Source: a virus (taxonomy: Duplodnaviria > Caudoviricetes). Taken from it: DNA of 64,000 bases. Both the position numbers and the translations under genes were made by a program. Where the stretch lies: the IMG/VR virus record IMGVR_UViG_3300014205_000200, positions 25,162 to 89,161 of that record. The stretch is one strand, 5' to 3'. Of this stretch, positions 1 to 64,000 are shown piece by piece; within the stretch, counting starts at the first letter, position 1; every line of letters begins with the position of its first letter. The notes under the pieces were generated by a model. It was given only the letters and a program-made list of their open reading frames with translations, searched no databases and was not told where the DNA came from.

Positions 1-2
1 CC

Positions 3-398
3 GAAACGATGGAGGTCGACGCCGAAGAGATCCCCGGTCCGCGGTTCGTGAAGGTGTCGAGCGACGACGAGTTGCGGGCCGTCATGGCCGAGTTCGGCAA
101 CTTCCCGCAGCGTGAGCAGTACAGCCTGTTCGTCGAGTACCAGGCGTCGGTGGACGTGATCGACCCCGTGGCGGCCCGGCTGGGCGCGTTGGAGGCCGAG
201 GGCCTGCTGGCCGGCTGGGAGATCCTCCCCGACCGGTCCCGATCCGAGAAGACCGCCCGGGAGGCGGCCCAGGCGGCCAGCGGCCAGCAGACGACCGAGG
301 CGGCGTTGGTCGCCTACGTGGAGGCGATGGAGCTGCCGGCTGATGTGGACCGCGGCCGGGTGTTGGAGCTGAGCCGAGGCTTCCTGGCGGGAAGATAG
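3..398 (+). CDS. C-terminal part of probable SbcD/Mre11-like (T4 gp47-like) nuclease, 5' truncated by window edge
   Basis: Frame is open upstream of the ATG at 9; lies two genes before an SbcC-like ATPase. No catalytic motif visible, so the call is mainly from context. Confidence 0.5.
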   Translation, partial: ETMEVDAEEIPGPRFVKVSSDDELRAVMAEFGNFPQREQYSLFVEYQASVDVIDPVAARLGALEAEGLLAGWEILPDRSRSEKTAREAAQAASGQQTTEAALVAYVEAMELPADVDRGRVLELSRGFLAGR

Positions 399-403
399 CG
401 GGC

Positions 404-784
404 ATGAACAACATCTTGAGTCGGTGGGAGGACTGCCAGAAGGTCGCCGATGACACGGCCGACGAGTGCTCGTTCTGCCATGTGGGGTTTCAGACGGGCG
501 ACGTCTCGCTCCTGTTCGGCGAAGTGTCGGTCGCCCCGGCGGTTCGGTTCTACTGTTGCCCGACCTGCTATGCCCGGAAGGCCGAGTCGGAGCCGCTGAT
601 CCCCAGCGCGACGATGGTCTACGTCGAGAACCAACATCGCCGGCTCGACTTCGAGCAGTTGCCGCCGACCGTTCAGGACCACTTTGCGGAGGCGTTGGAG
701 ATCGTGGACCGGATCCACCAGGGCGTTGAGGAGTGGGTTCGGAAGAACCAGCTGGTGATTCCACCCGAAGGAGCGGTCAGTTGA
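404..784 (+). CDS. hypothetical protein with CxxC...CxxC (Zn-finger-like)
   Basis: CSFC and CPTC; GGGAAGAT box 7 nt upstream of ATG. Confidence 0.6.
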   Translation: MNNILSRWEDCQKVADDTADECSFCHVGFQTGDVSLLFGEVSVAPAVRFYCCPTCYARKAESEPLIPSATMVYVENQHRRLDFEQLPPTVQDHFAEALEIVDRIHQGVEEWVRKNQLVIPPEGAVS

Positions 785-2400
785 TCGTCACCGAAATCAA
801 AGTTGAGGGTTTTATGGGCCACCAGAAGGCCCGGGAGGTCCGGCTCCCCGACCGGGGGATCGTCGTGCTGGAGGGGCCGAACGGCTCGGGCAAGAGCGCG
901 CTGATCGAATCGGTCGCCACGGCGCTCTGGGGCGAGACGCTTCGGGGCGAGACGCCATGGCGGACCAAGGAGCCGGGCTCGGTCGAGGTGGTGGCGGACG
1001 GGATCGAGTTCCGCCGGTCGGTGACGAAGGCTGGCTCGAAGCGGGTTGAGGTCGTGACGGCGGACGGTGAGATTCGCCATTGGCCGACCGTCGGGAAGGC
1101 TCGCGAAGAGATCGAGGGCATGGTCGGCGCCTACGAGGTCTGGAAGAAGGTCTCGGTCTTCAGCTCGGACGACGTGTCGCGGTTCAGCACCGCCACCGAC
1201 GCCGAGCGGAAGCGGCTGTTGGAGGAGCTGCTCGGGTTGGACCGGTTCGACTTGGCGTTGGACCGCTGTCGGGCGGCCCTCAAGCAGGCGTCGGGGGTGG
1301 TGGATCGGATCCGAGCCGACCAGGCCCGGTTGTTGGCGGTGGCGGAGGGCCGGCGAGCCCGACTAGAAGACGCCCGGGCGGTGCTGGCCCGGGTGGGGGC
1401 GGTGCCGCACACCGATCCGGTTCGGTTGGCCGAATTGGAGGATGGCGCGTCGGAGCTTTCGGGCGCTCAGGCGGACGCGAGGGCGTTGGTATCCAGCTTC
1501 CATCAGAAGACCGGAGAGTCCCGGGGAAAGCTGCGGGCGCTGGAGGCCCGGTTGGCCGAGCTGGGCGACGACCGGTGCCCGACGTGCGAGCGGACGATGA
1601 AGGGAGCCGCCCCCCTGCTGGCGCGCCTGAGGGCTGAGCAGGGGGCGTTGGAGGTCCAGTTGAAGGACGAGACGGACGCGCTAGAGGCCGCCGAAGCGTC
1701 TTTCCTGAAGATCACCCGGCTGATCGAGGAAGATACGAATTCCCTTCGGGGGTTGCGCGAGGCCGCCCGGGTGGCGGAGGCGGCCCAGCGACAGATCGAC
1801 AGCGCCAAGGCGACGATCGAACGGCTGGAGGCCGAGCTGTCGGGCGGTCTTCAGGCGGAGGCCGATGCCGACCAGGCGTTGGCGGCGGTCGAGTCCGAGC
1901 GGGCCGAGCTACAGGCGACCGAGGTCGTGCTGGGGCTTCGGGGCGTTCGGGCGCAGGTGCTCGGGCGCGCGCTCGACGGCATCGAGTCTTTGGCGAATTC
2001 GCATCTGGCCAAGATCGCCATCGAGCCGGACTTCCGGATCCGGGTTCGTTCGACGTCCGAGCTGAAGTCGGGCCGGACGGTCGACACCCTGTCGGTCGAG
2101 GTCGAAGGTGTGGGGGGCGGCCACGGCTACCGGGCCTGTTCGACCGGCCAGCGACGCCGGATCGATGTCGCGCTCGTGCTGGCGTTCGCCCGAGTGTCGG
2201 AGTACGCGCACGCTCGACAGGGCGGGACGCTGTTCTTGGACGAGATGTTCGACGGTCTGGACGACTACGGGATCGGGGCCGTCGTGGAGGTACTGGTCGA
2301 AGTCGCGCGCGAGCGGCCGGTGGTGGTCGTGACCCACAACCCCGGGCTGGCTGGCCGGCTGCGGCCAGTGGCCAGCAGGCTGCTGGAGTTCGGCGCCTAG
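781..2400 (+). CDS. sbcC: SbcC/Rad50-like SMC-family ATPase (T4 gp46-like recombination exonuclease subunit)
   Basis: Walker A GPNGSGKS, coiled coils around a CPTC zinc hook, signature-like CSTGQRRR, Walker B LFLDE, H-loop VVTHN; start probably TTG 781 after GGAG. Confidence 0.9.
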   Translation: MIVTEIKVEGFMGHQKAREVRLPDRGIVVLEGPNGSGKSALIESVATALWGETLRGETPWRTKEPGSVEVVADGIEFRRSVTKAGSKRVEVVTADGEIRHWPTVGKAREEIEGMVGAYEVWKKVSVFSSDDVSRFSTATDAERKRLLEELLGLDRFDLALDRCRAALKQASGVVDRIRADQARLLAVAEGRRARLEDARAVLARVGAVPHTDPVRLAELEDGASELSGAQADARALVSSFHQKTGESRGKLRALEARLAELGDDRCPTCERTMKGAAPLLARLRAEQGALEVQLKDETDALEAAEASFLKITRLIEEDTNSLRGLREAARVAEAAQRQIDSAKATIERLEAELSGGLQAEADADQALAAVESERAELQATEVVLGLRGVRAQVLGRALDGIESLANSHLAKIAIEPDFRIRVRSTSELKSGRTVDTLSVEVEGVGGGHGYRACSTGQRRRIDVALVLAFARVSEYAHARQGGTLFLDEMFDGLDDYGIGAVVEVLVEVARERPVVVVTHNPGLAGRLRPVASRLLEFGA

Positions 2401-2404
2401 ACCG

Positions 2405-2704
2405 ATGCCGAAGCGGCCGACCGCCCCCGGGCAGCTGAGCCTCTTCAAGGAGACGACGATGAACGACGCATTACCGGCCCCCAACGGGGCTCAACCGATC
2501 CCAACCGAGGCGAAGGCGCAGGCCGCCCGGGACGCCAACCGGGCGCTGATGGACCGGTACGACCAGCAGAAGAAGTGCCTTCAGCGGTTCGTGATCCGCC
2601 TTATCGAAAGCGGGGTGGAGAACGGCCTGAGTTCCTCCGAAGTCGTGATCCTTCGCGAGGGCCTGGAGGTTCTGGGCTGGCTTCCACGGGACGTGAAGGT
2701 GTAG
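2405..2704 (+). CDS. hypothetical protein
   Basis: ORF packed between sbcC and the ParB-like gene. Confidence 0.55.
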   Translation: MPKRPTAPGQLSLFKETTMNDALPAPNGAQPIPTEAKAQAARDANRALMDRYDQQKKCLQRFVIRLIESGVENGLSSSEVVILREGLEVLGWLPRDVKV

Positions 2705-2714
2705 AAGATCCGAA

Positions 2715-3476
2715 ATGGCAGCCCGCAAGAAGAAGCCCGCCCCAGTGCCGACCGCACCCGAGATGAAGATCGTCCTGACGCCGCTCGAGGAACTGCAACG
2801 CTGGCCGAAGAATCCAAAGCTCCACGACTGGGACACCCTCGGGGCGTCGATCAAGCGATTCGGCTTCGTCCAGCCGCTGACGGTCGACGAGGGGACCGGT
2901 CGGTTGGTGGCGGGCCACGGTCGGCTCGACATGCTGGCCAAGATGAAGGAGGCCGGCGAGGACCCACCGCCCCGGGTGTTGGTCCGGGACGACGGCGCCT
3001 GGATGGTGCCGGTCATCCGGGGGATCCGGTTCGAGAGCGAGCGCGAGGCCCAGGACTACCTGCTGGTCGACAACCGGGCGGTCGAGCGCGGCGGATGGGA
3101 CGAAGGTCTGCTGGCCGCCATGCTGCAAGAGACCAGCAAGGTTGATGACGGTCTCCGGTCGGTCGGCTTTACCGAGAAGGAGTTGAAGAAGCTCCTGGAG
3201 GCGGTCGCCGAGGAGGCGCCGATCATCCGCGACGCCACCCCGCCCGAGATGCTGAAGGGCTACCTGGCGAACGACGTTCGGCGGATGATGCTCTACTTCC
3301 AGGGCGACGTTTACGAACGGGTGGTCGCCAAGCTGGAGGCCATCATGCACGCCAACCCGCAGCTGGAAGATCACACGGACGTCTTCAACTTCCTGTTGGC
3401 CCACTACGAGGCGACCGATGGAACGGATCCAGATCACCAAGTATCCAAGCGACGAGGGCTGGCTCCGGCATCGTAG
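2715..3476 (+). CDS. ParB/Srx N-terminal-domain protein (phage type)
   Basis: WPKNPKLH, SIKRFGFVQPL, LVAGHGRL, LLVDNR: typical ParB-N motif series. Confidence 0.8.
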   Translation: MAARKKKPAPVPTAPEMKIVLTPLEELQRWPKNPKLHDWDTLGASIKRFGFVQPLTVDEGTGRLVAGHGRLDMLAKMKEAGEDPPPRVLVRDDGAWMVPVIRGIRFESEREAQDYLLVDNRAVERGGWDEGLLAAMLQETSKVDDGLRSVGFTEKELKKLLEAVAEEAPIIRDATPPEMLKGYLANDVRRMMLYFQGDVYERVVAKLEAIMHANPQLEDHTDVFNFLLAHYEATDGTDPDHQVSKRRGLAPAS

Positions 3477-4018
3477 GGTCTCGGAGGACGACTACGATCT
3501 GGTGATCGACCGGCCGGCCGCCCTCTACGACGGCGACCAGCTGGTGGCCGTCTACCGGCCGCTCGACGGCGCGGCTTCGTTGATCCCGCTCCTGCGCACC
3601 GTCCGGTACCAGAATGCCCGGCAGCGTCTTCACGAGCGGGATCGTCAACCAGACGAGCGAGCTGACCTACCACTACGACGCCGGCAACTTCCACGGAGCG
3701 TGGAGCTGCATGATGGCGCTCAGCTACGACACGGAGGGTGGCAATCTGGTGTTCCCCGCCTACCGGATCGCCCTCAGCGTGGAGGAGAACCGGCTCTTCA
3801 TGTTCAACGGCTCGGAGCTGCTCCACGGCGTCAGCCACATCAAGAAGCGGACTTCACGCGCCTACCGGTACTCGATCGTCTTCTACGCCCTGGAGGCGAT
3901 GAAGCACTGCCTCGAGCCCTGCGAGGAGGTGAAGCGGGCCCGCCAGTCCGACATCGTCCGGGCCCGGCGGACCCCCGAGGAGCGGCTGGTGGCGTTACGG
4001 AGCGGGCGAAAGGGTTAG
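3418..4018 (+). pseudogene. TET/JBP-family 2OG-Fe(II) dioxygenase, split into two frames (apparent internal deletion plus frameshift near 3610-3614)
   Basis: C-terminal piece (3614-4018) has FTSGIVN, HYD (HxD), GGNLVFP, LLHGV (distal His) and RYSIVFY (RxS). The N-terminal piece (3418-3612, DYDLVIDRP...VAVY) is in another frame. Confidence 0.7.
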
Positions 4019-4019
4019 C

Positions 4020-4367
4020 ATGACGGCGATCTTCTACTTGTCGGACGTCCGGTACGGCGGATGGCCGACCTTCACCGCCCACCTGGCGCTCTCGCTCCAG
4101 CGCGCGGGCGACAATCCCCGGATCTACAAGATCGGCGCCACGACGGAGGGCCGGGCCCGGCCGTTCGGTCGGGGGTTGAACTACCGGAACCTGAAGCTCC
4201 CAGCCGCGGTGGAGATCTGCCGACAGATCCCCGCCATCGTGGCGGTGGCGGCGCCGAAGTTCATCGAACCGGCGGTCGCGCTCCTGGAGGCGGGCGCGAC
4301 GCTGGTGGTCCATGACCCGACCGAGTCCGGACGAGAACGCGCGTTCTCGGGGGTGCTGGTCGGGTAG
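4020..4367 (+). pseudogene. N-terminal fragment of a TET-associated glycosyltransferase-like gene
   Basis: FYLSDVRYGGWPTFTAHL and VVHDPTE resemble phage GTs that follow TET/JBP genes (from memory); only 115 aa, and the protein-like sequence ends at the palindrome at 4333. Confidence 0.55.
4333..4348. repeat. 16-bp palindrome GAGAACGCGCGTTCTC, copy 1
   Basis: exact match; extends to an 18-bp palindrome. Confidence 0.95.
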
Positions 4368-4404
4368 GGACCCGGGCGCCCCCGAGAACCGCCAGGAGGA
4401 TCGT

Positions 4405-4578
4405 ATGCCGAAGATGATCTACATGGTCCTGACCGACCCTCAATTCAACGTCTTGAGCGACGCCCTTCAGTCCGCCGTCGCCGGCATCGGCGCGGGGGGC
4501 GGCGACTTCGAGTGGTCTCCTCGGACGGAGCGGGTGGCGAGCGAGCTGGCGACGGGGTTCCGTCGCAGAAGGCGATGA
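4405..4578 (+). CDS. small hypothetical protein
   Basis: AGGAGG SD before ATG 4405. Confidence 0.55.
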   Translation: MPKMIYMVLTDPQFNVLSDALQSAVAGIGAGGGDFEWSPRTERVASELATGFRRRRR

Positions 4579-4760
4579 AGCCTGTCCGTGGCGCGGTCGT
4601 GGACCTGACCGGGTTGGAGATCCGAACGGTGCTGAAGGCAGCGGAAATCCTTCCGTTGATCGACCCGGACTTCGCCCTAGGTTTCTTCACCCCCACCGAA
4701 CGGGCGGCGTTCCGTCGGGCGCAGGGTGTGCTTCGAGCCGCCGCAAAGGAGTTGAAGTGA
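4575..4760 (+). CDS. small hypothetical protein
   Basis: start/stop overlaps with both neighbours. Confidence 0.5.
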   Translation: MKPVRGAVVDLTGLEIRTVLKAAEILPLIDPDFALGFFTPTERAAFRRAQGVLRAAAKELK

Positions 4761-5149
4761 TGCGGACCGTCAAGCTGACGATCGAGTTGGACCTCACGTA
4801 CGACGGGATGTCGGGCGTCCATCGGCGCGACATCATCGCGGCCGTCGACGACTACCTGGAGGGCAGCTTCCAGGAGAGCCTGAAGAAAGGCCTGGGCGCG
4901 CTCGCGACCCCGGCTCGGATCGGTCTCCGGATCCGGTCGTCCGAGGGGAAGATGGGGGGGCGAATGAAGGGCCCACGCTACCCACTCGAACTGACGGCGG
5001 CCGAGTATCACTACGTCCGGGCCTACGTGGAGGCCGAGCACGAGATCGGCATGACGAACCGCTCGTCGGACAAGTTGGTGGCCGGTCTGCTGGACAAGCT
5101 CCGGCGGGCGTGGTCCGCCGGGTCGTCGAGGCGGCGAAGCCGGAGGTGA
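4757..5149 (+). CDS. hypothetical protein (possibly two genes, second start ATG 4964)
   Basis: internal GGGAAGAT box at 4946-4953 before an in-frame ATG. Confidence 0.5.
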   Translation: MMRTVKLTIELDLTYDGMSGVHRRDIIAAVDDYLEGSFQESLKKGLGALATPARIGLRIRSSEGKMGGRMKGPRYPLELTAAEYHYVRAYVEAEHEIGMTNRSSDKLVAGLLDKLRRAWSAGSSRRRSRR

Positions 5150-5150
5150 A

Positions 5151-5537
5151 GTGGTGAACGACCAAGAAGAAGCGGCGCTCCTGCGAGAGCGTCTGCGTGA
5201 GACCACCCACGCGGCCGCCCGGGTGGCGGAGCAGCTGGCGGACGCCCAACGGGATGCGGAGCGCTATCAGGCCCGCTGTCGGGCGCTGGAGCTGCGGCTC
5301 GAGGCCGTCCAGCTGGCGATGAGCCCGAAGTACGACCAAGCGCGGCTCGGGCTCCACATGGCCCGGCCAGAGTGGTGGGAGGCGATCGACCGTCTGGTGG
5401 CCGGGCCGGTCGCCGAGCCGGTCGCCGAGCAGCCGACCCTCGGGTGCCTTCACCTGGCCGACAGCTGGACGCCGGCCTCTGACCTGAACGATGTGCCGTG
5501 CCCGGTGTGCGGGCGGTTCTACGTGGACGGGCCCTGA
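5151..5537 (+). CDS. hypothetical coiled-coil protein with C-terminal CPVC
   Basis: ORF with GGAGG upstream. Confidence 0.55.
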   Translation: MVNDQEEAALLRERLRETTHAAARVAEQLADAQRDAERYQARCRALELRLEAVQLAMSPKYDQARLGLHMARPEWWEAIDRLVAGPVAEPVAEQPTLGCLHLADSWTPASDLNDVPCPVCGRFYVDGP

Positions 5538-5540
5538 CCG

Positions 5541-6338
5541 ATGACCCGGCGGCTGGTCTTGTGGGAAGGCCGATCGTGGATCGACGACGCCCCGGTGGTG
5601 TTGATCGGCACCCGGGCGCTGTCGCCGAGCGTCGTGAACCGCAAGACAGGCGACATCGTCCACACGTGGATCCTTCGCTCGGACCGGCGGCCGGCCGAGG
5701 CCTGGCGTGAGGGGCAGGACGCTTCGGTGTGCGGCGACTGCAAGCTGCGGGGCGATCCCGAGGACCCGGGGTCGCGGTCCTGCTACGTCCACCTGGGCCA
5801 CCTGGGGAACCTGTGGAACGCCTACCGGGCCGGTTCGATCCCCTACCTGACGGAGGACCGCCAGCTGGCCGGTCTGGTGGGCGGCCGGGTGGTGCGGATC
5901 GGCAGCTACGGTGACCCGCTCGTCCTTCCGTTCGACGTCATCCGGACCATCATCAGCCCGGCCCGGGCCCACATCGGCTACACGCACCTCTGGCGTCACC
6001 CGGGCGCCCGGGGGAAGCGTCACTATCGGCAGCTCCTGATGGCGTCGGTCGACACCGAAGCCGAGCAGGTGGCCGCCCGGGCGGCCGGGTGGCGGACCTT
6101 CCGGACGACCTTCCGTTCGTTCGGCGCCCCGAAGGAGCCGCCGCTCGGGGACGAGATCGTCTGCCCGGCGTCCGACGAGGCTGGTCACCTGTCGACCTGC
6201 GAGCGCTGTCGGCTCTGCAACGGCGTCCAGAAGCCCCGCCACGGCGTGGCGGACCGGCGGCGCAGCATCGTCATCCAGGCCCACCACAGCCCCAACGCCT
6301 ACGCGACGATGCGGTCCCGGTTGGCGATCGTCCGGTAG
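5541..6338 (+). CDS. Cys-rich conserved phage protein, possibly Fe-S/radical-SAM-like
   Basis: CGDC...CYV, RIGSYGDP, GYTH, MASVD, CPAS...CERCRLC clusters; function not established. Confidence 0.45.
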   Translation: MTRRLVLWEGRSWIDDAPVVLIGTRALSPSVVNRKTGDIVHTWILRSDRRPAEAWREGQDASVCGDCKLRGDPEDPGSRSCYVHLGHLGNLWNAYRAGSIPYLTEDRQLAGLVGGRVVRIGSYGDPLVLPFDVIRTIISPARAHIGYTHLWRHPGARGKRHYRQLLMASVDTEAEQVAARAAGWRTFRTTFRSFGAPKEPPLGDEIVCPASDEAGHLSTCERCRLCNGVQKPRHGVADRRRSIVIQAHHSPNAYATMRSRLAIVR

Positions 6339-6357
6339 CGGGGGGAAGATGGGCGTG

Positions 6358-6609
6358 ATGACGAACCCACCCACCACCCCAGAACCACCGGTCGAGCCGG
6401 CCCGACCTTCCTTCGAGGTCGCGCTCGCGGCCCTGCTGAATCACTACAGTCGGGAGACCGAGAGCGGCACGCCGGACTTCATCCTCGCCACCTACCTGAA
6501 CGACTGCCTGGCGGCCTTCAGCGTCGCGACCCGGGAGCGGACCCGCTGGTACAACCAGTCCGGGACCGAGCTGGGGGTGCCGGAGACCCGGACCGAGCCG
6601 GCCCGATGA
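6358..6609 (+). CDS. hypothetical phage protein
   Basis: LLNHYSRETESGTPDFILATYL; GGGAAGAT box 7 nt upstream. Confidence 0.6.
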   Translation: MTNPPTTPEPPVEPARPSFEVALAALLNHYSRETESGTPDFILATYLNDCLAAFSVATRERTRWYNQSGTELGVPETRTEPAR

Positions 6610-6818
6610 TCGTCACCGTCCTGTTGATCCTGTCGGTCGCCAGCTACTCGCTGCTGATGATGTGGATCGGTCGCCAGCTGGCCCTCTACGAGGAGCAGGA
6701 CCGGGTCGTCGTCTTCTTGAACCGGATGGCGCGCGAGCATGACCGCGACGGCACGACCCGGTCGGCCTCGCTCCTCCGGGAGGCGGCGAACCGGATCGGC
6801 GGCGAGCAGCACCGGTGA
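6606..6818 (+). CDS. small membrane protein
   Basis: N-terminal hydrophobic helix IVTVLLILSVASYSLLMMWI. Confidence 0.55.
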   Translation: MIVTVLLILSVASYSLLMMWIGRQLALYEEQDRVVVFLNRMAREHDRDGTTRSASLLREAANRIGGEQHR

Positions 6819-7039
6819 GAACGCGCGTTCTCGCCTCGGGGGAACGCGAGCCGGTCAGCTGTCCGGTTTGCCTCGGACCGATGCCGACCCGGTCGCTCAT
6901 GTGTCGGGCCTGCGGGCGGTCGTACGACCGATCGGCCCACCGGGAGGGTTCGGTCGCGGAGGTGATCCGGTGGGCGGCCGGCCGGTCTCGGCGGGCCGAG
7001 CGGGAAGCAGCTGGGCGTGGGGTGGGTGTGCCGCGATGA
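6815..7039 (+). CDS. small Zn-finger-like protein
   Basis: CPVC...CRAC. Confidence 0.45.
   Translation: MRTRVLASGEREPVSCPVCLGPMPTRSLMCRACGRSYDRSAHREGSVAEVIRWAAGRSRRAEREAAGRGVGVPR
6817..6832. repeat. 16-bp palindrome copy 2
   Basis: exact match overlapping the TGA of the preceding gene. Confidence 0.95.
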
Positions 7040-7135
7040 GGCGAAGTGCCTTGAGGAGATCTGGGGCATCGGCTTCGAGAAGGTCTCGGTGACGGAGCTC
7101 GGAAGCGAGGGCCTCGCGGCCCAGAAGGGGAAGCG

Positions 7136-7342
7136 ATGATGAAGTTCACAGCGGAGATCTACATGGAGACCCGGCGATGCCGTGCGTGCGGCCGGTGGTG
7201 GGCGCTGGAGGACGGCGCTGGAGGCGATTGCCCTAAGTGCAAGAGCGCCTACGTGGATGGCCTGCGCGAGCAACTCAAGGCAGCTCGCCGCACGAACGCC
7301 GGCCTGAAGGGCGCCTTGGCCCGGGCGAAGGGGAAGCGATGA
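7136..7342 (+). CDS. small Zn-ribbon/coiled-coil protein
   Basis: CRAC...CPKC. Confidence 0.6.
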   Translation: MMKFTAEIYMETRRCRACGRWWALEDGAGGDCPKCKSAYVDGLREQLKAARRTNAGLKGALARAKGKR

Positions 7343-7542
7343 AGATCACGGAGGCGATGCTCAACGATCTGCGGACGGCGGTCCGCGATGGACGACCATG
7401 CGTGTTGGACCCGGAGGAGGTGCTGGCCCTCCTCGACGAGCGGAAGGCGCTTCGGGAGGCGGTGCGTTCGTGGCGAGACCAATGCGGGATCACGCAGGAC
7501 GAGGGGTCCGTCGCCCTCGCCCTCGGGGAGGACGAATCATGA
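7339..7542 (+). CDS. hypothetical protein
   Basis: ATGA overlaps on both sides. Confidence 0.5.
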   Translation: MKITEAMLNDLRTAVRDGRPCVLDPEEVLALLDERKALREAVRSWRDQCGITQDEGSVALALGEDES

Positions 7543-7700
7543 GCGGAGCGAAGACGGGTGCGGCTGGCCTGGCCCTGCAAAAGGTCGAGGCATTGGAGAA
7601 GCGCGTAGCGGGGCTGGAGCAGCGCCTGGCGCGGTACGAACTCGCCTCGCTGGAGCGGACGGAGCGGCGCGTAGCGGAGAGAGAGGCGGGCCGAGCCTAG
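7539..7700 (+). CDS. small coiled-coil protein
   Basis: ATGA overlap; heptad-like sequence. Confidence 0.5.
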   Translation: MSGAKTGAAGLALQKVEALEKRVAGLEQRLARYELASLERTERRVAEREAGRA

Positions 7701-7831
7701 GCCGGTAGTCGGTCCTATCCCTGCGGGTTACGTGTTGTGGAATGGAGAAGCACGAGGCACGGTTGGAAGCCTGGCAGCGCGACCGGAGCGGGGTTGGCCG
7801 GCCGGTGGAAGTGGCGAAGGAGTAGTTATCC

Positions 7832-8635
7832 GTGCTGACGATTGGATCTCTCTTTGCCGGCATCGGCGGGCTTGAGCTCGGGCTCGAGTGGGCCGGGGTC
7901 GGCGAGACCCGCTGGCAGGTGGAGATCGATCCGTACTGCCGGCGTGTCCTTGAGCGGCACTGGCCCCAGGCGGAGCGCTTCGAGGATGTGACCGCGTTCG
8001 GCGGTCGGCCGGCAGACCTGATCTGTGGCGGGTTCCCGTGCCAGGACCTGTCAGTCGCCGGGAAGCAGAAGGGGATCGACCATGGAGAACGATCGGGGCT
8101 CTGGCGCGAGTTTGAGCGTGTCGTGGGGGCAGTCCGGCCAGGGTGGGTGGTCGTGGAGAACGTTGCCCACACTTGGCGAAAGTGGGTGCCCCGTGTGCGG
8201 AGCGATCTGCACCGGCTCGGATATGCCAGCGTGCCGCTTCGAGTGCGAGCCAGTGACGTCGGGGCGTGGCACGAGAGGTCCCGGGTCTTCGTTGTTGCCG
8301 ACGCTCACGGCATCCTCCTACGGGAGCAACAAGGGCGGCGGGGCGGCGGGGCGCCTTGGGGTGGAGCGCTTGAGCTTGCAGTCGCTCGCGCGAAGGGGGC
8401 TGATACCGACCCTCACTCGACACGCCGCCACGAAGGGGGCGGGGGAGTCACGGTTTCGCGAGGGCGGCCCCAGCCTCAACACGGTGATCGGTGGTGGGCC
8501 TCTGAGCCCGATGTGGCTCGAGTGGTTCATGGGCTTCCCGGACGGGTGGACCGAGCCGCCGCCCTAGGAAACGCGGTGGTGCCTCAGGCTGCGATGGCGG
8601 TGGGGCACTTCATTCAGAGCATGCGAGAAGACTGA
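7832..8635 (+). CDS. dcm: C5 cytosine DNA methyltransferase (alpha polypeptide)
   Basis: motif I FAGIGG, II-III EIDPY/FEDV, IV GGFPCQDLS, VI VVENV, VIII HERSRVFVVA, X LGNAVVP; no recognisable motif IX. Confidence 0.9.
   Translation: MLTIGSLFAGIGGLELGLEWAGVGETRWQVEIDPYCRRVLERHWPQAERFEDVTAFGGRPADLICGGFPCQDLSVAGKQKGIDHGERSGLWREFERVVGAVRPGWVVVENVAHTWRKWVPRVRSDLHRLGYASVPLRVRASDVGAWHERSRVFVVADAHGILLREQQGRRGGGAPWGGALELAVARAKGADTDPHSTRRHEGGGGVTVSRGRPQPQHGDRWWASEPDVARVVHGLPGRVDRAAALGNAVVPQAAMAVGHFIQSMRED
8025..8567 (+). CDS. probable methyltransferase beta polypeptide (motif IX) nested in an alternative frame
   Basis: LLPTLTAS, LIPTLT and C-terminal LSPMWLEWFMGFPDGWT resembling motif IX; true start uncertain. 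Confidence 0.65.
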   Translation: MAGSRARTCQSPGSRRGSTMENDRGSGASLSVSWGQSGQGGWSWRTLPTLGESGCPVCGAICTGSDMPACRFECEPVTSGRGTRGPGSSLLPTLTASSYGSNKGGGAAGRLGVERLSLQSLARRGLIPTLTRHAATKGAGESRFREGGPSLNTVIGGGPLSPMWLEWFMGFPDGWTEPPP

Positions 8636-8655
8636 CTTCGCCACGCAAGGAGGGG

Positions 8656-8892
8656 TTGATGGCTAAGCGGATGTACCTGATTCGGGTTGAAGTTGGCGAT
8701 ACGCCTCCGTCGGAGTGTGGGGCGTGCCCATGGTTGCATCACGAGATCGACTGGTCGGCGCACTGCGGCGTCTTGAAGCAGAAGGTAGCCAACGGCGAGC
8801 CCGGGCGGCTACCAACCGGCCCAAGGCTTCAAGAGTGTGTCGATTCAGAGTGGGCCTATCTTGAGCACGGCGGCGAGACGTCTGAGGTTTGA
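8656..8892 (+). CDS. small Cys-rich hypothetical protein
   Basis: AAGGAGG SD; CGAC, C, C; visibly lower GC. Confidence 0.55.
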   Translation: MMAKRMYLIRVEVGDTPPSECGACPWLHHEIDWSAHCGVLKQKVANGEPGRLPTGPRLQECVDSEWAYLEHGGETSEV

Positions 8893-8917
8893 TATTCGCC
8901 ACGATGAAGGAGGAGCG

Positions 8918-9139
8918 ATGGACACGCAAGCTCGGATAAACATCCTTTGGGGTGACAACCTGAACGACCTCAAGAGCACGCACCGAACGATGATGCACGT
9001 TCTTGATGCAATGATGGGCGAAATCCGCGAACTTCGGGCCGAGGTTGAGACCCTCAAGAAGTGCGGCCAGTCGTTCTCCCTTCATCGCGCGATCCTCATC
9101 TTCTCAACGGTTCTCAGTAGACCCCTAGCGCAGATCTAG
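8918..9139 (+). CDS. hypothetical protein
   Basis: AAGGAGG SD before ATG 8918. Confidence 0.5.
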   Translation: MDTQARINILWGDNLNDLKSTHRTMMHVLDAMMGEIRELRAEVETLKKCGQSFSLHRAILIFSTVLSRPLAQI

Positions 9140-9470
9140 GTCCCGCGTGCGCTGCGTTAGCGTGTGATTGCCGCTGAAACTGAAAGTCCACCGGAAGCCC
9201 CGTGACCGATGACAACCACATCGAGTAGGCAACGCACATCAGCGACCACCGGGTGGTGTCGACAGGGAACAACTGATCGAAATCCCCATCCTCAAGAATC
9301 AGTCGAACGTCGACGTCCCGGAATGTCCGGCGCTCCAGCGCCGACCCAACAAGGAAGCAACCAAGCCCCCCATGCGCGCGGTTGATCGTCGCGCAAGCCA
9401 GATCTAGGCTGAAGGCATTAGGGGCCGGCAGCCAATCCCTCCGCCAGGACGGCTTCTCTTCTTCACTCAT
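9114..9470 (-). CDS. minimal nucleotidyltransferase-like protein (only convincing minus-strand gene)
   Basis: FLVGS...RDVDVRLI fits the pol-beta superfamily hG[GS]x(n)DhDh pattern; GGAG SD on the minus strand. Confidence 0.55.
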   Translation of the reverse strand: MSEEEKPSWRRDWLPAPNAFSLDLACATINRAHGGLGCFLVGSALERRTFRDVDVRLILEDGDFDQLFPVDTTRWSLMCVAYSMWLSSVTGLPVDFQFQRQSHANAAHAGPRSALGVY

Positions 9471-9557
9471 GGCTAATCTCCAGTTCTCAACGGTCTCCCG
9501 TCATCCGTGCTCGCCGCTGTGCCCGCGCGGTCGGGTGCAGACCATGCTGAGAGGTCG

Positions 9558-9779
9558 ATGAAGAAGCAGATCTATCTGGTGACGAAGTGGACTCCGGTCT
9601 ACGAGAGCGTGGAGGCGGTGGCGGCCTTCGAGTTGAAGCGTCAGGCGGAGGTCCATCGAGACTTCCTGCGTGCCCAAGAGGAGAAGAAGAAGTCGATCAT
9701 CGACGTCGTGATCAACGTCGAGCCGGTCCCCTACACGCGGGCCCGGCCGTCGGTGGCGAAGAAGAAGCCGACCCGCTGA
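9558..9779 (+). CDS. small hypothetical protein
   Basis: GAGG SD before ATG 9558. Confidence 0.55.
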   Translation: MKKQIYLVTKWTPVYESVEAVAAFELKRQAEVHRDFLRAQEEKKKSIIDVVINVEPVPYTRARPSVAKKKPTR

Positions 9780-9797
9780 CGAGGGAAGATTCAGGGC

Positions 9798-10109
9798 ATG
9801 AAGCAATGCCGACTCTGCCCCTGGAAGGTCTCGACCGACCCGACCCAGATCCCCAACGGCTACTCGGAGACCGCCCACCGGGCACTCCGGAGTACGATCG
9901 CCTCCCAGGGGACGTCGTTCCCTCCCCTGCGGATGATGGCCTGCCACGAGACGCCCGTCGGGGCCGAACGGGCGTGCGCCGGCTGGGTCAACAACCAGCT
10001 GGGACCCGGGAACAACATCCCGCTCCGGCTGGCCGCCCTCCGGGGCCTGATCGAGCCCTTCGAGGTTGAGGGCCCGCAGCACGAGCGGTTCGAGGACACG
10101 CTCCCTTGA
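9798..10109 (+). CDS. Cys/His-rich hypothetical protein
   Basis: CRLCPW, MACH, CAGW; GGGAAGAT box 7 nt upstream. Confidence 0.6.
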   Translation: MKQCRLCPWKVSTDPTQIPNGYSETAHRALRSTIASQGTSFPPLRMMACHETPVGAERACAGWVNNQLGPGNNIPLRLAALRGLIEPFEVEGPQHERFEDTLP

Positions 10110-10306
10110 AGACCGAGGTCGGAGACCTGACGGAGCCGGAACGACTTGCGGATCTTGAGCACGCGATCGTGGTGGCGGCTCAGGCGTTGGTAGAGGTTCG
10201 GTTTACCGACGTTTCGGCGATCGAGGCCTACGGGGTGCTGTACCGAGCGGTGCAGGCCTACAACGCTTTCGTGGCCGAGATGAAGAAAGAGGGAGACGAT
10301 GCCTAA
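10106..10306 (+). CDS. small hypothetical protein
   Basis: overlapping start/stop. Confidence 0.45.
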   Translation: MKTEVGDLTEPERLADLEHAIVVAAQALVEVRFTDVSAIEAYGVLYRAVQAYNAFVAEMKKEGDDA

Positions 10307-10544
10307 GAAGCCGAGTGCCGAGACGGAGCTGAGGAGCCGGGCGAAGCAGAAGCCGTCGAATTGGAAGTCGTCCCCGGAGGCGACGGTGAGTGAGCCGCTC
10401 AAAGCCTGCCCGCACTGCGGTGACACGCGCGAAGGTTTCGGTTTTAATGTCCGCAAGGCCAAGTGCCAGGCCTGCGGAAAGCGGGTTCGGTTGGACGGAA
10501 CCGAGGCGGTAGCGACCCGTCGTGAAGGAGAAGATGAAGTCTAA
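10299..10544 (+). CDS. Zn-ribbon protein
   Basis: CPHCG...CQACG. Confidence 0.55.
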   Translation: MPKKPSAETELRSRAKQKPSNWKSSPEATVSEPLKACPHCGDTREGFGFNVRKAKCQACGKRVRLDGTEAVATRREGEDEV

Positions 10545-10746
10545 GACGGACGACCGGCAGGTTCGCCGAGTTTGCGGGCAGCACCATCTCCGGGGCTGCA
10601 CCAGCAAGACGCGCCAGACCTTGCGGTTGATGGATGCCCTCACAGGAGTCGTGCCGGCGACCATTCAACCGATCGACCTCCCGGGCGGCGAACGTTGGCG
10701 AGTTCTGTTGGTGGAGCTGAACGTCACGGACGTCGAGGAGGCTTGA
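10534..10746 (+). CDS. small hypothetical protein
   Basis: AAGGAG SD. Confidence 0.5.
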   Translation: MKSKTDDRQVRRVCGQHHLRGCTSKTRQTLRLMDALTGVVPATIQPIDLPGGERWRVLLVELNVTDVEEA

Positions 10747-10759
10747 TTCCGATATCCCC

Positions 10760-10788
10760 TTGCAGCAATCGAATGGGTCCGGTACCGT
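10760..10788 (+). promoter_or_regulatory. sigma70-type promoter for the packaging genes
   Basis: TTGCAG-N17-TACCGT, 9 nt before ATG 10798. Confidence 0.5.
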
Positions 10789-10797
10789 TTCGGCACT

Positions 10798-11787
10798 ATG
10801 GGAGACGATACAGCGCCCGATCCGAAGCGGCGCCGAGCTGGCCGGCCGATCGGTGGACGGAAGATCGATGACGCGCTCCGGGCCCGGATGGTGGCCCTCT
10901 ACCGGCTGACGCCCGGGAAGGCGACGCCGGTGTGGCGCGCGCTCAAGAGCGAGGGCATCGAGGTCTCGATGTCGACCGTCACCCGGATGTGGCTCGACGG
11001 CCAGCGCAACTATTCGGTGGAGCCGATCCGCGACCAGCTGCGGCGCGAGGGCCTGTGGGCCGATGACCCGACCGACAAGCTGGCGGCCCGGTTGGTCGTG
11101 AGCGAGCCGATGAAGGTCCGGAAGGGCCGACGCATCCGGCGGGCGGTGGTGCTGAAGCTCGGCGACGAGGAGAGGGAGCGGATCCAGGCCGAGCAGGCCC
11201 GGCTGGCGGTCGCTCAGGCGAAGGTCGACGCCGAACGGGCGGACCTGAAGGCCGAGCGCGAGGCTCTCGAGCCCTACCGGGAGGCGGCCGAGCGGGTCGT
11301 CGTCGACGCCGTGAAGGAGCGGAGCCGGGAGGCGTTGGTCGCCCGGTCGGCCGTCAACGTCGCGATGGGCCAGCTGGGCAACCTAGGGTTGGTCGGGCCG
11401 GCTATGAACGAGCTGGCGCGGTCGATCGGTCAGAAGATCGGCCAGCTGGCGGCGTCCGGTCAGGTGACGGTGGCGGATGGTCTGCGGTTGCTTGACCGCT
11501 ACGCGCAGACGACCTGGCGGATCCAGCAGATGGCCCACAAGGCGATGACGATGATGCGACTGCACCTCGGCGAGCCGGGGGAGATCGTCCAGATGGTGGC
11601 GCCGGTCGGGGCCGACGGCGTGACGGACGACGATCTGAATGCCTTGATCGAGGAGCTGGGGGTCGAGGGCCTCCAGCAGGCGATCGCCGATCTGGCGGCC
11701 GGGCGCGGGACCGAGCTGGCGACCAAGCTACTGAACCTTCAGTGGCAGCGCCAGGAAGGGGTGACCGGTAGACCGGAGATTCATTGA
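10798..11787 (+). CDS. probable terminase small subunit (HTH plus coiled coil)
   Basis: N-terminal HTH-like segment, long helical body, located just upstream of the TerL ATPase gene. Confidence 0.55.
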   Translation: MGDDTAPDPKRRRAGRPIGGRKIDDALRARMVALYRLTPGKATPVWRALKSEGIEVSMSTVTRMWLDGQRNYSVEPIRDQLRREGLWADDPTDKLAARLVVSEPMKVRKGRRIRRAVVLKLGDEERERIQAEQARLAVAQAKVDAERADLKAEREALEPYREAAERVVVDAVKERSREALVARSAVNVAMGQLGNLGLVGPAMNELARSIGQKIGQLAASGQVTVADGLRLLDRYAQTTWRIQQMAHKAMTMMRLHLGEPGEIVQMVAPVGADGVTDDDLNALIEELGVEGLQQAIADLAAGRGTELATKLLNLQWQRQEGVTGRPEIH

Positions 11788-11799
11788 AGGGAGGAGGCG

Positions 11800-11967
11800 A
11801 TGGAACGGACAGTTGAGCAGATCAGGTTGGAGCTGGAGGAAGCGGCCCTCCGGCACGCGATGGGTGGTGGGTCGGCAGACCTGGACCGCCTGGCGCGCGA
11901 GCTACTGACGCGGGTTCAGCAGGACGCCACGGGCGACCTGGTGTTCGAGGCCTTGGAGGCGGCGTGA
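11800..11967 (+). CDS. 55-aa hypothetical protein (not in ORF track)
   Basis: GGAGGAGG SD; stop overlaps the GTG of the next gene. Confidence 0.55.
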   Translation: MERTVEQIRLELEEAALRHAMGGGSADLDRLARELLTRVQQDATGDLVFEALEAA

Positions 11968-12857
11968 CGGCAGTCTTGAACGTGAACGATCTCGATACCG
12001 AGCGGCTCCGGGATCTCCGGCGGTCGCTCGGTATCGGGCTCAAGATGGGCCGACTCCGGATGACGACCAGCCACACGGCCTTCACCGAAGCGGTCGTGGC
12101 TGATGAGAAGGGTCGGCCGATCCGATCCGCCAGCATCCACCGGATCTGGGACGCTCACTTTGAAGCCTGCCGGGCGGCCGGGCTCTACTGCGCGATCGTC
12201 GCCCCCTTCGGCCACGGCAAGACGGTGCGGAACATCGTCAGCCGGGCCAGTTACGAGATCGGGCGGGACGTGAACCAACGGATTAAGCTCGTCAGCTCGG
12301 TCGACAACAACGCCAAGCACCGCGTGATGGCGGTCAGCAGCATCCTCAAGAAGGCGGCCTACCGTCGCCTTTACCCGCACGTGCGCGAGATGACGGCCAA
12401 GGAGGCGCGGACCAGCGGCGCCCCGAAGGAGTGGACGCAGCACAGCATCTACCTGAAGCGACCCGGCTTCTCGATCGACCCGACCCTCCAGGCGTTCGGC
12501 GTCCTCGGCTCGGGCGTCGGTGCCCGGTGCGACGGCTACTTCTTCGACGACGTGGTGGACTTCCGGAACACGCTCGAGAAGCCGGCCCTTCGGGAGAAGG
12601 TGATCGACGCGATCGACAACGTCTGGCTGTCGCGACTCGAGCCCTGGGGGTGGGTGATGTACGTCGGGACGCCCTGGCACGAGTCGGACGCGACCCACTG
12701 GATCCTGAAGCAGAAGGGCTGGTCGATCCTGTGGCAGAACATCAAATCCGACTTCAGCTGCATCGAGCAGAAGGTCTACAACCCTCCGCCCAACTACCCG
12801 ATCCCGGCCTACAGCCGGGTCGTTGGCGACTCGATCAAGAGCGAGCGTTGGGTCTGA
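11964..12857 (+). CDS. terL: terminase large subunit, N-terminal ATPase domain only
   Basis: Walker A APFGHGKT, Walker B GARCDGYFFDDVVD, coupling region VGTPWHESD; stops before any nuclease domain. Confidence 0.85.
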   Translation: MTAVLNVNDLDTERLRDLRRSLGIGLKMGRLRMTTSHTAFTEAVVADEKGRPIRSASIHRIWDAHFEACRAAGLYCAIVAPFGHGKTVRNIVSRASYEIGRDVNQRIKLVSSVDNNAKHRVMAVSSILKKAAYRRLYPHVREMTAKEARTSGAPKEWTQHSIYLKRPGFSIDPTLQAFGVLGSGVGARCDGYFFDDVVDFRNTLEKPALREKVIDAIDNVWLSRLEPWGWVMYVGTPWHESDATHWILKQKGWSILWQNIKSDFSCIEQKVYNPPPNYPIPAYSRVVGDSIKSERWV

Positions 12858-12883
12858 CGGCGAGGTGGTGGGCTGCTGACCTC

Positions 12884-12899
12884 GAGAACGCGCGTTCTC
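12884..12899. repeat. 16-bp palindrome copy 3, abutting a GGGAAGAT box
   Basis: exact match. Confidence 0.95.
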
Positions 12900-12915
12900 G
12901 GGGGAAGATGGGGGT

Positions 12916-13266
12916 ATGGAACGAGGATCGTGCCTGACGCTCACCGCCCTGGTTAAAGCCCTGGAGAAGTTCGACCCTGACCAGGTGGTGTCGGCCGGGT
13001 TCGGTTCCGCGGATTCGTATCGGGGCTATTACGAAGATCTCGCCTTTGCGCCCGGGCGCGAGACGACGGTTCGCCAGATGATGATGGTCGCCCGGGCGGC
13101 GGAAGGTCAGACCTTCGAGGCCTACAAGGGCGGAAGCTACCGGGCCACCGGGGAGACGCTCTGCTGGTTGGCCGACTGGGGTAAGTTGGGTGAGCCGCTC
13201 ACGTTGGAGCGACTCCTGTCGATGGTGCTCGGTCCGATCGTTCCGCCCGAGAAGTCGGAGGGTTGA
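12916..13266 (+). CDS. hypothetical phage protein
   Basis: SYRGYYEDLAF...YKGG; GGGAAGAT box 6 nt upstream. Confidence 0.65.
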   Translation: MERGSCLTLTALVKALEKFDPDQVVSAGFGSADSYRGYYEDLAFAPGRETTVRQMMMVARAAEGQTFEAYKGGSYRATGETLCWLADWGKLGEPLTLERLLSMVLGPIVPPEKSEG

Positions 13267-13268
13267 CG

Positions 13269-13592
13269 ATGGAGTCCGAATTCCAAACCGAGCGGGAGGC
13301 GGAGCGGACCAGCTATCGGGTCTCGACCGGCGACGTCATCCGTCGGGCCCTGATGGAGTTCTTTGCTCGCGAGGGTTGCCCGGTCTCAACCGAGCCCGGG
13401 CCCGACACCCCGATTCCGCGCGGCTACCCCGGGACGCCGGTTCCACGGCCGCCAGTTGTGTCCGTCCTGCCCGGGCGGGAGGAGCGATTGGAGGCGGAGC
13501 GTCGCCGGCTGATGGCGCTGGCGAACGACGATCCGGCCTTCGGGTGGGACTTGAAGCGAGTCGAACTGCAGCTGGCCAGTTTGGAGGAGTAG
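13269..13592 (+). CDS. hypothetical protein
   Basis: GGAGG upstream. Confidence 0.55.
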   Translation: MESEFQTEREAERTSYRVSTGDVIRRALMEFFAREGCPVSTEPGPDTPIPRGYPGTPVPRPPVVSVLPGREERLEAERRRLMALANDDPAFGWDLKRVELQLASLEE

Positions 13593-13594
13593 TC

Positions 13595-14017
13595 ATGACC
13601 GCAATCAACAGCCCTTCTGAGGTGTCGTCCGTCGACTACGGCCCGGTGCAGGCGCGCTACTGGGACGTGACCGACGAAGTGCTGACGACGATGGCGGACT
13701 GTCTGGGGGTTCGTTGGCCGGACGAAGAGGCGGCGACGATCCGCCACTACCTGGCCGCTACCTTTCAGGAGGTGACCCAGGGGAAGATGGGGGCGACCGA
13801 CAGCCAGGACCCCGGGCGTAGCGCCGACCGGGTCTGCCGTTGCTTCAGCCCGGGCGCCTCGGCCGGGGGTCAGTCACCGGGGCGACCTGAACCCAACGGG
13901 GGATCGATGAAGAAGGTTTGCGACGGCGGCCCGACGGTGGAGTTCGGATCCGGCGTGGCGACGATGGAGTGGTACGAGGCCCGGGCGTGCGAGTGGGCGC
14001 TGGACCGGGCGGGTTGA
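13595..14017 (+). CDS. hypothetical protein; boundary with the downstream HTH segment unclear
   Basis: GGAGGAG SD before ATG 13595; in frame with ATG 13907. Confidence 0.4.
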   Translation: MTAINSPSEVSSVDYGPVQARYWDVTDEVLTTMADCLGVRWPDEEAATIRHYLAATFQEVTQGKMGATDSQDPGRSADRVCRCFSPGASAGGQSPGRPEPNGGSMKKVCDGGPTVEFGSGVATMEWYEARACEWALDRAG

Positions 14018-14146
14018 AGCGTCCAGCGGGCGGCCCGGATGCTCAACATCGGGCGCGCGACCCTGTACCGCAACATTCGGCGGTACGGTTTGGAGCGGTT
14101 GGTGGTTCGCGTTCGTCCGGTTCCTTCGCCGGCCTCGGGTGAGTGA
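13907..14146 (+). pseudogene. Fis-type helix-turn-helix protein with an in-frame TGA at 14015-14017
   Basis: reads ...EARACEWALDRAG*SVQRAARMLNIGRATLYRNIRRYGLE in one frame. Confidence 0.65.
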
Positions 14147-14369
14147 CGATGCGGGCGTGACGGCCCGATCGCTCGTGCAGGCACTCCGTCGCATCCCGTC
14201 CGTCGTCGAGGTTCAGACCTTCGATCGCCCGGCCGGCGGAGTGGAGGTTCGGCTCTGGGTCTACGAGGGCCCGGGGCCGACCGACCTGTGGTTCGGCCAG
14301 CTGGCGGTCCGCCACCTTGGCCTCGAGCTGGCCAGCTTCGATCTCTACCGGATCCCCCGGGTGGACTAG
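14139..14369 (+). CDS. small hypothetical protein
   Basis: ORF filling the gap. Confidence 0.45.
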   Translation: MSDDAGVTARSLVQALRRIPSVVEVQTFDRPAGGVEVRLWVYEGPGPTDLWFGQLAVRHLGLELASFDLYRIPRVD

Positions 14370-14373
14370 GGCC

Positions 14374-14389
14374 GAGAACGCGCGTTCTT
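14374..14389. repeat. palindrome copy 4 (15/16) inside a larger inverted repeat
   Basis: GAGAACGCGCGTTCTT flanked by GTGGACTA (14361-14368) and TAGTCCAC (14393-14400). Confidence 0.9.
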
Positions 14390-14425
14390 GTTTAGTCCAC
14401 CCGTCCGAAGGGAAGATGGGTGCCG

Positions 14426-14665
14426 ATGAGCAGCCCCGACGACGAGAAGGTCAACCACCCACCGCACTACGGCGGCGACACCACCTACGAGGTGATCAAG
14501 GTCCTGGACGCCTGGCAGATTGGGTTCACGCTCGGCAACGTGGTCAAGTACGTCGCCCGGGCGGGGAAGAAGGGCGACGAGTCATCGTTGGTCGATCTCA
14601 AGAAGGCGGCCTGGTACCTGGCGCACGAGATCGAACGACGGGAGAAGGCCGAAGCTGGTCGGTGA
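14426..14665 (+). CDS. DUF3310-like phage protein
   Basis: VNHPPHY, FTLGNVVKYVARAGKK, DLKKAAWYL. Confidence 0.85.
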   Translation: MSSPDDEKVNHPPHYGGDTTYEVIKVLDAWQIGFTLGNVVKYVARAGKKGDESSLVDLKKAAWYLAHEIERREKAEAGR

Positions 14666-15282
14666 TGGACCATCGCCGCTACCGGCCGCCCTTCTGGAAA
14701 TCCAAGGACCGGGGCCCGAACGGCCGTCGGCTGTGCCGCCAGTGCGGGACCGAGGTACCGAAGGGCCGGCAGACCTGGTGTAGTAAGGCGTGCGTCGACC
14801 ACTACACCGACCGGACGCCGGCCGGGTTCCGGAAGGCCGTCCTGGACGCCTCGGACGGCCGGTGTGCGCTGTGCGGGTGGGATGTCCGCTGGTTGATTGC
14901 GCGGTACGATCGGATCCTGAGGCGTCAGTCGCGGCTCGTCGGCCGGTGGTTCGATCGGGAGCAGGCGGCTCTCCGGCGGGCCCTCCGCCATCCGGGCCGC
15001 CGTCACCGCCCTCGGTCGTACCCCCGGCGGTGGTTGGGCTCGTGGTTGAGGGGGTGGCTCGCCCGACGGGGCGTCGACCTGTCGCGGTCGCTCCTGGAGG
15101 CCGACCACACGGTCCCGCTGATCGAGGGCGGGGACTTCGGTACCGCCAACGGTCGGGCGCTCTGCCGGCCCTGCCACAAGGCCCAGACGGCCGATCTGGC
15201 GAAGCGTCGGGCGGTCGGGCGGACGAGGCCCCGGCGGGTGCGCTCCTGGGGGGCGGGGCAGGGGGGAAGATCGAATCCATGA
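14665..15282 (+). CDS. HNH endonuclease
   Basis: CRQC, CSKAC, CALC, EADHTVPLIEGG, NGRALCRPCHKAQT. Confidence 0.85.
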   Translation: MDHRRYRPPFWKSKDRGPNGRRLCRQCGTEVPKGRQTWCSKACVDHYTDRTPAGFRKAVLDASDGRCALCGWDVRWLIARYDRILRRQSRLVGRWFDREQAALRRALRHPGRRHRPRSYPRRWLGSWLRGWLARRGVDLSRSLLEADHTVPLIEGGDFGTANGRALCRPCHKAQTADLAKRRAVGRTRPRRVRSWGAGQGGRSNP

Positions 15283-15494
15283 AGGCGATCAAAGGTATTC
15301 AGGTGGACGTCTACCCCGACCGGAGCGCGACCGGTTGGAACTTCCTGGTTCAGCGCGAGGCCCCGACGCCGGAGGGCGAGCCTCACCTGAGCATGAGCGG
15401 GCACGCGGTCGAGCGGGCTCACGCGCTCGCGATGGCGGAGCGGATGGCGAAGGTGCTACGACTTGAGCTACGGGGCTTCGGGGTGAAGCTGTGA
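15279..15494 (+). CDS. small hypothetical protein
   Basis: GGGAAGAT box 7 nt upstream. Confidence 0.55.
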   Translation: MKAIKGIQVDVYPDRSATGWNFLVQREAPTPEGEPHLSMSGHAVERAHALAMAERMAKVLRLELRGFGVKL

Positions 15495-16063
15495 TGGAGC
15501 CGCTCGACCGGCTGAAGGACATGATCTCCCGAGTGGGCTTCAGGGACCTGGTGTTGAGCGAGGGAAAGAAGGCGCATCAGGGTGTCCGGTTCTCAACCGA
15601 CGACGACGGGCCGGGGATCGTGGTCTCGGCGGCGGGAACTCGTTCCGTCGGTGGTGAGATCCCGGAAGGGATCTGCGTCGTCGACGTGGACTACGCTCTC
15701 TTTTGGCCCGAGCAGTGGGGCCTGCTGTCGGCCCGCAAGCTCGAGACGCTGACGGTCCAGAGCCCTCACGGGATTCATCTCTACTACCAGCTCCCCGAGC
15801 CGGCGAAGCGCATGTTCCCCTACCGGGTCGTCGATCTGATGAACAGCCGGCTCGTGATGGGGACCGGGGGTGTGGTGCAGTCGGGCGGTGGCCCGACGAA
15901 GCGGTCGGTCGACTTCCTGGGGGTGGGGTGGATCGTCATTCCGCCATCGCCCGGCTACATCCTCGTCAACCCGAGCCCGATCGCCCGGCTACCGCTCCCG
16001 ATCGCCCGGTCGGTGTTGGGGGCCTTCTGGGACGATCGGGGAGCGTCGATGTGGTGGCGGTGA
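15491..16063 (+). CDS. stand-alone Prim-Pol (bifunctional primase/polymerase N-terminal) domain protein
   Basis: CVVDVD, TVQSPHGIHLYY, VDFLGVGWIVIPPSPGY, IARLP. Confidence 0.7.
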   Translation: MMEPLDRLKDMISRVGFRDLVLSEGKKAHQGVRFSTDDDGPGIVVSAAGTRSVGGEIPEGICVVDVDYALFWPEQWGLLSARKLETLTVQSPHGIHLYYQLPEPAKRMFPYRVVDLMNSRLVMGTGGVVQSGGGPTKRSVDFLGVGWIVIPPSPGYILVNPSPIARLPLPIARSVLGAFWDDRGASMWWR

Positions 16064-16377
16064 CGGCCTTCCGGATCGTCGCCCTGGCGGCCATCTTCAG
16101 CTACGCTCTGTGGGCGTTGCTGAGGTGATGGTTGCCGTCGATACGATCCACCCCGACCTGTCGCCGCCTTCGCCGTCGTCGCATCCGGACGATGGAGAAG
16201 GACCCCTGGTCGGGCGTCTACCAGCCGGGCGACTGGCGGTGGACGACCGAGCGATGTGGCGCCATGGTGGACGAAGCCGGACAGGAGTGCCCGGCCTGCG
16301 CGGTCGGCCTTCAGACGGACGATGACCAACTGATCCCCGAGATCGACCCGACCGGGTAGCGGGGGGAAGATGGTCCC

Positions 16378-16596
16378 GTGATGGAACCAGAGTCCCCCTG
16401 TCTGCATTGTGGCCAGCTGTTGGCCGGGCTGGCGCTCGTGCGCGAGTGCCCGATCTGCGCGATGGTGGGCTTGTGCCGGGCCTGCCTGGAGGAGCACGAG
16501 GGCGACTGCCAGGTGGGGGACGATCCCGACGTAGCGGTCGATCCCGGGCCCGACGGCGCGGACGAGCTGGACCACGACATCTGGGAGGTCGAATGA
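16378..16596 (+). CDS. small Cys-rich acidic protein
   Basis: CLHC, CPIC, CRAC; GGGAAGAT box 6 nt upstream. Confidence 0.55.
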   Translation: MMEPESPCLHCGQLLAGLALVRECPICAMVGLCRACLEEHEGDCQVGDDPDVAVDPGPDGADELDHDIWEVE

Positions 16597-16805
16597 TCGA
16601 CCCTGAAGCGCAGGAAGCGTGGGACCGCCAGGTCGCCCACATGAAGTCGGTCGGCCAGTTGGATCCGTGCCCGGATGGGTCCTACTTCTGGCACGTAAGC
16701 GGCCAGGTGTGGCACGTGAAACCTTCTCTAAGCCTGAAGACGATCGTCTGGCATCTTCATCGGTCGGCGGTCGAACCGACGCAAGAAGGTGGCTTGCAAC
16801 CGTAA
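16593..16805 (+). CDS. small hypothetical protein
   Basis: GGAGG SD, ATGA overlap. Confidence 0.5.
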   Translation: MIDPEAQEAWDRQVAHMKSVGQLDPCPDGSYFWHVSGQVWHVKPSLSLKTIVWHLHRSAVEPTQEGGLQP

Positions 16806-16829
16806 CGTTCTGCCCTTCATTCTCGGTGC

Positions 16830-17360
16830 ATGACGGAGGACATCCGCCCCCCGCCGTTGACGCCCGTCGAGGAGGCGGCGATGGATCCGCGTGCTCGGTT
16901 CCGTTTGATCGAGCAGCGCCACCAGCAGGTCTTCCGGTCCCACTCGGGCGGTCCGGAGGCGGTCCTGGCCGCCTACCACTACGCGACGATGTACTTCCTG
17001 CGCGACACCGGCTTCCTGCTGGCCGAGTTGAAGCGGGCCTGGCAGGCGTTGGATCTGAAGGCACCGGCCGGGTCGCGGGAGGCGCCGAGTGCCCCGGTCT
17101 ACGTTCAGGGTCCGGTGCCGGTCCTGCCTCCTAGGCCTCATCAACCCAGCCAGCCGGTCCCGACGATGAAGCGGCCGGTCTCGGGGCCGACTCCGCCGCC
17201 GCCCCGGTACCCGCCCCCGCTGCCGGTCGATTCGGAGCTGATCAGCCGCATCAGCCAGGCGGTCGCGCGGGAGATCACCGGGCACCGGCAGATCGAGAGC
17301 GACGACGTGGATGAGCTGTTCCGCGAGCTTCAGGGGCCGGACCCGTCCGACGTGGAATGA
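16830..17360 (+). CDS. proline-rich hypothetical protein
   Basis: 176-aa ORF with a Pro-rich linker. Confidence 0.55.
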   Translation: MTEDIRPPPLTPVEEAAMDPRARFRLIEQRHQQVFRSHSGGPEAVLAAYHYATMYFLRDTGFLLAELKRAWQALDLKAPAGSREAPSAPVYVQGPVPVLPPRPHQPSQPVPTMKRPVSGPTPPPPRYPPPLPVDSELISRISQAVAREITGHRQIESDDVDELFRELQGPDPSDVE

Positions 17361-17374
17361 GAACGCGCGTTCTC
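17359..17374. repeat. 16-bp palindrome copy 5, abutting a GGGAAGAT box
   Basis: exact match overlapping the TGA. Confidence 0.95.
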
Positions 17375-17411
17375 GGGGGAAGATGGCGTCGATGTTGTTA
17401 GAGGGAGTCGG

Positions 17412-17624
17412 GTGAAGGTGAATTCCACATGCTCGGTCTGCGGAGCGCCGGTCCAGATCGGCGATCGGATCTTCGTCTTGGTGACGGAGGACGGGCCGAC
17501 GATCTCCCACGGGTGGTGCTTCCAACACCGGAGCTTCGGCTTCGAGCCCGACCAGAACCCAACGCTCCTCCACGCGCTCGAGGCCCGGGCCCGGTTGGCC
17601 TACGACCAGACGGGGGAAGCGTGA
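17412..17624 (+). CDS. small Zn-finger-like protein
   Basis: CSVC...HGWC. Confidence 0.55.
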   Translation: MKVNSTCSVCGAPVQIGDRIFVLVTEDGPTISHGWCFQHRSFGFEPDQNPTLLHALEARARLAYDQTGEA

Positions 17625-18019
17625 ACCGCGGGCACGTCGAGGTCGTGGCGTTGATCCAGTGCGCGGCCGAGGTCTGCCTGGCGGCCCTGCAGGAGAGCGT
17701 GGGCCGGAAGCTCCTCCGCGCCCCGGTGCGGCCGGACGTCTACTACGGGTGCGTCATGAAGGCGGTCGGGCAGATCGATCTGGTGTTGCGGGTCCAGTGG
17801 GGGGCGGCCGGGATGCGGGCCGGCCCGATCGCGCTGGCGGTCCAGGCGGTCGACCTGCTGCGGCTCGGGATCACGATCGCGAACGCCAACCCGGCCGACG
17901 ACTGGCTCCCCGTCCTGGTCCGCCGGGCCCATCAGCTGACGGTCCTGGCCGGCCGGGGGAAGATGGCGATCGATGGCCCGACGAGACCCGACCGCCCTGC
18001 CGATGATGAGGAACGCTAG
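17621..18019 (+). CDS. hypothetical protein
   Basis: GTGA overlap. Confidence 0.45.
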   Translation: MNRGHVEVVALIQCAAEVCLAALQESVGRKLLRAPVRPDVYYGCVMKAVGQIDLVLRVQWGAAGMRAGPIALAVQAVDLLRLGITIANANPADDWLPVLVRRAHQLTVLAGRGKMAIDGPTRPDRPADDEER

Positions 18020-18362
18020 CCTAGCGGCGGACCAGTACCGAGGCCTGGCGGCCGACTGGCACTTCGTCGTCTGCCGGTGTGGGTCCCGCTACCGGGTGGT
18101 CGGCCGAGCGGTCTTGGTTCGGCGAGAGGGTTGCCCGAGATGCGGGCCCGACCCGGAGTGGCGCTACCGGTCGGCTGTCCGCCATCTGGTGTTCGAGGTC
18201 GAGTACTCCGGCGCCCCCGATCGGCTGGGTCGGCGTCACGCCACCGTCCGGTGGGTCGAGCCCGGCAGCGGTCTTGAACGAGGCCAGGTCTTCTTCGGCT
18301 TCCCGGAGGAGATCGAGGCCCGGCTGCCCGGGCGGCGGGTTGTCGTCGAGGCGATCCGCTGA
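17973..18362 (+). CDS. hypothetical protein with CRC...CPRC
   Basis: GGGAAGAT box 8 nt upstream. Confidence 0.5.
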   Translation: MARRDPTALPMMRNASLAADQYRGLAADWHFVVCRCGSRYRVVGRAVLVRREGCPRCGPDPEWRYRSAVRHLVFEVEYSGAPDRLGRRHATVRWVEPGSGLERGQVFFGFPEEIEARLPGRRVVVEAIR

Positions 18363-18380
18363 CGAGGGAAGATGGGGGTC

Positions 18381-19376
18381 ATGACGGAACCCCGCTTCCA
18401 TACGCTCACCCGCGAAGGCATCACGGTCAAGGTCGTGGCCGACAACCGGAACCCGGCCGGCAGTCGGCTGACGACGCTGGCCTGCACCTATCCGCGCTTC
18501 ATCCACTCAGAGGTGATGACCCACCGGGTCTTCAGCCGGAATGCCGCCAGCTCGCGTGCGATCCCGACCCGGGCCCTTCAGGACCGGGTCTGGAAGGACC
18601 CGGCCGCCCCGGTCTTCTGGGGCGCCGAGCAGAAGGGGATGCAGGCCGAAGGCGAGCTGTCGGACGAGGAGGCGGATCGCCGGTCGGTCATGAACCGCGA
18701 CGGCGGGTATGAGGACCTTACGCCTCGTCAGTACGCGCAGCAGCGGTGGTCGACCGCCCGGTTGGATATGCTGCGGGCCGCCCGTGAGCTGAGCGACCTA
18801 GGGAGCGCCCACCCGGATTGGAAGGGGGTCGGGCTCCACAAGCAGCTGGCCAACCGGCTGATCGAACCCTGGATGTCGATCACGACCCTCATCACGGCGA
18901 CCCACTGGCGGGGCTTCCTTCACCAACGGGCCCACCCGGCGGCGATGCCGGAGTTCCGCGTCCTGGCCGAGTTGATCGGGGAGGTGCTCGAGACCCGGGC
19001 GCCGGTTCAGCTCCGGTTTGGTGAGTGGCACTTGCCGTTCGTCCTCGATGCCGAGAAGGCGAACGACGTCCCGGAAGGCGCGGCCGGCTTCCGCCACCCG
19101 CTGGTGCGGATCTCCACCGGCCGGTGTGCTCGGGTCAGCTACCTGAACCACGAAGGCGTCAGCCGGCCGGACGAGGACCGGGCGCTGGCCGATCGGTTGG
19201 AGCACGCCGATCGACCGGAAGAGCCCGGGCACTGGAGCCCGTTCGAGCACCAGGCCACCGCGCTGAGCCCGTTCGGCGCGGTGCCGAACCCGACCGCCCG
19301 GTCGCTCCACGGCAATTTCCATCCGAGTTGGATCCAGCACCGGAAGCTCTTCGAGCGCGAGAACCAGGAGGGGTGA
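18381..19376 (+). CDS. thyX: flavin-dependent thymidylate synthase (ThyX/Thy1 family)
   Basis: YPRFIHSEVMTHRVFSRNAASSRAIP, HKQLANRLIEPW, STGRCARVSY, HWSPFEHQA. Confidence 0.85.
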   Translation: MTEPRFHTLTREGITVKVVADNRNPAGSRLTTLACTYPRFIHSEVMTHRVFSRNAASSRAIPTRALQDRVWKDPAAPVFWGAEQKGMQAEGELSDEEADRRSVMNRDGGYEDLTPRQYAQQRWSTARLDMLRAARELSDLGSAHPDWKGVGLHKQLANRLIEPWMSITTLITATHWRGFLHQRAHPAAMPEFRVLAELIGEVLETRAPVQLRFGEWHLPFVLDAEKANDVPEGAAGFRHPLVRISTGRCARVSYLNHEGVSRPDEDRALADRLEHADRPEEPGHWSPFEHQATALSPFGAVPNPTARSLHGNFHPSWIQHRKLFERENQEG

Positions 19377-19462
19377 TGGGGCGATCGCGATCTTGGTGAA
19401 GCTATGCCGGGAGGTGAGGCGATGAAAGACTGGTACGACAACACGCCGGATCGGGGGCCGCA

Positions 19463-19696
19463 ATGAAGGAGTTGTACTGGCACTGCCTTGAGTGCGGAGC
19501 CAACGATCCCGTCGAGCCCACGGGCGGCACGGAAGAGTACGTGCTGGGCGACCACGAGCCGTGCATCACATGCGGCACTGGGACCGCGCACGTGATGACG
19601 ATCCGTCTCGGCGCGGCCTATGAGCAAGGGCGCGCGCTCGGCATGAGCATCAGAGATGCGTGGGCGCGCGCCCGGCAGATGGTGGTGCGAGCATGA
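19463..19696 (+). CDS. small Cys-containing protein
   Basis: CLEC...CITC. Confidence 0.5.
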   Translation: MKELYWHCLECGANDPVEPTGGTEEYVLGDHEPCITCGTGTAHVMTIRLGAAYEQGRALGMSIRDAWARARQMVVRA

Positions 19697-20022
19697 AACG
19701 CGAAGAGCTTCGTGACCCGATCGATCGGTTGTTGGCCTGGTTCTATCGCCGGCAGATCGAGGCCGGAGAGGTGACGTTGATGTTCTCCGGGGATCTTCGG
19801 CAGCTCGTCGGGATGGCGTTGGACCTGACGACGATGCCGGAGGACGGCCCGGCCCGCCCCGGGCGGGAGGTCACCACCCGATGGTTGATCGTCGGGGCCG
19901 TTCCGGCATCCTCGAAGGTCGAGCTGGAGTCGATCCCGAAGTGGCGAGGCCGCTACTGGCGGCTCCGGTGGGCGGTTCGGCAGCGGTGGGCCGATGCCCG
20001 GGCCCGGTTCGCTCGTGAGTGA
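19693..20022 (+). CDS. hypothetical protein
   Basis: ATGA overlap. Confidence 0.5.
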   Translation: MKREELRDPIDRLLAWFYRRQIEAGEVTLMFSGDLRQLVGMALDLTTMPEDGPARPGREVTTRWLIVGAVPASSKVELESIPKWRGRYWRLRWAVRQRWADARARFARE

Positions 20023-20245
20023 GACGGCGCTCGACTGGTTCCGGCTCAGCCCCAGCAACCCGGCTTTCGTTCGCGTCGACCCCGCCACCGGCCGGCTGGT
20101 CGGGCGGGCGGACGAACGCGAACAGGCCGCCTACCTCGCCCAACCGGCCCGCCATCCGGCGTTCCGCCAGCCGGTTCGGGTCGGGGCTTTCTTGATCGAC
20201 CTCGCCACCGGCCCGGGCGCCTGGCTGGGGGGTGCCGGGTTCTAG
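20015..20245 (+). CDS. hypothetical protein
   Basis: overlapping start. Confidence 0.45.
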   Translation: MSETALDWFRLSPSNPAFVRVDPATGRLVGRADEREQAAYLAQPARHPAFRQPVRVGAFLIDLATGPGAWLGGAGF

Positions 20246-20415
20246 GCCCGGTCCGCGGCTGGAGGCAAGGCTCCGCCCGGGGCTGCAGGTCGTCTCGGGG
20301 GATCCGGGTTGCCCGCTTGGGGCCCGGCCGGGCGCCGGACAGGGTGGGACCGCTGAGGAGCCGGGCCCGGGGTCCCTGAGGCTGGCGAACCGGCGGGCCG
20401 CCCGGCCGGGTAGCC

Positions 20416-20495
20416 CAACCCCGAGTAGCCCTCCGGTTTTGACGATTGGTACGATTTCGGTTTTACGGAAACGATTTCGGCGCTATGCTCTCTTT
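20416..20495 (+). promoter_or_regulatory. 80-bp leaderless promoter module, copy 1
   Basis: CAACCCCGAG...ACGATTGGTACGATTTCGGTTTTACGGAAACGATTTCGGCGCTATGCTCTCTTT then ATG; TTTACG-N16-TATGCT-N6-ATG. Confidence 0.9.
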
Positions 20496-20750
20496 ATGAA
20501 CCGAACGCTGCACCTCGAAGGCTACGAACCGAATTTCGCCGGGCTCGACTCCTGGGCGTTTCACACGCGGAAGGCCGAGAACGCTCGAATCGAGATCGCC
20601 CACTTCAAGGGCCGGCTCGAGGAAGAGTACGCCAACCAGCGGGCCCGGGTGCCGGGGGCCGGCCGGATGATCCAGCTGGTGCTGCTGAAGCTGGCCAGCG
20701 CGCACGAGGCGGCGGCCGATGCCGAGGAGGCGCTGGCTTGGTTGAGCTAG
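20496..20750 (+). CDS. 84-aa probable early protein
   Basis: ATG follows the module directly. Confidence 0.7.
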   Translation: MNRTLHLEGYEPNFAGLDSWAFHTRKAENARIEIAHFKGRLEEEYANQRARVPGAGRMIQLVLLKLASAHEAAADAEEALAWLS

Positions 20751-20753
20751 GCC

Positions 20754-20769
20754 GAGAACGCGCGTTCTC
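20754..20769. repeat. 16-bp palindrome copy 6
   Basis: exact match, 3 nt after TAG. Confidence 0.95.
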
Positions 20770-20845
20770 GGGGGAGGGGTGAGCCTCTCCCCCGGGGGCC
20801 GAGTGGGGCGAGTGAGCCTCAGAGGAAGAGGGGAAGGAACGACAA

Positions 20846-21250
20846 ATGAGCGGAGGAGATTTGCTTCACGTCTACACCACCACCCGGCCGGACGGCTCCG
20901 AGAGCGCCCACACGGCGGTCTTCCAAGAGCCCGACGACACGATCAAGGTCTACACCTCGTCCGGTCCGGTGATCGTCATCCGACCCGACGGCCCGGTGGT
21001 TCAGATCCTGAGGGACGCCGGCCTGGCGGCGGAGCCGGTCCTGAACGCCTCCGCCCGGCGGGCGGCCGAACGGACCCAGGCCCGGCGGTCAACCGGGCTG
21101 GTCGCCCGGGAGGCGCTGTCGGCCCGGCTGGTCGAGCGCGGGGTCGACACCTTCGAGGCGTCGCTCGATGAGCGCGGGTGGGTGGTGGTGGCGCTTTCGC
21201 CTGCGGAGGCTGGCCGGCTGGGCGACCTGCTGGGGAGGGAGGATCGATGA
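20846..21250 (+). CDS. hypothetical protein
   Basis: purine-rich SD region upstream. Confidence 0.6.
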   Translation: MSGGDLLHVYTTTRPDGSESAHTAVFQEPDDTIKVYTSSGPVIVIRPDGPVVQILRDAGLAAEPVLNASARRAAERTQARRSTGLVAREALSARLVERGVDTFEASLDERGWVVVALSPAEAGRLGDLLGREDR

Positions 21251-21570
21251 ATACCGAAATCGAGATCGGTGCCACCCCGTACGACGAGCCGTGTGCCCAG
21301 GTGGGGGAGCCGGGCTACGAGGAGCGGGCCCGGGCCGAGTGCCGGGTGTTCATCCGGCAGATCCGTCGGGCGATCGGGCCCGAACCGGCGGGCGCCCGGT
21401 TGGTAGTGCGCTCGCATTCGCACGACTTCGGCCTCTACCAGGAGGTCGGGCTTCGGTTCGACGACGATGACGAGGCCCAGGCGCGGTACGCCGCCAAGCT
21501 GGAGGACAGCGTCCCAGACCGGTGGGACGAGACCGCCCGGATCGAGCTGGGCTTGGAGGTGGGCGCGTGA
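21247..21570 (+). CDS. hypothetical phage protein
   Basis: IGATPYDEPCAQVG...HDFGLYQEV; GGAGGA SD. Confidence 0.65.
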   Translation: MNTEIEIGATPYDEPCAQVGEPGYEERARAECRVFIRQIRRAIGPEPAGARLVVRSHSHDFGLYQEVGLRFDDDDEAQARYAAKLEDSVPDRWDETARIELGLEVGA

Positions 21571-21700
21571 AGGCCAAACTACGGTGGGGCCCGGCCCTCC
21601 TGCTGTGCCCAGTCGCCGTCTTGGCGTTCGCTTGCCAGTACGGCCCGGTCGTCAACCAGGCGATCATCCTTTTACGAGCCCTGTTGAACGGGAGGTAGCG

Positions 21701-22132
21701 ATGAAGACGTACGGGTACAACGGGCTGGCGGGGTGCGTGGCGCAGGTGAAGAACCGGGAGACCGGCCGGCTGGTGGGCCTTTACCGTAACGACCAGGCCG
21801 ATCTCGACGACGATGACGGTGCGTGGTCGACCGTCTGCGAGCCGCACGGGATGCTGGTCAACCACGCGACGCTCGCGCTCGCCAGGAGCCACCTGGCGGC
21901 CCCGGGCGATTGGTGTGAGGACTGTGCCGCGCTCGCTCGCGATGGACAGGTGGCGGACGGGACGGTGTCGGTCACGTCGACCGCGCCCGAGAAGGCTCTT
22001 GAGTTCTGCCGGACGCGGCTCGGGATCTCGCCGGCCCGGATCGGGCGCCTGACGGACGCCGGCCCGGTGTCGCTCCCCGGCTTTCCGCCCGGCACCCGCC
22101 GGTTCGTCATCAGCCTGGTCGAGCGCGCCTGA
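21701..22132 (+). CDS. hypothetical protein
   Basis: GGAGG SD; VCEPHG...WCEDC. Confidence 0.6.
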   Translation: MKTYGYNGLAGCVAQVKNRETGRLVGLYRNDQADLDDDDGAWSTVCEPHGMLVNHATLALARSHLAAPGDWCEDCAALARDGQVADGTVSVTSTAPEKALEFCRTRLGISPARIGRLTDAGPVSLPGFPPGTRRFVISLVERA

Positions 22133-22138
22133 GGACCG

Positions 22139-22213
22139 CAACCCCGGGCCACCCTCCGGCTTCTACGATTGGTACGATTTCGGTTTTACGGCCTCCGACT
22201 TCGGAGGTATGAT
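22139..22213 (+). promoter_or_regulatory. variant promoter module (copy 2) with hairpin spacer and no downstream ORF
   Basis: TTTACG (22185-22190), 17-nt spacer containing CCTCCG-ACTT-CGGAGG, TATGAT (22208-22213). Confidence 0.75.
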
Positions 22214-22298
22214 GGGGGGTCAGGTTGGTTCCCGTTCGTCGCCAGGCGGCCCGGCTCGCCCGGGCGGATCCGGGCCCGGGCGGTCGCCCCCCGGGTCC

Positions 22299-22378
22299 CA
22301 ACCCCGAGCAGCGCTCCGGCTTCGACGATCGTTACGATTTCGGCTTTACGAGAACCATTTCGGCGCTATGCTCTCTTT
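22299..22378 (+). promoter_or_regulatory. 80-bp leaderless promoter module, copy 3
   Basis: same layout with several substitutions; ATG at 22379. Confidence 0.9.
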
Positions 22379-22561
22379 ATGAAGAACGAAGTGCGAGTCG
22401 AGACGGTTCGAATCATCCTCACCGAGGAGCAGAAGAAGGCGATTGCCTTCGGCGAGGACGTCATCCTGGCCTACTGGAAGACGGTCAACACGGCCAAGGG
22501 TCGCCGGATGGTCAAGAGCGTCGAGAAGAAGCTCTACTACATGCGGCTCGGGCTGGCCTAA
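22379..22561 (+). CDS. 60-aa probable early protein
   Basis: ATG follows the module directly. Confidence 0.7.
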   Translation: MKNEVRVETVRIILTEEQKKAIAFGEDVILAYWKTVNTAKGRRMVKSVEKKLYYMRLGLA

Positions 22562-22650
22562 GGCCCGGGCCTCGGGCCCCCCTCGGGGGGCCGGTTCGCC
22601 CCGCCTGGGTCCCGTTGGGACGCCGGGTTGTGGCGGTCCGTGGTCGGGCC

Positions 22651-22664
22651 GATAGCATGCTATC
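22651..22664. promoter_or_regulatory. 14-bp palindrome GATAGCATGCTATC (possible operator)
   Basis: perfect palindrome; 12/14 match at 23754-23767. Confidence 0.4.
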
Positions 22665-22710
22665 CGATCCGGGCCGGCCGGTTGGGGGACCTTGGGGGAG
22701 GCCGTTCCTA

Positions 22711-22790
22711 CAACCCCGAGCGACCCTCCGGCTTTGACGATTGGTACGATTTCGGTTTTACGGAAACGATTTCGGCGCTATGCTCTCTTT
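22711..22790 (+). promoter_or_regulatory. 80-bp leaderless promoter module, copy 4
   Basis: near-identical to copy 1; ATG at 22791. Confidence 0.9.
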
Positions 22791-23042
22791 ATGAAGAGCA
22801 AGTGGGGCAACGAGAAGCGAGAGCGAGAGAACGGCCGGTTCGCGGTGTCGGAGGCGTGCGACTGCTGTGGCAAGGGGACCGGTCGGGATTACTGCACCGA
22901 CGATGAGGTCTGCGGTGGCACGGACGGCCCGGGGTTCTTTCTCTGTGCCCGGGCACGGTGCCGGGCGAAGGTTGAGGGCCTGGGGGTCGAGGAGCGGCGG
23001 GTGCTCTACACGGCCCAGCGGGCGGCGAACCGGGCCCGCTAG
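22791..23042 (+). CDS. 83-aa Cys-rich probable early protein
   Basis: CDCC, C, C, CARARC. Confidence 0.7.
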   Translation: MKSKWGNEKRERENGRFAVSEACDCCGKGTGRDYCTDDEVCGGTDGPGFFLCARARCRAKVEGLGVEERRVLYTAQRAANRAR

Positions 23043-23089
23043 GCCCAGACGACGGAACCGGGCCCGCTAGGGCCCAGAAGGAGAACGAG

Positions 23090-23422
23090 ATGAACGAGAC
23101 CGCCAAGACTGAGGCCTACGGCTACGAGATCCTGTACCGGGGCCAGTGGGTCATGGACGCCGGTCCCCGGGCGGCGGACGCCTACCGGCTGGCGCTCCAG
23201 CTCAGCGCCCACTACGCCCACCCGGGTCTGGTGACCCTTGTCCGCATGTGGGCCACCACCCGGCCGGGCGAGCGCGCGGTCTGGATCCAGCGCCCGGTGG
23301 CGCTCTTCGTGGCCGGTCGCCAGCAGACCGGCGACCGCAGCTGGCAGTCCTTCCGGACGCCGGCCCCCGCCCCCGCCCCCCTGTCGGCCCGGTGCTTCTG
23401 GGCGGAAGTGAGGTGCTCGTGA
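23090..23422 (+). CDS. hypothetical protein
   Basis: AAGGAG SD. Confidence 0.6.
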   Translation: MNETAKTEAYGYEILYRGQWVMDAGPRAADAYRLALQLSAHYAHPGLVTLVRMWATTRPGERAVWIQRPVALFVAGRQQTGDRSWQSFRTPAPAPAPLSARCFWAEVRCS

Positions 23423-23724
23423 TCCGCCCGCTCGACCTGAGCCCCCGGGGGTTCCTTCCCGTCCGCCCGATCTCGCCGGCCGAGACCGACCCGCTGCGGG
23501 CGGTCCAGCATGGCGCCAGCTGGTGCCCGCCCGAATTCCAGGCTGACCTTGGGCGTGCTCTGGCGGAGGCCAGCCGGGTCGCCGGCTTGCTCCGGACCCA
23601 CCGGGAGGCCGACCGGGTTCTGGCCTGGCTGGGGCATGAGGGCTACGGCCCGCTGACCAGCAAACGGCTGACCGTCGAGTGCCTGCTGGTGGAGGCCTGG
23701 TTCCCCCACCGGATCGTCCGCTAG
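23419..23724 (+). CDS. hypothetical protein
   Basis: GAGG SD, GTGA overlap. Confidence 0.5.
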   Translation: MIRPLDLSPRGFLPVRPISPAETDPLRAVQHGASWCPPEFQADLGRALAEASRVAGLLRTHREADRVLAWLGHEGYGPLTSKRLTVECLLVEAWFPHRIVR

Positions 23725-23804
23725 CGGTCCCGGGCGGTCCGCCGGGCCCGGTCGGCAGCATGCTATCGGGGGCGGTGGGCCGACGCCGTGGGACCGCCGG
23801 GTCC

Positions 23805-23884
23805 CAACCCCGAGCGACCCTCCGGTTTTGACGATTGGTACGATTTCGGTTTTACGGAAACGATTTCGGCGCTATGCTCTCTTT
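23805..23884 (+). promoter_or_regulatory. 80-bp leaderless promoter module, copy 5
   Basis: near-identical to copies 1 and 4; ATG at 23885. Confidence 0.9.
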
Positions 23885-24163
23885 ATGAAGAACGAAGTGG
23901 TCAGCGAGGCGGTAAAGGTGTGCAGCGAGGCGGTTCGGGCGATTGACGCCCTCCGCGCCAGTGAGCGGTTCACCCCGTTCGCGGGTTGGTACCGGGGCGA
24001 CCACGCGAAGGCCCGGACGGCGGTCCGCCGGGCGGTCGAGGCGGTCGAGGCGATCGCCAGCTCGGAGGAGGAGAAGGAGCTGTGCCGCCTCTTCCTGGCG
24101 GCTCTTCGGAAGAAGGCTCCGCTCCCCGGTGAGCTTCGGGCCGCGCTCGTGAGGGAGGTCTAA
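23885..24163 (+). CDS. 92-aa helical probable early protein
   Basis: ATG follows the module; starts MKNEV like the 22379 product. Confidence 0.7.
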   Translation: MKNEVVSEAVKVCSEAVRAIDALRASERFTPFAGWYRGDHAKARTAVRRAVEAVEAIASSEEEKELCRLFLAALRKKAPLPGELRAALVREV

Positions 24164-24164
24164 G

Positions 24165-24341
24165 ATGCGGTACGTGATTGTCGACGGACAGGTTCTCCCG
24201 GTCGGGACCCCTGAGGAGCACCGGGCCGCCCGACTGGCGGTTGAGGCGGCCGGGCTCTTCTCGGCGGAGGTTTACGAGGGACCGGTGGCGACGGGCCTCC
24301 GGGTGTTTTGCTTGGCCCGAGTGGCCGGAGGTGCGTGGTGA
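24165..24341 (+). CDS. 58-aa hypothetical protein (not in ORF track)
   Basis: GGAGG SD; fills the gap exactly. Confidence 0.5.
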   Translation: MRYVIVDGQVLPVGTPEEHRAARLAVEAAGLFSAEVYEGPVATGLRVFCLARVAGGAW

Positions 24342-24736
24342 ACGACTACATCGGTCGAAAGAAGGAGTGCGTGATGATGGAACAGTGGAAGGCCCGGTTG
24401 TTGGCCGAGATCGATAAGGAGAGCAACGAGCTGTCGAGGCTGAACGCTCGGCACGGCCTAGAGGGGTGGCTGAATTCTTTCTGGCTCTTCGAGGAAGCCG
24501 TCGTCTGCGAGACGAAGGTGGAGCACTACAAGGCCTTGTTGCTCGCCCTCAACAAGGGTCGGATCTCGAAGAGGGAGGATTTGGCCGACTACTTGGAGCG
24601 CCTCGTCGAGCAGATGCTCGAGTGGCTTCCCGTGCGGTCTACCGACCCGGTGGCGGTCGCGATTGACGTCTATCGCCACAAGGGTCGTGAACGGTTCGTT
24701 CAGTTCATCCGCGTCTTGCTGAAGGAGGAGAGCTGA
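24338..24736 (+). CDS. helical hypothetical protein
   Basis: GGAGG SD, GTGA overlap. Confidence 0.55.
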   Translation: MNDYIGRKKECVMMEQWKARLLAEIDKESNELSRLNARHGLEGWLNSFWLFEEAVVCETKVEHYKALLLALNKGRISKREDLADYLERLVEQMLEWLPVRSTDPVAVAIDVYRHKGRERFVQFIRVLLKEES

Positions 24737-25041
24737 TGGACTGTCCGGAGTGCGGGGGCGCTGGCCAGCGATGCGTGAAGCTCCTCGGCGCCACCGATCC
24801 GGTTGATGGCCCGGTCGACTGTGGGCGGTGTGGCGGAACCGGCCAGCTGAGTACGCGCGTTCTCGCCGATCCGTTCTCCGTCCAACCGATGCCGGGCCAA
24901 CCGGCCTACACGCTCGAGGAGGCCGCCCGGGTGTCGGCTCTGGTGGAGTCGGCGGCGGAGGCGTCCGACCGCTACGGCGACGACGAGCTAGAGTACTGGG
25001 CGAGTCAGATGCGGCCCAGGCCGCGGAGGAGGGGATCGTGA
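24736..25041 (+). CDS. protein with DnaJ-type CxxCxGxG zinc-finger repeats
   Basis: CPECGGAG and CGRCGGTG. Confidence 0.6.
   Translation: MDCPECGGAGQRCVKLLGATDPVDGPVDCGRCGGTGQLSTRVLADPFSVQPMPGQPAYTLEEAARVSALVESAAEASDRYGDDELEYWASQMRPRPRRRGS
24849..24864. repeat. palindrome copy 7 (15/16, intragenic)
   Basis: GAGTACGCGCGTTCTC. Confidence 0.7.
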
Positions 25042-25895
25042 GATCGAGAGATGTGGTCGACGCCTTGATGTTCTGCTTGATGCTCGCCGGATGCGCGCTC
25101 GCGATGACGATGATCGGGTGCGCCGAACCGGCCCTGGTGGTCGGGACCTTCAACGTCCGGTACGACACCGAGCAGGACGGCCCCGACGCTTGGTCGGCCG
25201 GCCGGCGACACCGGGTCGAGCTGGCGATCCGGGCGCTCGACCCCGACGTGATGGCGATCCAGGAGCTGCTGCCTCGCCAGCTCGAGGAGCTGCGGGCCGA
25301 TCTGGCGGACGGCTGGCTGCTTGAGTCGGCCGACGCGGGCGGTTCGCCCCAGAGCAACGCGATCCTCTACCGGGGCGCCCGACTTCGGCTGACCGGTGTC
25401 GAGCGTCGGTGGCTGGGCCCCGACCCGACCATCCCGGGAAGCCGGTGGGGCGACGCCTACCCGCGGGTCGCTCTCCGGGCCTCGCTGGTCGACCGGCTGA
25501 CCGGCGAGGCGTTCCGCTTCACCGCGACCCACACGAACGGCGGAGGGCCGGCCGGCCGGGCTGAGTGGGACCAGCTGATGAAAGAGTTCGCCCCCCAGCC
25601 GGGCGACATCCTGGGGGGCGACTTCAATGAGCTGTGGGGGCCGAACGTTTGGGGCCTCGCCCCTGGGGGCCCTCGGGCGCGTGAGGCCGGCTGGGACGAC
25701 CTGGTGGGGCCGGCGACCGCACCTCCGGCCGGCTGGTCGGGCGGGCCGCCCGGTGCCGCCTGGGATCCGACCGGCCGAGTCGACTGGCTGGTGGGTGCCG
25801 GGTTCGAGGTCCTGTCTTCGACGGTGGCGCCGATCCGGGTCGACGGCCGGGCGTGTTCGGACCACTGGCCCGTGACTGCGACGGTGGTCCGATGA
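25038..25895 (+). CDS. endonuclease/exonuclease/phosphatase (EEP) family protein with a hydrophobic N-terminus
   Basis: GTFNVRYD, AIQE, THTN, GGDFN, VDWL, SDHWPV; leader LMFCLMLAGCALAMTMIGC. Confidence 0.85.
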   Translation: MRSRDVVDALMFCLMLAGCALAMTMIGCAEPALVVGTFNVRYDTEQDGPDAWSAGRRHRVELAIRALDPDVMAIQELLPRQLEELRADLADGWLLESADAGGSPQSNAILYRGARLRLTGVERRWLGPDPTIPGSRWGDAYPRVALRASLVDRLTGEAFRFTATHTNGGGPAGRAEWDQLMKEFAPQPGDILGGDFNELWGPNVWGLAPGGPRAREAGWDDLVGPATAPPAGWSGGPPGAAWDPTGRVDWLVGAGFEVLSSTVAPIRVDGRACSDHWPVTATVVR

Positions 25896-26275
25896 TCGCC
25901 GAGGACGTGCGGGGGTTCTTGCGACGGAATCGGGGCGAGTGGTCGACGACCGAATTGTGGGCCGAGTTCGACTTCAGGGTCTCGAGGGACGGGCTCTGCG
26001 ATTCCCTGGCGAGGTTGGAGCGGGCCGGCCTGGTCGCCCGGCAACTCAGCCCGGGTGGCAAACATCCCTACCGATGGTCCTCGACCGAAGCCGACACCCG
26101 GCCGCCGCTTACGCACGATCTCCATCCAGCGGACGGTCGCACGCGGGAGCAGGTGTGGGATTCGATCCAGCGTTTTTGCGACCGTCTCCGGGCCGCTACT
26201 GGCGTGGTCGATGTTCGTGAGGGGAAGATGGCGTCGGATGAAGACAAGCCTGAGCGTAGAGGGGCCGACGGTTGA
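25892..26275 (+). CDS. winged-helix DNA-binding protein
   Basis: STTELWAEF...LCDSLARLERAGLV...YRW. Confidence 0.55.
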   Translation: MIAEDVRGFLRRNRGEWSTTELWAEFDFRVSRDGLCDSLARLERAGLVARQLSPGGKHPYRWSSTEADTRPPLTHDLHPADGRTREQVWDSIQRFCDRLRAATGVVDVREGKMASDEDKPERRGADG

Positions 26276-26651
26276 AGACGGCCCGGTAGAGATCGTGGGG
26301 GTCAGCCGAGGGTCGTGGACGATCGTCCCGCACCAACCCGAGCCTGACCCCTACGCTGAGTTGCTGCGACTCGTAGACGATCCGGATCTGGTCGCACTCG
26401 CCCCTGAGTTGACGCCGGCCGATCGGGCCCGGTTCCTGTTGTCCGGGATCCGGCAGGCCGCCCGGGGCGGTCCGAAGCGAGTTCCCCACCCGGGTGCGGT
26501 GCCGATCGTCGAGGCGGCCCGCCGGTTCGTCGAGACGATCAACCGGATCAAGCCACCACTCGAGACGATGAAGTCCCTTCAAGACGAACCGGTCGACCCC
26601 GCCAGCTGGTCGGAGCTGGCGAAGCTGGCGAAAAATGAGGAGCCCGAATGA
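26238..26651 (+). CDS. hypothetical protein
   Basis: GGGAAGAT box 8 nt upstream. Confidence 0.55.
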   Translation: MKTSLSVEGPTVEDGPVEIVGVSRGSWTIVPHQPEPDPYAELLRLVDDPDLVALAPELTPADRARFLLSGIRQAARGGPKRVPHPGAVPIVEAARRFVETINRIKPPLETMKSLQDEPVDPASWSELAKLAKNEEPE

Positions 26652-26842
26652 CGCAAGCCGAGAAGTCCCAGCTGGCCCGAGAGATCTTCCTGATGCGGTT
26701 GGCGTCGCTTCCTCCGGGGGAAGGGCTCCAGCAGCACCGCCAGCAGATCGACGACGAGGCCGAGCTGGCCGCCTACGCGGTCGAGTCGTTGGCGATTTCG
26801 TTGGACGTCTACGGGGAGCGGTCGGATGCCGGCGGCGAGTGA
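26648..26842 (+). CDS. small hypothetical protein
   Basis: GAGGAG SD, ATGA overlap. Confidence 0.55.
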   Translation: MTQAEKSQLAREIFLMRLASLPPGEGLQQHRQQIDDEAELAAYAVESLAISLDVYGERSDAGGE

Positions 26843-26946
26843 TCTGTACCTGAGCTTCTGGATCTTCGCCTCGGGCTTTTCGGCCGGGATGGCGACCGTG
26901 GTGGGATTGCTTCTCTACGCTCTCTTCCGTACCAATATCGGAATCG

Positions 26947-27756
26947 ATGTCGATCCCGATCAAGCTCGCCCCCCTACCGCTATGGACCGACCGTTGGGAC
27001 GAAGCGGCCCTGAGGGAACGGCATCGTCGCAACCCTCGCCAGTTCGCCCGGGGGTTCTTCATGCAGGCGATGGTCGACGGCGAGAACACGTTTCCGTCGT
27101 TCGAGAAGTGCCGCCAGCCGGGCCTAGTGCTCGGCGATCTGATCCGCAATAGCTGGCCCTGCTTCACGGGCGTGGACCTGTCGTCGACCAAGCGACCCGG
27201 AAACGCGATCGTCACCGTCAAGCTCGACCCGATCCAGAAGCGACGCTTCCCGGTCGACATTCGGTTCGGGCGCTGGCGATCGAACGAGCTGTGCGAGGCC
27301 ATCCAGCAGGTCAACAACCAGTTCCACCCGGCCGTCATCATGGTCGAGAACAACGGCTACCAGGAGTCGCTGATCGACTGGGTGGGCGACCAGAAGAACC
27401 GGTTCGACTTTTGGATGAAGGTCGAACCGACCACCACCACGAGCGGCACCAAGGCCCACGCCGACATCGGGCTCCCCGGTTTGGAGGTGGAGTTCGCCCA
27501 CGGTGCCTGGTCGATCCCCTATTCGGAGTACGAGCACCTGACGGGCGGGGAGGGGATCGGTGCCACGAACGAGGACGAGGACGAAGAGGACGGCGCGCCC
27601 GGAACGCTGCACTCCGACTGGCGGGCCCGCCAGTGGGCCCGATGGGACTATGAGTTTCGCCATCACCCGATGGCGGCCACCAACGACGGCGTGATGGCGA
27701 CCTGGTTCGCCCGGCAGGGGATCGAGCTATATAGCGGCTACCTCCAGCCCGGGTGA
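26947..27756 (+). CDS. terL: terminase large subunit, C-terminal RNase H-like nuclease domain as a separate gene
   Basis: begins with linker-like PLWTDRW...F..FMQ; then GVDLS, VENNGYQ, GLPGLEVEF, TNDGVMATWFA; upstream in-frame stop at 26851-26853. Confidence 0.8.
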   Translation: MSIPIKLAPLPLWTDRWDEAALRERHRRNPRQFARGFFMQAMVDGENTFPSFEKCRQPGLVLGDLIRNSWPCFTGVDLSSTKRPGNAIVTVKLDPIQKRRFPVDIRFGRWRSNELCEAIQQVNNQFHPAVIMVENNGYQESLIDWVGDQKNRFDFWMKVEPTTTTSGTKAHADIGLPGLEVEFAHGAWSIPYSEYEHLTGGEGIGATNEDEDEEDGAPGTLHSDWRARQWARWDYEFRHHPMAATNDGVMATWFARQGIELYSGYLQPG

Positions 27757-27770
27757 GAACGCGCGTTCTC
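27755..27770. repeat. 16-bp palindrome copy 8
   Basis: exact match overlapping the TGA of TerL-C; GGGAAGAT box shortly after. Confidence 0.95.
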
Positions 27771-27793
27771 GCCCCCGGGGGGAAGATGGGGGC

Positions 27794-28285
27794 ATGGTTG
27801 ATGTGATGGTCTTCGGGGTCGCGTTGGTGGCGATCGGGTTCGCGGTTGTCCGCTTGTTGAAGCGGGTCCGGTCGGACATTTGGCTGGGCGACCTGTGCTA
27901 CATGCGGCGGTGGAAGTTTATGCCTGAGCGGTGGCCCGGGTTCCGGGTCCATCAGATCCTCCTGCCCGACACCGATCGGGAGCTGCACGATCACCCGTTC
28001 TCGTTCGTGTCGTTCGTCCTGTGGGGCGGCTACTGGGAGGAGCGGCCGAGTGGGCTGGGCTACGGAACGGTCCGGGCGTGGCATGGCCCGGGGTCGCTTC
28101 TGTTCCGCCGGGCCGAGGACCTTCATCGGCTCGACTTGAAGCGGCCGGCCTGGACGTTCGTCTTGCGTGGCCGATATCGGCGCGAGTGGGGCTTCCTCAC
28201 CCGTGACCGCGGGTGGGTGCCTTGGCATCAGTTTCGATCGGTTGCCGATCCGGCGCCCGGCCGGGCGGAAAGCAGCTTTCGATGA
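27794..28285 (+). CDS. cupin-fold phage protein
   Basis: LHDHPFSFVSFVLWGGYWE...HRL...WTF. Confidence 0.65.
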   Translation: MVDVMVFGVALVAIGFAVVRLLKRVRSDIWLGDLCYMRRWKFMPERWPGFRVHQILLPDTDRELHDHPFSFVSFVLWGGYWEERPSGLGYGTVRAWHGPGSLLFRRAEDLHRLDLKRPAWTFVLRGRYRREWGFLTRDRGWVPWHQFRSVADPAPGRAESSFR

Positions 28286-28728
28286 GTCCGGTCTTCGACC
28301 TCACGCACGCGCTCACGCTCTGGCGCCCGGTCGCGAGCGCGATGGTGCACGGGCCGAAGCAGATCGAGAACCGGGGTTGGGCGCCCCCGATGAAGTTCCT
28401 CGATCGTCGGATCTGGATCCACGCCGGATTGCGGTGGGACGAGCCGCTCGCCGACTTCGTGAGGGCCCGATGGCCCGAGGTCGACCAGACGCCGAACCCG
28501 GGCGGCTACATCATTGGGCACGCCCGGATCGCCGGGTGGGTGTGGCGCGAGAAGGAGCCGAAGGTCGTCGGTCTGGCGACGCCGGATCTGATCGACTCGC
28601 CGTGGTTCATCGGGCCCTACGGCTGGCTGCTGACCGAACGAACGCCGTTGTACCGGCCGGTGCCGGCTCAGGGACATCAGAAGCTTTGGCTGGTTGATGC
28701 CGCCACTAGGGCGCGATGCCGCCACTAG
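28282..28728 (+). CDS. ASCH-domain protein
   Basis: ALTLWRPVASAMVHGPKQIENRGW, IWIHAG, GPYGWLL, AQGHQKLW. Confidence 0.8.
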   Translation: MSPVFDLTHALTLWRPVASAMVHGPKQIENRGWAPPMKFLDRRIWIHAGLRWDEPLADFVRARWPEVDQTPNPGGYIIGHARIAGWVWREKEPKVVGLATPDLIDSPWFIGPYGWLLTERTPLYRPVPAQGHQKLWLVDAATRARCRH

Positions 28729-28733
28729 GGCGC
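28696..28733 (+). repeat. 19-bp tandem duplication
   Basis: GATGCCGCCACTAGGGCGC x2. Confidence 0.9.
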
Positions 28734-28782
28734 GGCTTCCAGCTTGGTTGACGGTCTGTCGGCTATCTGGTCTTGATGGCGC

Positions 28783-29334
28783 GTGGACGTCGTCAACAAC
28801 GACCGGGTGTCGCTCTCGAGCCCCCAGGTGGTCGAGTTGGAGATCCTGGTCGCGTCCGACGCGCCTTTCACCTACCAGGTCACGCTGCCGACGCCGGTCA
28901 ACGGCGGCTCCCGAACGTTCTCGGTCGAGACCGGCGCCGATCCGCTGACGACCGACGAGGTGGCGGCCCTGTTGGAGACGGTTCTGTTCAACGAGCAGAC
29001 CCCCTACGCGGTCTCGCGCGCGGGCCCGGTCATCGTCTTGGTCGGTCCGCTCGGCTTCACCTTCGAGGCGCAGCCGGGCGATCGGCTGGAGGCCCGGGTG
29101 GTGTCGGTTGGCTATAGCGGCCAGGACCTGTCGACCGGCCGGCAGATCGGGACCTGCAAGGTGATCGAGTGCCGGAACCTGTCGACCGGTCGGATGCGGC
29201 AATACTACACGCGCGACCGCGACGGAGTGGTGCTCTATCGGTGGGACGTCCTTCTCCAAGAGGAGAACACGTCCAACTATTTCGAGGTTCAGGCGGACCA
29301 GATCCTGACCCTAATCGAGAGCGCTCCCTTCTGA
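28783..29334 (+). CDS. hypothetical beta-rich protein, possibly virion-associated
   Basis: composition resembles the structural genes. Confidence 0.55.
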   Translation: MDVVNNDRVSLSSPQVVELEILVASDAPFTYQVTLPTPVNGGSRTFSVETGADPLTTDEVAALLETVLFNEQTPYAVSRAGPVIVLVGPLGFTFEAQPGDRLEARVVSVGYSGQDLSTGRQIGTCKVIECRNLSTGRMRQYYTRDRDGVVLYRWDVLLQEENTSNYFEVQADQILTLIESAPF

Positions 29335-29349
29335 CGGGAAGATGGGGCT

Positions 29350-29718
29350 ATGGCGATCAAGAACTGCGTGATCTGTGGGAAGCCGATTCCGGCCTCGTTC
29401 GGCCCCGAGGCGGTCATCTGCTCGGTTGTCTGCTCGACCGTGCTGTCCGAGACGAAGGAACGTGAGCGGGAGATCGAAGCCGACGTCCGGGAGGCCAACC
29501 GGGCGACGCTCGAAGACGACGAGCCGGCCGATGGCGAGCGGGCCGAACCCCAATCGGAGATCCCAGTTTGGATCGAGAACGCGGTCCTGATTGCCCAGCT
29601 GGCCGAAGCCCTGGCGGTCTGCGCCGACCCGAAGGTCGCGAGTGAGATCCTGTCGGTCCTGAGCGGCCGGGTGGCGTTTGCGCAGTCGGCTGCCAGCCGG
29701 GCGGTGAAGGGATGGTGA
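29350..29718 (+). CDS. Zn-finger-containing hypothetical protein
   Basis: CVIC...CSVVC; GGGAAGAT box 6 nt upstream. Confidence 0.6.
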   Translation: MAIKNCVICGKPIPASFGPEAVICSVVCSTVLSETKEREREIEADVREANRATLEDDEPADGERAEPQSEIPVWIENAVLIAQLAEALAVCADPKVASEILSVLSGRVAFAQSAASRAVKGW

Positions 29719-29933
29719 TCCACCAGTTCCGCATGCCGATCATGTTCCCGCTGGGGGAGCGTGGGAGTGAGGCCGATCGGAAAGACCTAGAGCAGCGAGC
29801 CGAGGTGAAGATGATGACCCAGATCTTCGACCAACGATATCGCCCGTTGGTCGAAACCTTCACGGTGAAGTGGAGTTCAGGTCGGGCGCTCGGGGAAGCG
29901 ACGATGATGGGCGAGAAGGAGGGCGACGAATGA
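29712..29933 (+). CDS. small hypothetical protein
   Basis: overlaps both neighbours. Confidence 0.5.
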   Translation: MVIHQFRMPIMFPLGERGSEADRKDLEQRAEVKMMTQIFDQRYRPLVETFTVKWSSGRALGEATMMGEKEGDE

Positions 29934-30298
29934 AGGCGCAGTACACGATGGGGATCGATCAAGACGGCCGGCGTCGGTGGTACGCCGAGGGCCTCGAACT
30001 AAAGGCGTTGCCGATTGAGTTCGCCCTCAAATTCGAGGCCACATGGCCGATCGGTACCCGGGTGGTGGTCGAGATGCCGGGCCCGGGTGATGATCGCCTG
30101 GAGCGGCGGTTCCGCGCCCTGTTGGAGAAGAAGGTGTCGCCGGCCGATCGGAAGCAGCCGTTGTTCGAGGAGGCGTTGAACCGGGCGGTCGGCGCCATGA
30201 TGGAGGGCAACGAGAAGGCCCGGAATCGGTTCGAGGCTCGCTTGATCGAGCTGGGGCTCGCCGTCGAGCAGCCGGACGGTGTAGATTCGGAGCTATGA
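29930..30298 (+). CDS. hypothetical protein
   Basis: AAGGAGG SD, ATGA overlap. Confidence 0.55.
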   Translation: MKAQYTMGIDQDGRRRWYAEGLELKALPIEFALKFEATWPIGTRVVVEMPGPGDDRLERRFRALLEKKVSPADRKQPLFEEALNRAVGAMMEGNEKARNRFEARLIELGLAVEQPDGVDSEL

Positions 30299-30801
30299 AT
30301 TTCGGCGATGACGCGATCGGGCGGGCGGTTGAGGCGAGCTTTCGGGCCAACAAGGCGGGGGTCGCCCCCGGGTCGCACAAGAACCGGGCCGACCCGTACG
30401 ACGTGCGACAGCACCAGGCCGACCAGGTGGGTGACGCTCGCGACCCCGATGTCTGGAAGCCGGTCATGACCTACTTCGACTTCCACTGGTTTGAGCCCGC
30501 GCACCTGACCGCCCGGGTGGGGCCGATCCGCTACACGCCGAGCGATCTCCCCGATGTGTTGGACCAGTACGGCCGGCCGGTGAAGATCGAAGGCATCCAC
30601 CTCGAGAAGCCCCACGAGGTCGGCCAGTGGCGGAACGACCTCCAGTCCGACAGCTGGCGGGTTCCGGAGCAGCTCAAGATGGCGTTCACCCACCACGATC
30701 TGGCGACGCTCTACCGAACCCCCGAGCAGTTCTACGACTTCTTCATGGGCCAGATCCGGAGGCTCCGCGCCCAACGGGCCGGTCTGGTCCTTCCGCGCTG
30801 A
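30295..30801 (+). CDS. hypothetical protein
   Basis: GGAG SD, ATGA overlap. Confidence 0.6.
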   Translation: MNFGDDAIGRAVEASFRANKAGVAPGSHKNRADPYDVRQHQADQVGDARDPDVWKPVMTYFDFHWFEPAHLTARVGPIRYTPSDLPDVLDQYGRPVKIEGIHLEKPHEVGQWRNDLQSDSWRVPEQLKMAFTHHDLATLYRTPEQFYDFFMGQIRRLRAQRAGLVLPR

Positions 30802-30842
30802 ACCGCTATCCGGGGGGCGCCCGGTCGGTGTAGCTTCGTCCC

Positions 30843-32930
30843 GTGGAAAACGTCGATCTCTCCTTTGGCGGCACTCGGTTTCCGAGGGCTCAGGAGGTGC
30901 GTCGCTACCTGTACGGTTCGGGATCGCAGGGACTCAGCCCGCGGTTCCGCCATCTGCACCGGCTCGACACCTACTACCGGGGCCAGGAATACGACGGGTT
31001 GAAGTACACGTGGGATGGGTTCAACGCGGACGACGCCGAGGGGCTCTCGGCCAAGAGCGCGACCCCGTTCGGCTTCAGCCGGATGGACATCCCACTTCAC
31101 GCCAGGAAGCCTTCGATCAGTCTTCGGTTGACCCCGTTGGTGGTCGAGCGGTTCACCGATCTGCTGTTCAGCAACGAACGCAAGCCGAAGATCCGAGTCG
31201 AGGATGACCCCGACAGCGAGGACTTCCTGAAGGCGGTCGTCGAGCAGGCTCACTTCTTCCGGTCGATGGTGGAGGCCCGGAACTACGGCGGGGCGATGGG
31301 ATCGGCTCTGGTTACGGTTCACCTTCGAGAGGGCCGGTTCATCTTTAAGGCGCACTCGCCCAAGATGGTGCAGGAGGTCGTCTGGAAAGACGCGGACCTT
31401 CGGATCCCCGAGGGGGTGTTGATTCAGTACCAGTACTTCGAGGGCCGCGAGATGTTGGACTCGAAGACCGGGGCTCCGACCGGCCAGGTGAAGCAGGTCC
31501 CCTTCCTGTTCCGCCGAATCATCGACGACGAGATGGACATCACGTTCAAGCCCACCGAGATCGTCGGGGGCGAGCTGCCGAATCCCGAGGTCGATCTCCT
31601 GAAGACCTACCGCCACAACCTGGGCCGCTTCCCCGGCTTCTGGATTCAGAACCTCCCGTCGAGCGAAGACCTCGATGGTCTGTGCGACGTCGACAGCCTC
31701 CACGAAGACATGGAGGTGATCGACCGACAGATCAGCCAGAGCAATTCCGGTCTTTTGAAGAACCAGGATCCGACGTTGGTGATCGCTCGTGACCGGAAGA
31801 ACGTTCAGTTCGGCATCCCCCTGCGGAAGGGTTCCGACAACGCGCTCGAGGTCGGCACCGGCGGTTCGGCCCAGTACCTGGAGATCGGCGGCGCCGGCAT
31901 TCAGGCCGCAGCTGAGTTCGTTCGATCGATGAAGAACGCCGTGTTGGACAAAGCGGGCGCCGTCATCGTGGACCCGGAGAAGATCAGCGGGGCGGCCCAG
32001 AGCGCCAAGGCGATCGAGTTCATCTACGGTCCTATGCTGGCCAAGGCAGATCGGCTGCGGGACCAGTACGGCGAGGCGATTATCGAGTTGCTGACGATCG
32101 TCCTGCTGCTGGCGCGCGAGTTCAAGAAGCCGACCAACTACCAGGGCAACGTCGAGCCGCGATTCAAACTGACCAACCGGGTGGAGATCGACGACGAGTC
32201 CGGTGAGATTCTGTCGTCGGAGCCACGCGATCCGGGGGCGGGCGAGCGGGTGACGCTCAAGTGGGGTGCCTACTTCTCCAAGACGCCGACCGACATCCAG
32301 TCGGAGGTCGGCACCCTGTCGGTCGCCAAGCAATCGCGAATGATCGACAACGAGACGGCGGTGCGGATGTGCTGCGAGCTGTTGGGTATCGATGATGTCG
32401 ATGCCGTCCTCGAGCGGCTAGAGACCGATCGCCAGCAGGACAGCCTGATCGCCAGCGACGCTGAGGGCGGCGGGTTCTATCCGGTGGCCGAGCCGGCGGA
32501 CGGCGGTGAGGGCGACGAACCGGCCGATGAAGGCGGGGAGGTGCCCCCGGGCGGTCCTGAAGCCCCGGATCCGGGCCCAGGTGAGGCGTCGCCCGACGGC
32601 GCCCCCGCGGCCGAGCCCGACATGCAGGCGAGGGCCCAGGAGATCTTGGACCGGCACAAGGAGCTGGCCGACCAGCCGGCCGAGGCCGGGGGTGCCGATC
32701 TGGCGTCCATCGTGGGGAAGTCGGGGGACCGGGAGTACAACGGTGCCCAGATCGCCAGCGCGATGGAGGTGGTCAAAGGTGTCGCCGCCGAGGAGATCCC
32801 GCGGGACTCCGGCATCGCCTTCTTGGTCATCATGTTGGGCCTCACCGAGTCGGCCGCCGAGGCCGTCATGGCGGAGGTCGGGAAGTCGTTTGTCGCCAAG
32901 GCACCCGCTCCGCCTCCGTACGGCGGGTAG
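30843..32930 (+). CDS. portal protein (SPP1 gp6-like) with an acidic linker and C-terminal helical extension
   Basis: first gene of the head cluster; YYRG, LVVERFTDLLFS, SGAAQSAKAIEF, SRMIDNETAV. Confidence 0.8.
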   Translation: MENVDLSFGGTRFPRAQEVRRYLYGSGSQGLSPRFRHLHRLDTYYRGQEYDGLKYTWDGFNADDAEGLSAKSATPFGFSRMDIPLHARKPSISLRLTPLVVERFTDLLFSNERKPKIRVEDDPDSEDFLKAVVEQAHFFRSMVEARNYGGAMGSALVTVHLREGRFIFKAHSPKMVQEVVWKDADLRIPEGVLIQYQYFEGREMLDSKTGAPTGQVKQVPFLFRRIIDDEMDITFKPTEIVGGELPNPEVDLLKTYRHNLGRFPGFWIQNLPSSEDLDGLCDVDSLHEDMEVIDRQISQSNSGLLKNQDPTLVIARDRKNVQFGIPLRKGSDNALEVGTGGSAQYLEIGGAGIQAAAEFVRSMKNAVLDKAGAVIVDPEKISGAAQSAKAIEFIYGPMLAKADRLRDQYGEAIIELLTIVLLLAREFKKPTNYQGNVEPRFKLTNRVEIDDESGEILSSEPRDPGAGERVTLKWGAYFSKTPTDIQSEVGTLSVAKQSRMIDNETAVRMCCELLGIDDVDAVLERLETDRQQDSLIASDAEGGGFYPVAEPADGGEGDEPADEGGEVPPGGPEAPDPGPGEASPDGAPAAEPDMQARAQEILDRHKELADQPAEAGGADLASIVGKSGDREYNGAQIASAMEVVKGVAAEEIPRDSGIAFLVIMLGLTESAAEAVMAEVGKSFVAKAPAPPPYGG

Positions 32931-32969
32931 CCGTTGCCACCCGGTCGTGGGGATCGGTATAGTGCCGAA

Positions 32970-33548
32970 ATGGGCAACCGATTCCGCGACTGGGCCAACG
33001 CAGGGAGCGATGACAGCGTCGATCTCACCTCTCGTCTTCGCCGTTCGGCCCCGGTCGTCCAGGCGGAACCGGTCCCGCCGCCGTCCCCGGTCTTCCGCCC
33101 GCAAGAGCCCCAACCACCAGCTCAGCAGCTGGTCGACCCTCGTGGCTTCACGGCCGGAAGCCGGCCGATCGTCGGGATGTCGCAGCCCCGGCCGGACGGT
33201 CGGATGCAGGGGGTCTTCACGACTCCGGTGCTGGAGACCTGCTACATCGTGAAGGCGGGTGGCCACGACAGCTACAAGGAGCTGATGGCCCAGCTGCCCG
33301 ATCTGACGAACGGCCAGGACTTCTCCGATGGCGTCGACGCGATGGCGCTCCCCGGCATCCCGGAGTTCGCCGAGATGCGGGATTGGACCGACGGTGCCCG
33401 GTACTACACGGGCGCGACGGACCGTCGGGCGAAGGAGTCGCTCGGCGACGTGATTCAGCGTCGCTACGGCGACAATGTCGGCAACATCCGGCAGTCCCGG
33501 GCATCCCGGATCGCCTCGACCGGATCGCCTCCTAATCGGAACCGCTGA
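32970..33548 (+). CDS. hypothetical protein
   Basis: TATAGT-N6-ATG leaderless start. Confidence 0.6.
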   Translation: MGNRFRDWANAGSDDSVDLTSRLRRSAPVVQAEPVPPPSPVFRPQEPQPPAQQLVDPRGFTAGSRPIVGMSQPRPDGRMQGVFTTPVLETCYIVKAGGHDSYKELMAQLPDLTNGQDFSDGVDAMALPGIPEFAEMRDWTDGARYYTGATDRRAKESLGDVIQRRYGDNVGNIRQSRASRIASTGSPPNRNR

Positions 33549-34642
33549 TGGCCGGGCCGTCGGATCCAAAGAAGAAGCCCGAGCGGCCGTCGGTGGCGGC
33601 CCGGGTCGCCAAGGCGGTGGTCAAGAAGACGGTGAGCCGGAAGGCGCAGGCGCGCGACAAGCGGGTCGGGCGCGGCAGCTTGGCGGCGAAGCTAATCGGC
33701 GCCCACGCGAAGCAGCTCGAACGGCAGATCGAAGTGCACGGGGTGGCCGGTCTGGCGCCGTTGTACCGAGATGCGAAGGCCGAGCTGGTGGCCCGGTTGG
33801 CCCGACTGGGCGGCAAGTCGAAGCCAAGCCAGGCGGAGATCCAAGCGATGATCCGGCAAGCAGAAGCGGTCATCCAGACGCTGGGTGAGCGCCAGGGCGG
33901 CGTGCTGAAGGGCGTCAGCAGTCGGGTGGTCGAGATGGGGGTCGAGCAGGCGGCCGAGGAGTACCGACAGATGAGCCGCCGGATTTCCGGCACGACGCCG
34001 GTTCTTGATCTCGAGCGAGGTTCCCAGCTGAGGGGTCTGGTCCGCGACGTCGACAGCTCGTTGCTCCGGCGCCACAGCATTCAGATCGGAACCTGGACCC
34101 AGAATGCCGTGCTGGGGATGGAGCAGAACCTGTCGGTCGGCTTCATGTCGGGGAAGCCGGTCTACTCGATGATCGAAGACCTGATGGCCGAGAACGGTCT
34201 AATGGCGAGCGAGCGCTACAAAGCCGAGCGGATCGTCCGGACGGAGGGCTCGTTCAGCCACGGGACGGCCCGGTTCAACGCCATCCGCCGGGCGCGGGAT
34301 GAGCTGGGCGACGAGAAGATGCAGAAGCGGCTGGTCGAGACGTTCGACGATCGGACGGGCGACGACTCCTTCCTACTTCACGGTCAGACGGTTCCGGTCG
34401 ATCAGCCGTTCACCTACAAGTTCAAGAGCCAGGGCTCTTGGATGGTGAAGCTGTACCAGCACCCGCCCAACCGACCCAACGACCGAGCGGTCGTGATCGC
34501 CTGGGATCCGACGTGGAGCGAGACCGATATCGACCGAGCGTTGACGATCCCCGAGTTGTTGGTCGCACCTCCGACCCGTTGGCGCGCCACCCCGGGGGTG
34601 AAGATCCCGCCGGGCCATCGCCCCGGGCGTCCGTACCGCTGA
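33548..34642 (+). CDS. minor head/head morphogenesis protein (SPP1 gp7 / Mu gpF family)
   Basis: KAERIVRTE, DDRTGDD...LHGQ, HPPNRPNDR. Confidence 0.85.
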   Translation: MAGPSDPKKKPERPSVAARVAKAVVKKTVSRKAQARDKRVGRGSLAAKLIGAHAKQLERQIEVHGVAGLAPLYRDAKAELVARLARLGGKSKPSQAEIQAMIRQAEAVIQTLGERQGGVLKGVSSRVVEMGVEQAAEEYRQMSRRISGTTPVLDLERGSQLRGLVRDVDSSLLRRHSIQIGTWTQNAVLGMEQNLSVGFMSGKPVYSMIEDLMAENGLMASERYKAERIVRTEGSFSHGTARFNAIRRARDELGDEKMQKRLVETFDDRTGDDSFLLHGQTVPVDQPFTYKFKSQGSWMVKLYQHPPNRPNDRAVVIAWDPTWSETDIDRALTIPELLVAPPTRWRATPGVKIPPGHRPGRPYR

Positions 34643-34680
34643 CCTTGATAGAGACCCGGCCGGCCCTGTAGAGCTAGTGG

Positions 34681-34887
34681 GTGGATCCAGCCAACCGGGA
34701 TTGGATGCTGGCGCTGGCGGGTGCGATCGAAAGACTCGAGCGCGATGGCGCCTACGCGAGCGTGACGCTGCTGGTCGACGGCGGCGACATCGTCCGGGTG
34801 AAGGTCGAGCGAAGTGCCAAGACGATCGAGGAGCTTGCGCGGTTCGGCCAGCCGTCGGTAGGCTCCGCCACGAACAAGGGAGATTGA
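34681..34887 (+). CDS. small hypothetical protein
   Basis: TTGATA-N18-TAGAGC-N6-GTG. Confidence 0.5.
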   Translation: MDPANRDWMLALAGAIERLERDGAYASVTLLVDGGDIVRVKVERSAKTIEELARFGQPSVGSATNKGD

Positions 34888-34890
34888 ACC

Positions 34891-35547
34891 ATGGCGATTG
34901 ATGCGAGCACGATTCGGAAGTGGGCTACGGGCGCGACCACCAAGTCGCGGAATGTCGACGCCAAAGGCGACGACGACGAGATGCCCCCTGATGAGGGTGC
35001 CGAGGGCGAGGACGAAGAGGGTGGCGATGCCCCTCGGAACGCCCTTTGGGCCGGCGAGATGGAGGCCGACGCGGAGATCGACGAGGAGAGCGCGGCCGAG
35101 TTGGTCGGGTGGATGGAGGAGAACGAACCCGAGATCGCCGATGCTCTGTTGGAGCTGGCCGAGAACCTGACGGCCGAAGAGCCCGATCCGCGGATGCTAG
35201 GCCACGCGCGTGAGGAGCTGAAGACCGTCAACCAGTACCTCTCCCCTGAGTACCCCGAGTTGACGCCCGAGCAGCGGTCCGCCATCGACAAGAACCTGTC
35301 GATCGAGATGAAGGCGGCCGGGATGCCGGAGCGCGGCGAACCCGCCTGGGACATGGCGGTCGCGAAGGCGATCGTCTCGGCCCGGTCCGAGAAGAAGGCC
35401 GACGAAGAGGAAGAGGAAGACGAAGAGGGGGCGGAGAAGAAGAAGCCCAACCCGTTCGCCGAGAAGAAGCCCAACCCGTTCGCCAAGAAGGGTCCGCCGG
35501 CATCGGCTGGTGAGAAGAAGCCCAACCCGTTCGCTAAGGGGGCCTAA
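34891..35547 (+). CDS. acidic protein with three C-terminal KKPNPFA repeats
   Basis: AAGAAGCCCAACCCGTTCGC at 35440, 35464 and 35515. Confidence 0.65.
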   Translation: MAIDASTIRKWATGATTKSRNVDAKGDDDEMPPDEGAEGEDEEGGDAPRNALWAGEMEADAEIDEESAAELVGWMEENEPEIADALLELAENLTAEEPDPRMLGHAREELKTVNQYLSPEYPELTPEQRSAIDKNLSIEMKAAGMPERGEPAWDMAVAKAIVSARSEKKADEEEEEDEEGAEKKKPNPFAEKKPNPFAKKGPPASAGEKKPNPFAKGA

Positions 35548-35550
35548 TCA

Positions 35551-35901
35551 ATGGCGACGGTGAATAGCCCGGGTTTGTTGGCGATCGCGGATGGCGAGCC
35601 TGGGCGGGTCCCGTTTGGCGCGCTGGCGACGGTCGATCTGTTGTACGTCCCTCGTCGGGGCCACACCGTCTCGGCCTACGACGTCGTCGCATCGGCGGCG
35701 GGGACGCTTCAGCTTCTTTGGAGGGACTCCTTCGGGAACCTTCATTCGCTCGGCGCCCCGGTGGCGCTGACGGCTTCGGGGGCGCTCTTCTACGGGAGTG
35801 CTCAGATCAACCGGCCGATCATCGGCCCAATCGTGGTGAGGTTCGTCAGCACCGCCGGTTTGGGGTTGGTGTGGGCGGCGGCGACGGACGATCTGAAGTA
35901 G
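35551..35901 (+). CDS. hypothetical virion-type protein
   Basis: position and beta-rich composition. Confidence 0.55.
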   Translation: MATVNSPGLLAIADGEPGRVPFGALATVDLLYVPRRGHTVSAYDVVASAAGTLQLLWRDSFGNLHSLGAPVALTASGALFYGSAQINRPIIGPIVVRFVSTAGLGLVWAAATDDLK

Positions 35902-35908
35902 GTGTCCG

Positions 35909-36823
35909 ATGCCGATCGAGGTCTTGGTGGCGGATCAGCAACTCACGTGTCAGCAGGTCCTTGCCGCCGAGGGTTCGGTCGAAGCAGCGACCGAGCTGGG
36001 CGTTCAGGTGGTCCTGGGTGCGGGTGGTGGTCCTCCTCCCCCTCCGGCGTACGGCTACGTGAACGCGGTCGAGTTCGACGGCCCGGCTTCGGACGGGGCC
36101 AACCAGCGGATGGACACCGGCAAGTCGGAGCCAGGTGGTCTATCGGCCTTCACGATGATGATGGTGTTCGAGCTGGACGTTTGGCACGGGTCCATCCTGG
36201 CCACCCAATGGACCGACAACCCGGCCTTCAATTCGTGGATCATCGCTCCGAGTTCGGACGGCGACTACGGCCCCGGATCGAACGGTCTTCGGCTTTGGAT
36301 TCAGAACGGTGGCGGCATCATCGCCTGCCAGGCGTTGATCGACCCACCCCCTGCGGCCGGTACCCGGGTGCAGGTCGTGGTCAGGTACGACGGGTCCGGG
36401 GTGGGGAATGCCGCTCGGGCTCGGATCTGGGTGGCGATTGGCGCCGAGGCGACGCTGACCGAGTATGTGCTGACCTTCTTGGAACCGTTCGGTCCCTCTT
36501 CGGTGCCGGCCGCGCTCAACACCAGCACGTCCAACTTCTACGTCGGGGGTGGCACCTACTCGACCGCTCGGGCGGTTACGGGTGTGATCTTGGACGCCGC
36601 CTACTGGGCGTCGGCGCTGGATCCGACCGACATTGCGGCCTTGCGGGCGGCGGGTGCGCCGGTCGACCCCGAGACGGTGATTCCGTGCGACTCCCACTGG
36701 TGGATGGGCAACGGCGACAACGACGTCGGAACCTTCATTGAGGATATCGGTGCTGACGGTTTCGACGGCACGCTCGAGACGGGCGGCAATCCGGCCACGG
36801 CGCCGGTCATCGTGGCGCTCTAG
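35909..36823 (+). CDS. LamG/concanavalin A-like lectin-domain protein
   Basis: FTMMMVF, VVVRYDG, NFYVGG, GVILDAAYWASALDPTDI pattern. Confidence 0.6.
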   Translation: MPIEVLVADQQLTCQQVLAAEGSVEAATELGVQVVLGAGGGPPPPPAYGYVNAVEFDGPASDGANQRMDTGKSEPGGLSAFTMMMVFELDVWHGSILATQWTDNPAFNSWIIAPSSDGDYGPGSNGLRLWIQNGGGIIACQALIDPPPAAGTRVQVVVRYDGSGVGNAARARIWVAIGAEATLTEYVLTFLEPFGPSSVPAALNTSTSNFYVGGGTYSTARAVTGVILDAAYWASALDPTDIAALRAAGAPVDPETVIPCDSHWWMGNGDNDVGTFIEDIGADGFDGTLETGGNPATAPVIVAL

Positions 36824-36859
36824 CTTGCAGCCGACCGTCGGGTTCGTCATGCTGCCCGC

Positions 36860-37054
36860 ATGGCAAACATCCACCCTAAGCTCGCACCCCCTTCCCCCCG
36901 TCAGCCGTTCCGGGACGGTCAGGATTGGACCGAAGCCGGGGCCGCCTACTTGGAGCAGCAGCGGAAGGAGTCTGGGAATCTGCCCGATTCCTCGGACGAA
37001 GAGGCCGCTCGGGTGAAGGATTCGACGCCGTACCGAAATCTACGCGACCAGTAA
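36860..37054 (+). CDS. small hydrophilic protein
   Basis: TTGCAG-N17-CATGCT-N6-ATG. Confidence 0.6.
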   Translation: MANIHPKLAPPSPRQPFRDGQDWTEAGAAYLEQQRKESGNLPDSSDEEAARVKDSTPYRNLRDQ

Positions 37055-37060
37055 CCCGGT

Positions 37061-37076
37061 GAGAACGCGCGTTCTC
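37061..37076. repeat. 16-bp palindrome copy 9
   Basis: exact match, 6 nt after TAA. Confidence 0.95.
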
Positions 37077-37117
37077 GGCCTTGCAGGGCCGGGCCGGCGT
37101 CCTGTAAGGAGGTTCTC

Positions 37118-37309
37118 GTGCCGTCACCTCGTGAAATCGCTCTTCAGAAGAACGACCGGTCCAAGTTCAAAGAGCCGACCGGCTACTCGCCCAAGGACGG
37201 CTGCCCGACCGAGTGCGTGCCGGACGGCAAGTACGTCGAGTGGGGTAAGAACCCGTTCCGTGAATCCGGAACCGAGCAGCAGGCCCCCAATCCGGGCCAG
37301 GAAGGTTGA
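37118..37309 (+). CDS. small hydrophilic protein
   Basis: AAGGAGG SD. Confidence 0.6.
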   Translation: MPSPREIALQKNDRSKFKEPTGYSPKDGCPTECVPDGKYVEWGKNPFRESGTEQQAPNPGQEG

Positions 37310-37315
37310 TCCATC

Positions 37316-37522
37316 ATGGCCGACAAAAGCAGCTTTAAGCAGGGGTCCGGTTCGGAGAAGAGCACCTTGAACGGTCAGGTGTCGAACGGGAAGGACACCT
37401 ACGACGGGAAGTACAAGGACCCGTCGAAGGAGATGTCGGAGGCCGAGAAGTGGGGCACCGACAAGCTCCCGGTCGAGAACGGCCAGTTGCCGGCGTCCGG
37501 GCTTCGCGGCTTCGGGGGCTGA
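37316..37522 (+). CDS. small hydrophilic protein
   Basis: K/G/S-rich ORF. Confidence 0.6.
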   Translation: MADKSSFKQGSGSEKSTLNGQVSNGKDTYDGKYKDPSKEMSEAEKWGTDKLPVENGQLPASGLRGFGG

Positions 37523-37528
37523 ATCTAG

Positions 37529-37918
37529 ATGTCGACCCCCCAGATCATCCGGTTCGCCGGGGCGGTGACGTTGGAGCCACCTTCGGCGAGCTGCCTGCTG
37601 CCGTCCGGCGTCACCGCGATCCCGCTGGACATCCGGCAGCTCGCTCAGTCGAGCGTCAATCGGGCCCTCCGGGTGAACACGCCGTCGCCCGGGTTCCTCG
37701 ATCTCTTGGCCAACTCGGGGGTCACCAACCTCCGACAAGGCCTACTGATTGCCCGCAACGGCATCTTCACCGTGCGGATTACCTGGGCCGGAGGGGTGGA
37801 CCAGTTGATCCCGCTGTCGGAGTACTGGGCCTTTTCCAACCCCCAAACCGGATCGCAAATCACCGCCCTGGCGATTCAGGGCGTCGGCGATCTTGAAATG
37901 TTGATCGCGGGCGACTGA
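37529..37918 (+). CDS. probable virion structural protein
   Basis: position and composition. Confidence 0.55.
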   Translation: MSTPQIIRFAGAVTLEPPSASCLLPSGVTAIPLDIRQLAQSSVNRALRVNTPSPGFLDLLANSGVTNLRQGLLIARNGIFTVRITWAGGVDQLIPLSEYWAFSNPQTGSQITALAIQGVGDLEMLIAGD

Positions 37919-37941
37919 GTCGGCCGCAGAAGGAACCGAAC

Positions 37942-38583
37942 ATGAGCGCGCAGTCCCCCACGATCCGAGAATCTATCAACAATGGCGTTCTTCAGCAGAT
38001 CGCCGATCTGTGCCGGGCCATCAACCTCGGCGACCTGATTGGCGGTATTGGTCAGCAGCTGTTCGCGGCCGGGAAGATCCAGACCGCCCTCTTCGCCGCG
38101 ACTGGCGCCACCCAGGCGCTGACGTTCGCGCAACTCGGCATGGTGCCGCCGACCGACGCGAACTACATCGTCTTGGCCAGCTGCGAAACGACCAACTGCC
38201 GGGTGGATGAGTCGACCAAAACCACGACCGGCTTCACGCTGCTGAACACGACCAACCTCGAAGTCATCAACGTCACGATCATTGAGCGGAACGGTCCGCT
38301 CGCCGAGCAGGTCACCGTCACCAGCTCGGCCGGAACGTTGGCCGCCGCCCCCGACATCGTGTTGGACGTCATCGCGACTGCCGGCACCAGCCTTGGTCGG
38401 AAGGTCCTGAAGATCGGCGACAGCAATCTCACGCCCGCCCCGGGCGAGGTCATCTGGGATGGCGCGACCGGCCTTCGGTTCAACGCGACTGACGCCGTCA
38501 CGTCCGCCAAGGTGGTTCGGGTTCCTTCCGCCGGGGTGGTGACCAGCCTGTTGAATCGGGCTCTCGGCCAGCAGGACGCCTAA
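37942..38583 (+). CDS. probable head decoration protein
   Basis: T/A/V/G-rich; upstream of scaffold and MCP. Confidence 0.45.
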   Translation: MSAQSPTIRESINNGVLQQIADLCRAINLGDLIGGIGQQLFAAGKIQTALFAATGATQALTFAQLGMVPPTDANYIVLASCETTNCRVDESTKTTTGFTLLNTTNLEVINVTIIERNGPLAEQVTVTSSAGTLAAAPDIVLDVIATAGTSLGRKVLKIGDSNLTPAPGEVIWDGATGLRFNATDAVTSAKVVRVPSAGVVTSLLNRALGQQDA

Positions 38584-38597
38584 GGTAAACCTAAGAC

Positions 38598-39488
38598 ATG
38601 ACGACCGCGATCGATCCGGGGGCCGGTGCCCCGCAAGAGGCCGCCCCGGTGGGCGCTCCCGGATCATCGCCTCAACCGGCTACCGCGGCAGCTCAACCGA
38701 GCCGCGGGGCGAGCGGGAACGACCCGGCGCCAAAGAAGGCGAGTATCGATATGGCGACCAAGAACAAGCAGCGCGAGCCCTCCGCCGAGGCCGTCCTGTC
38801 CCGGGCGCGTCGCATGATGCGCAAAGAACTGAAGCCCTTGGCGGCGGTCTTGAACCTGACCGAGTACGATCAAGGTGCCGTCATCAAGGCCTTCAAGGAA
38901 GCCGTCGAGGCCAAGGCCACCCCTTCGGCAACCGGCCCTGAGGGCCAGCAGGCGGCTCCGGGCCCCGATCGGTCTGAAGAGATCGTCGAGTTGAAGTCCC
39001 GGATCCGCGAGCTGGAGAAGGAGAAGTCGACGATCGAGGTCGCGAAGCTGAAGGCCGAGCGCCAGGCGATCGTCGCCGAGCGGTCGCTCGAGAACATGAA
39101 GGTCGAGGTCGAGCTGCGGGCCGAAGCCCAGGCGGCCGGCGTCACCGACACCGACTACGCGATCGATCTCTTGAAGCGGCATGCGAAGCAGCTTCCCGAG
39201 ACCGAGGAGCTGAACCCGAAATCCTTCTTCGAGGGATTGAAGAAGGACCCGTCTAAGCGGGCCCTTTTTGAACGAGCGGACGTGGCGGCCGGACCGACGC
39301 CGGTAGCCAACGAACCTCAACGTCAGTCTCAGGGTCAACCGACCCCGGGGCAACCGGTTAAGCCGGGTGACCAGTTGAACCCGAAGGCCGAGCCGGCCCC
39401 GGGCGAGCAGATCAACGTCGAGGCGCTGTCGAAGCGGGACTTCAACGCGCACACCAGTGATAAGTACGGGTTCCGGCCCGGCTACTAA
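38598..39488 (+). CDS. capsid scaffolding protein
   Basis: disordered ends, central coiled coil, directly before MCP. Confidence 0.7.
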   Translation: MTTAIDPGAGAPQEAAPVGAPGSSPQPATAAAQPSRGASGNDPAPKKASIDMATKNKQREPSAEAVLSRARRMMRKELKPLAAVLNLTEYDQGAVIKAFKEAVEAKATPSATGPEGQQAAPGPDRSEEIVELKSRIRELEKEKSTIEVAKLKAERQAIVAERSLENMKVEVELRAEAQAAGVTDTDYAIDLLKRHAKQLPETEELNPKSFFEGLKKDPSKRALFERADVAAGPTPVANEPQRQSQGQPTPGQPVKPGDQLNPKAEPAPGEQINVEALSKRDFNAHTSDKYGFRPGY

Positions 39489-39547
39489 GGACTTGAAACC
39501 GGCGCCTTCGTGGCTGTAGCCTCGCGCCGAGGAGAAGGGACAGTTAA

Positions 39548-40924
39548 ATGGAAGGCTCTATCGGCGCAAACTTTGTAGTGGGGTTCAACTCCTCGGTCGT
39601 TTCGGCGATCCAGGACCGCACCCTGGCGCGCGTGTTCCGCGACGCTCTCTTCCCCCGGATCTTGTTCCGGGCCGAAGCGGACCCCGAGATGTGGCCCGCC
39701 AACCTCGGTACCAACCAGACCTTCAGCCGGTCCGGGACCATGCGGCCCTCGACCCGGCCGTTGGAGGCGAACCAGGATCCGACTCCTCTGACCTACGGGA
39801 TCGAGCAGTGGGAGGCGACGGCGGCCCAGTACGGTGGTTCGATCGACACCCACATGCCGACCAGCTACGTGACGATCGCGTCGCTGTACCTCCGGAACAT
39901 GCATCAGCTGGGCCTTCACTCGGCCCAGTCGGTCAACCGGGTGGTCCGAGACCGGCTGTTCAACGCCTACCTGGCGGGCAACACGGTCGTGAGCGCGAAC
40001 GTGGGCGGTGGCGTCAGCGTTCCGGTGGTGAGCCTCTCTGGCTTCACCCGGAAGCAGCTGAACGGCCGGCCGGCTTTCGTGAGCCCGACCAACCCGTTGC
40101 CGATCCTGATCACCACCGGTGGTGTGACGACCGCGTTCAACGTCGTCGGCTTCACCTCGACGTTCCCGAACGACGAGATCCACAGCGGCATCTTGACGCT
40201 CGACGTGGCGCACGCCGGTCTGACGGCGCGCGACATCGTCCGGGCGGTCAACCGGTCGCGGGTCATTCGGTCGGGTGGTGGTGAGTCGGTCGACGCCATC
40301 AGCTCCGGTGATCAGTTCACCGTGGCGAACGTCCGGGCGGCGATCGCTCAGCTCCGTCGGAACAACGTCCCGACGCACGAGGACGGCACGATCCACTGCC
40401 ATCTGGATCCGGATTCGATGAACCAGATCTTCAACGACAACGAGTTCCAGCGGTTGAACCAATCGCTGCCCGACTACATCCACTATCGTGAGATGGCGCT
40501 CGGGACCTTCGGTGGTGTGACGTTCTACCGGAACACCGAGTCGCCGGTGGTGGCGACGGTCGACCAGGATCCGCAGTTTGGCTTCACCTTCGCGGGTGAG
40601 CTGACCAACGCTTCCGGGGTCGAGATCCATCGCCCGATCTTCACCGGCGGCGGTGCGATCGAGGAGAAGTACCTCGACGAGTCGAAGTACATCAGCGAGG
40701 CCGGAATCAACGGTAAGATCGGCGAGTTCGCGGTGGTCAACAACGGCATCCAGGTGATGGCGGAGCGCATCCGTCTCATCCTCCGGGCGCCGCAGGACCG
40801 CCTCCAGCAGCAGACTTCTGCCAGCTGGTCGCACTCGGGCGACTGGCCGGTTCCGACCGACTCGCTCAACACCACGAGCCCCGCCGACTACAAGCGGGCC
40901 GTCGTGGTCGAGCACGGCATCTAA
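39548..40924 (+). CDS. major capsid protein (HK97 fold, resembles N4 gp56-type)
   Basis: 458 aa after the scaffold, strongly biased codons, E-loop-like TFSRSG...QYGGSI. Confidence 0.8.
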   Translation: MEGSIGANFVVGFNSSVVSAIQDRTLARVFRDALFPRILFRAEADPEMWPANLGTNQTFSRSGTMRPSTRPLEANQDPTPLTYGIEQWEATAAQYGGSIDTHMPTSYVTIASLYLRNMHQLGLHSAQSVNRVVRDRLFNAYLAGNTVVSANVGGGVSVPVVSLSGFTRKQLNGRPAFVSPTNPLPILITTGGVTTAFNVVGFTSTFPNDEIHSGILTLDVAHAGLTARDIVRAVNRSRVIRSGGGESVDAISSGDQFTVANVRAAIAQLRRNNVPTHEDGTIHCHLDPDSMNQIFNDNEFQRLNQSLPDYIHYREMALGTFGGVTFYRNTESPVVATVDQDPQFGFTFAGELTNASGVEIHRPIFTGGGAIEEKYLDESKYISEAGINGKIGEFAVVNNGIQVMAERIRLILRAPQDRLQQQTSASWSHSGDWPVPTDSLNTTSPADYKRAVVVEHGI

Positions 40925-41165
40925 GTTCCGGGCCCTTAAGTGGGTCTGGTTTGGGACTTCGGTCCCGCTCCTGGGTTCGCCCAGGTCGGAGCTTCGGCTC
41001 CACCCCTCGGCCGAAAGGCTGAGGACCCGCAGGGCACCCGAGCTGCCCGGGGGTTGATCTTCGACAGGGGGCTCACGCTCCCGCGCCAACGGCGAGGCCT
41101 TGTCGCCGGTTCTTTAGAAGGTCTAGACCCAGCAGCTCGAGTGCCCGGCACTCTTCCCTTTTCGG
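40925..41165 (+). ncRNA. candidate structured ncRNA or structured 3' element
   Basis: three UUCG hairpins, one GAAA hairpin and a 15-bp long-range stem in an intergenic region lacking any + strand gene-like ORF. Confidence 0.6.
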
Positions 41166-41190
41166 CGCTTCTCGTCCTAGAGTTGGCGCC

Positions 41191-41631
41191 ATGAGCACCA
41201 GAAAACTCCGAGAAACCCAGTCCCCTTCAGCGGTCGAGGTCGCGATGGAGGGGGTCGAATTCGCGCTCCCGATCGACGCGAGGCCGGCTCCCGCGCGAGA
41301 AGACGAAGGGTCGGACGTCTCGGATGAGGACCCGTACCAAAAGCAGCGCGACCAAGACGCGGAGCGGAACGCACTCAACCAGCGGGCCGCGAAGGAGTCG
41401 AATCGGATCGAGGCGTCGCTCTACCGACGAGCGACCCCGCCGAAGTTGCCCGAGTTGCCGGAGGCGAAGGCGGCTGAGATCCGGGCGGCTCGTTACCGCG
41501 TCACCGGATCGGTGGCGCCGATTTCGATCGACGGCCAGCGGATCTCTTTCCGGGTCGGAAAGGAGCTAGACTCCAACCAGTTCGACGTCGAGTATCTGAA
41601 GCGGCACGGCGTAAAGCTGGAAGCCATCTAA
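41191..41631 (+). CDS. hypothetical head-associated protein
   Basis: TAGAGT-N7-ATG. Confidence 0.6.
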   Translation: MSTRKLRETQSPSAVEVAMEGVEFALPIDARPAPAREDEGSDVSDEDPYQKQRDQDAERNALNQRAAKESNRIEASLYRRATPPKLPELPEAKAAEIRAARYRVTGSVAPISIDGQRISFRVGKELDSNQFDVEYLKRHGVKLEAI

Positions 41632-41640
41632 GGGGGCAAG

Positions 41641-42066
41641 ATGCCGTTCACCGAGCAGGACCGGAGCCGAATCTACTACCACCTCGGCTATCCGGACATC
41701 ACGTCCGCCTCGTCGGTCCAGCTCGGCTTCCCGGCGTTGAGTCAACCCCAGTTCCTGGTCAGCTACGCGATGGACCGGCTCAACCCGGCCTCGGTTCCAC
41801 GTGCGATTCGGATCCTCAACATCCTGGACGGTGTGGAGGGTCAGATGGTGTCGGCGCTGAAGCGACTTCAGGCCCAGCAGTTGGGCGAGCTGAAGCTCCG
41901 CAACACCAACGAGGAGAGCACCGAGCAGGACTTGTTGGAGCGTGAGTACAGCCGGTGGGCCCAGCGGCTCGCCGACATCTTGGGCGTGCCGATCAATCCC
42001 TACGCGACCCGCTATGGCGCGCTCGAGGGCGGCGGTGCGATCAACACGCCGGTGGTGAACAGCTGA
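41641..42066 (+). CDS. head-tail adaptor/connector
   Basis: helical 141 aa, IYYHLGYP; position after MCP. Confidence 0.55.
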   Translation: MPFTEQDRSRIYYHLGYPDITSASSVQLGFPALSQPQFLVSYAMDRLNPASVPRAIRILNILDGVEGQMVSALKRLQAQQLGELKLRNTNEESTEQDLLEREYSRWAQRLADILGVPINPYATRYGALEGGGAINTPVVNS

Positions 42067-42872
42067 TGGCGGGCGATCGGTACCGACGGACGAGTCCGAT
42101 CGCGCCCCCCGGTCTCGCTCCGTTGGCCGATTGGGAAGTTAGCCGCACGCTCGCGGAGGATCTGGTCGACGTGGCGGACTGCATCCGGGAGCTGTATACC
42201 GATTTTGGTCTGCGGCCCTACCGGGTCTTCCTGGTCTGGATGGGCTGGACGGCGGACGAAGACGACGACGGGGTGGTGAGCGGGCCCGAGCGCGATCTGT
42301 TGCCACCCGAGCTGGCCGCCCGGGCGATGTCGTTGTTGCCCAACTTGGTCGAGGTGGGGGTGGGGCGCCCGGTCTTGCTGTTCGAGAAGGAGTTGTTGCC
42401 GACGCCTTCGGTCGAGCCGGCCGGCATCAGCCACCAGTTGGACGTGACGGGCGACACCGAGATGGGGTCGATCTTGGTGACGCAGATCAGCCCCCGGTGT
42501 AGCGAGGACGAGCTGATGGGGTTGGCGGATCCATTTCGCGACCCGGCCCGGCCCGACACCTTGCGGGCCGGCATCGACTTCTTCTACGAGGTTCGGGAGA
42601 ACCGGCCGGCCGGCTTCGTGAGCCCCGGCTACGAGGCCTTCGAGCCCCGCCAGGAGCTTCGCCCGGTGCGGCGGCGGTTCCGGGTCAACCAGGCGCCGAG
42701 TCGGGACGCGGACGCCTTCCAGTGGTCGCTCGGCCTCGACCGGGCCGACGGTGAGCGGGGTCGGGATGGCCAGACGTCGGCGATGGACGGCACGCCCGAG
42801 TTGGTGGCCGGCACGTCCGACCAGCAGGCGGTCCGCCGGGCGCTCGTTGAAGAAGACGACTACGACCTGTAG
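42066..42872 (+). CDS. head-closure/neck protein
   Basis: TGATG coupling; position. Confidence 0.45.
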   Translation: MAGDRYRRTSPIAPPGLAPLADWEVSRTLAEDLVDVADCIRELYTDFGLRPYRVFLVWMGWTADEDDDGVVSGPERDLLPPELAARAMSLLPNLVEVGVGRPVLLFEKELLPTPSVEPAGISHQLDVTGDTEMGSILVTQISPRCSEDELMGLADPFRDPARPDTLRAGIDFFYEVRENRPAGFVSPGYEAFEPRQELRPVRRRFRVNQAPSRDADAFQWSLGLDRADGERGRDGQTSAMDGTPELVAGTSDQQAVRRALVEEDDYDL

Positions 42873-42881
42873 CGTGGTGGG

Positions 42882-43607
42882 ATGCCGACGCTGACGATCG
42901 CGCTGGCCGACTTGCCGCAAGAGCTGCGCGACTTGGCGGCTCGGGACCAGCGGGCCCTGAACGCCGCCAACCTGCGGACCGTCAGCGTCGATGCCCAGCG
43001 GTGGATCCAGTGGTCGATCCGGGGCGGCGGGCTGCCGCCGATGTTCGGCCCTCCGCCGCCCCCCAAGGCGACGAACCGCCGGAAGAAGCAGAAGGGCCGG
43101 GGGTTGTTGAAGAAGGTCCTGGGCCGGATCAAGAAGGCGCTCAAGATGAAGGGCGTCCCGAGGGTCAAGAAGACGATCCCGAAGGGGGCGAAGGAGCCGG
43201 CCAAGCCAAAGCAGAAGGAGCGCCCGGCCCCGGCCGGTTACCGGATCCCGATCGACACCGGCGACTACGCCAACTCGTGGCGGTGGGAGGTCACCGACGA
43301 GGGCGGGATGGTGTACGCCAGCCCGAACCCTCCGATCAAAGCGGGGGTGATCGAGCTGGGCCGTCGGCCCGGGAAAGGGATCCCGCTCGACCCGTTGGCC
43401 GATTGGGTGCGGCGGAAGCTGGGCGTTCGGGATCCAAAGAAGGCACGCGGGATCGCGTTCGCGATTTCGGTGCATCAGAAGCGGAACGGTCGGAAGGGGT
43501 TGCGGGTGTTGGAGCGGGCCCGGCCGAAGATCATCGAGGCGGCGGGGAAGAACATCGAAAGGGAGCTTCGTCGTTTTGCCAACTCCCGCACGAGGCCCCC
43601 GGGGTAG
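42882..43607 (+). CDS. neck/tail-completion protein (HK97 gp10-like)
   Basis: PIDTGDYANSW, IELGRRPG, basic insert. Confidence 0.6.
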   Translation: MPTLTIALADLPQELRDLAARDQRALNAANLRTVSVDAQRWIQWSIRGGGLPPMFGPPPPPKATNRRKKQKGRGLLKKVLGRIKKALKMKGVPRVKKTIPKGAKEPAKPKQKERPAPAGYRIPIDTGDYANSWRWEVTDEGGMVYASPNPPIKAGVIELGRRPGKGIPLDPLADWVRRKLGVRDPKKARGIAFAISVHQKRNGRKGLRVLERARPKIIEAAGKNIERELRRFANSRTRPPG

Positions 43608-43619
43608 TAGACTGCCGGC

Positions 43620-44390
43620 GTGGACAACGTCGCCGACTATCCGCTGAAGGGCCTGGCCGATGTCCGATCGGCGATCGTCTTCGAGCTGGCGTCGTTCCTG
43701 CAGAAGCTCGACTTCAGTTTTCCGAAGACGACTGAGCCGTTCCGGTTCGCCCCCGGTGCCGTCTATCCCGACTGGCCGACCTGGAACACGCGGGCGATGT
43801 CGGCCGGTGGGATGCTGCCGGCTGCCGCCATCCTGCCCGATCGGCCGACGTTCGTTCCCAGCTGCCTGACGCCGTCGTTCTTGGACGAGACCTGGTCGGG
43901 CGGCGACCCGACGCTTCTGAACCCCGACGGGTCTCAGCAGTATCCGCTCGGTGACGCGAGCGGGCGCGGGTTCGGGTTGTTCAAGGTCAGCGAGATCGAC
44001 GTGCCGATCGTGGTGCTGTTCCGGGCCGTCAACAAGCCGCAGCGTCGGGCCATCATGCGAACGCTTGAGCAGGCGTTCGTCGACTCGGTGGGGATCGACC
44101 ACACGACCGAGCGTCTCCCGATGGGGGTGGCGGAGGCGTTGGTTTCCCCACCGCACTACGGTCGGTTCTTGAAGTTGACCCGGTACTACAACCGCCAGTG
44201 CCGGTTCGTCCTTCAGGCCAGCCAGCTGTTGGACTCGGAGGCGCTGGCGGGCGCGAATCGGTGGATTGGTCAGCTCGAAATTTCCGCCAACACGTCTGTT
44301 TGCGTACTCCGCCGGGTTCGTGGCATGACTCCTCAGGTTAGGTTGACACTCGACGACCAGGCGGAGGATCGCTCCGCAGGCGCCGACTAG
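43620..44390 (+). CDS. tail terminator-like protein
   Basis: position immediately before the sheath. Confidence 0.45.
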   Translation: MDNVADYPLKGLADVRSAIVFELASFLQKLDFSFPKTTEPFRFAPGAVYPDWPTWNTRAMSAGGMLPAAAILPDRPTFVPSCLTPSFLDETWSGGDPTLLNPDGSQQYPLGDASGRGFGLFKVSEIDVPIVVLFRAVNKPQRRAIMRTLEQAFVDSVGIDHTTERLPMGVAEALVSPPHYGRFLKLTRYYNRQCRFVLQASQLLDSEALAGANRWIGQLEISANTSVCVLRRVRGMTPQVRLTLDDQAEDRSAGAD

Positions 44391-44399
44391 GAGGTTCTG

Positions 44400-46124
44400 A
44401 TGGCCGGTTTGATTCGTCGATTCACCACCTACCCGACGCTGGACGTCATCTTGTCGGTGCCGGGCGTCGTGATCATCGACCTGATCCCACCCGGGGTGTT
44501 TGCCGGGCGGACGACCGGCAAGGTTCTGTTGATCGGCGAGTGGCCCAAGGGTCCGCTCGTCACTCCGACCGATGTCGAGGGCGACCAGACGATCCAGTCG
44601 GTCTTCGGTGGCTTCTCGCTCTCGATGCGGGACCCGCTCAGCCCGGCCACCAATCCGTACTCGAACGGGTGCGCGTTCGCGTGGTTGAAAGATAAGGCGT
44701 TCCGGAGCCTGGCGCTGATCCGAGTCGACATGACGCTGGCCGAGGGGGTGAAGATCACCCTAGGCGGCACTCCCACCCCCCTGACGGCGGACGTGACGGT
44801 CCCGGCCGGAACCCGAGTTCGGGACGCCTCGGCGCCGACGGTCGAGTTCGCGCTCGCGCAGGACGTCGTCTTTGCGGCCGGCACCGACCTGGCGGTTGTG
44901 GCCTTCACGGCGTTCGACACCGCCAATCTGGCCGCCACCTACAGCACCCGAACGGTCTCGGGCATCCCGGTCTACAGCGTCCGCGGCGTGAGCGAAACGC
45001 TGGTCGGAGACGTCGATTCGGTCGACACCACCGACCTGTTCCGGGCCGGCATCGGCCCCGGGACGGCGCTCCCGAGCCTGACGGTGGCGGCCTCGACTGG
45101 GGCGGTCGACGGAGCGGCGGCCAACGCGGCTGCCCTGACGGTCCTGACCAGCGGAGCGATCGACACCCGCTACACGAACGCCCTCGACGCTTCGTTGCCG
45201 GGTGGTCTGGTGACGTCGAACGTCTACGTCATCGCTTCGGCCCGGCAGAGCAACGCGATCCGGACCGCCCTGCTGGCCAACGCGGCGGCGGCCAGCGCGG
45301 TCGGGAACGGCCGACGGGCCGTCACCCGTCCGCCGATCGGGACCTTGCCGGCGAGCGCCATCAGCTCGGTGGCGCCCGGTGTTGGGGTGACGCGAGGGGA
45401 TCGCAACTTCTACTGCTACCCTCACGCGCGCCAGCTGCTGCCTGAGATCGCTGCTTTGGACCCGTCCGAGGTCATCAGCTCGCCCCGGATCTTGGTCGGC
45501 GCCGACGCCTGGATGGCCAGCCTGCTGTCGATCCTGCCGCCCGAGAACAACCCGGGCCAGTCGACCCAGGACGTCGTGAGCGGCGGCCTGCTGCTGCCCA
45601 TCTTGGAGCTGGAGAGCGGCCTGACGACGGCCGGGCAGCCGACCGCCTTTACGGCCACCAACTACGAGCAGTTCCAGGCCTCGGGGGTGTGCGCCCTCTA
45701 CCGGTCGCCTCAGCTGAGCGAGTGGGTGTTCATGAGCGGCGTAACGAGCGTCGATCCGTCGCTCTACCCATCGCTGACCCGCATTAGCCGGCGCGACATG
45801 GCGGACTTCATTCAGGACAGCCTGGCGGCCGTGAGCCTGCCGTACAGCAAGAAGCCGGCGACCGACGATCGGTACGACTCGCTGGTGGCCGAGATGGACG
45901 ACTTCCTGGCGGGTCTGCTGTCGGAGGACAACCCGGCCGCTCAGCGGATCTCGGCCTACAGTCTCGACTCCAAGTCGGGCAACACCCTTTCGCTCCAGGG
46001 TAGCGGCATCCGGGTGGTGTTGATCAGCGTCCAGACGCTCGACGAGCTGGACGACATCGTCCTCCAGACCAACATCGGTCCGACGGTGGTGATTTCGGAA
46101 GTCGAGGTCAGCGGGATCCTGTAG
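44400..46124 (+). CDS. contractile tail sheath protein
   Basis: N-terminal PGVVIID...LLIGEWPKGP; C-terminal SGVTS...RISRRDMADFIQDSL...SAYS. Confidence 0.85.
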   Translation: MAGLIRRFTTYPTLDVILSVPGVVIIDLIPPGVFAGRTTGKVLLIGEWPKGPLVTPTDVEGDQTIQSVFGGFSLSMRDPLSPATNPYSNGCAFAWLKDKAFRSLALIRVDMTLAEGVKITLGGTPTPLTADVTVPAGTRVRDASAPTVEFALAQDVVFAAGTDLAVVAFTAFDTANLAATYSTRTVSGIPVYSVRGVSETLVGDVDSVDTTDLFRAGIGPGTALPSLTVAASTGAVDGAAANAAALTVLTSGAIDTRYTNALDASLPGGLVTSNVYVIASARQSNAIRTALLANAAAASAVGNGRRAVTRPPIGTLPASAISSVAPGVGVTRGDRNFYCYPHARQLLPEIAALDPSEVISSPRILVGADAWMASLLSILPPENNPGQSTQDVVSGGLLLPILELESGLTTAGQPTAFTATNYEQFQASGVCALYRSPQLSEWVFMSGVTSVDPSLYPSLTRISRRDMADFIQDSLAAVSLPYSKKPATDDRYDSLVAEMDDFLAGLLSEDNPAAQRISAYSLDSKSGNTLSLQGSGIRVVLISVQTLDELDDIVLQTNIGPTVVISEVEVSGIL

Positions 46125-46171
46125 CGGCCTGGTCTTGACCCGGCCGCCGTCGGGGCCCTACAACGGTCCTC

Positions 46172-46621
46172 ATGGCGGAGAACAGGCTCAAGGGGCAAGA
46201 CGTTCAGATTCGGCTCAACCTGGGGCGGAACATCCTCCGAACCATCACGGCGGTCGACAGCTTCACCTTCACCTACCAATTCGCGATCCTGTCCAAGGGC
46301 TACTTGGGCGAGACGACGATGCGGAAGGACGACATCTTCAACGGCATCGCCGGCAATCTCCGGTTCGACCAGGAGAGCCAGGACGCTTTGGTGTTGCTCG
46401 ACACCATCAAGCGCAGGGCGCAGCGGCTCCCCGACGTGCCGGTCAACGAGACGGTCATCAACGCGGCCGTGACGTTGTCGTTTCCGAACGGCCAGCGTCC
46501 TCGGGTGGCGATCCGCGGTTTGGCGTTCGGCGACTCGAGCGTTGAGGTCAGCAGCCGGGACGCCTACGTCGGCACCCCGCTGTCGTTCGAGGCCCCGGAC
46601 GCCCGCGTCATCACCACCTAA
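46172..46621 (+). CDS. tail tube protein
   Basis: 149 aa, beta-rich, follows the sheath. Confidence 0.75.
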   Translation: MAENRLKGQDVQIRLNLGRNILRTITAVDSFTFTYQFAILSKGYLGETTMRKDDIFNGIAGNLRFDQESQDALVLLDTIKRRAQRLPDVPVNETVINAAVTLSFPNGQRPRVAIRGLAFGDSSVEVSSRDAYVGTPLSFEAPDARVITT

Positions 46622-46681
46622 CCCCGTGACCGAGCCGGCTTCGGCCGGCCCTCTGGCGGAACGACCGAGGAGGAGTACCCG

Positions 46682-47170
46682 ATGGATTCAGAAGACCTCA
46701 AGCCCGCACCGGCGATCGTTCGCCGATCGACCGTTCAGGAGGGGGCCGCCGCCCATGAGGCCCCGGGACCGCTCGAAAGCGCCCCCCGCCCGACCGACTT
46801 TCAATCCGGCTACAAGGGCCCGCTCTACACCTTCCGGGTGCCCGAGAAGGTTCGCGACGCCGCCCGGGACCCGGCCACCTTCACGCTTCGGGAGCTGACG
46901 CCCGACGATCATATCCAGGCCGCCCGGGTGGCGGCGCAGCGCGAACGGAATCCGAAGGTTCAGGGGATCATCATCGGCTACGAGAGTGCCAAGGCGGCCC
47001 TCTTCCGGGTGGACGGCCGGTTGGTGAACCACCTCGAGTTCGAGGGCGACGCTTATTTTGGCAAGTGGTCGTCGAAGGTTCAGGCGCTGGTGATGCTGGC
47101 GTTCAGCCGGGTGAGTCAGACGACCGACGAGGAGGACAAGGATTTTTTGGCCTCAATGGTCGTGAGCTAG
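46682..47170 (+). CDS. tail assembly chaperone (G-like)
   Basis: between tube and tape measure; slippery site near the 3' end. Confidence 0.75.
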   Translation: MDSEDLKPAPAIVRRSTVQEGAAAHEAPGPLESAPRPTDFQSGYKGPLYTFRVPEKVRDAARDPATFTLRELTPDDHIQAARVAAQRERNPKVQGIIIGYESAKAALFRVDGRLVNHLEFEGDAYFGKWSSKVQALVMLAFSRVSQTTDEEDKDFLASMVVS

Positions 47171-47355
47171 AGGGCCGACCCTCCTTTGGGCCCACCGAGA
47201 CGGAGCGCCGGATCTGGCGTCAGATCGCCTTCGTCGCCCGCCACGGCCATCAAAGCGTCGAGGTCCTTCGCCGGATGCGTAGCACCGAGTTGGACCTACT
47301 GTACGAGTACCTGGTCGAGCTGGTAGCCCAGGAGCCGCGCATCTCGCTCTGGTAG
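47143..47355 (+). other. -1 programmed frameshift site T TTT TTG (47143-47149) and GT-like extension ending at TAG 47355
   Basis: X XXY YYZ heptamer in frame; the -1 frame reads FFGLNGRELE...RQIAFVARHGH...ISLW. Confidence 0.8.
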
Positions 47356-47373
47356 CTGCTAGGATCCCCAACC

Positions 47374-49089
47374 ATGGCCGGCCTAGAGACCACCCACCGG
47401 ATCGTCGAGAAGATCGAAGTCACCGGGAAGAACGAAGCGAAGAACGCCTTCGCCCAGCTGGGCGGCGTCGCCGGGTGGGCCGCGAAGGCGCTCGGGTTGG
47501 CGAAGGTCGGCCAGGACGACACCAGCGAGTCGAGCCACAAGATGGCCGACGGGTTGAACGCGGCCGGGCAGGCGATGGCGGACCTGGCCCACAAGACTCC
47601 GGCGGCCGGTAAGAAGGTGGCCGGTGGGTTGAACCTCGGCAAGCTGGCGGCCGGAGCGTTCGCCGGTGCGGTGACGACAGCGGCGGCGGCCGTGACGGCG
47701 TTGGCGTGGAAGAGCTGGCACGCCAACGCGGCCTTCGACGACATGAACGACCACCTGACGGGTCTCTACATCGGGACCGCCAAGTGGGCGAAGTCGGAGG
47801 ATCCGATTGCCCGTTACGAGCGATCGGCCGCCGGTGCCGAGGCGACGCTCACCAAGTTTGAGGCGACCGCTTTTAAGACGGCCCAGACGGTGGAGAGCAT
47901 CGCCAACTTGGGTGGTGCGTTGGAGCCCACCATCTTCGCGGCCGGGAAGAGCGCTTGGGATCTGACGAAGGCGGTCGACGCTGCCGCCAGCGCGGCCGGT
48001 GTCCTTCAGATCAGCAACGAGCAGGCGGCGGCCAGCTTCAACCGGATGATCCTGACGGGGAAGAAGACGAAGGACCCGTTCGGCATGGTGGTCGGGACCG
48101 AGGCGGCGCTGAAGAAGACCGACTCGCTCGAGACCCGGATCAACAAGCTGACGGCAGCGGCGGCGAAGGTTGGTGCGCCGATCAGCAAGCTGTCGCAGGG
48201 GACCAGCGAGTCTTTCACCCGGGCCGAGATGTTGATCACCAGCATCGCTCGGAAGCTCGGGGCGGGCCCGATCGAGAAGCTCGGCAAGGCGGTCGGGTGG
48301 GTGGTCGATCAGTTCGGCGACGGCGAGGAGGCGGTGGCGGCCATTTCGGCCAAGCTCGACGGGGTCTGGGATGCCGCGACGGTGGTAAGCCGGGTCTTCG
48401 AGACGCCGGTGAAGCTCGCCTGGGAGTTTGGGAAAGCGCTCTTCACCGGGTCGGGTTACTTCCGAACGATCGGCGGGTTGATCCAGGACGTCGGTCACTT
48501 CCTTTTAAACCTGGTCGTCAAGCCGATGGAGATCATCGGTCTCGGCGCCAAGGTGGTCGTTCAGGCGGTGAAGGATTGGAATTCGCCGGAGGGTGGCTTT
48601 CGGAAGACCAAGACGCTGGTCGATTCGATCGTCCTGAAGATGCGCGAGTTCTGGGAACCGGTGTTTGACGGCTTCTCGAAGATGGCCGGGTTGGCGTTGC
48701 CGGCCTGGTTGACCGACAAGGTTCCGGTCCTCGGGCAGCTGAAGGACTGGGCCCAGAACGGCGCCGAGAAGTTTAAGAAGACCAACCGCGACATCGAGCG
48801 CGACATCGAGATGCGGCAGGACCTCTTCGGCATGGACCCGACGACCGAGTCTGGGAAGCGTCGGAAGATGGGCAAGTCCAAGGGCGAGGTCGAGACGGTT
48901 CTGAAGAAGCTGTTCGGTGAGAAGCGACCGCTGATCAACGTCGAAAACGTCAACATCAAACAGGACTTCCGCGACCAAGACCCCGATCGGGTGTTGGCCG
49001 AGTTCGTCGACGGCCTAGAGCGCCTGGGCGAGAATTCGATTCAGAGTCAGATCGCCGGTCGGTTGACGGCGCTCGGGCCTGGGGGGTGA
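47374..49089 (+). CDS. tape measure protein (short, 571 aa)
   Basis: Ala/Gly-rich helical protein with aromatic periodicity; position. Confidence 0.8.
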   Translation: MAGLETTHRIVEKIEVTGKNEAKNAFAQLGGVAGWAAKALGLAKVGQDDTSESSHKMADGLNAAGQAMADLAHKTPAAGKKVAGGLNLGKLAAGAFAGAVTTAAAAVTALAWKSWHANAAFDDMNDHLTGLYIGTAKWAKSEDPIARYERSAAGAEATLTKFEATAFKTAQTVESIANLGGALEPTIFAAGKSAWDLTKAVDAAASAAGVLQISNEQAAASFNRMILTGKKTKDPFGMVVGTEAALKKTDSLETRINKLTAAAAKVGAPISKLSQGTSESFTRAEMLITSIARKLGAGPIEKLGKAVGWVVDQFGDGEEAVAAISAKLDGVWDAATVVSRVFETPVKLAWEFGKALFTGSGYFRTIGGLIQDVGHFLLNLVVKPMEIIGLGAKVVVQAVKDWNSPEGGFRKTKTLVDSIVLKMREFWEPVFDGFSKMAGLALPAWLTDKVPVLGQLKDWAQNGAEKFKKTNRDIERDIEMRQDLFGMDPTTESGKRRKMGKSKGEVETVLKKLFGEKRPLINVENVNIKQDFRDQDPDRVLAEFVDGLERLGENSIQSQIAGRLTALGPGG

Positions 49090-49092
49090 CGC

Positions 49093-50214
49093 ATGGCTCG
49101 TTCGGACCCGACCGACTTCGTCTTCACCGTTCTGGAGGGCCCGTTGGCCGGGTTCGTGGTGCCGCTCAACGGCTGGTCGGCGCCGTTCCGCGGGGGCGAC
49201 GGGGGTGAGATCTCGTTCGGCCGGCAGATGCGCAAGCGCACCGTCTGGTACCCGGGCAGCAAGGTCGGCCTTCAGCAGATCATCGGCCCCAAGCTGGAGC
49301 CGACCAAGATCAACGGCTACTGGCCGGAGCGCTACCTCGGGACCGACGTGCCGATCGATCTCGTCGAGACCTTCGAGGCCATCACCGACTCGGGGGCCCA
49401 GGTCCGGATCGACTGGGAGACCCGCACGCTCGTCGGGACGATCGGCGACTTCAAGTGGGTGCCGGGCGATCCGGTCGGTGGCCTGACCGACATCACCTGG
49501 TCGCTCACGTTCGACCCCGTCTCGGAGGGGGACGATCGGACGCCGCCTCGCGTGCAGGGGCAGCGCGCCAACGCGCGTGACGACCTGGTGAGCGCCGCAA
49601 CCCGGGGGGCCGAGGTGGCGGCTTCGATCGAGGCCTTCGTCGAGTCGGTCGGGAGCTTCGTCGGGCTCGTCAACGCAGGGTTCCAGCCCGACAAGCGGGC
49701 GCTCGAGGACCTGCTGACCCAGGTCAACCAGTCGGTCACCCAGGAGGCGACGATAGCGGCCTCGATGGTGGACGACATCGACCTGACGCCCCAGGCGGTC
49801 AACGGCGCGGCGACGACAGCGGCGGCGGCCGTCTACCAGCTGGGCGAGGTCAGTCGGGTCGCGACCGACATCTTCCCGGCCGCCGTTGTGGTGTCGGACG
49901 ACCTAGCGGCGATCCTCAACGAGGCGGTGGCGCGGTTCGATCTTTCCGACCATGCGATCGAGGCTATGGAGGAGCAGTTCAGCGCTCGGGTTCGGTTCGA
50001 GAACCAGGCCCGGCCGGCCGCCTATGTGCGGGTTCCGGCCGTCGTCGGGATGGATCTCCGCGACCTGGCGATCGACTACTACGGCAACGCCGATCTGTGG
50101 TTCCGGATTGCCGAGCGCAACGGCCTGGACGACAGCCGGATCCCGGACGACATCGATGAGATCCTGATCCCGCTGTCGCTCCCCGAGAGCGACGACCCGC
50201 GGGTGGGGGCGTGA
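49093..50214 (+). CDS. tail tube initiator / baseplate protein with C-terminal LysM-like motif
   Basis: DLRDLAIDYYGNADLWFRIAERNGL...ILIP. Confidence 0.7.
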   Translation: MARSDPTDFVFTVLEGPLAGFVVPLNGWSAPFRGGDGGEISFGRQMRKRTVWYPGSKVGLQQIIGPKLEPTKINGYWPERYLGTDVPIDLVETFEAITDSGAQVRIDWETRTLVGTIGDFKWVPGDPVGGLTDITWSLTFDPVSEGDDRTPPRVQGQRANARDDLVSAATRGAEVAASIEAFVESVGSFVGLVNAGFQPDKRALEDLLTQVNQSVTQEATIAASMVDDIDLTPQAVNGAATTAAAAVYQLGEVSRVATDIFPAAVVVSDDLAAILNEAVARFDLSDHAIEAMEEQFSARVRFENQARPAAYVRVPAVVGMDLRDLAIDYYGNADLWFRIAERNGLDDSRIPDDIDEILIPLSLPESDDPRVGA

Positions 50215-52082
50215 GTTCGGTCAGGGTTGAGATCCCCGGGTTGGTGAAGCGGCGCTACTTCGCTTCGACTCGGACGATCCTGTTGGTCCGGTTCGACCCC
50301 GGGACGGCCGACGACTACTCGGTTCAGGAGATCCGGGACGAGCTGACGCCGAACCCCCAGTGGGCCCAGCGACTCCGCGACCGTCAGTCGATCCTGCTGG
50401 GTCAGTCGGCCTCGCAGGGGTTGCAGGTGGTGCCGAAGGACGTCGCCCGGGCGGCCATCACGGAGGCGAACCGGAACATCGCCTTCTCGGTCGCGCGCGT
50501 GCCCCGGCGGGACGGTTTGTCGCGCTACCTGGACGTGATCCCCCAGCGGTCCACCCGGAAGCTCAACTCGGCCCGGCTGGCGGACGAGCTGGAGATTGAG
50601 CTGGACTGGAAGGCGTTCCCGTTCGACGCCCGGCTGGTGCGGGCGATCCTGATCCTTCACTACGAAGGCACCGTGACGGCGACCGACTTCGGGGTGGGGA
50701 TCGACGGCCGAACCCGGCAGTCGCTCGTCCCGGCCATCGGATCCAACCTTCGGTTCATCGGCCTGGCGGACGAGATCCAGGACGGCCACTCGGCCGACGG
50801 CGACACGCTGTTGATCAAGGGCCGGGACCTGACGCAGCTTTTGATCGACGCCGACGTGCCGACCGACCTTCAGGTGAAGGTGAAGGGGGGCAGCAGCGTG
50901 GCGGAGCTGGTCCGCAACATCCTCGACACCACTCCGACCGGCCAGCTGTTGCGGGGTCCAATCCTCCGGACCCTGTCGGGCCGACCGGTCGCGCTCGATG
51001 TGAAGCGCTACCCGCGGTTGGCCTTCAGCCCGAAGGAGCTACACCGGGTCAACAAGACCGGCCAGACGCCGGTCGCGACCTTCGTCCCGTCGCTGCCCAA
51101 GCAGTCGGGTGCGACGTCGCTCAACTACTGGGACCTGATCACCGACCTGTGCGTCAGCCACGAGCTGCGGCCCTCCATCGAGCGTGACCAGCTGGTGCTC
51201 TACGATCCCCGGATCGTCTATCGGCGGTCGCCTGTGGCGGAGGTCAACCAGCTCGGCACCACGCCGAGCTTTCCCGCTCCCTACCGTCAGCAGGTGGGCG
51301 ACACCCGGACGGTGCGGGAGATGGTGTACGGCTACAACCTGAGCACGCTGGCGTTCAGTCGGAAGTTCGGCAAGATCAAGACCCCGACGGTCGAGGTGGT
51401 GGGTTACGACCCGGACGCTCCGTTGTCGGACCGGCGACGCTTGGTCGAAAGGTTCCCCCGAACGCCGGTCGCCAACCAGGTGGATCCGACCGGCGAGGTG
51501 GCGGAGGACAAGATCTTCCCGGTCCAGCTCCCCGGCATTATCGACCGGACGGCCCTCCGGCGCATCGCCGAGCAGGTCTACGAGGACATCGCCCGCCAGG
51601 AGATCTCGCTCAGCATGGAGACGTCCGATCTGTCGAGCTTCAGCGACGCCCCGGGCCACGACCCCAACGAGGACCCGGACCTTTTGGGGCTTCGGTTCGC
51701 CGACCCGATCAAGATTTCGGTGGGCGATTCGGTCGCGCAGACGAGCCGGCTCTACAGCCTGAGCGAGCTGAACCGGATGGTGGCCCGGTCCCGCCAGGCG
51801 GCAGACGCGGTCGGATCCAAGCCGGAGCTGACGAACGCGATCGAGTTCCTGGTCGCCCAGGGGTGGTCGGAGCCGGACGCCCGCCAGCTGGCCCGCCTGC
51901 TCCAGATCGCCAACCTGCCGTCCGAGTTTCGGGTCGTGGGGGCGACCTACAGCTGGTCGGTCGAGGACGGGTTCACGATCACGATCGACGCCAAGACCTA
52001 CATCCAGGTTCGGATCGACCGAGCGGATGCCGATCGATCGGTGGGTGGTTCTCGGGGTAGCCTGATCGAGGGAGTTGGCTGA
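50211..52082 (+). CDS. baseplate hub protein (P2 gpD / Mu gp44-like)
   Basis: LLIKGRDLTQLLID, YWDLITDLC, LRFADPIKI, FRVVGATYSW. Confidence 0.7.
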   Translation: MSSVRVEIPGLVKRRYFASTRTILLVRFDPGTADDYSVQEIRDELTPNPQWAQRLRDRQSILLGQSASQGLQVVPKDVARAAITEANRNIAFSVARVPRRDGLSRYLDVIPQRSTRKLNSARLADELEIELDWKAFPFDARLVRAILILHYEGTVTATDFGVGIDGRTRQSLVPAIGSNLRFIGLADEIQDGHSADGDTLLIKGRDLTQLLIDADVPTDLQVKVKGGSSVAELVRNILDTTPTGQLLRGPILRTLSGRPVALDVKRYPRLAFSPKELHRVNKTGQTPVATFVPSLPKQSGATSLNYWDLITDLCVSHELRPSIERDQLVLYDPRIVYRRSPVAEVNQLGTTPSFPAPYRQQVGDTRTVREMVYGYNLSTLAFSRKFGKIKTPTVEVVGYDPDAPLSDRRRLVERFPRTPVANQVDPTGEVAEDKIFPVQLPGIIDRTALRRIAEQVYEDIARQEISLSMETSDLSSFSDAPGHDPNEDPDLLGLRFADPIKISVGDSVAQTSRLYSLSELNRMVARSRQAADAVGSKPELTNAIEFLVAQGWSEPDARQLARLLQIANLPSEFRVVGATYSWSVEDGFTITIDAKTYIQVRIDRADADRSVGGSRGSLIEGVG

Positions 52083-52636
52083 TGGCCGGACGAGGACGAA
52101 CGACCCGGCGCCGGACCGCGACTGCCGGCATCGACATGCAGCGGATCGGGCGCGGTCTAGCGTCGCCCGGGATGGACCCCCGGCCATGGGTCGTCAGTGC
52201 GACGGTGGGGATCGTCGACGACAACGGTCAGTTCAGCACGGTCGCGCCCGCCGGGGGGCCTCGCTCGAGTGAGGCGGTGGCGGTTGAGCGGAATGGCGCG
52301 ATCGTCTCGGTCCGGATCGAGAGCACCGGCGAGGTCGTGAACGTCCGCTACAACGGCATCGCGGTGGGGCGGTTCGGCGCGATGCTGGTCCCGCTCCGCC
52401 CGGGCGATGAGGTTTTGGTGGCGTTCCCGGACGGCAATATCCGCCACGCCGGTTCCGCCATCGTGGCGCTCCAGAGCAACCAGACGGCCCGGCTGCCGGC
52501 CGACTGGGCCAACGAGCGGGTGCTGTTCGTCCTGAACGTTCCGTTCGAGATCCGGGCCCCGACGATCAACCTGACGGCAGCCGGCGGAGTGACGATCAAC
52601 GGCCGGTCGGTGGGGCCCGGCCCCGAAGGAATCTAG
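52082..52636 (+). CDS. baseplate spike (gpV/gp5 OB-fold-like)
   Basis: VPLRPGDEVLVAFPDGN; short beta-helix-like C-terminus. Confidence 0.7.
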   Translation: MAGRGRTTRRRTATAGIDMQRIGRGLASPGMDPRPWVVSATVGIVDDNGQFSTVAPAGGPRSSEAVAVERNGAIVSVRIESTGEVVNVRYNGIAVGRFGAMLVPLRPGDEVLVAFPDGNIRHAGSAIVALQSNQTARLPADWANERVLFVLNVPFEIRAPTINLTAAGGVTINGRSVGPGPEGI

Positions 52637-53893
52637 ATGGCGATCGAGCTGAACGACGCACCCGACATCGATACGTTCTGCAAGACGTTCGAGCTTCCAC
52701 CGGACGGGACCGGGCTGCTGCGGCTGATGGGCGGCTTCGACATGCAGGCCCAGATCAACCCCAACCAGGGGCCGCCGGGTAGCTGCGGCCTGTCGCTCGA
52801 TCTGATGGGCAACGTGCAGGGGATGCTGGCCGTCTTCCAGCCGCTCTTCGACGTGATCGATCTGGTGGCCCAGACGGCCGCCATCGCGCAGTTGATCACC
52901 GAGTGCCTGAGCAACCCGCTGAAGTTCGCCGACCTGATCGTTGCCGTCCTGAACCTAACCGGGAAGGTCAACAAGGTCCTGGCGCTCGTGCCGCCGCTCC
53001 CCCAGGGGCTCGTCCGGGCGATCGGGATGGCGCTCGACATCCTGCGGCTTTGCTCGACCCAGCTCGATTGTCTGGTGACGGTGCTGACCTCTATCCAGGC
53101 CGAGCTGAACGCGCTCGCCGATCTGGCGAGCCAGCTAAACGAAGTCGACGACGAGCAGCTCCGGGCCCAGCTTCAGGTCCAGATCGACTGCGCTCAAGCG
53201 TCGGTCGAGGTGAAGATCGACACCGCATCGGCCGCCTTCGGTCCGGTCGCCCGGCTGCTCTGCTTCGCCCGAGCGTTGCTGATCTTGGCCGATCCGAAGG
53301 ACGAGAAGGGGCTCAAGACCCTGGCGAAGCAGCTCCAGATCCCTGACCCGTCGAACATCAACGTCCTGGGCGACGTCATCTCCGTGTTGGCGACCGTCCA
53401 GGGGGTGCTCCAAACCGCCATCGAGGTGGTGCGGCTCATCGGCACCCCGCTCGGGCTCGCACCCCCGAGCCTGATCTTCACCTGCCCGCTCGACACCAGC
53501 GACGACGACGAGGGGGCGGTGCCGCTCCAGCCGGTTCTGCTGAGCGCTACCGAGGCCGACGGTGTGACGCCGCTGATCTCCATCCCGCAGGCGGCCTCGG
53601 TCAACGATCCCCCGGCGACCGTGACGCTCATCGGAGGAGGGTTCGACGCGGCCTCGAAGGTGTTCTGGAACACGGCCCAGATCGACGCCTCGGCGATTCA
53701 GCAGATGTCGAGCCGGCAACTACTGGTCCAGATCCCGGCCGCCCTCCGGCTCAACGTAGGGTCATTCCTGTTTAGCGTCGCCAACGAACCGACCGGCGGC
53801 CCGACTCCCTTCAGCGGCATCAGCGCAATCGCCGGCCAGCTGGGGGAGACGGACATTAAGATTTCGGAGTTGCTCGAGGTCGAAGTCGTCTGA
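52637..53893 (+). CDS. unknown baseplate-region protein: helical N-domain plus C-terminal IPT/TIG-like domain
   Basis: VTLIGGGF..ASKVFWN...LLVQIP...FSVAN. Confidence 0.5.
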   Translation: MAIELNDAPDIDTFCKTFELPPDGTGLLRLMGGFDMQAQINPNQGPPGSCGLSLDLMGNVQGMLAVFQPLFDVIDLVAQTAAIAQLITECLSNPLKFADLIVAVLNLTGKVNKVLALVPPLPQGLVRAIGMALDILRLCSTQLDCLVTVLTSIQAELNALADLASQLNEVDDEQLRAQLQVQIDCAQASVEVKIDTASAAFGPVARLLCFARALLILADPKDEKGLKTLAKQLQIPDPSNINVLGDVISVLATVQGVLQTAIEVVRLIGTPLGLAPPSLIFTCPLDTSDDDEGAVPLQPVLLSATEADGVTPLISIPQAASVNDPPATVTLIGGGFDAASKVFWNTAQIDASAIQQMSSRQLLVQIPAALRLNVGSFLFSVANEPTGGPTPFSGISAIAGQLGETDIKISELLEVEVV

Positions 53894-53894
53894 C

Positions 53895-53910
53895 GAGAAC
53901 GCGCGTTCTC
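53895..53910. repeat. 16-bp palindrome copy 10
   Basis: exact match, 1 nt after TGA. Confidence 0.95.
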
Positions 53911-53957
53911 AGCCGGCCCTCGACTCGACGGCCCGGCCCGGGCTACAAACGACCGGC

Positions 53958-54947
53958 ATGGTCGCGCTGGCGAAAGTCTGGTCGGACGACCTAAATAATC
54001 TGTTCAGCGACCAGCTCGATCAGCGGGTCCAGTATCGCGAGGCCATCTTCGCGTTCGTCGGCGCCCACCTGGCGGCCGGCTGGACGGTCGAACTTTCGAC
54101 CGACGGGACCAACGCGCCGGACGCCACCAACCAGTGGACCAGCGCGGCGATTCTCCTCTACGGAAACGCGGCCCAGCCTCGCGCGTGGATCGTCCTCCGG
54201 AGTCCGGCCGGGTGGGCGGTTGGTGCGGGTCTCTACCACTACATGTTGGTGGGGCTGGAGAACGTCAACACCTCGACGACGCCACGAACCTGGACCCAAC
54301 GCGGCTCCACTATCCCGTGGACGGGTGGCTCGACGACCACGTTCCCGACCACGTTGAATTCCGGCAATACGCAGTGGACGAGGAACGGCACTAACTTCCT
54401 TTCGTGGGCGGCGCCTGCCCGCGCGCGTTGGAACGCCTGGTGGACGGCGGACGGAGACGTTTGGTTCGCCTTGAAGGGCGACGGTGTGGCGGCGGTCTCC
54501 ATGCTGGCGTGCAGCCATTCGTCGAGCTTCTACGCGGACCAGGACGGCGGGTTCGGTCAATACCGCGGGAAATTCGGTTTGACGGTAGGGGCGACGATCA
54601 GCACTAACCAGATCACGTGGGCCAGCCTCCAGGCCGCGTTCCTACGTTGCTCATTGGCCGACGGCGGAATTCCTTCGTCCACCACCAGCGGATTCGCGTC
54701 TACGGTCAGTATCCTGACTGCCTGGGCGCTGGGGGCGAATGACGTCGGGCGCGTTCCCGACGCGCCGATCGAGGCGTACACCAACACGGGCTCGGTCTCG
54801 GCGGACAGGCAGTTTGGAGAGTTGCTCGATGTCCGCGGGTCCCCCAACAACGCGCCGTTCAACTTGCTGATCGACGGCGACACCGACCCGTTTCGGCTGG
54901 TCAACATCGGCTGCCTCTGGATGCCGTGCAGTGCGAGGTTGCTCTAA
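53958..54947 (+). CDS. virion protein, paralog 1 of 3
   Basis: shares MVA.xKxW...NN...QYxE..F...AGWT and a C-terminal D.DP.RLVxIG-type motif with the next two ORFs. Confidence 0.65.
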   Translation: MVALAKVWSDDLNNLFSDQLDQRVQYREAIFAFVGAHLAAGWTVELSTDGTNAPDATNQWTSAAILLYGNAAQPRAWIVLRSPAGWAVGAGLYHYMLVGLENVNTSTTPRTWTQRGSTIPWTGGSTTTFPTTLNSGNTQWTRNGTNFLSWAAPARARWNAWWTADGDVWFALKGDGVAAVSMLACSHSSSFYADQDGGFGQYRGKFGLTVGATISTNQITWASLQAAFLRCSLADGGIPSSTTSGFASTVSILTAWALGANDVGRVPDAPIEAYTNTGSVSADRQFGELLDVRGSPNNAPFNLLIDGDTDPFRLVNIGCLWMPCSARLL

Positions 54948-55930
54948 TGGTCGCCACCGTCAAGACCTGGTTCAACGACATCAACAACGAGTTCAGCTCG
55001 GCCTACTTCGCCGACCAATACCAGGAGGCCATCTTCGCCATCCTCCAAACCTTCCTCTCGGCCGGCTGGACGGTGACGCTTTCGTGTGATTCGGTCTCGG
55101 TCGACGCCAGCAACCTGATCCTCACCCGGGCCAACATCATCTGGGGAAACGGTGCGCAGGTCCGGAGTTGGTTCGTCGTGCAGAGTCCGGCCGGTTGGTG
55201 TTCGACGCCCATCTACGCCCTGATCGGCGCCTTCAACTCCAACGCCTCGTCGTCGCCGACCGTCATCAGCGTTCAGGCGGCGACTTCCGCCTACACGGGC
55301 GGTTCGACGACCGCGTTCCCTACCGCCCCGACCGGTGCACAGACCTCCACTCCGAACACGATTCTCAGCTACGCCGAACCCGCGTTGGGCGCCTGGTCGG
55401 CTTGGTGGACGGCGGACGGCGACGTTTGGTTCGGAACCAAGAACCGCGGCAATTCGGGCTTCACTAATTTTCTCGTCTTCCGTTCGGATGGCGGGTTCGC
55501 GGACGGCGGTCGCGGTGCCGTTCGGGCGATGTTCAAGCTCACTGTCTCTGCCACCTCCGCGCTTACTTACAGTCTCTTTTTGGCGAGCTGGCAGGGCTGG
55601 CGGTCGGACGGCACCGCGATGACTGGAACGGGAACTCTTCTCCACACCATTGCGACCGCTCTACCGACAGGGAACGCGCGCGAGGCCGCCGAGAGCACGA
55701 CGCCTGGGTCTCCGATCTTTCTCGGTCGGTCAGCTTCTGGTGCAGATGCTCGATACTTGGGCGTCATGTTGGACGTCCTGATGCTCCCACGAGGAACTCC
55801 CGCGACCTTCTTTGGTGAGGTTCGCGATAACGAAGGTGCGGACCAGAAGCGCTACGTGAATCTGAATACTCTGATGCTTCCGACCAACTCGGCTGACCTA
55901 CAGATCAACGAATACGGGTACCTCTTCTAA
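54947..55930 (+). CDS. virion protein, paralog 2 of 3
   Basis: TAATG coupling; same N-terminal motif. Confidence 0.65.
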   Translation: MVATVKTWFNDINNEFSSAYFADQYQEAIFAILQTFLSAGWTVTLSCDSVSVDASNLILTRANIIWGNGAQVRSWFVVQSPAGWCSTPIYALIGAFNSNASSSPTVISVQAATSAYTGGSTTAFPTAPTGAQTSTPNTILSYAEPALGAWSAWWTADGDVWFGTKNRGNSGFTNFLVFRSDGGFADGGRGAVRAMFKLTVSATSALTYSLFLASWQGWRSDGTAMTGTGTLLHTIATALPTGNAREAAESTTPGSPIFLGRSASGADARYLGVMLDVLMLPRGTPATFFGEVRDNEGADQKRYVNLNTLMLPTNSADLQINEYGYLF

Positions 55931-56913
55931 TGGTCGCTACAGCGAAAACCTGGACCTCCACGTTGAACAACGCGATGAGCGGAGCCGACCAGCGGGTTCA
56001 GTACCGTGAGGTCTTCTTCGGGCTCTATCGCGCGTTCGTCGATGCCGGTTGGACGCGGGAGTGGACCTGCAACGGACTGGTCGCCAGCGCGGCCGACAAT
56101 CTTCCGAACGCGGCGGCGGTGGTGATCGGCTTGAACGTGACTCAGCCGATCAGCTATTTCGTCATGGCCGCTCCGGCGAATTTCATCCGAGGCGGCGGGA
56201 CGATGCGGGTCTTGGTCGCGACCAACGTGACGAACGTCAGCACGGTCCCCCAACTGAGCATCATGCGGGTGAGTCGCGGCCCCTACACGCTCCACCCGAC
56301 GGTCCCGCTCCAGAACGTTCCGGTGGCGACGCAAGTTGAACGGAGCATCACGACGCCGAACATCATCCCCCACGCGGTTCTGACCGCGTCCAGCTATCAC
56401 GTTTGGACCACGACGGCGGGTGACGTCGTGGTGGGGGTGAAGCCAAACGGGGTGGCTCAGATGCGGATGCTGACGGCTTTCCTCGCTCCTACGACCGCCA
56501 TCGACACCGGTTCGCTGGGCGCACTGACCGGGTTCTTGGTGAACCTGACGGCCTCGGCTGCTTCTGCGATCACGAACGTGACTGTGGGTGTCGCGGGGTC
56601 GTTCGCGGCGTTGCACCACGACGGCGAAGCGGCAACTTCATCGCAGCTTTGGTCGCCAGCCCTGGAATTCGCCGTGCTTTGGACAAGCGGCGTCGACGAA
56701 GCGGGGGAGACGTGCTTTACCCCCGTTCAGTTCATCGATTACGGCAACTCAACACTTGGCGGTCTTTGGGGCGGCTACGTGGTGGACGTGTGGGGCTGCC
56801 CCAACAACTTGCCGCTAGAGTCGACCGACACCGGGGACGCGGACCCGATCCGCCTGGTCAGCATCGGAGCGCTGGCGCTCCCGACGATCTTCGCCCAACT
56901 ACCGATGAATTGA
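55930..56913 (+). CDS. virion protein, paralog 3 of 3
   Basis: TAATG coupling; same N-terminal motif. Confidence 0.65.
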   Translation: MVATAKTWTSTLNNAMSGADQRVQYREVFFGLYRAFVDAGWTREWTCNGLVASAADNLPNAAAVVIGLNVTQPISYFVMAAPANFIRGGGTMRVLVATNVTNVSTVPQLSIMRVSRGPYTLHPTVPLQNVPVATQVERSITTPNIIPHAVLTASSYHVWTTTAGDVVVGVKPNGVAQMRMLTAFLAPTTAIDTGSLGALTGFLVNLTASAASAITNVTVGVAGSFAALHHDGEAATSSQLWSPALEFAVLWTSGVDEAGETCFTPVQFIDYGNSTLGGLWGGYVVDVWGCPNNLPLESTDTGDADPIRLVSIGALALPTIFAQLPMN

Positions 56914-56920
56914 GGTTCCT

Positions 56921-57064
56921 ATGCCGGCCGCCTACTACATCCAACCCCCGGCCGTTGCGGCGCTTCTGACGCCACCACCGGCCACGCTTCCGGCTCCGCT
57001 GCTCTCCCGGGTGATTGTGATCGTCTCCTTCCTTCTCCTCCCGGTGCTGCTCCGCGTAGGCTAG
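56921..57064 (+). CDS. 47-aa ORF duplicating the N-terminus of the next gene, with a hydrophobic tail (not in ORF track)
   Basis: MPAAYYIQPPAVAALLTPPPATLPA vs MPASYYILPPAVSALLSPPPATLPA. Confidence 0.55.
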   Translation: MPAAYYIQPPAVAALLTPPPATLPAPLLSRVIVIVSFLLLPVLLRVG

Positions 57065-57071
57065 GGCGCGC

Positions 57072-57971
57072 GTGCCGGCCTCGTACTACATTCTTCCGCC
57101 GGCCGTTTCGGCGCTGTTGAGTCCCCCACCGGCGACCCTTCCGGCCTCGTCGGGGTTCGTCTTCAGTCCGTTCGTTCTCCCGTTTGAGGTCATCTTCGTC
57201 ACAGCTCTGAACAGCAATACGCTCCGGGTCTTCCTCACCCAGGAGCCCAAGCACATCAGCCCGCTGGCGCCCGACGACGCGCTGAACCGGTTGAATTGGG
57301 CGATCTCGCTGACGTCCGGGCCGGGGGGCGCTCCGGTCGTGGAGGCGGTCGAGAATCCCCAGGCCCAGCCGGCCGTCTTGGTGACCAATCCGGAGGCGTG
57401 GTCGATCGATCTCCGGGTGGATCGGCGGGTTCTTCTGGCGTCCGTCTACCTGGTGGTGGCCAGCAGCGCCATAACGACCGCCAACCGGTTGTTGACGATG
57501 GCGGCCCCACCGCTCGATCGAGGCTCGGCGAACGGTGACATGCGCCCCCGGGCGCGCCCACGTGAGACCCCGAACGCCGTCACGCCCGGGATCGACATCT
57601 TCTACGAGACCTTCCAGGCGGCCTGGCAGCTCGACTCGGGTGGCGACCTGGCGATCCACGGTGGCCTGAGCGCGCTCAAGAAACGGATCCTTCGCCGGAT
57701 GATGTCGAGCCCGGGCGGCTTCTACCACCTGCCGACCTACGGGGCCGGTCTCCGGGTGAAGGAGCTTCGCCGGACGACCAACCTTCGGGAGGTCGAACGT
57801 CAGATCCGGACGCAGGTTTTGGAGGAGTCCGAGATCGTGGCCGTGAAGGTTTCGGCGACCGCCCCGGCTCCCGGTGTGTTGGTGATCCGCATCGACGCCA
57901 AGACGGTCGAGGGTCTGCCGCTGGGGATCAATCTTGAGATCCCCGACGACGGTCCGGTTGTGACGAGCTGA
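57072..57971 (+). CDS. baseplate wedge protein (T4 gp25 / P2 gpW-like domain at C-terminus) with N-terminal extension
   Basis: GDLAIHGG..ALKKRILRRMMSSPGGFYHLPTYGAGL...IVAVKV. Confidence 0.75.
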   Translation: MPASYYILPPAVSALLSPPPATLPASSGFVFSPFVLPFEVIFVTALNSNTLRVFLTQEPKHISPLAPDDALNRLNWAISLTSGPGGAPVVEAVENPQAQPAVLVTNPEAWSIDLRVDRRVLLASVYLVVASSAITTANRLLTMAAPPLDRGSANGDMRPRARPRETPNAVTPGIDIFYETFQAAWQLDSGGDLAIHGGLSALKKRILRRMMSSPGGFYHLPTYGAGLRVKELRRTTNLREVERQIRTQVLEESEIVAVKVSATAPAPGVLVIRIDAKTVEGLPLGINLEIPDDGPVVTS

Positions 57972-58009
57972 CCTGGACCATCGGCCGGCCGTAGCCCTAC
58001 AGTGCCGTC

Positions 58010-59146
58010 GTGGCCGATCTACCGTCCAGGCAAGAGCTGTTTCGCCGGTTCAGGGCCGGCGTCATCGGGACCCCCGGGACTCGGATCTCCGCGCTCGAGG
58101 TCGACCGAGCCGGATCCGACATCAACCTAGTGGCGGCCGGTGTCGCGCTGACGGGCGAGCAGATGGTCACCCGAGCGGCCCGGGCGCTCCAGGGCTGCTT
58201 CGAGTCGACGGCGGTCAAGAGCCAACTGGACCGCATCATCTTCGATCGGAAGCGGCTCCCCCGGAAGCCGGCCGCCAAGGCGGTCATCCAGCTGTCGCTC
58301 CAGCGTCCCACCTTCGCGGCGGGTGGCGGGACGGTGGAGGGTGGCCCGGCCGGGTCGTCGCCAACCCCGACCCGGGTGGTGACCAACCGGGGGATCGTCT
58401 ACATCCTGTCGCAGGACGCCGTCTTTGGGCCGACCGATCTCGGGCCCATCATGGTGACGGCCGAGGCCGAGCTGGCCGGAACGGCCCAGACGGTCGACGC
58501 CGGCCAACTTTGGAGCTTCGGCGACACCCCGTTCGACACCACCATCACGATCACCAACGCCGACTCGGCCGCCGGAGGTGCCGATGAGGAGACGGACGAC
58601 CAGTACCGGGCCCGGTCGGCGCAGTTCTTCGAGTCGGTTCAGAAGGGGACGCTCGCCGCCATCGAGTTCGGCCTGATCTCAACGCCCGGCATCGCGACCG
58701 CGACCGCGATCGAAGTCACGAATCCGAACGGCTCACCGGCGGCGGCCGTCCAGGCCTTCATCCTCGACGATCTCGGGCGGGCCAATGCGACATTGGCGGC
58801 CGTCGGGCTGCTGTCGCTGGTGAACTACCGGGCGGCCGGCATCCCGGTGTTCGTCGTGGCGGGCGTGCCGGTCTTCGTGCCGATCCGGCTGTTGCTCAGC
58901 TTCGACAGTTCGATCGTGCTCGACACCGTCCAGGCGGCGGCGGCCGTTCGGGCGGCGATCGTGGCGGCGCTGAACAACCAGCGACCCGGGCAGGTTCTCT
59001 ACCGGTCGACCATCATCGCCGCCGCTCAGTCGGTCGCCGGGGTGTTGATCGATGAGGACGCGCTGGTGGAGCCGACCGGCACGTTGATCCCGTCCTCCAC
59101 GGCCGAGACGTTCCGGACCCGCTCGGATCTGATCGATTTCACATGA
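58010..59146 (+). CDS. baseplate J-like wedge protein
   Basis: LDRIIFDR..LPRKPAAKA, ITNADSAAGGADEETDDQYRAR, GTLAAIE. Confidence 0.9.
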   Translation: MADLPSRQELFRRFRAGVIGTPGTRISALEVDRAGSDINLVAAGVALTGEQMVTRAARALQGCFESTAVKSQLDRIIFDRKRLPRKPAAKAVIQLSLQRPTFAAGGGTVEGGPAGSSPTPTRVVTNRGIVYILSQDAVFGPTDLGPIMVTAEAELAGTAQTVDAGQLWSFGDTPFDTTITITNADSAAGGADEETDDQYRARSAQFFESVQKGTLAAIEFGLISTPGIATATAIEVTNPNGSPAAAVQAFILDDLGRANATLAAVGLLSLVNYRAAGIPVFVVAGVPVFVPIRLLLSFDSSIVLDTVQAAAAVRAAIVAALNNQRPGQVLYRSTIIAAAQSVAGVLIDEDALVEPTGTLIPSSTAETFRTRSDLIDFT

Positions 59147-59160
59147 GCGAGGACTAGCGG

Positions 59161-60759
59161 ATGGCGATGTTCGGGCCCCCCACCCCGCTGACCCGGGACG
59201 ATCTGATCGCGCTGTTGCGGCGCAATTTCGAGCCTCATTGGATCGAGCAGCTCCTTTCCGACCCGAGTTCGCTGTCGGTCTTCGAGGGCTTTATCGCCGT
59301 CATGCTGCGGATCCAAGAGGCGTACGACATCGACTTCTCGGTGGGGCCCTACATCTTGTCGGCTCCCGGCGCCGCTCCGGCGACGTCGGTCGTCCGCCTT
59401 CAGCGCCCTTCCGGCGCCGACGTGACGATCGAAGTCGACCAGCAGTTCCAAGACGATCGGGGCGCCATCTGGGTGCCGGTCGCGCCCTACCTGATTCCCG
59501 CCAGCGGTGGCACCCAGACGGTCGACGTTCCGATCTGGACGCAGCGAAGCGGCTACTTCCTGAACAGCTTCGAGCCGCTCACCTATCAGGTGGTCGACGA
59601 ACTCCCGGATCCGAACCTCATCATCGTCGCCGGCCCGGATCCGGCGGTCGACGGCACGACGCCGTTCCTCGACGATCTCGGCGACGAGCGCGGCTACCCG
59701 AGGGCGCCATTCGAGCCGGACGATACCTATCGGAACCGACTCGTTTTCTTGGCCGACATGGTGGCGCCTGGCGCGCTCGCGCGGACCATCTACCAGGTAC
59801 TCGACGGCTATCCGGCCACGACCGGCATCGCCGACTTGATTGCCCGGCACGGCCAGGTGGCGTTGGTCGAGCCGTTCCGGGACGGTGCTCAGCCGAGTCA
59901 GCTCGGGCTCGACGGTCGGGAGTACCTTTACGCCGACGCGCTGGCGTTCGTGGACGATCCGGTGACGGACGTCGCCCGCTCGGCGGTCGACTTCATCGCC
60001 TTCTTCGACGTCTTCCTCCCTACCCCGGTCGATCCTGAAGAAGCCCGGCAGTTCTTCGATCTGGCCGAGGGCGACATCGGTTCGTTCTTCGACGACACCC
60101 TGATGGGTTATTGGAACGTGTCGGTGGGGAACGCCATCACGGCCCCAATCGCCGCCCTGGCGGACGAGCTGGATCGACGTCGCCCCGGCGGTGTGCCGTT
60201 TCGGATTTGGCTGGGCCGGCCGGTGGCGCTCCTCAAGCACCCGGAGGAGGGCGGCCTGAGCCAGGTCGGGACTTGGGTCGATCAGGACGGGGTCGTCACC
60301 GACGCCGCCATCACGGCCGCCCTGGCGACCTTCGACGCCGACGAGACCTACGTCCGGACCGGGACCGGGGCCGGCAATGCTGGCCTGTCGGTGAGCGATC
60401 TCTACTTCGAGCGCCAAGTGGATCCACCCGCACCCGACTCGGTCATCCGGGTGGTGTTGCGGGCCCGGGTCCGCCGGGCCGGGAGTGCGGTCGGGACCGA
60501 CCCGCAGGTCCGGTTCCTTCTTCGCCCCACCGGGGCGGGTGCCGCCATCCGGGTCGGTGTCGCGCAGACGATCAATTTCGAGACCTACCGAGAGGTCGTG
60601 ACGGTCTTGGAGCAGAACCCCGTAACGGCAGCCGCCTGGACGCCAGCGCAGGTCTCGGGCCTGTTGGGGTTCGGGATCGCCAACGTGGCGGCCGTTGGGG
60701 CGACCGACCAGCTCCGGGTTTCGGAGCTGTACTTGGAGATCTGGGCCAGCTACGGCTAG
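59161..60759 (+). CDS. baseplate wedge protein (P2 gpI-like) with extra domains
   Basis: FLDDLGDERGYPRAPFEPDDTYRNRL; follows the J-like gene. Confidence 0.65.
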   Translation: MAMFGPPTPLTRDDLIALLRRNFEPHWIEQLLSDPSSLSVFEGFIAVMLRIQEAYDIDFSVGPYILSAPGAAPATSVVRLQRPSGADVTIEVDQQFQDDRGAIWVPVAPYLIPASGGTQTVDVPIWTQRSGYFLNSFEPLTYQVVDELPDPNLIIVAGPDPAVDGTTPFLDDLGDERGYPRAPFEPDDTYRNRLVFLADMVAPGALARTIYQVLDGYPATTGIADLIARHGQVALVEPFRDGAQPSQLGLDGREYLYADALAFVDDPVTDVARSAVDFIAFFDVFLPTPVDPEEARQFFDLAEGDIGSFFDDTLMGYWNVSVGNAITAPIAALADELDRRRPGGVPFRIWLGRPVALLKHPEEGGLSQVGTWVDQDGVVTDAAITAALATFDADETYVRTGTGAGNAGLSVSDLYFERQVDPPAPDSVIRVVLRARVRRAGSAVGTDPQVRFLLRPTGAGAAIRVGVAQTINFETYREVVTVLEQNPVTAAAWTPAQVSGLLGFGIANVAAVGATDQLRVSELYLEIWASYG

Positions 60760-60771
60760 GAAAGGGATCCG

Positions 60772-62718
60772 ATGTCAGAACCACAGCGAGTACTCTTCAC
60801 CGCCCTCGAAGGCATCGTGGTGTCGGACGCCAACCGGACGGGCCGGCTTGCCGGAAAGGCTGCCCAGGACAACCAGATCGGGGCCGTGAACGGCGTCAAC
60901 CTGTCGGTCAACACGATCTCCTTCGTCCGCGAGGGCCTACTGGCGGTCCCGGGGGCCGGGCTGTCGGTCGACATTCAGGCGGGTGAGCTTTGTCGGTTCG
61001 ACAACACGGTCACGATCGGGGCCGACGAAAGCCGGTATCAGCTGGCCCGCCTGGCGGCGACGACCAACGTCCCGCTGACGGCGTCCGACCCGGGTCAGCC
61101 ACGGATCGATCTCATTCACGCGGCCGAGGCCGACCTGGACGGAGACCTTCAGGTCCGCAACTTCATCAACGTCACGACCCGGGTCGTGACGCCGACGGCG
61201 ACCAACAAACTCCGCAGTCCCTCGATGAGCCTGACGGTCGCGACCGGCGTGGCGGGTGCGACGCCCGCCTTCCCGGCATTGCCGGCCGGCCGGGTGGCGC
61301 TTTGGTATGTCTATGTCCCGGCGGCGGCGGCGGCCATCCTCGACGGCCACCTGATGGACGCCCGGCAGTACGAGCAGGGCGCCAGCGTGACGACGCCCGG
61401 GTCGTACCGGATGGGGCTGATGACGCTCGGGACCGACTCGCTTTCGTTCGCCACCATCCGGCTGTTGCCCGGCGTGGCGAACGTGAACGGCGGTGGGTTG
61501 GCGATCTGCAACTCGGCGATCGACTACAACCTGACGCAGATCCTCCAGGCCGGCGACCCGAACCCCCCGGCGGCCCTGATCCAGATCGACGTCTATGTGG
61601 TGCCGCGGGGGAACGGGGTGCCGGTCGGCAAGTCGGAGACGAGCGGGCTCGTGCCGGTGGCGCGGAACGGTGAGGGGGCCAACCAACCGGCCAACACCGG
61701 CACGCCCCCGGTTTCGGGCGTCGCCTACTACCCGCTGCTGAGCCTGGGGCTCACGAACGTCCGGTTCACCACCACTCGGGCGGCCTACGTCGGAACGGTC
61801 CTGACGGACGACACGGTCGCCAACACGGTCCAGCCCTTCGGAAACGGCCTCGCGCTCGACCGGGGCGGTCGGGTCCAGATGGCGGCCGTGGCGGCGGACG
61901 GCCGGTTCCCCGCCTTCAACACTCAGGGCCGGAACCCGAGCTTGAGCTACGTGTCGGCCACCCAAGTGCGGGCCCCGGCCGGTGTCCAGCCGATCATCAA
62001 CGGCCAGCCGATCGTCGTCGGGTTGGCGCTGACGTTCGACATCACGACAAACCTGGTGTCGGGCGACGTCGAAAGTCCCTCGACCTGGTACTATTGCTAT
62101 GTCCGCCTTGCCCGGCCGTTCGCCGGAGTGGCGGCGCCCCGAACGGCCCAGCGACAGATCGTGGCCCGGATCTCAACCGAGGCGCCGAACGGTTTGGGTT
62201 ACAAGCCCACCCCTGAGGCCGGATTCGGGGTCGGCGACTACTGCTTTGTCGGTAGCTTCTTCAACAACGCGGCCAGCGACATCGAGCCGTTCTTTCGGTC
62301 GGGCCATCAGGTGTTGTTCCAGAGCCGGAACAATGCCGCCTTCCGGTTGGTGAACGCCGACATCGCCGTCACGCCTGCCTTCACGGACGTGACCGCCATC
62401 GCGCCCCCGACGGCCAAGTACGCGCTCGTGACGGTTGATTCCCGCCTATCGGTGACGGGCGACCAGGGGGATAGTCAGCTCTACGTTTTCCACGAGGACG
62501 CCCTGACGGTAGCCGCCTATGCGCCGATCCTGACGGTCGGGGTGGTGGGCGGCGGAGCGGCGATCGACCACCAGTATTGGACCGGCCCGGTGGCGCTCAA
62601 CACCGCCAATCAGCGGTTCCGGGTCGACCGGTTGGCCCTCTCGGGCACGGGAGCGGCCTTCAATTTGGACCTTTGGCAGATCGGCTACGTCGAGGACGTG
62701 ACGTTCTCCGACCCGTGA
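60772..62718 (+). CDS. tail fibre / receptor-binding-type protein 1
   Basis: follows the baseplate wedge genes; beta-rich; PRIDLI..., ALWYVYVPA. Confidence 0.65.
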   Translation: MSEPQRVLFTALEGIVVSDANRTGRLAGKAAQDNQIGAVNGVNLSVNTISFVREGLLAVPGAGLSVDIQAGELCRFDNTVTIGADESRYQLARLAATTNVPLTASDPGQPRIDLIHAAEADLDGDLQVRNFINVTTRVVTPTATNKLRSPSMSLTVATGVAGATPAFPALPAGRVALWYVYVPAAAAAILDGHLMDARQYEQGASVTTPGSYRMGLMTLGTDSLSFATIRLLPGVANVNGGGLAICNSAIDYNLTQILQAGDPNPPAALIQIDVYVVPRGNGVPVGKSETSGLVPVARNGEGANQPANTGTPPVSGVAYYPLLSLGLTNVRFTTTRAAYVGTVLTDDTVANTVQPFGNGLALDRGGRVQMAAVAADGRFPAFNTQGRNPSLSYVSATQVRAPAGVQPIINGQPIVVGLALTFDITTNLVSGDVESPSTWYYCYVRLARPFAGVAAPRTAQRQIVARISTEAPNGLGYKPTPEAGFGVGDYCFVGSFFNNAASDIEPFFRSGHQVLFQSRNNAAFRLVNADIAVTPAFTDVTAIAPPTAKYALVTVDSRLSVTGDQGDSQLYVFHEDALTVAAYAPILTVGVVGGGAAIDHQYWTGPVALNTANQRFRVDRLALSGTGAAFNLDLWQIGYVEDVTFSDP

Positions 62719-62758
62719 GCCTACCCGGGCTGGGGCCCGGGGTGATAGATCCGGGGAC

Positions 62759-64000
62759 GTGACCTTCCCCGACAGCGTCCAATGGAACACTCTAGAGGAG
62801 GTCCTGTCGTCGGACCTGAACCGACTGGGCGGCCTGGCCGGCAAGGCCGTCCAGGACCTGGCGGCCGACATCGAGAGCGGCATCGATCTATCGCCCGGTC
62901 CTCGGGCGTGCGTGACGAAGGGTCTGGACGGCAACCCGGGCGTCGGGCTGGCGCTGCTGGTGTCGGCCGGCACGATCGTTCAATTCGATCCTTCGGCACC
63001 CGGGAATGACGCTTCCCAATACCTGGTTGGCCGGCTCGACGACGATCTGTCGGTCGCGCTGCCGGCCAGCGACGGCGCGCTCCCGTTGGTGTCGCTCGTC
63101 TACGCGACCATCACCCAGACGCTCGACGATTCGACGATCCGAAACGTTCTGACGCTTCCGAGCCGGGTCGTGACGCCGACCCCCATCTTCAAGTCTTCGC
63201 GGCCAACCCTCACGCTCGCGAGCGTGGCCGGGACGCCGGCCGCCAACCCGACGCTCCCGGCCGGCCCGGCGGGGTCGATTCCGCTCTGGTACGTCTATCA
63301 GCCGGCCGCCAGCGTGTTGGTCGATCCCAACACCATCATCGACGGCCGGTTCCGTTTCAACCCTTCGCCGCTCAGTCGCTCGCATGGGCGCGACTGGGGG
63401 ATGCTGGTCGACGTCTCGTTGAATTCGCTTTCGAGCGTGACGATCGGGAGTGGCCTTGGGTTCGCCGACGGCGCCCGGGTGGACCACCAGCTCAACCAGA
63501 CGTTCTCCGGGATCTCGATCCTGCCTTCGGGCGCGGGTGCGCTGACGGCCTCGACCGAGTACTCCGTTTATGCGGTGACGATCGGGCAGGGGCCGTTGGC
63601 TCCGGTCGGGAAGGCGGTCACCAGCCAGGTGGTCTTCGTCCTATCGACCATCGCGCCCACGCCGGAGGGCCGGCCGAGTGCGGCGCTCCAGTACCGGCCG
63701 TTATTCGGTCTCGGGTTCGACGCCCTGTTGGTCAGCACCGACCAGGCGCTCTGGATCGGCACCATCTCGACCGACGCCAGCGGGACCGACTTCCAGATCG
63801 GCGGCGACGGCATTCCGCTCAACCGCGATGGGACGCTCCGGAGCCTGACGGCCAGCCAGATGGGCGGCTTCCCCGGCTTCGCCCCCGGTTGGATCCGGGC
63901 CCCCGAGCTGTCGTACGTCGATGCCTCGACGGTGTCGGTCGGGCTTTGTAGCCCGATCATCGGCGGTGTGCCGGGTCTGTACGGCGGCGGTTCGGCCGCC
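62759..64000 (+). CDS. tail fibre-type protein 2, paralog of 60772-62718, runs off the window end (not in ORF track)
   Basis: open frame of 414 codons read by hand from GTG 62759; MTFPDSVQWNTLEEVLSSDLNRLGGLAGKAVQD, PLWYVYQPAAS, LSYVDAS. Confidence 0.75.
   Translation, partial: MTFPDSVQWNTLEEVLSSDLNRLGGLAGKAVQDLAADIESGIDLSPGPRACVTKGLDGNPGVGLALLVSAGTIVQFDPSAPGNDASQYLVGRLDDDLSVALPASDGALPLVSLVYATITQTLDDSTIRNVLTLPSRVVTPTPIFKSSRPTLTLASVAGTPAANPTLPAGPAGSIPLWYVYQPAASVLVDPNTIIDGRFRFNPSPLSRSHGRDWGMLVDVSLNSLSSVTIGSGLGFADGARVDHQLNQTFSGISILPSGAGALTASTEYSVYAVTIGQGPLAPVGKAVTSQVVFVLSTIAPTPEGRPSAALQYRPLFGLGFDALLVSTDQALWIGTISTDASGTDFQIGGDGIPLNRDGTLRSLTASQMGGFPGFAPGWIRAPELSYVDASTVSVGLCSPIIGGVPGLYGGGSAA

Follow-up and report, generated by a model that had tools for sequence, protein, structure and literature searches.

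The late promoters of phage T4 are read by gp55. In the available part of the phiEco32 report, the promoters of the phage sigma factor gp36 consist of a single element, tAATGTAtA, with the transcription start site (TSS) 6-8 bp downstream (PMC8948821). In Thermus phage P23-45, extended -10 promoters of middle and late genes are favoured once gp39 displaces region 4 of sigma (PMC7403470). As far as the accessible sections of these papers go, leaderless genes of Mycobacterium (PMC4633059), Deinococcus deserti (PMC4007540) and Caulobacter (PMC4117421) carry a -10 element of the TANNNT type 6-7 nt before ATG or GTG, and leaderless translation in mycobacteria requires one of these two codons (PMC4633059). 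The start-associated sequence (SAS) of Cluster K mycobacteriophages is given as GGGATAGGAGCCC (PMC3203893) and that of Cluster EF Microbacterium phages as GGGAAAGGACCCC (PMC7302621) in the portions at hand of the two reports.

Copies of the G box and their positions

The window analysed here, to which all positions refer unless the genome is named, comprises the last 64 kb of the 89,161-bp genome of an uncultured soil phage. The octamer GGGAAGAT (the G box) occurs in it 18 times as an exact match, whereas 100 shuffles of the window that preserved dinucleotides gave 1.98 copies on average (sd 1.36, largest 6); the whole 89-kb genome has 27. Fifteen of the window's copies lie on the + strand between 389 and 29343. 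The copies in the window are:

389-396, +, G box; ATG at 404 (7 nt), 126-aa ORF upstream of an SbcC-like gene. The final T of the box serves as the T of the TAG stop of an SbcD-like gene.
4946-4953, +, G box within a 130-aa gene, not clearly start-associated; the ATG 10 nt away, at 4964, encodes an internal Met in the frame of that gene.
6343-6350, +, G box; ATG at 6358 (7 nt), 83-aa ORF.
9783-9790, +, G box right behind a TGA stop; ATG at 9798 (7 nt), 103-aa DUF6283 protein.
12902-12909, +, G box with a palindrome (12884-12899) 2 nt upstream; ATG at 12916 (6 nt), 116 aa.
13781-13788, +, G box in frame within the ORF 13595-14017, lacking a start at 6-12 nt downstream (an exception).
14410-14417, +, G box with a one-mismatch palindrome (14374) 20 nt upstream; ATG at 14426 (8 nt), DUF3310 protein.
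15264-15271, +, G box; ATG at 15279 (7 nt), 71 aa.
16364-16371, +, G box behind a TAG stop; the 72-aa ORF opens with GTG 16378 (6 nt) or ATG 16381 (9 nt).
17377-17384, +, G box with a palindrome (17359-17374) 2 nt upstream; ATG at 17392 (7 nt), mini-ORF of 7 codons. A 70-aa gene starts with the GTG at 17412, which overlaps the TGA of the mini-ORF.
17957-17964, +, G box in the 3' end of the gene 17621-18019; ATG at 17973 (8 nt), 129-aa ORF. This ORF overlaps the upstream gene by 47 nt.
18366-18373, +, G box behind a TGA stop; ATG at 18381 (7 nt), ThyX-like thymidylate synthase.
26222-26229, +, G box; ATG at 26238 (8 nt), 137 aa.
27780-27787, +, G box with a palindrome (27755-27770) 9 nt upstream; ATG at 27794 (6 nt), 163-aa protein. 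Its PHROG match is a family with the annotation cysteine dioxygenase.
29336-29343, +, last G box, behind a TGA stop; ATG at 29350 (6 nt), 122-aa zinc-ribbon-like protein. Its gene stands just before the late genes.
38071-38078, +, copy of the octamer within a late gene, no start behind it; consistent with chance.
49870-49877, -, copy of the octamer, antisense within a late gene; consistent with chance.
51513-51520, -, copy of the octamer, antisense within a late gene; consistent with chance.

The initial annotation had listed twelve of these boxes (octamer starts 389 to 29336) as preceding credible ORFs, and in 12 of 12 an ATG or GTG indeed lies 6-8 nt past the final T, opening ORFs of 71-331 aa with a positive coding score. 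Its three exceptions are also as described, with a start 10 nt away (4946), a mini-ORF (17377) and no start (13781). It was mistaken in noting no copy past 30 kb, as three exist (38071, +; 49870-49877, -; 51513-51520, -). All three lie in late genes, none is start-associated, and about two per window are expected by chance.

Genome-wide, 20 copies are start-associated, standing 6-8 nt before a start codon that is ATG or GTG in 20 of 20 cases and never TTG. Nineteen of them precede ORFs of 66-756 aa and one the coupled mini-ORF. The genes behind these boxes are replication, recombination or nucleotide genes without exception; all 20 boxes fall within 7.3-54.5 kb of the genome, and no virion gene is preceded by one. 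At 7.3-7.7 kb of the genome, where two operons diverge, the octamer stands at the first gene of both, one copy per strand.

The octamer is invariant. Ninety variants with one mismatch were found, and the six that are near a possible start are all located within genes. GAAGAT without the GG prefix occurs 80 times in the genome and looks start-associated only once, as TAGAAGAT, 5 nt before a ParB-like gene at 2715, so the G run matters. Another GG usually comes directly after the octamer. In an information profile, conservation runs only from about -5 to +10 relative to the octamer, and no -35-like conservation is present at positions 6-25 nt upstream, where the initial annotation had suggested looking for a -35 or activator motif.

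A 16-bp palindrome lies 2-20 nt upstream of 4 of the 20 boxes (with one mismatch in one of the four). It occurs without a box ten times and otherwise sits directly after stop codons. No -35/-10 pair is contained in it. A palindrome with the box behind it would be consistent with a promoter that follows a terminator or operator.

The early/middle region holds four sense-strand copies without an adjoining start, with the chance expectation estimated at about 0.8 from the shuffle rate, scaled to a single strand of these 50 kb. One of them shares bases with a stop codon, 36-126 nt ahead of an Acb2/Tad1-like gene, and another lies about 140 nt ahead of the point where coding potential in the polymerase frame begins. 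These four copies suggest that the box does not need contact with a start codon.

Promoter classes and a candidate middle promoter

The distance from the G box to the start is 6 nt at five sites, 7 nt at eleven, 8 nt at four, and 10 and 12 nt at one site each. For boxes of the TANNNT type it is 6 nt at eleven sites, 7 nt at two, 8 nt at one, 9 nt at two and 3 nt at one. The two spacings, which the initial annotation had called equal, are thus about equal and not identical, with a mode of 7 versus 6 nt. GAAGAT keeps the A at hexamer position 2 and the T at position 6, and departs from the TANNNT rule at position 1, where all copies have G for T. A pyrimidine at -1, which is typical of start sites, is present at 13 of 22 G-box sites versus 15 of 17 TANNNT sites (Fisher p = 0.07).

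Two other classes of box adjoin starts in the same phage. Early canonical -35/-10 promoters adjoin ATGs, as TTTACG-N16-TATGCT-N6-ATG in four repeat copies and once as TTTACC-N17-TTATAA-N7-ATG. Late TANNNT boxes stand 6-9 nt before 11 called starts, versus 0.63 expected, and in the single relative that was found they stand 5-6 nt before two orthologous late genes. A scan for promoters of the sigma-70 type returned none in window positions 1-20000 and none in genome positions 1-20000, which leaves the middle region without another candidate promoter; the G box is the sole recurrent motif in a region of roughly 37 kb without a sigma-70-like promoter match.

The search of the rest of the genome for a sigma factor that the initial annotation had proposed came back empty. 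Comparisons with Pfam (125 proteins), PHROGs (95) and NCBIfam (48), and with Pfam at E values up to 0.5 for 36 proteins, turned up neither a sigma factor nor an RNA polymerase nor any known transcription activator. A very divergent sigma may sit among the roughly 60 proteins without an assigned function. Weak HTH-like proteins are encoded at genome positions 7403-7786, 10066-11112 and 24024-24422. Relative searches found no relative that carries the early region and no sequence relationship to actinophages.

Quite possibly, at somewhat below an even chance, GGGAAGAT forms the core of a middle promoter that is specific to the phage, consists of a single element and yields leaderless mRNAs. The proposal of the initial annotation, a non-canonical -10 element for leaderless middle transcripts, is the best-supported reading of the box, and its support is partial. 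We infer that the box acts on DNA as a promoter, where its TSS would lie, and that a factor exists to read it. Host RNA polymerase, redirected by a postulated phage factor or carrying an alternative sigma, would open the duplex within GAAGAT, at the A and T that would be positions -11 and -7. G would replace the usual T at -12, a further G would stand at -14, and there would be no -35 element. Transcription would begin 7-9 nt past the T of the box, at or beside the ATG or GTG, and the DNA-metabolism genes would thus be made as leaderless or nearly leaderless mRNAs.

This promoter reading is favoured because the phage uses start-adjoining boxes elsewhere, and because the G box has a like geometry, retains the A and T of the hexamer and behaves as a single element, and its genes lack an SD core. 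Other points in its favour are the ATG and GTG starts, the boxes at both divergent operons and the lack of any sigma-70-like match in the middle region. It is weakened because no sigma factor was found, the -1 pyrimidine is not enriched and the modal spacing is 7 rather than 6 nt; because the G at the first position departs from every -10 element of the TANNNT type; because 16S pairing at box genes is no weaker than at other genes; and because the closest look-alikes, the SAS, are read as translational by their authors. Under the promoter reading the box would form the middle tier of a programme of three, with early genes under -35/-10 promoters adjoining ATGs, middle genes under G boxes and late genes under TANNNT boxes. 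A broader and rather doubtful extension is that this programme is almost fully leaderless and that its middle tier is an undescribed type of promoter, with an invariant GGGAAGAT, G at -12 and no -35 element, read by host RNA polymerase once reprogrammed by a phage factor without detectable similarity to sigma.

Ribosome pairing and alternative roles of the box

An SD core (GGAG, GAGG or AGGA) at -18 to -4 is present in 3 of 20 box genes. This is the background rate (726 of 5000 randomly placed positions); other genes have such a core in 37 of 94 cases. The octamer itself contains none of the three. Pairing of the 22 nt before the starts with a generic 16S 3' tail, which may differ from that of the host, is predicted to average -9.5 kcal/mol at box genes, against a median of -8.7 at other genes and a mean of -5.4 kcal/mol at TANNNT genes. 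GGGAAG can pair with the U-rich last six bases of this tail at a predicted -4.8 kcal/mol, and GGGAAGAUGGGGG with the tail at -9.2 kcal/mol, the same as AGGAGG. Shine-Dalgarno sequences are complements of CCUCC and are degenerate; the octamer is invariant and pairs only with the U-rich end of the generic tail. The opposing scenario raised by the initial annotation, a motif acting as an SD, loses ground with the missing core, and since the box with its G-rich 3' flank is predicted to pair with the 16S tail about as well as SD-led genes do, that role is only weakened.

The main alternative, though a somewhat unlikely one, is a start-associated translation element in the mRNA, similar to the SAS, with the genes on long polycistronic RNAs and the octamer replacing the SD through the U-rich 16S 3' end or by binding a factor, from phage or host, that brings in ribosomes. 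The layout resembles that of the published SAS in the available text of the reports (PMC3203893, PMC7302621), the pairing energies given above are not depleted at box genes, and the lack of a -1 pyrimidine preference and of a sigma factor points the same way. However, both published SAS consensus sequences contain the SD core that the octamer lacks (PMC3203893, as far as available), and the sections at hand of later reports leave the role of the SAS itself undefined (PMC11373665, PMC12699233). The best pairing bulges out the invariant A and T, and the G run opposite the CCUCC core varies, each position being G in 11-19 of the 22 sites, and stops only 1-3 nt before the start codon. The box and the next G form an out-of-frame ATG at 8 of 22 sites, 8-10 nt before the real start. 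The four sense-strand copies without an adjoining start speak against a translational role as well, and the box is not displayed in a consistent RNA structure (unpaired probability 0.53 vs 0.47 in controls).

The T4 proteins RegA and RegB offer another comparison, and the targets of RegA are replication, recombination and nucleotide-metabolism genes. The G box could likewise be an RNA operator or cleavage site for a phage protein, either a translational repressor that jointly shuts off the mRNAs of the replication genes or a sequence-specific endoribonuclease that cuts at ribosome-binding regions. The class of genes targeted and the overlap of the box with the ribosome-binding region agree with this, and the exact conservation suggests a protein reader over rRNA pairing. 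We nevertheless consider it decidedly unlikely: no RegA-like, RegB-like or other recognisable RNA-binding protein was found with Pfam, PHROGs or NCBIfam, a common RNA structure is absent, and genes without an SD would still be left without an initiation signal. Less probable again is a DNA site other than a promoter, for instance an activator or repressor site for promoters elsewhere or a nicking or replication signal. An invariant, strand-specific sequence and several weak HTH-like phage proteins would suit such a site, but the fixed 6-8 nt to start codons at 20 sites would be unexpected, and no partner promoter motif is found nearby.

Relation to known elements

Under either a transcriptional or a translational reading, the 20 sites pick out DNA-metabolism genes that are regulated together and establish which start codons these genes use. 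Comparison with the SAS draws on the available portions of the reports. Like the SAS, the G box is a near-invariant, asymmetric motif starting with GGGA, in 27 copies here and in 10-19 or more in SAS phages (PMC3203893, PMC7302621). Both stand a few bases upstream of the start (within 3-9 bp for the SAS), in the orientation of the gene and only at non-structural genes. ATG is preferred in both, and the upstream stop codon is sometimes inside the motif. The palindrome ahead of 4 of the 20 boxes may be the counterpart of the inverted repeat that adjoins some SAS on the upstream side. Unlike the SAS, which has an AGGAG or AAGGA core, the G box lacks an SD core; its invariant part is 8 bp rather than 13, and its spacing is 6-8 nt. 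The ESAS is an imperfect repeat with a SigA-like promoter (PMC11373665), whereas the palindrome here is perfect, also occurs ten times without a box and has no -35/-10 pair. A further difference is that clear -10 boxes stand equally far from other starts in the present phage. If translational, the G box would be the first SAS-like element without an SD core and outside the known actinophage clusters, and would sharpen the question of what SAS elements do.

With the promoters of leaderless genes, as described in the accessible sections, the G box shares the geometry, the restriction to ATG and GTG, the lack of an SD core, and the A and T in hexamer positions 2 and 6; it differs in the G at the first base, in the invariance of all eight bases (TANNNT is degenerate) and in the unenriched -1 pyrimidine. 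Like the promoters read by phiEco32 gp36 and T4 gp55, as far as their available descriptions reach, it is one conserved element of 8-9 bp without a -35, in many copies before middle or late genes, and the 6-8 bp to the expected start site of gp36 promoters match the 6-8 nt to the start codon here. Unlike the gp36 type, the box is G-rich with G for T, no phage sigma is detectable, and the start site would coincide with the start codon. If it is a promoter, the G box would be a compact 8-bp signal without a -35 that departs from the TANNNT rule in the first base of its hexamer, and would imply a new phage factor by which the RNA polymerase of a GC-rich soil host is retargeted. Phage P23-45 offers a parallel for such a factor. 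No gp39 homologue was detected in the present phage, and the P23-45 promoters, unlike the G box, retain the usual -10 hexamer, extended by a TG. Like the G box, they are independent of a -35 and used after the early ones, and a small phage protein that is not a sigma redirects the host polymerase (PMC7403470); a redirector of this kind would explain the absence of a sigma gene here.

The start-associated octamer

The octamer GGGAAGAT, which contains the hexamer GAAGAT and is here called the G box, is found in 18 copies in the window, where 100 shuffles gave an expected 1.98 (sd 1.36) and never more than 6, and in 27 copies in the genome; the enrichment is real and far above chance. The 12 primary sites of the initial annotation held up throughout, as in 12 of 12 an ATG or GTG lies 6–8 nt past the T and opens an ORF of 71–331 aa with a positive coding score. 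Seven further start-associated copies were found upstream of the window, one of them on the minus strand preceding a leftward Dam-like methylase gene. Together with the copy at window 17377, which leads a mini-ORF, the start-associated octamers number 20, all between 7.3 and 54.5 kb of the genome. The octamer is a start-associated regulatory element of the middle (DNA-metabolism) genes. Copies had been reported as absent after 30 kb, which is slightly wrong since three late-gene copies lie there, none of which precedes a start. These three belong to the seven octamers without start association:

Octamers without start association
Window 38071 (+), late gene, no start
Window 49877 (-), late gene, no start
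Window 51520 (-), late gene, no start
Window 4946, within a gene
Window 13781, within a gene
Genome 17083, within the ORF preceding the polymerase
Genome 4709 (minus), over the TAG stop of a leftward gene, 36–126 nt before the Acb2/Tad1-like gene

The G-box-led mini-ORF (window 17392–17415) has seven codons, and its TGA overlaps the GTG of a 70-aa gene that has its own SD, GAGGGAG. Such an arrangement points to a leader peptide or to coupled translation of the two.

Twenty-two copies were aligned, namely the 20 start-associated ones and two with a start at 10 and 12 nt; the invariance of the octamer in this alignment is by selection of the copies. G occupies the first base 3' of it in 15 copies and the second in 19, out of 22, and the five bases 5' of it are weakly S/R-rich. 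No conservation was found at -25 to -6 of the aligned copies, and the box is therefore without a -35-like element. The start codon follows at 6 nt (5 sites), 7 nt (11), 8 nt (4), 10 nt (1) or 12 nt (1). One-mismatch variants number 90 in the genome, with six at 4–11 nt before a possible start, all six within larger genes, and only one of the 80 copies of GAAGAT that miss the GG prefix looks start-associated; the functional unit is thus the exact octamer. Two other readings were rejected. The ATG in GGGAAGATG is not the true start, as the G is absent in 7 of 22 sites and that ATG is out of frame in 8, and a T7-like promoter ending in GGGA is at odds with the missing upstream conservation and with a genome in which no phage RNA polymerase was found.

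Gene content and other start-adjacent boxes

The virus record is a single contig of 89,161 bp with 66.7% G+C, and the window covers its bases 25,162–89,161. A codon-usage model trained on the long ORFs of the same genome gave 127 gene calls, 125 of which were searched as called against Pfam; 95 ORFs of the early/middle region, among them some given another start and some entered manually, were searched against PHROGs. Profiles identified genes for replication (a family-B DNA polymerase, a DnaB-like helicase, a primase, UvrD-like and SNF2-like helicases), recombination (a RecA/UvsX-like recombinase, SbcCD-like nucleases) and nucleotide or DNA modification (a ThyX-like enzyme, several DNA methyltransferases), as well as an Acb2/Tad1-like protein, an Amidase_2 lysin, a portal, a Mu-F-like protein and a baseplate-J protein. 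Virion genes lie from window 30.3 kb onward. No tRNA genes were found in the phage sequence, and in a protein atlas the endolysin matched generic amidase clusters only, with no pointer to the host.

An intein with an HNH domain is present in the SNF2-like helicase (L001:7749–10025; locus L001 is numbered as the genome upstream of the window) and a Hint/LAGLIDADG intein in the RecA/UvsX-like recombinase (locus L002:6483–8738). Two ORFs about 14 kb apart (window 11964–12854 and 26947–27753) match different parts of one large-terminase PHROG family, covering profile positions 270–471 and 486–628. Three adjacent genes of ~330 aa (window 53958–56913) have a common 70-nt segment with a period of 983–986 nt and appear to be tandem paralogues of the tail/baseplate region. 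A Tet/JBP-like dioxygenase fragment, the ThyX-like enzyme and at least three DNA methyltransferases are encoded at window 3418–4015, 7832–8632 and 18381–19373 and at L001:3538–4317 and 6416–7330. The phage DNA may be modified by its own enzymes, which could bear on promoter recognition.

An early repeat of 69–120 nt occurs in five copies at window 20.4–23.9 kb and in a sixth, partial one:

Early repeat copies
Window 20400–20524
Window 22123–22191
Window 22283–22407
Window 22695–22819
Window 23789–23913
L001:7350–7403, partial: TTTACC, 17 nt, TTATAA, 7 nt, ATG (genome 7368–7403)

Four of the five read TTTACG, 16 nt, TATGCT, 6 nt and then the ATG of a small ORF (60–92 aa), and these ATGs (20496, 22379, 22791, 23885) are starts picked independently by the coding-score model. 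These four early copies look like sigma-70/SigA-type promoters of leaderless genes.

TANNNT boxes ending 6–9 nt before called starts number 11 against 0.63 expected (~17-fold) and belong mostly to late genes, compared with 10 against 5.9 expected at the remaining 37 offsets of 0–40.

TANNNT boxes of virion genes (window)
30282–30287, TAGATT
30831–30836, TAGCTT
32958–32963, TATAGT
41178–41183, TAGAGT
42870–42875, TAGCGT
43608–43613, TAGACT
47360–47365, TAGGAT
57057–57062, TAGGCT
57998–58003, TACAGT

At 32958 the box is accompanied by a -35 element, TTGCCA, 18 nt upstream. In a relative's 10.8-kb fragment, TANNNT stands 5 and 6 nt before the ATGs of two orthologous genes, and the box sequences differ. 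Judged by these patterns, the probable promoter boxes of this phage are set against start codons; ordinary GGAGG-type SD sites are found at many other genes.

The perfect 16-bp palindrome GAGAACGCGCGTTCTC is present in 12 exact and two one-mismatch copies, 10 of the 14 lying directly 3' of, or overlapping, the stop codon of a plus-strand gene.

Copies of the palindrome
Window, exact: 4333, 6817, 12884, 17359, 20754, 27755, 37061, 53895
Genome, upstream of the window, exact: 5814, 10708, 12724, 19509
Window, one mismatch: 14374, 24849

It folds into a 6–10 bp hairpin and may be a terminator-like hairpin or an operator for a dimeric DNA-binding protein. The partial early repeat heads a 128-aa protein (L001:7403–7786, +) with weak MerR/HTH_17 matches (E 0.05–0.09), for which a homologue search of 5.8 billion clusters returned only itself. 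This orphan is encoded by the first leaderless early ORF and might regulate the G box or the palindrome.

Promoter and translation readings of the G box

The initial annotation proposed a non-canonical -10 element for leaderless middle transcripts. We lean, at somewhat short of even chances, towards a phage-specific, single-element promoter for leaderless mRNAs. The A and T at hexamer positions 2 and 6 are kept, which are the two bases flipped out by sigma-70-family factors. A G stands two bases 5' of the hexamer and a GG(G) run 3' of it; such a run 3' of a -10 hexamer stabilises open complexes. The geometry is that of the other boxes: the spacing had been equated with that of the TANNNT boxes, and this likeness stands except that the modal distance is 7 nt and not 6, a point against a promoter. 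An SD core occurs in box genes at the background rate (3/20 against 726/5000 random positions), as compared with 37/94 other genes and 1/17 TANNNT genes, and the only start codons of box genes are ATG and GTG, a requirement of leaderless initiation (PMC4633059). At genome 7.3–7.7 kb a box heads each of the two divergent operons, and a sigma-70-type scan gave no match in window 1–20000 or genome 1–20000. Also in favour are four sense-strand early/middle copies that adjoin no start, against ~0.8 estimated by chance (the window shuffle rate scaled to one strand of the 50-kb early/middle region), and four boxes 2–20 nt downstream of the palindrome. A phage sigma factor, one of the drivers initially proposed, did not turn up, as Pfam, PHROGs and NCBIfam profile searches returned neither a sigma factor nor an RNA polymerase. 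The -1 base argues against a promoter, being a pyrimidine at 13/22 box sites versus 15/17 TANNNT sites, four repeat copies included (p = 0.07), and so does predicted pairing with the 16S tail as strong as in SD-led genes.

This pairing speaks for a translation signal like the Start-Associated Sequence (SAS) of actinophages, a reading we consider doubtful though of some weight. With a generic 16S 3' tail, the predicted pairing energy of box genes averages -9.5 kcal/mol; other genes have a median of -8.7, and TANNNT genes pair more weakly, at a mean of -5.4 kcal/mol. The best duplex joins GGAAG to the U-rich end of the tail and the 3' G run to the CCUCC core. It leaves the invariant A and T bulged out, however, and draws on the part of the motif that varies, the G run, which stops 1–3 nt short of the start codon; rRNA pairing is a poor fit to this. 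Nor is the box more exposed in predicted RNA structure (unpaired 0.53 versus 0.47 in controls). An RNA operator or cleavage site is improbable and some other DNA site very improbable, with a slim chance left for none of these four readings.

Relatives and known systems

An 8-kb megablast query matched none of 50,697 phage records, and tblastn with the portal against the same records found Ralstonia and Komagataeibacter phages only (26–29%). The best matches of the UvrD-like helicase were phages of Gram-negative hosts, with no actinophages among those listed (25 of 82 records; 10 organism names tallied). A ThyX-like query of IMG/VR gave 78 loci at 26–58% identity, in none of which the box is enriched, and a portal query of IMG/VR found no relative, as did polymerase and portal queries of metagenome contigs. 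The capsid query found a sole relative, whose capsid is 73% identical; it is the late-region fragment of 10.8 kb and contains 0 boxes.

Pattern scans of IMG/VR returned 15 loci for the palindrome, at most two per contig, and at least 117 single matches for GGGGGAAGATGGGG; an ATG or GTG lies 6–8 nt from the latter in 6/80 loci among the matches listed, which is about chance. In about 30 of these 80 the flanks are conserved and alike, with T[AG]GCGTAT..GA in front and GG.GAATA behind (loci L104–L106, L113, L118–L122, L126, L132–L133 and ~20 more); these form an unrelated conserved sequence family of other viral contigs. The generalised box G-N-GA-N-GAT has at most two start-proximal copies per locus in other-phage loci L003–L097, and a full-text literature search with the octamer gave nothing on phage regulation among the matches listed. 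The mechanism of the G box is inferred.

A -10 box abutting the ORF leads to leaderless expression in mycobacteria (PMC4633059), Caulobacter (PMC4117421) and Deinococcus deserti (PMC4007540). Two further points favour the promoter reading. The phiEco32 gp36 promoters consist, like the G box, of a single invariant element, and their start site lies 6–8 bp downstream (PMC8948821). P23-45 gp39 and T4 AsiA are small non-sigma phage proteins that shift the host polymerase to -35-less promoters (PMC7403470). The nearest published description, in the sources consulted, is the SAS of Cluster K mycobacteriophages and Cluster EF Microbacterium phages, a 13-bp near-invariant motif with GGGA at its 5' end, 3–9 bp before the starts of 10–19 non-structural genes, with ATG preferred and an upstream inverted repeat (ESAS) in a subset (PMC3203893, PMC7302621). 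Its role is given as unknown in papers of 2024 and 2025 (PMC11373665, PMC12699233), and a SigA-like promoter is at present believed to lie in the ESAS repeat (PMC11373665). A DUF3310 protein, speculated to act on SAS genes (PMC11373665), is also encoded here behind a G box (window 14426), which is a coincidence and nothing more. The G box and SAS have their layout in common, but the SD core, a defining feature of SAS, is absent from the G box, and the palindrome is here a separate element, also found alone. The G box falls within known kinds, either phage-private one-box promoters or SAS, and forms no new category.

Follow-up and report, generated by a model that had tools for sequence, protein, structure and literature searches.

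A phage large terminase encoded by two genes 14 kb apart, most likely forming a two-chain packaging motor

In the uncultured tailed phage described here, the large terminase (TerL) is divided between two genes. The canonical TerL architecture, in which both domains lie on one polypeptide, is absent. The ATPase half (11964-12857) and the linker-plus-nuclease half (26947-27756) are separate open reading frames (ORFs) on the same (+) strand of a 64-kb window, the whole stretch of DNA that was analyzed, each with its own start and stop codon and with a gap of 14,089 nt between them. This confirms the original prediction of a split TerL, and the accompanying reading, a naturally two-chain packaging motor, gains strong comparative support from a clade-wide split, complete genomes without a fused match, invariant catalytic residues, a break in the linker, and predicted docking of the halves. 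Most likely, two protein chains make up the motor where one is usual, and there is good reason to believe that these two polypeptides, the products of two autonomous genes, re-associate non-covalently.

The two halves of the terminase

The gene for the ATPase half codes for 297 amino acids and begins with a GTG that overlaps the TGA of a preceding 55-amino-acid ORF (11800..11967, + strand). This short ORF has a high GC3 and was without a match in the family scan; the stop/start overlap suggests that the two genes may be translationally coupled. As had been read from the sequence at the outset, the product carries a Walker A motif (GHGKT, residues 83-87), a Walker B motif (FFDDVVD, 193-199), and the C motif GTPWH (235-239), and then stops. 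The residues of these three motifs, among them K86 of Walker A, D195/D196 of Walker B, and T236 of the C motif, are invariant across 17 ATPase-half homologues, and the C-terminal tail contains the conserved motif VYNPPPNYPIP. The half matches positions 270-471 of the TerL profile phrog_38 (E 4e-18), and a profile built from it matches the PDB chains 8dgc_E (E 8e-8) and 4bij_A. Its AlphaFold model (pLDDT 85.7) superimposes on residues 2-257 of PhiV-1 TerL with a VIA Z of 21.5 (rmsd 3.0, 241 residues aligned) and on the ATPase of T4 gp17 with a Z of 18.1. With an ASCE P-loop fold and the Walker A, Walker B, and C (coupling) motifs, the product is a TerL-type ATPase.

The nuclease half is 269 amino acids long and begins at the first possible start codon past an in-frame TGA (26851-26853). 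Its residues 1-44 are a linker/lid-type segment, and residues 45-266 form an RNase H-like nuclease with the motifs GVD (D77), VENNGYQ (E134), and ND (D247), so that the linker-type start, the three motifs, and the independent start codon claimed earlier are all present. D77, E134, and D247 are invariant across 33 nuclease-half homologues. The half matches positions 486-628 of phrog_38 (E 1e-8). Its model (pLDDT 82.2) compares best with the TerL nucleases of E217, G20c, and D6E (VIA Z 14.9, rmsd 2.7-3.0, 160-169 residues aligned), followed by HK97 (Z 14.8), with RuvC reaching only 9.4. An acidic metal-binding triad on an RNase H/RuvC-like fold identifies this product as a TerL nuclease. TerL is the best match in the fold search for both half models, which answers the concern that the 26947 product might lack an RNase H-like TerL fold.

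Together, the halves tile not only one TerL profile but also one solved chain, since the nuclease half aligns to residues 243-536 of PhiV-1 TerL (fold Z 13.6). The closest known system in both sequence and fold is the T7-type TerL, such as T7 gp19 (“DNA maturase B”) and PhiV-1 TerL (PDB 8dgc chain E), which has the same ATPase motifs and the same D-E-D nuclease triad. The T7-type enzyme is a single chain, whereas in this phage the coding sequence is spread over two genes with 14 kb between them. Fused orthologues were found by an exhaustive phmmer search. One of them, a 546-amino-acid protein (P0108), aligns with the ATPase half through its residues 14-261 (40% identity) and with the nuclease half through its residues 293-536 (43% identity); the homology covers residues 35-282 of the ATPase half and 5-260 of the nuclease half. 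These matches leave about 31 residues of linker between the two homologous regions, which places the break in the linker. When longer, fused versions of the nuclease half were sought with a word-indexed search, a single weak 510-amino-acid protein came up.

The clade is too divergent for the Pfam TerL models. A Pfam scan of both halves gave no family at E ≤ 1, including Terminase_6N/6C and TerL_ATPase, and the Pfam TerL families had no match anywhere in the contig. Against the NCBIfam T7-type equivalog NF033889, which has a cut-off of 150 bits, the ATPase half scores 25.2 bits and the fused orthologue 55.5 bits, and the nuclease half has no match; the halves are distant relatives, not members, of this family. 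In a tblastn search of 50,697 phage records, the ATPase half reached only the TerL of Roseobacter phage CRP-5 (31% identity), and the nuclease half matched nothing. Matches to the fused orthologue are confined to T7-like and Zobellviridae terminases, at less than 32% identity, and no cultured phage in the collection is above about 31% identity.

A probable motor of two chains

How might such a terminase work? In the proposed mechanism, the upstream gene would supply the ATPase motor core, and the gene about 14 kb downstream, just ahead of the portal module, would supply the inter-domain linker/lid and the RNase H-like nuclease. The break would have occurred in the variable linker of a one-chain ancestor, and the chains would re-associate without a covalent bond. 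According to the model, the N-terminal 44 or so residues of the nuclease chain would lie next to the ATPase P-loop, pairing through a beta-strand and helices with residues 257-286 of the ATPase chain, its C-terminal hairpin and tail. The rebuilt TerL-like protomer would then act on the portal.

A two-chain structure prediction, proposed as a check at the outset, passed its controls. The first 44 residues of the nuclease half were docked onto the ATPase half with a score of 0.85, against 0.45 for the best of three controls, although the model may in part be reproducing the intramolecular interface that it knows from solved one-chain TerLs. Of 80 solved complexes, 58 attained that mark, as did 2 of 110 mismatched pairs. 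Contact agreement across the runs was at least 91%, and the pLDDT of the partner was at least 77.

One could also consider two chains that form no stable complex. The ATPase half alone would make up a translocating ring at the portal, like phi29 gp16, which lacks a nuclease, and a free nuclease, perhaps made at another time, would be recruited only for the initiating and terminating cuts. The two genes do lie in different blocks with several palindrome-headed units between them, which would make separate regulation possible, and in some relatives the ATPase half has an extra C-terminal KTSC domain, suggesting other partners. Such an arrangement is nevertheless unlikely. The nuclease half has retained and conserved its linker/lid-type segment 1-44, the ATPase half has retained its conserved tail motif, the fused orthologue places both of these segments in one protomer, and the halves are predicted with high confidence to dock. 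Packaging by an ATPase with no nuclease covalently attached is familiar from phi29 (gp16). With its protein-primed, unit-length genome, that phage has no need of a nuclease; in contrast, the phage described here keeps an intact TerL nuclease gene.

It is far less probable still that the halves are joined after transcription or translation, whether by RNA trans-splicing, by a very long intron, or by a split intein. Intron-interrupted terL genes are known from crAss-like phages and Staphylococcus Kayviruses, and the herpesvirus UL15 gene is spliced. Introns also interrupt terL in the Jug phages, and intron-split terL genes are common in some phages (PMC12880540). The likeness is that terL exons are separated by other DNA; there, however, the exons are co-transcribed and spliced into one mRNA and one chain, whereas here each half is a complete gene with its own conserved start and stop. 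An Rfam scan of the 64-kb window found no family at the gathering score, including the group I and group II introns, and the 14 kb between the halves is unrelated coding DNA in each relative. This terL does not appear to be an intron-interrupted gene of the group I or group II kind.

Split inteins are the other way of making one chain from two genes. Like the halves described here, the AceL-TerL and GOS-TerL coding sequences of uncultured phages in metagenomes are divided between two genes (PMC2677866, PMC11766414). Their halves carry intein parts of 25-37 and 104-115 residues, by which they are ligated into one chain (PMC11766414, PMC2677866). Natural TerL split inteins need a C-part of 104-115 residues (PMC11766414), but the nuclease half is homologous to fused TerL from residue 5 onwards and the ATPase half up to residue 282, leaving no room for an intein at the junction, and no intein motifs are seen. 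The ATPase tail happens to start with a Cys, 32 residues from the end. A short Cys-initiated N-intein in this tail was considered and rejected, since homologues do not keep the Cys and fused TerL sequence is homologous to the tail. Neither half has a Pfam intein match. By its sequence, the pair is therefore unlike a fractured gene of the AceL-TerL type. The earlier statement that no intein or intron signature was seen is borne out by these scans, and its suggestion of long-range or trans-splicing finds no support.

A split shared by a wide clade

The two-chain reading draws much of its strength from relatives. In at least 16 independent contigs, both halves are on the same strand, with the ATPase half 5.5-18 kb upstream of its partner. 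These contigs come from differing samples and assemblers, share 35-57% protein identity, and range in GC from 47% to 70%. Although the contig that contains the window is itself a linear metagenomic assembly, it is hardly credible that the assembly is chimeric or that an insertion broke terL in a defective phage, when at least 16 contigs have the same architecture, every catalytic residue is kept in both halves, and the profiles of the halves match nothing else in complete relatives.

The possibility of an intact terL elsewhere in the genome was also considered. The 89-kb contig has no further match to phrog_38, Terminase_6N, Terminase_6C, or TerL_ATPase. Since it is about 78% complete, the lack of a third terL gene rests on the complete relatives: five contigs rated 100% complete each have exactly one ATPase half and one nuclease half, and none has a fused match to either half's profile.

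Stand-alone forms make up 17 clusters of ATPase halves and 78 of nuclease halves. In further relatives the halves are adjacent or 0.2-2 kb apart. The far-split forms are the majority of a supported clade (SH-aLRT 97, from a quick IQ-TREE tree), and nested within it are a contig with adjacent halves and a GTGA overlap (L013), one with the halves about 15 nt apart (L010), and one with the halves in inverted order (L022). These arrangements mean that the halves move as independent genes. The same two-gene split extends across a wide clade, and comparison with the fused orthologues puts the break in the linker. In the proposed reading, the two-gene architecture is ancestral to a whole clade of uncultured 80-95-kb phages.

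No published characterization of a two-gene TerL was found; the one paper that notes a two-CDS TerL treats it as possibly artefactual (PMC10773633). There, the TerL domains of the cultured Parabacteroides phage phiPDS1 were annotated as two CDS, with the authors leaving open a codon-table or assembly issue (PMC10773633). The two phiPDS1 CDS are adjacent, unlike the far-split halves described here.

The DNA between the halves

The gap holds a variable island (12916..26842, + strand) with about 36 small ORFs, called on the basis of GC3 and searched by PHROG and Pfam scans. Of the 24 ORFs scanned, only two match families of known function: the ORF at 18372-19376 is a thymidylate synthase and that at 24828-25895 an EEP-family enzyme. 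A third falls in a PHROG family without a name. The gap of about 14 kb is as originally described, but its description as nucleotide-metabolism and early genes was overstated. Between relatives, the gene content of the island is almost wholly unrelated and the flanking genes are conserved; only one island ORF (17429-18019) has a homologue in the relatives' islands. A scan of 10500-28500 with consensus promoters and terminators did no better than with shuffled sequences.

Mobile DNA offers one comparison. In Aeromonas phage Aeh1, the nrdA gene is split by mobE, an example of a free-standing homing endonuclease that makes genes-in-pieces (PMC3045599). As with the terminase, an essential phage enzyme comes in two pieces, each translated on its own, for which non-covalent assembly is proposed; the gap in nrdA holds mobile DNA. 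The 24 ORFs scanned, out of about 36 in the present island, gave no HNH, GIY-YIG, or LAGLIDADG match, and an HNH gene is present inside the island of one relative (L004, 8218-8784). The Aeh1 gap is a single endonuclease, whereas the gap in this clade is 5-18 kb of many unrelated accessory genes, and the terminase split is clade-wide and old.

Both halves are followed by a 16-bp palindrome, GAGAACGCGCGTTCTC, as was first noted. One copy (12884-12899) lies 27 nt past the ATPase stop and precedes a GGGGAAGATGGGGG box and the ATG of the next gene; another (27755-27770) overlaps the stop codon of the nuclease half and precedes the same box. The palindrome was rejected as a marker of the split. At gene junctions across the window there are 10 copies (8 exact) when 0 are expected, 4 of them, besides these two, in the island, which makes the palindrome a dispersed junction motif that is not specific to the TerL halves.

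A portal gene and a possible small-terminase gene flank the pair. The structural module is headed, 3 kb past the nuclease half, by the portal protein (30843..32930, + strand; phrog_64, E 1e-9), which shares 40% identity with the protein at the portal position of a relative contig. Upstream of the ATPase half, a conserved 329-amino-acid protein (10798..11787, + strand) is a candidate small terminase by its position. It has a weak N-terminal helix-turn-helix (Pfam HTH_32 at 20 bits, below the cut-off) and a long, charged helical middle, and in three relatives its homologues lie upstream of the ATPase half, either directly or with a gap of at most 1.7 kb. An Atlas feature match to a “terminase small subunit” cluster at 0.90 points the same way, and PDB and PHROG searches for this role were without a match, making the assignment a lead only.

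In the proposed mechanism, the gap between the halves would have turned into a hypervariable slot for accessory genes. One could go further and regard the split as adaptive, with the timing and amounts of ATPase and nuclease set independently and the gap kept as a dedicated, clade-wide slot for the exchange of accessory or anti-defense genes. The split could also evade host sensors of the intact two-domain terminase, such as the Avs-type STAND NTPases. This adaptive account is speculative and doubtful at present. The best structural match of both halves happens to be a TerL that was solved in complex with Avs3.

Significance

Phage detection, completeness scoring, and phylogeny usually take TerL as their marker, and half-size TerL genes without a Pfam TerL match will be missed or mis-scored. 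The gap combines a conserved location with near-complete gene turnover, which makes it a useful place to seek accessory and counter-defense genes. Current models of the motor in tailed phages and herpesviruses, including the switch from pumping to cutting, rely on an ATPase and a nuclease linked in one chain. In this clade the motor appears to run on two chains, and the fused, adjacent-split, and far-split relatives can be compared as a natural experiment on the need for covalent coupling, the surface that keeps the domains together, and the control of nuclease activity.

A large terminase in two genes

An 89,161-bp linear viral contig from IMG/VR (67% GC, completeness rating about 78%) ends with the 64 kb of the window, in which nearly all genes are on the + strand. 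Two of these + strand genes encode parts of the large terminase (TerL). The ATPase half (11964-12857, 297 aa) carries Walker A (GHGKT), Walker B (FFDDVVD) and C (GTPWH) motifs and stops about 60 residues beyond the last; its GTG start overlaps the stop of an upstream 55-aa ORF. The nuclease half (26947-27756, 269 aa) carries GVD, VENNGYQ and ND motifs and begins at the first start codon past an in-frame TGA (26851-26853). The PHROG large-terminase profile, phrog_38, matches them with consecutive parts, the ATPase half with positions 270-471 (E 4e-18) and the nuclease half with positions 486-628 (E 1e-8). Neither ORF matched in the Pfam scan, and the Terminase_6N, Terminase_6C and TerL_ATPase profiles gave zero matches across the contig. 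A 108-codon ORF in another frame (26826-27152, +) overlaps the first 200 nt of the nuclease gene; its start is strongly hydrophobic and transmembrane-like, and it may encode a short membrane protein.

AlphaFold2 models built from homologue alignments are confident (pLDDT 85.7 for the ATPase half and 82.2 for the nuclease half), and Foldseek ranks one and the same chain first for both, 8dgc_E, the large terminase of PhiV-1 (E 7e-9 and 4e-6). In VIA-align, ATPase residues 19-291 are placed on 8dgc_E 2-257 (Z 21.5, rmsd 3.0, 241 aligned) and nuclease residues 3-269 on 243-536 (Z 13.6), so together the two products tile one T7-type TerL. The nuclease core (43-266) reaches Z 14.9 to the E217, G20c and D6E terminase nucleases and Z 14.8 to HK97. 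As modeled, residues 1 to about 44 of the nuclease half correspond to the segment that lies between ATPase core and nuclease in one-chain enzymes. The motifs, the consecutive profile parts, the folds and the relatives confirm the original prediction of a TerL split into separate ATPase and nuclease genes.

Conservation among relatives

Among database proteins, stand-alone ATPase halves (240-400 aa) form 17 clusters and stand-alone nuclease halves (~260 aa) form 78. An alignment of 17 ATPase halves shows no variation at the Walker A Lys, Walker B Asp-Asp and C-motif Thr, nor does one of 33 nuclease halves at D77, E134 and D247. A nuclease-profile search gave 80 IMG/VR loci, in which both halves were then mapped by HMM and whole-record profile search. 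The halves are 14.1 kb apart in the window, and in relatives a same-strand ATPase half lies upstream by 13.0, 5.5, 15.8, 10.5, 13.6, 15.1, 13.1, 15.3, 15.3, 15.7, 16.9, 13.9, 18.0, 8.1 and 9.5 kb. On an 83-kb Logan contig the same-strand halves are 13.3 kb apart and 44% and 48% identical to those of the window. GC in such far-split relatives ranges from 47% to 70% (loci L089 and L090 versus L091-L093), and the architecture must therefore span very different hosts.

Five of the mapped contigs are rated 100% complete and have one ATPase half and one nuclease half each; in four, 14-17 kb separate an upstream ATPase half from the nuclease half, and the fifth (G011) has the inverted order. No intact terL was found elsewhere: phrog_38 has no further match in the window's whole contig beyond the two halves, and the five complete contigs have no fused match to either half's profile. 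Artefact or decay is ruled out by the conserved architecture in relatives and the invariant catalytic residues.

The break and the two-chain reading

Searched exhaustively with phmmer, the ATPase half has 1,994 matches; the best 150 are a mix of proteins with the ATPase alone (250-320 aa), one-chain TerLs (500-680 aa) and ATPase proteins that contain an intein-sized insert. In the fused orthologue P0108 (546 aa), residues 14-261 are 40% identical to the ATPase half and 293-536 are 43% identical to the nuclease half. Since homology ends at 261 and resumes at 293, the break falls inside a variable linker of about 31 residues. On its near side is the tail motif E-x-E-V-x-N-P-P-x-x-Y-P-x-P, on its far side the L-x-P-(I/L)-P-L-W that opens the second half, and both are conserved.

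A complex of both chains was predicted with their alignments in three runs. Its score of 0.85, against 0.45 for the best control, passes a mark that 58 of 80 solved complexes and 2 of 110 mismatched pairs also passed; contact agreement among the runs is at least 91% and partner pLDDT at least 77. Confident contacts join nuclease residues 1-44 to ATPase residues 257-286 (the last beta-hairpin and conserved tail), with others at ATPase residues 79-84 (P-loop region) and 236-245 (C-motif region). The linker/lid segment, carried along with the nuclease gene, would dock back onto the ATPase core, and this contact pattern would be expected if it did. Because one-chain TerL structures are solved, the predictor may simply be reproducing their intramolecular interface, and for this reason we infer chain association; the prediction shows likeness, not binding. 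The two-chain packaging motor raised as one alternative in the original prediction is favored by the conserved split, the invariant catalytic residues and the predicted docking, and the terminase quite likely works as two chains.

The other alternative, long-range or trans-splicing, is rejected: the Rfam scan of the window found no intron and no other family. A split intein is also ruled out, as the two parts of natural TerL split inteins take up 25-37 and 104-115 residues (PMC11766414), the ~31-residue linker leaves no room for one at the junction, and the Cys at ATPase position 266 is not conserved.

Additions occur in the ATPase halves of some relatives. At L089 (G001:C1:34350-36314) and G006:C1:29904-31889 the half is a 666-743-aa open frame in which an intein-sized insert breaks the TerL match at profile position 77, right behind Walker A; several 650-790-aa phmmer matches (e.g., P0099, P0101 and P0107) have the same two-stretch pattern. 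In others (P0006, P0007, P0009, P0010 and P0012) a C-terminal KTSC domain (PF13619), perhaps a docking module, directly follows the conserved NPPxxYPxP tail (e.g., L003:10001-11089).

Evolution of the split

A nuclease-domain tree (quick IQ-TREE) was made from 73 distinct rows after removal of identical ones; it leaves out L001, L002, L085 and loci retrieved afterwards. The distant relatives have fused forms, in several lineages the split halves are adjacent or 0.2-2 kb apart, and the window's clade (SH-aLRT 97, 26 rows) is almost entirely far-split. At least five changes into or out of the fused state are required by supported branches, so splitting at the linker was repeated, or repeatedly reversed. 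Two contigs within the far-split clade have adjacent halves, joined in L013 by a GTGA stop/start overlap and in L010 with an ATG ~15 nt past the stop of the preceding half. Also inside this clade, in the complete 82-kb relative (L022, G011:C1:67996-70533), the nuclease gene is upstream of the ATPase gene, ~0.5-1 kb apart. The halves behave as independent, movable genes. The nuclease match in this relative is interrupted by one TAG, and the same TAG is present in the near-identical nuclease G009:C1:43196-43923, on a 55-kb contig in which no ATPase half was found.

The gap and its surroundings

The gap in the window holds about 36 ORFs, all on the same strand. The nucleotide-metabolism and early genes predicted there are borne out in part: a thymidylate synthase is present (18372-19376, +; phrog_85, E 1e-57), and it and an EEP-family enzyme (24828-25895, +; family match) are the only known-function matches among 24 ORFs scanned. 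The sole gap ORF with a homologue in relatives' gaps is 17429-18019 (44-57% identity). The gene before the ATPase half, both halves, the portal and the head genes after it are conserved in relatives; with these flanks kept and the island ORFs mostly unmatched, the gap is conserved in position, and its content has turned over almost entirely. An HNH endonuclease gene in the gap of relative L004 (8218-8784), 1.2 kb upstream of that nuclease half, is compatible with mobile-element traffic.

The 16-bp palindrome GAGAACGCGCGTTCTC is indeed behind both halves (12884 and 27755), as predicted. The window has ten copies (4333, 6817, 12884, 14374, 17359, 20754, 24849, 27755, 37061 and 53895; eight exact) versus zero expected, all at or near gene junctions and four inside the gap. 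At two copies read, a GGGGAAGAT / GGGGAAGATGGGGG box and then a start codon follow downstream. Its probable role is that of a phage-specific signal, as operator, promoter or unit boundary; as a mark of the split it is set aside, since with ten copies it looks like a general unit-boundary signal.

In relatives, only one other gene consistently lies a short way before the ATPase half (10798-11787 in the window). Its 329-aa product combines a weak HTH at the N-terminus with a long, charged, helical middle, and its Atlas feature match is to a small-terminase cluster; it has no PHROG or PDB match and is a candidate small terminase. Right behind the nuclease half, 27794-28285 matches phrog_4786, annotated "cysteine dioxygenase," and its 58% identical homologue in relative L003 (9342-9812) is upstream of the ATPase half, which shows gene shuffling around the two halves. 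In an 88.7-kb relative (L087 6628-10032), genes for a Tet_JBP dioxygenase, a TAGT glycosyltransferase and a 546-aa Sod_Fe_C-matching protein adjoin the nuclease half on its upstream side.

Relation to known systems

By sequence and predicted fold the split enzyme is a distant T7-type terminase, with no cultured phage in the searched collection closer than ~31% identity. The T7-type TerL is one chain, whereas in the window's phage the same fold is divided over two genes. A full-text literature search for divided terL found an intron-split form in Jug phages (PMC12880540), the split-intein AceL-TerL and GOS-TerL (PMC2677866, PMC11766414) and a two-CDS TerL in phage phiPDS1, mentioned in passing as a possible artefact by its authors (PMC10773633). 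The Aeh1 ribonucleotide reductase (PMC3045599) can be likened to the split TerL as "genes in pieces," as a conceptual precedent. What sets the present case apart is how far the halves lie from each other, how broad the clade is, that fused and adjacent intermediates are available, and that the gap is hypervariable; the case is relevant to packaging-motor research and to the annotation of phage genomes.

Follow-up and report, generated by a model that had tools for sequence, protein, structure and literature searches.

The stretch of DNA analysed here, referred to below as the window, comprises 64,000 nucleotides of an IMG/VR virus record that is 89 kb long, has a G+C content of 67% and an estimated completeness of 78%. 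Three of its genes frame the locus under study:

39548-40924, + strand: major capsid protein gene, 458 aa, matching phrog_1357 (major head protein) with E 2e-13
41191-41631, + strand: next gene after the element described below, 146 aa, poorly conserved
41641-42066: conserved 141-aa gene, after the 146-aa gene

The best protein-level match of the capsid protein among isolates is the annotated major capsid protein of Streptomyces phage Kromp (35% identity), and at least 974 capsid homologues are found in metagenomes, on contigs of 80-100 kb. A DNA search of the isolate phage collection gave no match to the window phage, a search of one-per-species genomes gave no prophage relatives, and a metagenome scan with a single protein gained only five further loci. 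The capsid gene is preceded by a scaffolding-like gene. Since the genes farther 3′ of it include one of neck type, one with a weak tail-sheath match and a small one in the tube position, the window phage is probably an uncultured myovirus. The 59-nt gap 5′ of the capsid gene (39489-39547) contains a 5-bp GGCGC/GCGCC stem as well as TTGAAA-N18-TAGCCT, a weak promoter candidate that fails a consensus scan.

Between the capsid gene and the next gene there is a gap of 266 nt (40925-41190). It holds a folded element of about 230-260 nt, which in relatives reaches about 340-415 nt, and whose first hairpin begins just 3 nt past the capsid stop codon. Its architecture includes a row of short hairpins, a large branched domain (domain 2) with a long closing stem P1, and a pyrimidine-rich tail:

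40928-40935/40942-49, + strand: hairpin H0, 8 bp including two G.U pairs, loop UUAAGU, from the fold
40952-40967, + strand: hairpin H1, C(UUCG)G, from the fold
40970-40985, + strand: hairpin H2, 6 bp with an invariant stem; UUCG loop in the window, 6-nt loop in relatives
40988-41001, + strand: hairpin H3, C(UUCG)G, from the fold; helix 3, with one G-C to C-G double change
41005-41024, + strand: hairpin H4, 8 bp, GAAA loop (GCAA in relatives); one double and two single changes
41029-41149, + strand: branched domain 2, closing stem P1 41029-46/41132-49, 16 pairs
41049-62/41117-30, + strand: inner stem of domain 2, from the fold
41067-82 and 41090-41108, + strand: apical hairpins A and B of domain 2, from the fold
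41085-41108, + strand: candidate H-type pseudoknot; the hairpin B loop opens with GGC (41096-98), which would pair with GCC (41085-87)
41090-95/41103-08, + strand: stem of hairpin B
41150-41163, + strand: pyrimidine-rich tail after P1, with UUUU at 41159-62
41164-41190, + strand: last small hairpin, from the fold, ending at the ATG of the next gene

Several of these helices had been picked out in an earlier note on this DNA, and they reappear in the sequence as well as in both the minimum free energy (MFE) and centroid folds: the three TTCG hairpins (GGGAC-TTCG-GTCCC, 40953-40966; CCTGGG-TTCG-CCCAGG, 40970-40985; GGAGC-TTCG-GCTCC, 40988-41001), the GAAA hairpin CCTCGGCC-GAAA-GGCTGAGG (41005-41024), the long stem 41032-41046/41132-41146 with its one mismatch, and the GGCGA/TCGCC hairpin (41091-41107). 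H0 was absent from that note, which proposed instead that GGGTC and GACCC could close the short hairpins into a multiway junction. Such a closure is possible but not supported, and it competes with H0, a longer helix (8 bp) that covaries and is 100% paired in relatives.

On the + strand, the 266-nt gap folds with an energy of -140.8 kcal/mol, compared with -117.3 +/- 5.5 for 200 dinucleotide shuffles, none of which does as well (z -4.25; the minus strand gives z -3.2). After GC correction, the region ranks about 9th of 1780 genome windows, eight other 150-nt windows being better. Stability by itself is not exceptional, and it is the comparative evidence that counts. Three of the six strongest + strand TTCG-loop hairpins of the 64-kb window are packed into a 50-nt part of the element. 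The two most stable + strand regions genome-wide after GC correction, 15960-16240 (z -4.2) and 11900-12180 (z -3.1), have no tetraloop arrays and overlap long ORFs.

The nearest relatives of the window phage are the Logan contigs L064 and L065/L066, whose capsids are 83-84% identical and whose spacers can still be aligned with that of the window. Covariation, which the earlier note had put forward as a check, was examined on an RNAalifold structure of three sequences (window, L064 and L065), in which only two independent lineages are compared. The outcome agrees with the fold: among 67 pairs, 96.5% of cells are paired and 16 pairs are doubly changed, as against 5.7 +/- 2.0 in shuffles (0 of 500 reaching 16) and 0-6 in slid controls. 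H0, which is helix 1 of this structure, shows one double and two single compensating changes and is 100% paired in all three sequences. In domain 2, helix 5 has 16 pairs with three double changes, and helix 6, the inner stem, has eight of its 11 pairs doubly changed, so that its sequence is wholly different and yet paired in both lineages. The two nearest relatives lack H1, a cleanly bounded insertion of 15-16 nt in the window. Two further, independent sub-clades, L010/L014/L015 and L011/L012/L019, contribute 20 and 18 doubly changed pairs, respectively, figures which, like those above, come from small alignments of related sequences. Compared with 4-fold degenerate sites in the neighbouring capsid gene, the spacer is also the more conserved in eight of nine pairs (for example, 0.85 vs 0.57).

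Several observations bear on the strand. The three clusters contain 18-28 G.U cells each, pairs that would become C.A mismatches on the opposite strand, and the consensus energy favours the + strand in all three. Across 30 loci with a capsid identity of at least 57%, the 350 nt after the capsid stop codon hold 25 TTCG-loop hairpins in 10.3 kb, or 2.43 per kb. The flanks hold 0.09 per kb, which makes a 27-fold enrichment, and the minus strand of the same post-capsid stretches holds none. Because the TTCG hairpins occur on the + strand only, with the G.U cells and the consensus energy pointing the same way, the RNA would be made in the direction of the capsid gene. And because in relatives pairs are kept and double changes exceed expectation, it is a conserved RNA and not a chance fold. 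Judged by these comparisons, the element is a real, conserved and strand-specific structured RNA, whose structure is under selection.

How far does this RNA extend among related phages? The spacers of L010/L014/L015 and of L011/L012/L019 cannot be aligned with that of the window, although they can be aligned inside each group. The plan is nevertheless shared: several short hairpins, many of them C(UUCG)G and varying freely in number among relatives, are followed by a branched domain of 100-130 nt, a closing stem of 14-20 bp and a U/C-rich tail, which reads CTACTTTTCC in L010/L014/L015 and T8-9 in the L011/L012 group. Among 20 loci folded over 6 kb (capsid identity at least 57%), the most stable 150-nt window is the post-capsid one in nine. 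The window, L064 and L065 served to train a covariance model, R1, which is weak with only three sequences behind it. With default filters it matched only these three. Run unfiltered, it gave its three best foreign matches on the terminal domain, in L071 (E about 0.001), L003 and L068 (E 0.02-0.03), and these sit just upstream of the next gene; an alignment of its matches that had taken in minus-strand ones was set aside. By inspection, the same domain 2 core is seen in L004, L067, L069, L005 and L020. The window copy has the family's features, namely a + strand site between the capsid gene and the next structural gene, and a terminal domain closed by 14-20 bp. On the strength of these matches, domain 2 is a member of an RNA family that is in no RNA catalogue (Rfam). 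Elsewhere in the window, R1 gives a weak + strand match at 29071-29145 (21.9 bits, E 0.037 in a 477-kb search) which is probably due to chance.

Within the core of domain 2, the loop of hairpin B starts with GGG and the hairpin is preceded by CCC-YAC. The short helix which these can form is CCC/GGG in ten sampled loci, representing nine lineages as L064 and L065 are near-identical, GCC/GGC in the window, CGC/GCG in L010/14/15, and UCGC/GCGA in L011/12/19. The arrangement is found at the homologous place in 11 lineages, and the sequence of the hairpin B stem differs in almost every one of them. Its geometry is ordinary, with a helix of 3-4 bp, a first loop of 2-3 nt and an A/U-rich third loop of 2-7 nt. 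In the alignment, 97% of the cells of this helix are paired and there are two double changes, a number reached by five of 500 shuffles. Among the unpaired columns of the three-sequence alignment there were no conserved pseudoknot helices of at least 4 bp, and the 3-bp helix surfaced only in the wider comparison. A generic descriptor made of a long stem, a pseudoknot and a pyrimidine tail is unspecific, with 0.87 hits per kb post-capsid compared with 1.07 elsewhere, and by itself lends no statistical weight. An H-type pseudoknot in domain 2 is probable, its support being moderate because the helix is short and the generic motif is common by chance in GC-rich DNA.

The element does not correspond to any catalogued RNA among those searched. 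An Rfam search of 40500-41600, a check named in the earlier note, gave no match inside the element at E up to 10. At gathering scores the whole window had no match either, including to tRNA, ribozymes, riboswitches, Mu-gpT-DE, ROOL, GOLLD and YrlA, and Rfam 15 found only true tRNAs in 11 related loci at E up to 1. Nor does ARAGORN report any tRNA for the window, which together with the Rfam result agrees with the remark in the earlier note that no tRNA or ribozyme could be recognised; the tRNA-Asn of relatives is a separate insertion downstream of the element. Other candidates were considered and rejected. A bacterial Y RNA (YrlA)/Ro module was discarded, as there is no TROVE match in the 89-kb record and no Rfam match to YrlA. 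An 84-codon ORF overlaps the region, and was rejected as a gene since its GC3 is 0.62 compared with 0.89 for the capsid gene and 0.80 for the other neighbour; in relatives, indels of 1 nt and 16 nt also interrupt its frame, and nothing is conserved at the protein level. Riboswitch-like switching was rejected in turn, the competing hairpin at 41139-53 and its T-rich tail not being conserved in L064.

The 3′ end of the element does have some features of a terminator. A G+C-rich stem near the end is present in the form of P1, although it encloses about 85 nt of branched RNA and not a small loop. In the window, UUUU starts 10 nt past P1, after a UC-rich run. In relatives the U tract lies closer, with U4 at +3 to +5 (L064, L003 and L010/14/15) or U8-9 at +1 (L011/12), and U4 to U9 after the closing stem are also found in L005 and L020; L067 has no U run there. 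An AC-(Y)-UUU(U)-C motif after P1 is conserved in relatives. The statement that no U-tract follows the hairpins thus holds for the short ones but not for the large domain, behind which the window has the pyrimidine-rich tail with its UUUU (41159-62) and relatives have U4 to U9. In more distant phages (capsid identity 62-63% and below), the slot after the capsid gene is occupied by classical terminators, namely a 10-bp GAAA hairpin followed by TTTCT (L018:1399-1422) and a 17-bp hairpin between A and T runs (L021:3873-3910). The earlier note had judged the element too elaborate for a terminator; it is indeed more elaborate than a plain one, but the argument is weakened by the long stem with its U/C-rich tail, by the U8-9 sub-clade and by these plain terminators of relatives. 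The terminators of the phage could not be delimited by a generic hairpin scan, which gave too much noise across the window. At 46634-46649, a perfect GCCGGC-TTCG-GCCGGC hairpin lies 13 nt past the stop codon of a 149-aa gene, and a strong Shine-Dalgarno sequence for the next gene follows. This 149-aa gene comes right after the weak tail-sheath match and is likely the tail tube gene.

Insertions cluster at a hotspot behind the capsid gene. After the capsid gene but ahead of an intact element, relatives carry an HNH endonuclease gene (L068:4355-4774), a 145-aa ORF (L069:3960-4397) or a minus-strand HTH/sigma-region-4-like gene (L071:1549-2247). On the other side, a tRNA-Asn (GTT) is found 4-5 nt after the closing stem in two relatives (L064:2467-2542, L065:4597-4673). 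Because no insertion interrupts it, the element behaves as a unit and, because inserted genes lie between the two in L068, L069 and L071, it is not tied to the capsid gene itself. The downstream tRNA also implies that polymerase must read through the element in L064 and L065, so that termination there cannot be efficient, and a 3′ end of the form “stem + UUUU” would result from RNase P cleavage just as from termination. In L069, a tRNA lies two genes further on from the element (L069:5321-5395).

In most lineages, a Shine-Dalgarno sequence and an ATG are found within 10-25 nt of the tail. The next gene of the window (41191) has no Shine-Dalgarno sequence. The last small hairpin after the tail contains TCTAGAGT (41176-83), a block that is invariant in the window, L064, L065 and L066 and stops 7 nt short of the ATG at 41191. 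The block is possibly the -10 element (TAGAGT, 41178-83) of a leaderless late promoter, or else a palindromic protein site; CTAGAGT occurs four times in the window, against 1.6 expected.

What, then, might such an element do? Its structure is conserved, strand-specific and selected, its position is fixed, and other relatives have plain terminators in the same slot; termination, stabilisation and the promoter are what we infer from there. The reading that we favour, while rating it evenly poised between right and wrong, is an elaborated 3′-end module of the capsid transcript, acting as a partial terminator and an exonuclease barrier. The “mRNA-stabilising domain”, one of several options in the earlier note, now ranks first, whereas the assembly, packaging, sponge and decoy roles that it also listed gain no support. 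The capsid gene and the spacer would be part of one transcript, since the 3 nt between the stop codon and the first hairpin leave no room for a promoter, and the spacer would be its structured 3′ end. With their C(UUCG)G and GNRA caps, the very stable hairpins would join the pseudoknotted domain in blocking 3′-to-5′ exonucleases, while the long closing stem and its U/C-rich tail might serve as a partial factor-independent terminator or a 3′-end-forming site. As a result, the capsid message would be abundant and long-lived, and the downstream head-completion genes would be transcribed less. In the window phage, these genes may restart at the putative leaderless promoter (TAGAGT, 7 nt before the ATG). 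The 3′-end module is favoured because the + strand structure is under selection and its sequence more conserved than 4-fold degenerate sites, because distant relatives carry a terminator in the same slot, because U4 to U9 follow the closing stem, and because the likely tail-tube gene is also trailed by a C(UUCG)G hairpin (46634-49). Against it, the 10 nt between the stem and the UUUU of the window exceed what a canonical intrinsic terminator allows, L067 is without a U run, termination would be leaky in L064 and L065, and the inserted genes of L068, L069 and L071 untie the element from the capsid gene. Moreover, neither a terminator nor an exonuclease block needs a conserved, pseudoknotted and branched domain, which points to a specific fold and perhaps to a specific partner.

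That last objection is where a released RNA comes in. Here the element would be a discrete, stable ncRNA, cut or left from the capsid transcript, whose pseudoknotted domain would work in trans, perhaps on a phage or host protein that it binds, with the UUCG hairpins as inert stabilising struts only. Such a molecule would account for a branched-domain fold that is conserved across lineages with unalignable sequences, for the four complementary versions of the pseudoknot helix, for a unit never interrupted by the flanking HNH, ORF, HTH or tRNA insertions, and for a sequence more conserved than synonymous sites; ROOL and GOLLD offer a precedent for phage RNAs beside tRNAs (PMC5737381). We nevertheless regard it as a minority possibility. 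It has no promoter of its own, with 3 nt separating the stop codon from the first hairpin, it has no linked partner gene, the number of hairpins varies freely, and plain terminators fill the slot in other relatives. The broader proposal, that these would be an undescribed family of trans-acting pseudoknotted RNAs released from capsid transcripts and working through a specific three-dimensional fold, for instance on a protein late in infection, the slot being their general home in many uncultured phages, is put forward just as tentatively.

The element may also look forward, as a leader or regulatory element setting the transcription or translation of the downstream head-completion genes. Variants would be a Rho/RNase J insulator, RNase III-like processing of the 27-bp interrupted stem, and a standby or occlusion site for the start codon. 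It stays directly upstream of the next structural gene despite the insertions in L068, L069 and L071, a Shine-Dalgarno sequence and ATG follow the tail by 10-25 nt in most lineages, and the last hairpin of the window ends at the ATG. However, a tRNA separates element and gene in L064 and L065, where processing would cut them apart; the downstream gene is poorly conserved; and there are no conserved alternative structures, the small terminator-like hairpin at 41139-53 being absent from L064. A leader is improbable on this balance. Even less credible, to the point where we give it hardly any weight, is that the region folds by chance owing to its GC content, serves at the DNA level (origin, packaging site or cruciform) or hides an unrecognised small protein gene. 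High-GC DNA does readily fold in silico, the genome has eight other 150-nt windows that are better after GC correction, the pseudoknot-plus-stem descriptor is no commoner post-capsid than elsewhere (0.87 vs 1.07 per kb), and the 84-codon ORF does overlap the region. Yet the compensating changes, the G.U pairs and the strict strand bias of the UUCG hairpins argue for RNA, and the ORF is contradicted by its GC3 (0.62 vs 0.89/0.80), by the frame-breaking indels and by the lack of a conserved peptide.

It is customary to write off structured RNA behind a capsid gene as “the terminator”. In this case an entire clade of uncultured soil phages, 85-100 kb in size, maintains an element of 230-340 nt in that place, and its fold and small pseudoknot outlast complete sequence turnover. 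Weinberg et al. reportedly described in 2017 an RNA motif, Mu-gpT-DE (in Rfam), as a conserved structure downstream of the major head subunit gene. This motif resembles the element in being an RNA structure downstream of a major head gene, but its capsid family and architecture differ, and Rfam gave no match to it in the window or the 11 related loci. On either of the two leading readings, the element is a concrete object with defined ends, defined helices and obvious compensatory mutants.

If the element is a released RNA, it would be a new family among the few large phage RNAs of unknown function. ROOL and GOLLD are large and ornate RNAs of phages and prophages, without a known function and often beside tRNA genes (PMC5737381; PMC12286853). 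Like them, the element is phage-borne and elaborately folded, and in L064 and L065 it stands beside a tRNA. Contrary to the element, which lies in the 3′ region of an mRNA and has no Rfam match, ROOL and GOLLD are 2 to 3 times larger, are independent genes and form RNA-only multimers. Small RNAs of the MicL type, derived from 3′-UTRs, share the terminator of their mRNA (bioRxiv 10.1101/341578), and a released element would similarly be a stable structured RNA freed from the 3′ end of an abundant mRNA. It is however far more complex in size and fold, and no seed region, target or chaperone link is known for it.

If the element is only a 3′-end module, it would be an unusually elaborate natural design for an abundant and long-lived message, with a potential practical use in expression in high-GC hosts. 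In T7 (T-phi) and LUZ100, the capsid gene is directly followed by a strong terminator (PMC10134795), and among the relatives L018 and L021 have just such a simple stem-plus-U hairpin. The position after the most highly expressed late gene is the same, and so is the presumed purpose, which is to set the ratio of capsid to downstream expression. Unlike these terminators, the element is 230-340 nt long, branched and pseudoknotted, its U run in the window is 10 nt off the stem, and it must be read through in L064 and L065. The hairpins themselves have a counterpart: in PMC8948821, citing Tuerk 1988, CUUCGG hairpins are described as common in phage intergenic regions, especially in T4, and are linked to the stability and processing of transcripts. 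The T4 hairpins and those of the element are alike in their short C(UUCG)G stems, in belonging to intergenic phage RNA and in lying on the transcribed strand (PMC8948821). Compared with T4, the element is a dense array, with three UUCG hairpins and one GNRA hairpin in 75 nt; it is coupled to a pseudoknotted domain that is conserved, and throughout a phage clade it keeps to one genomic slot.
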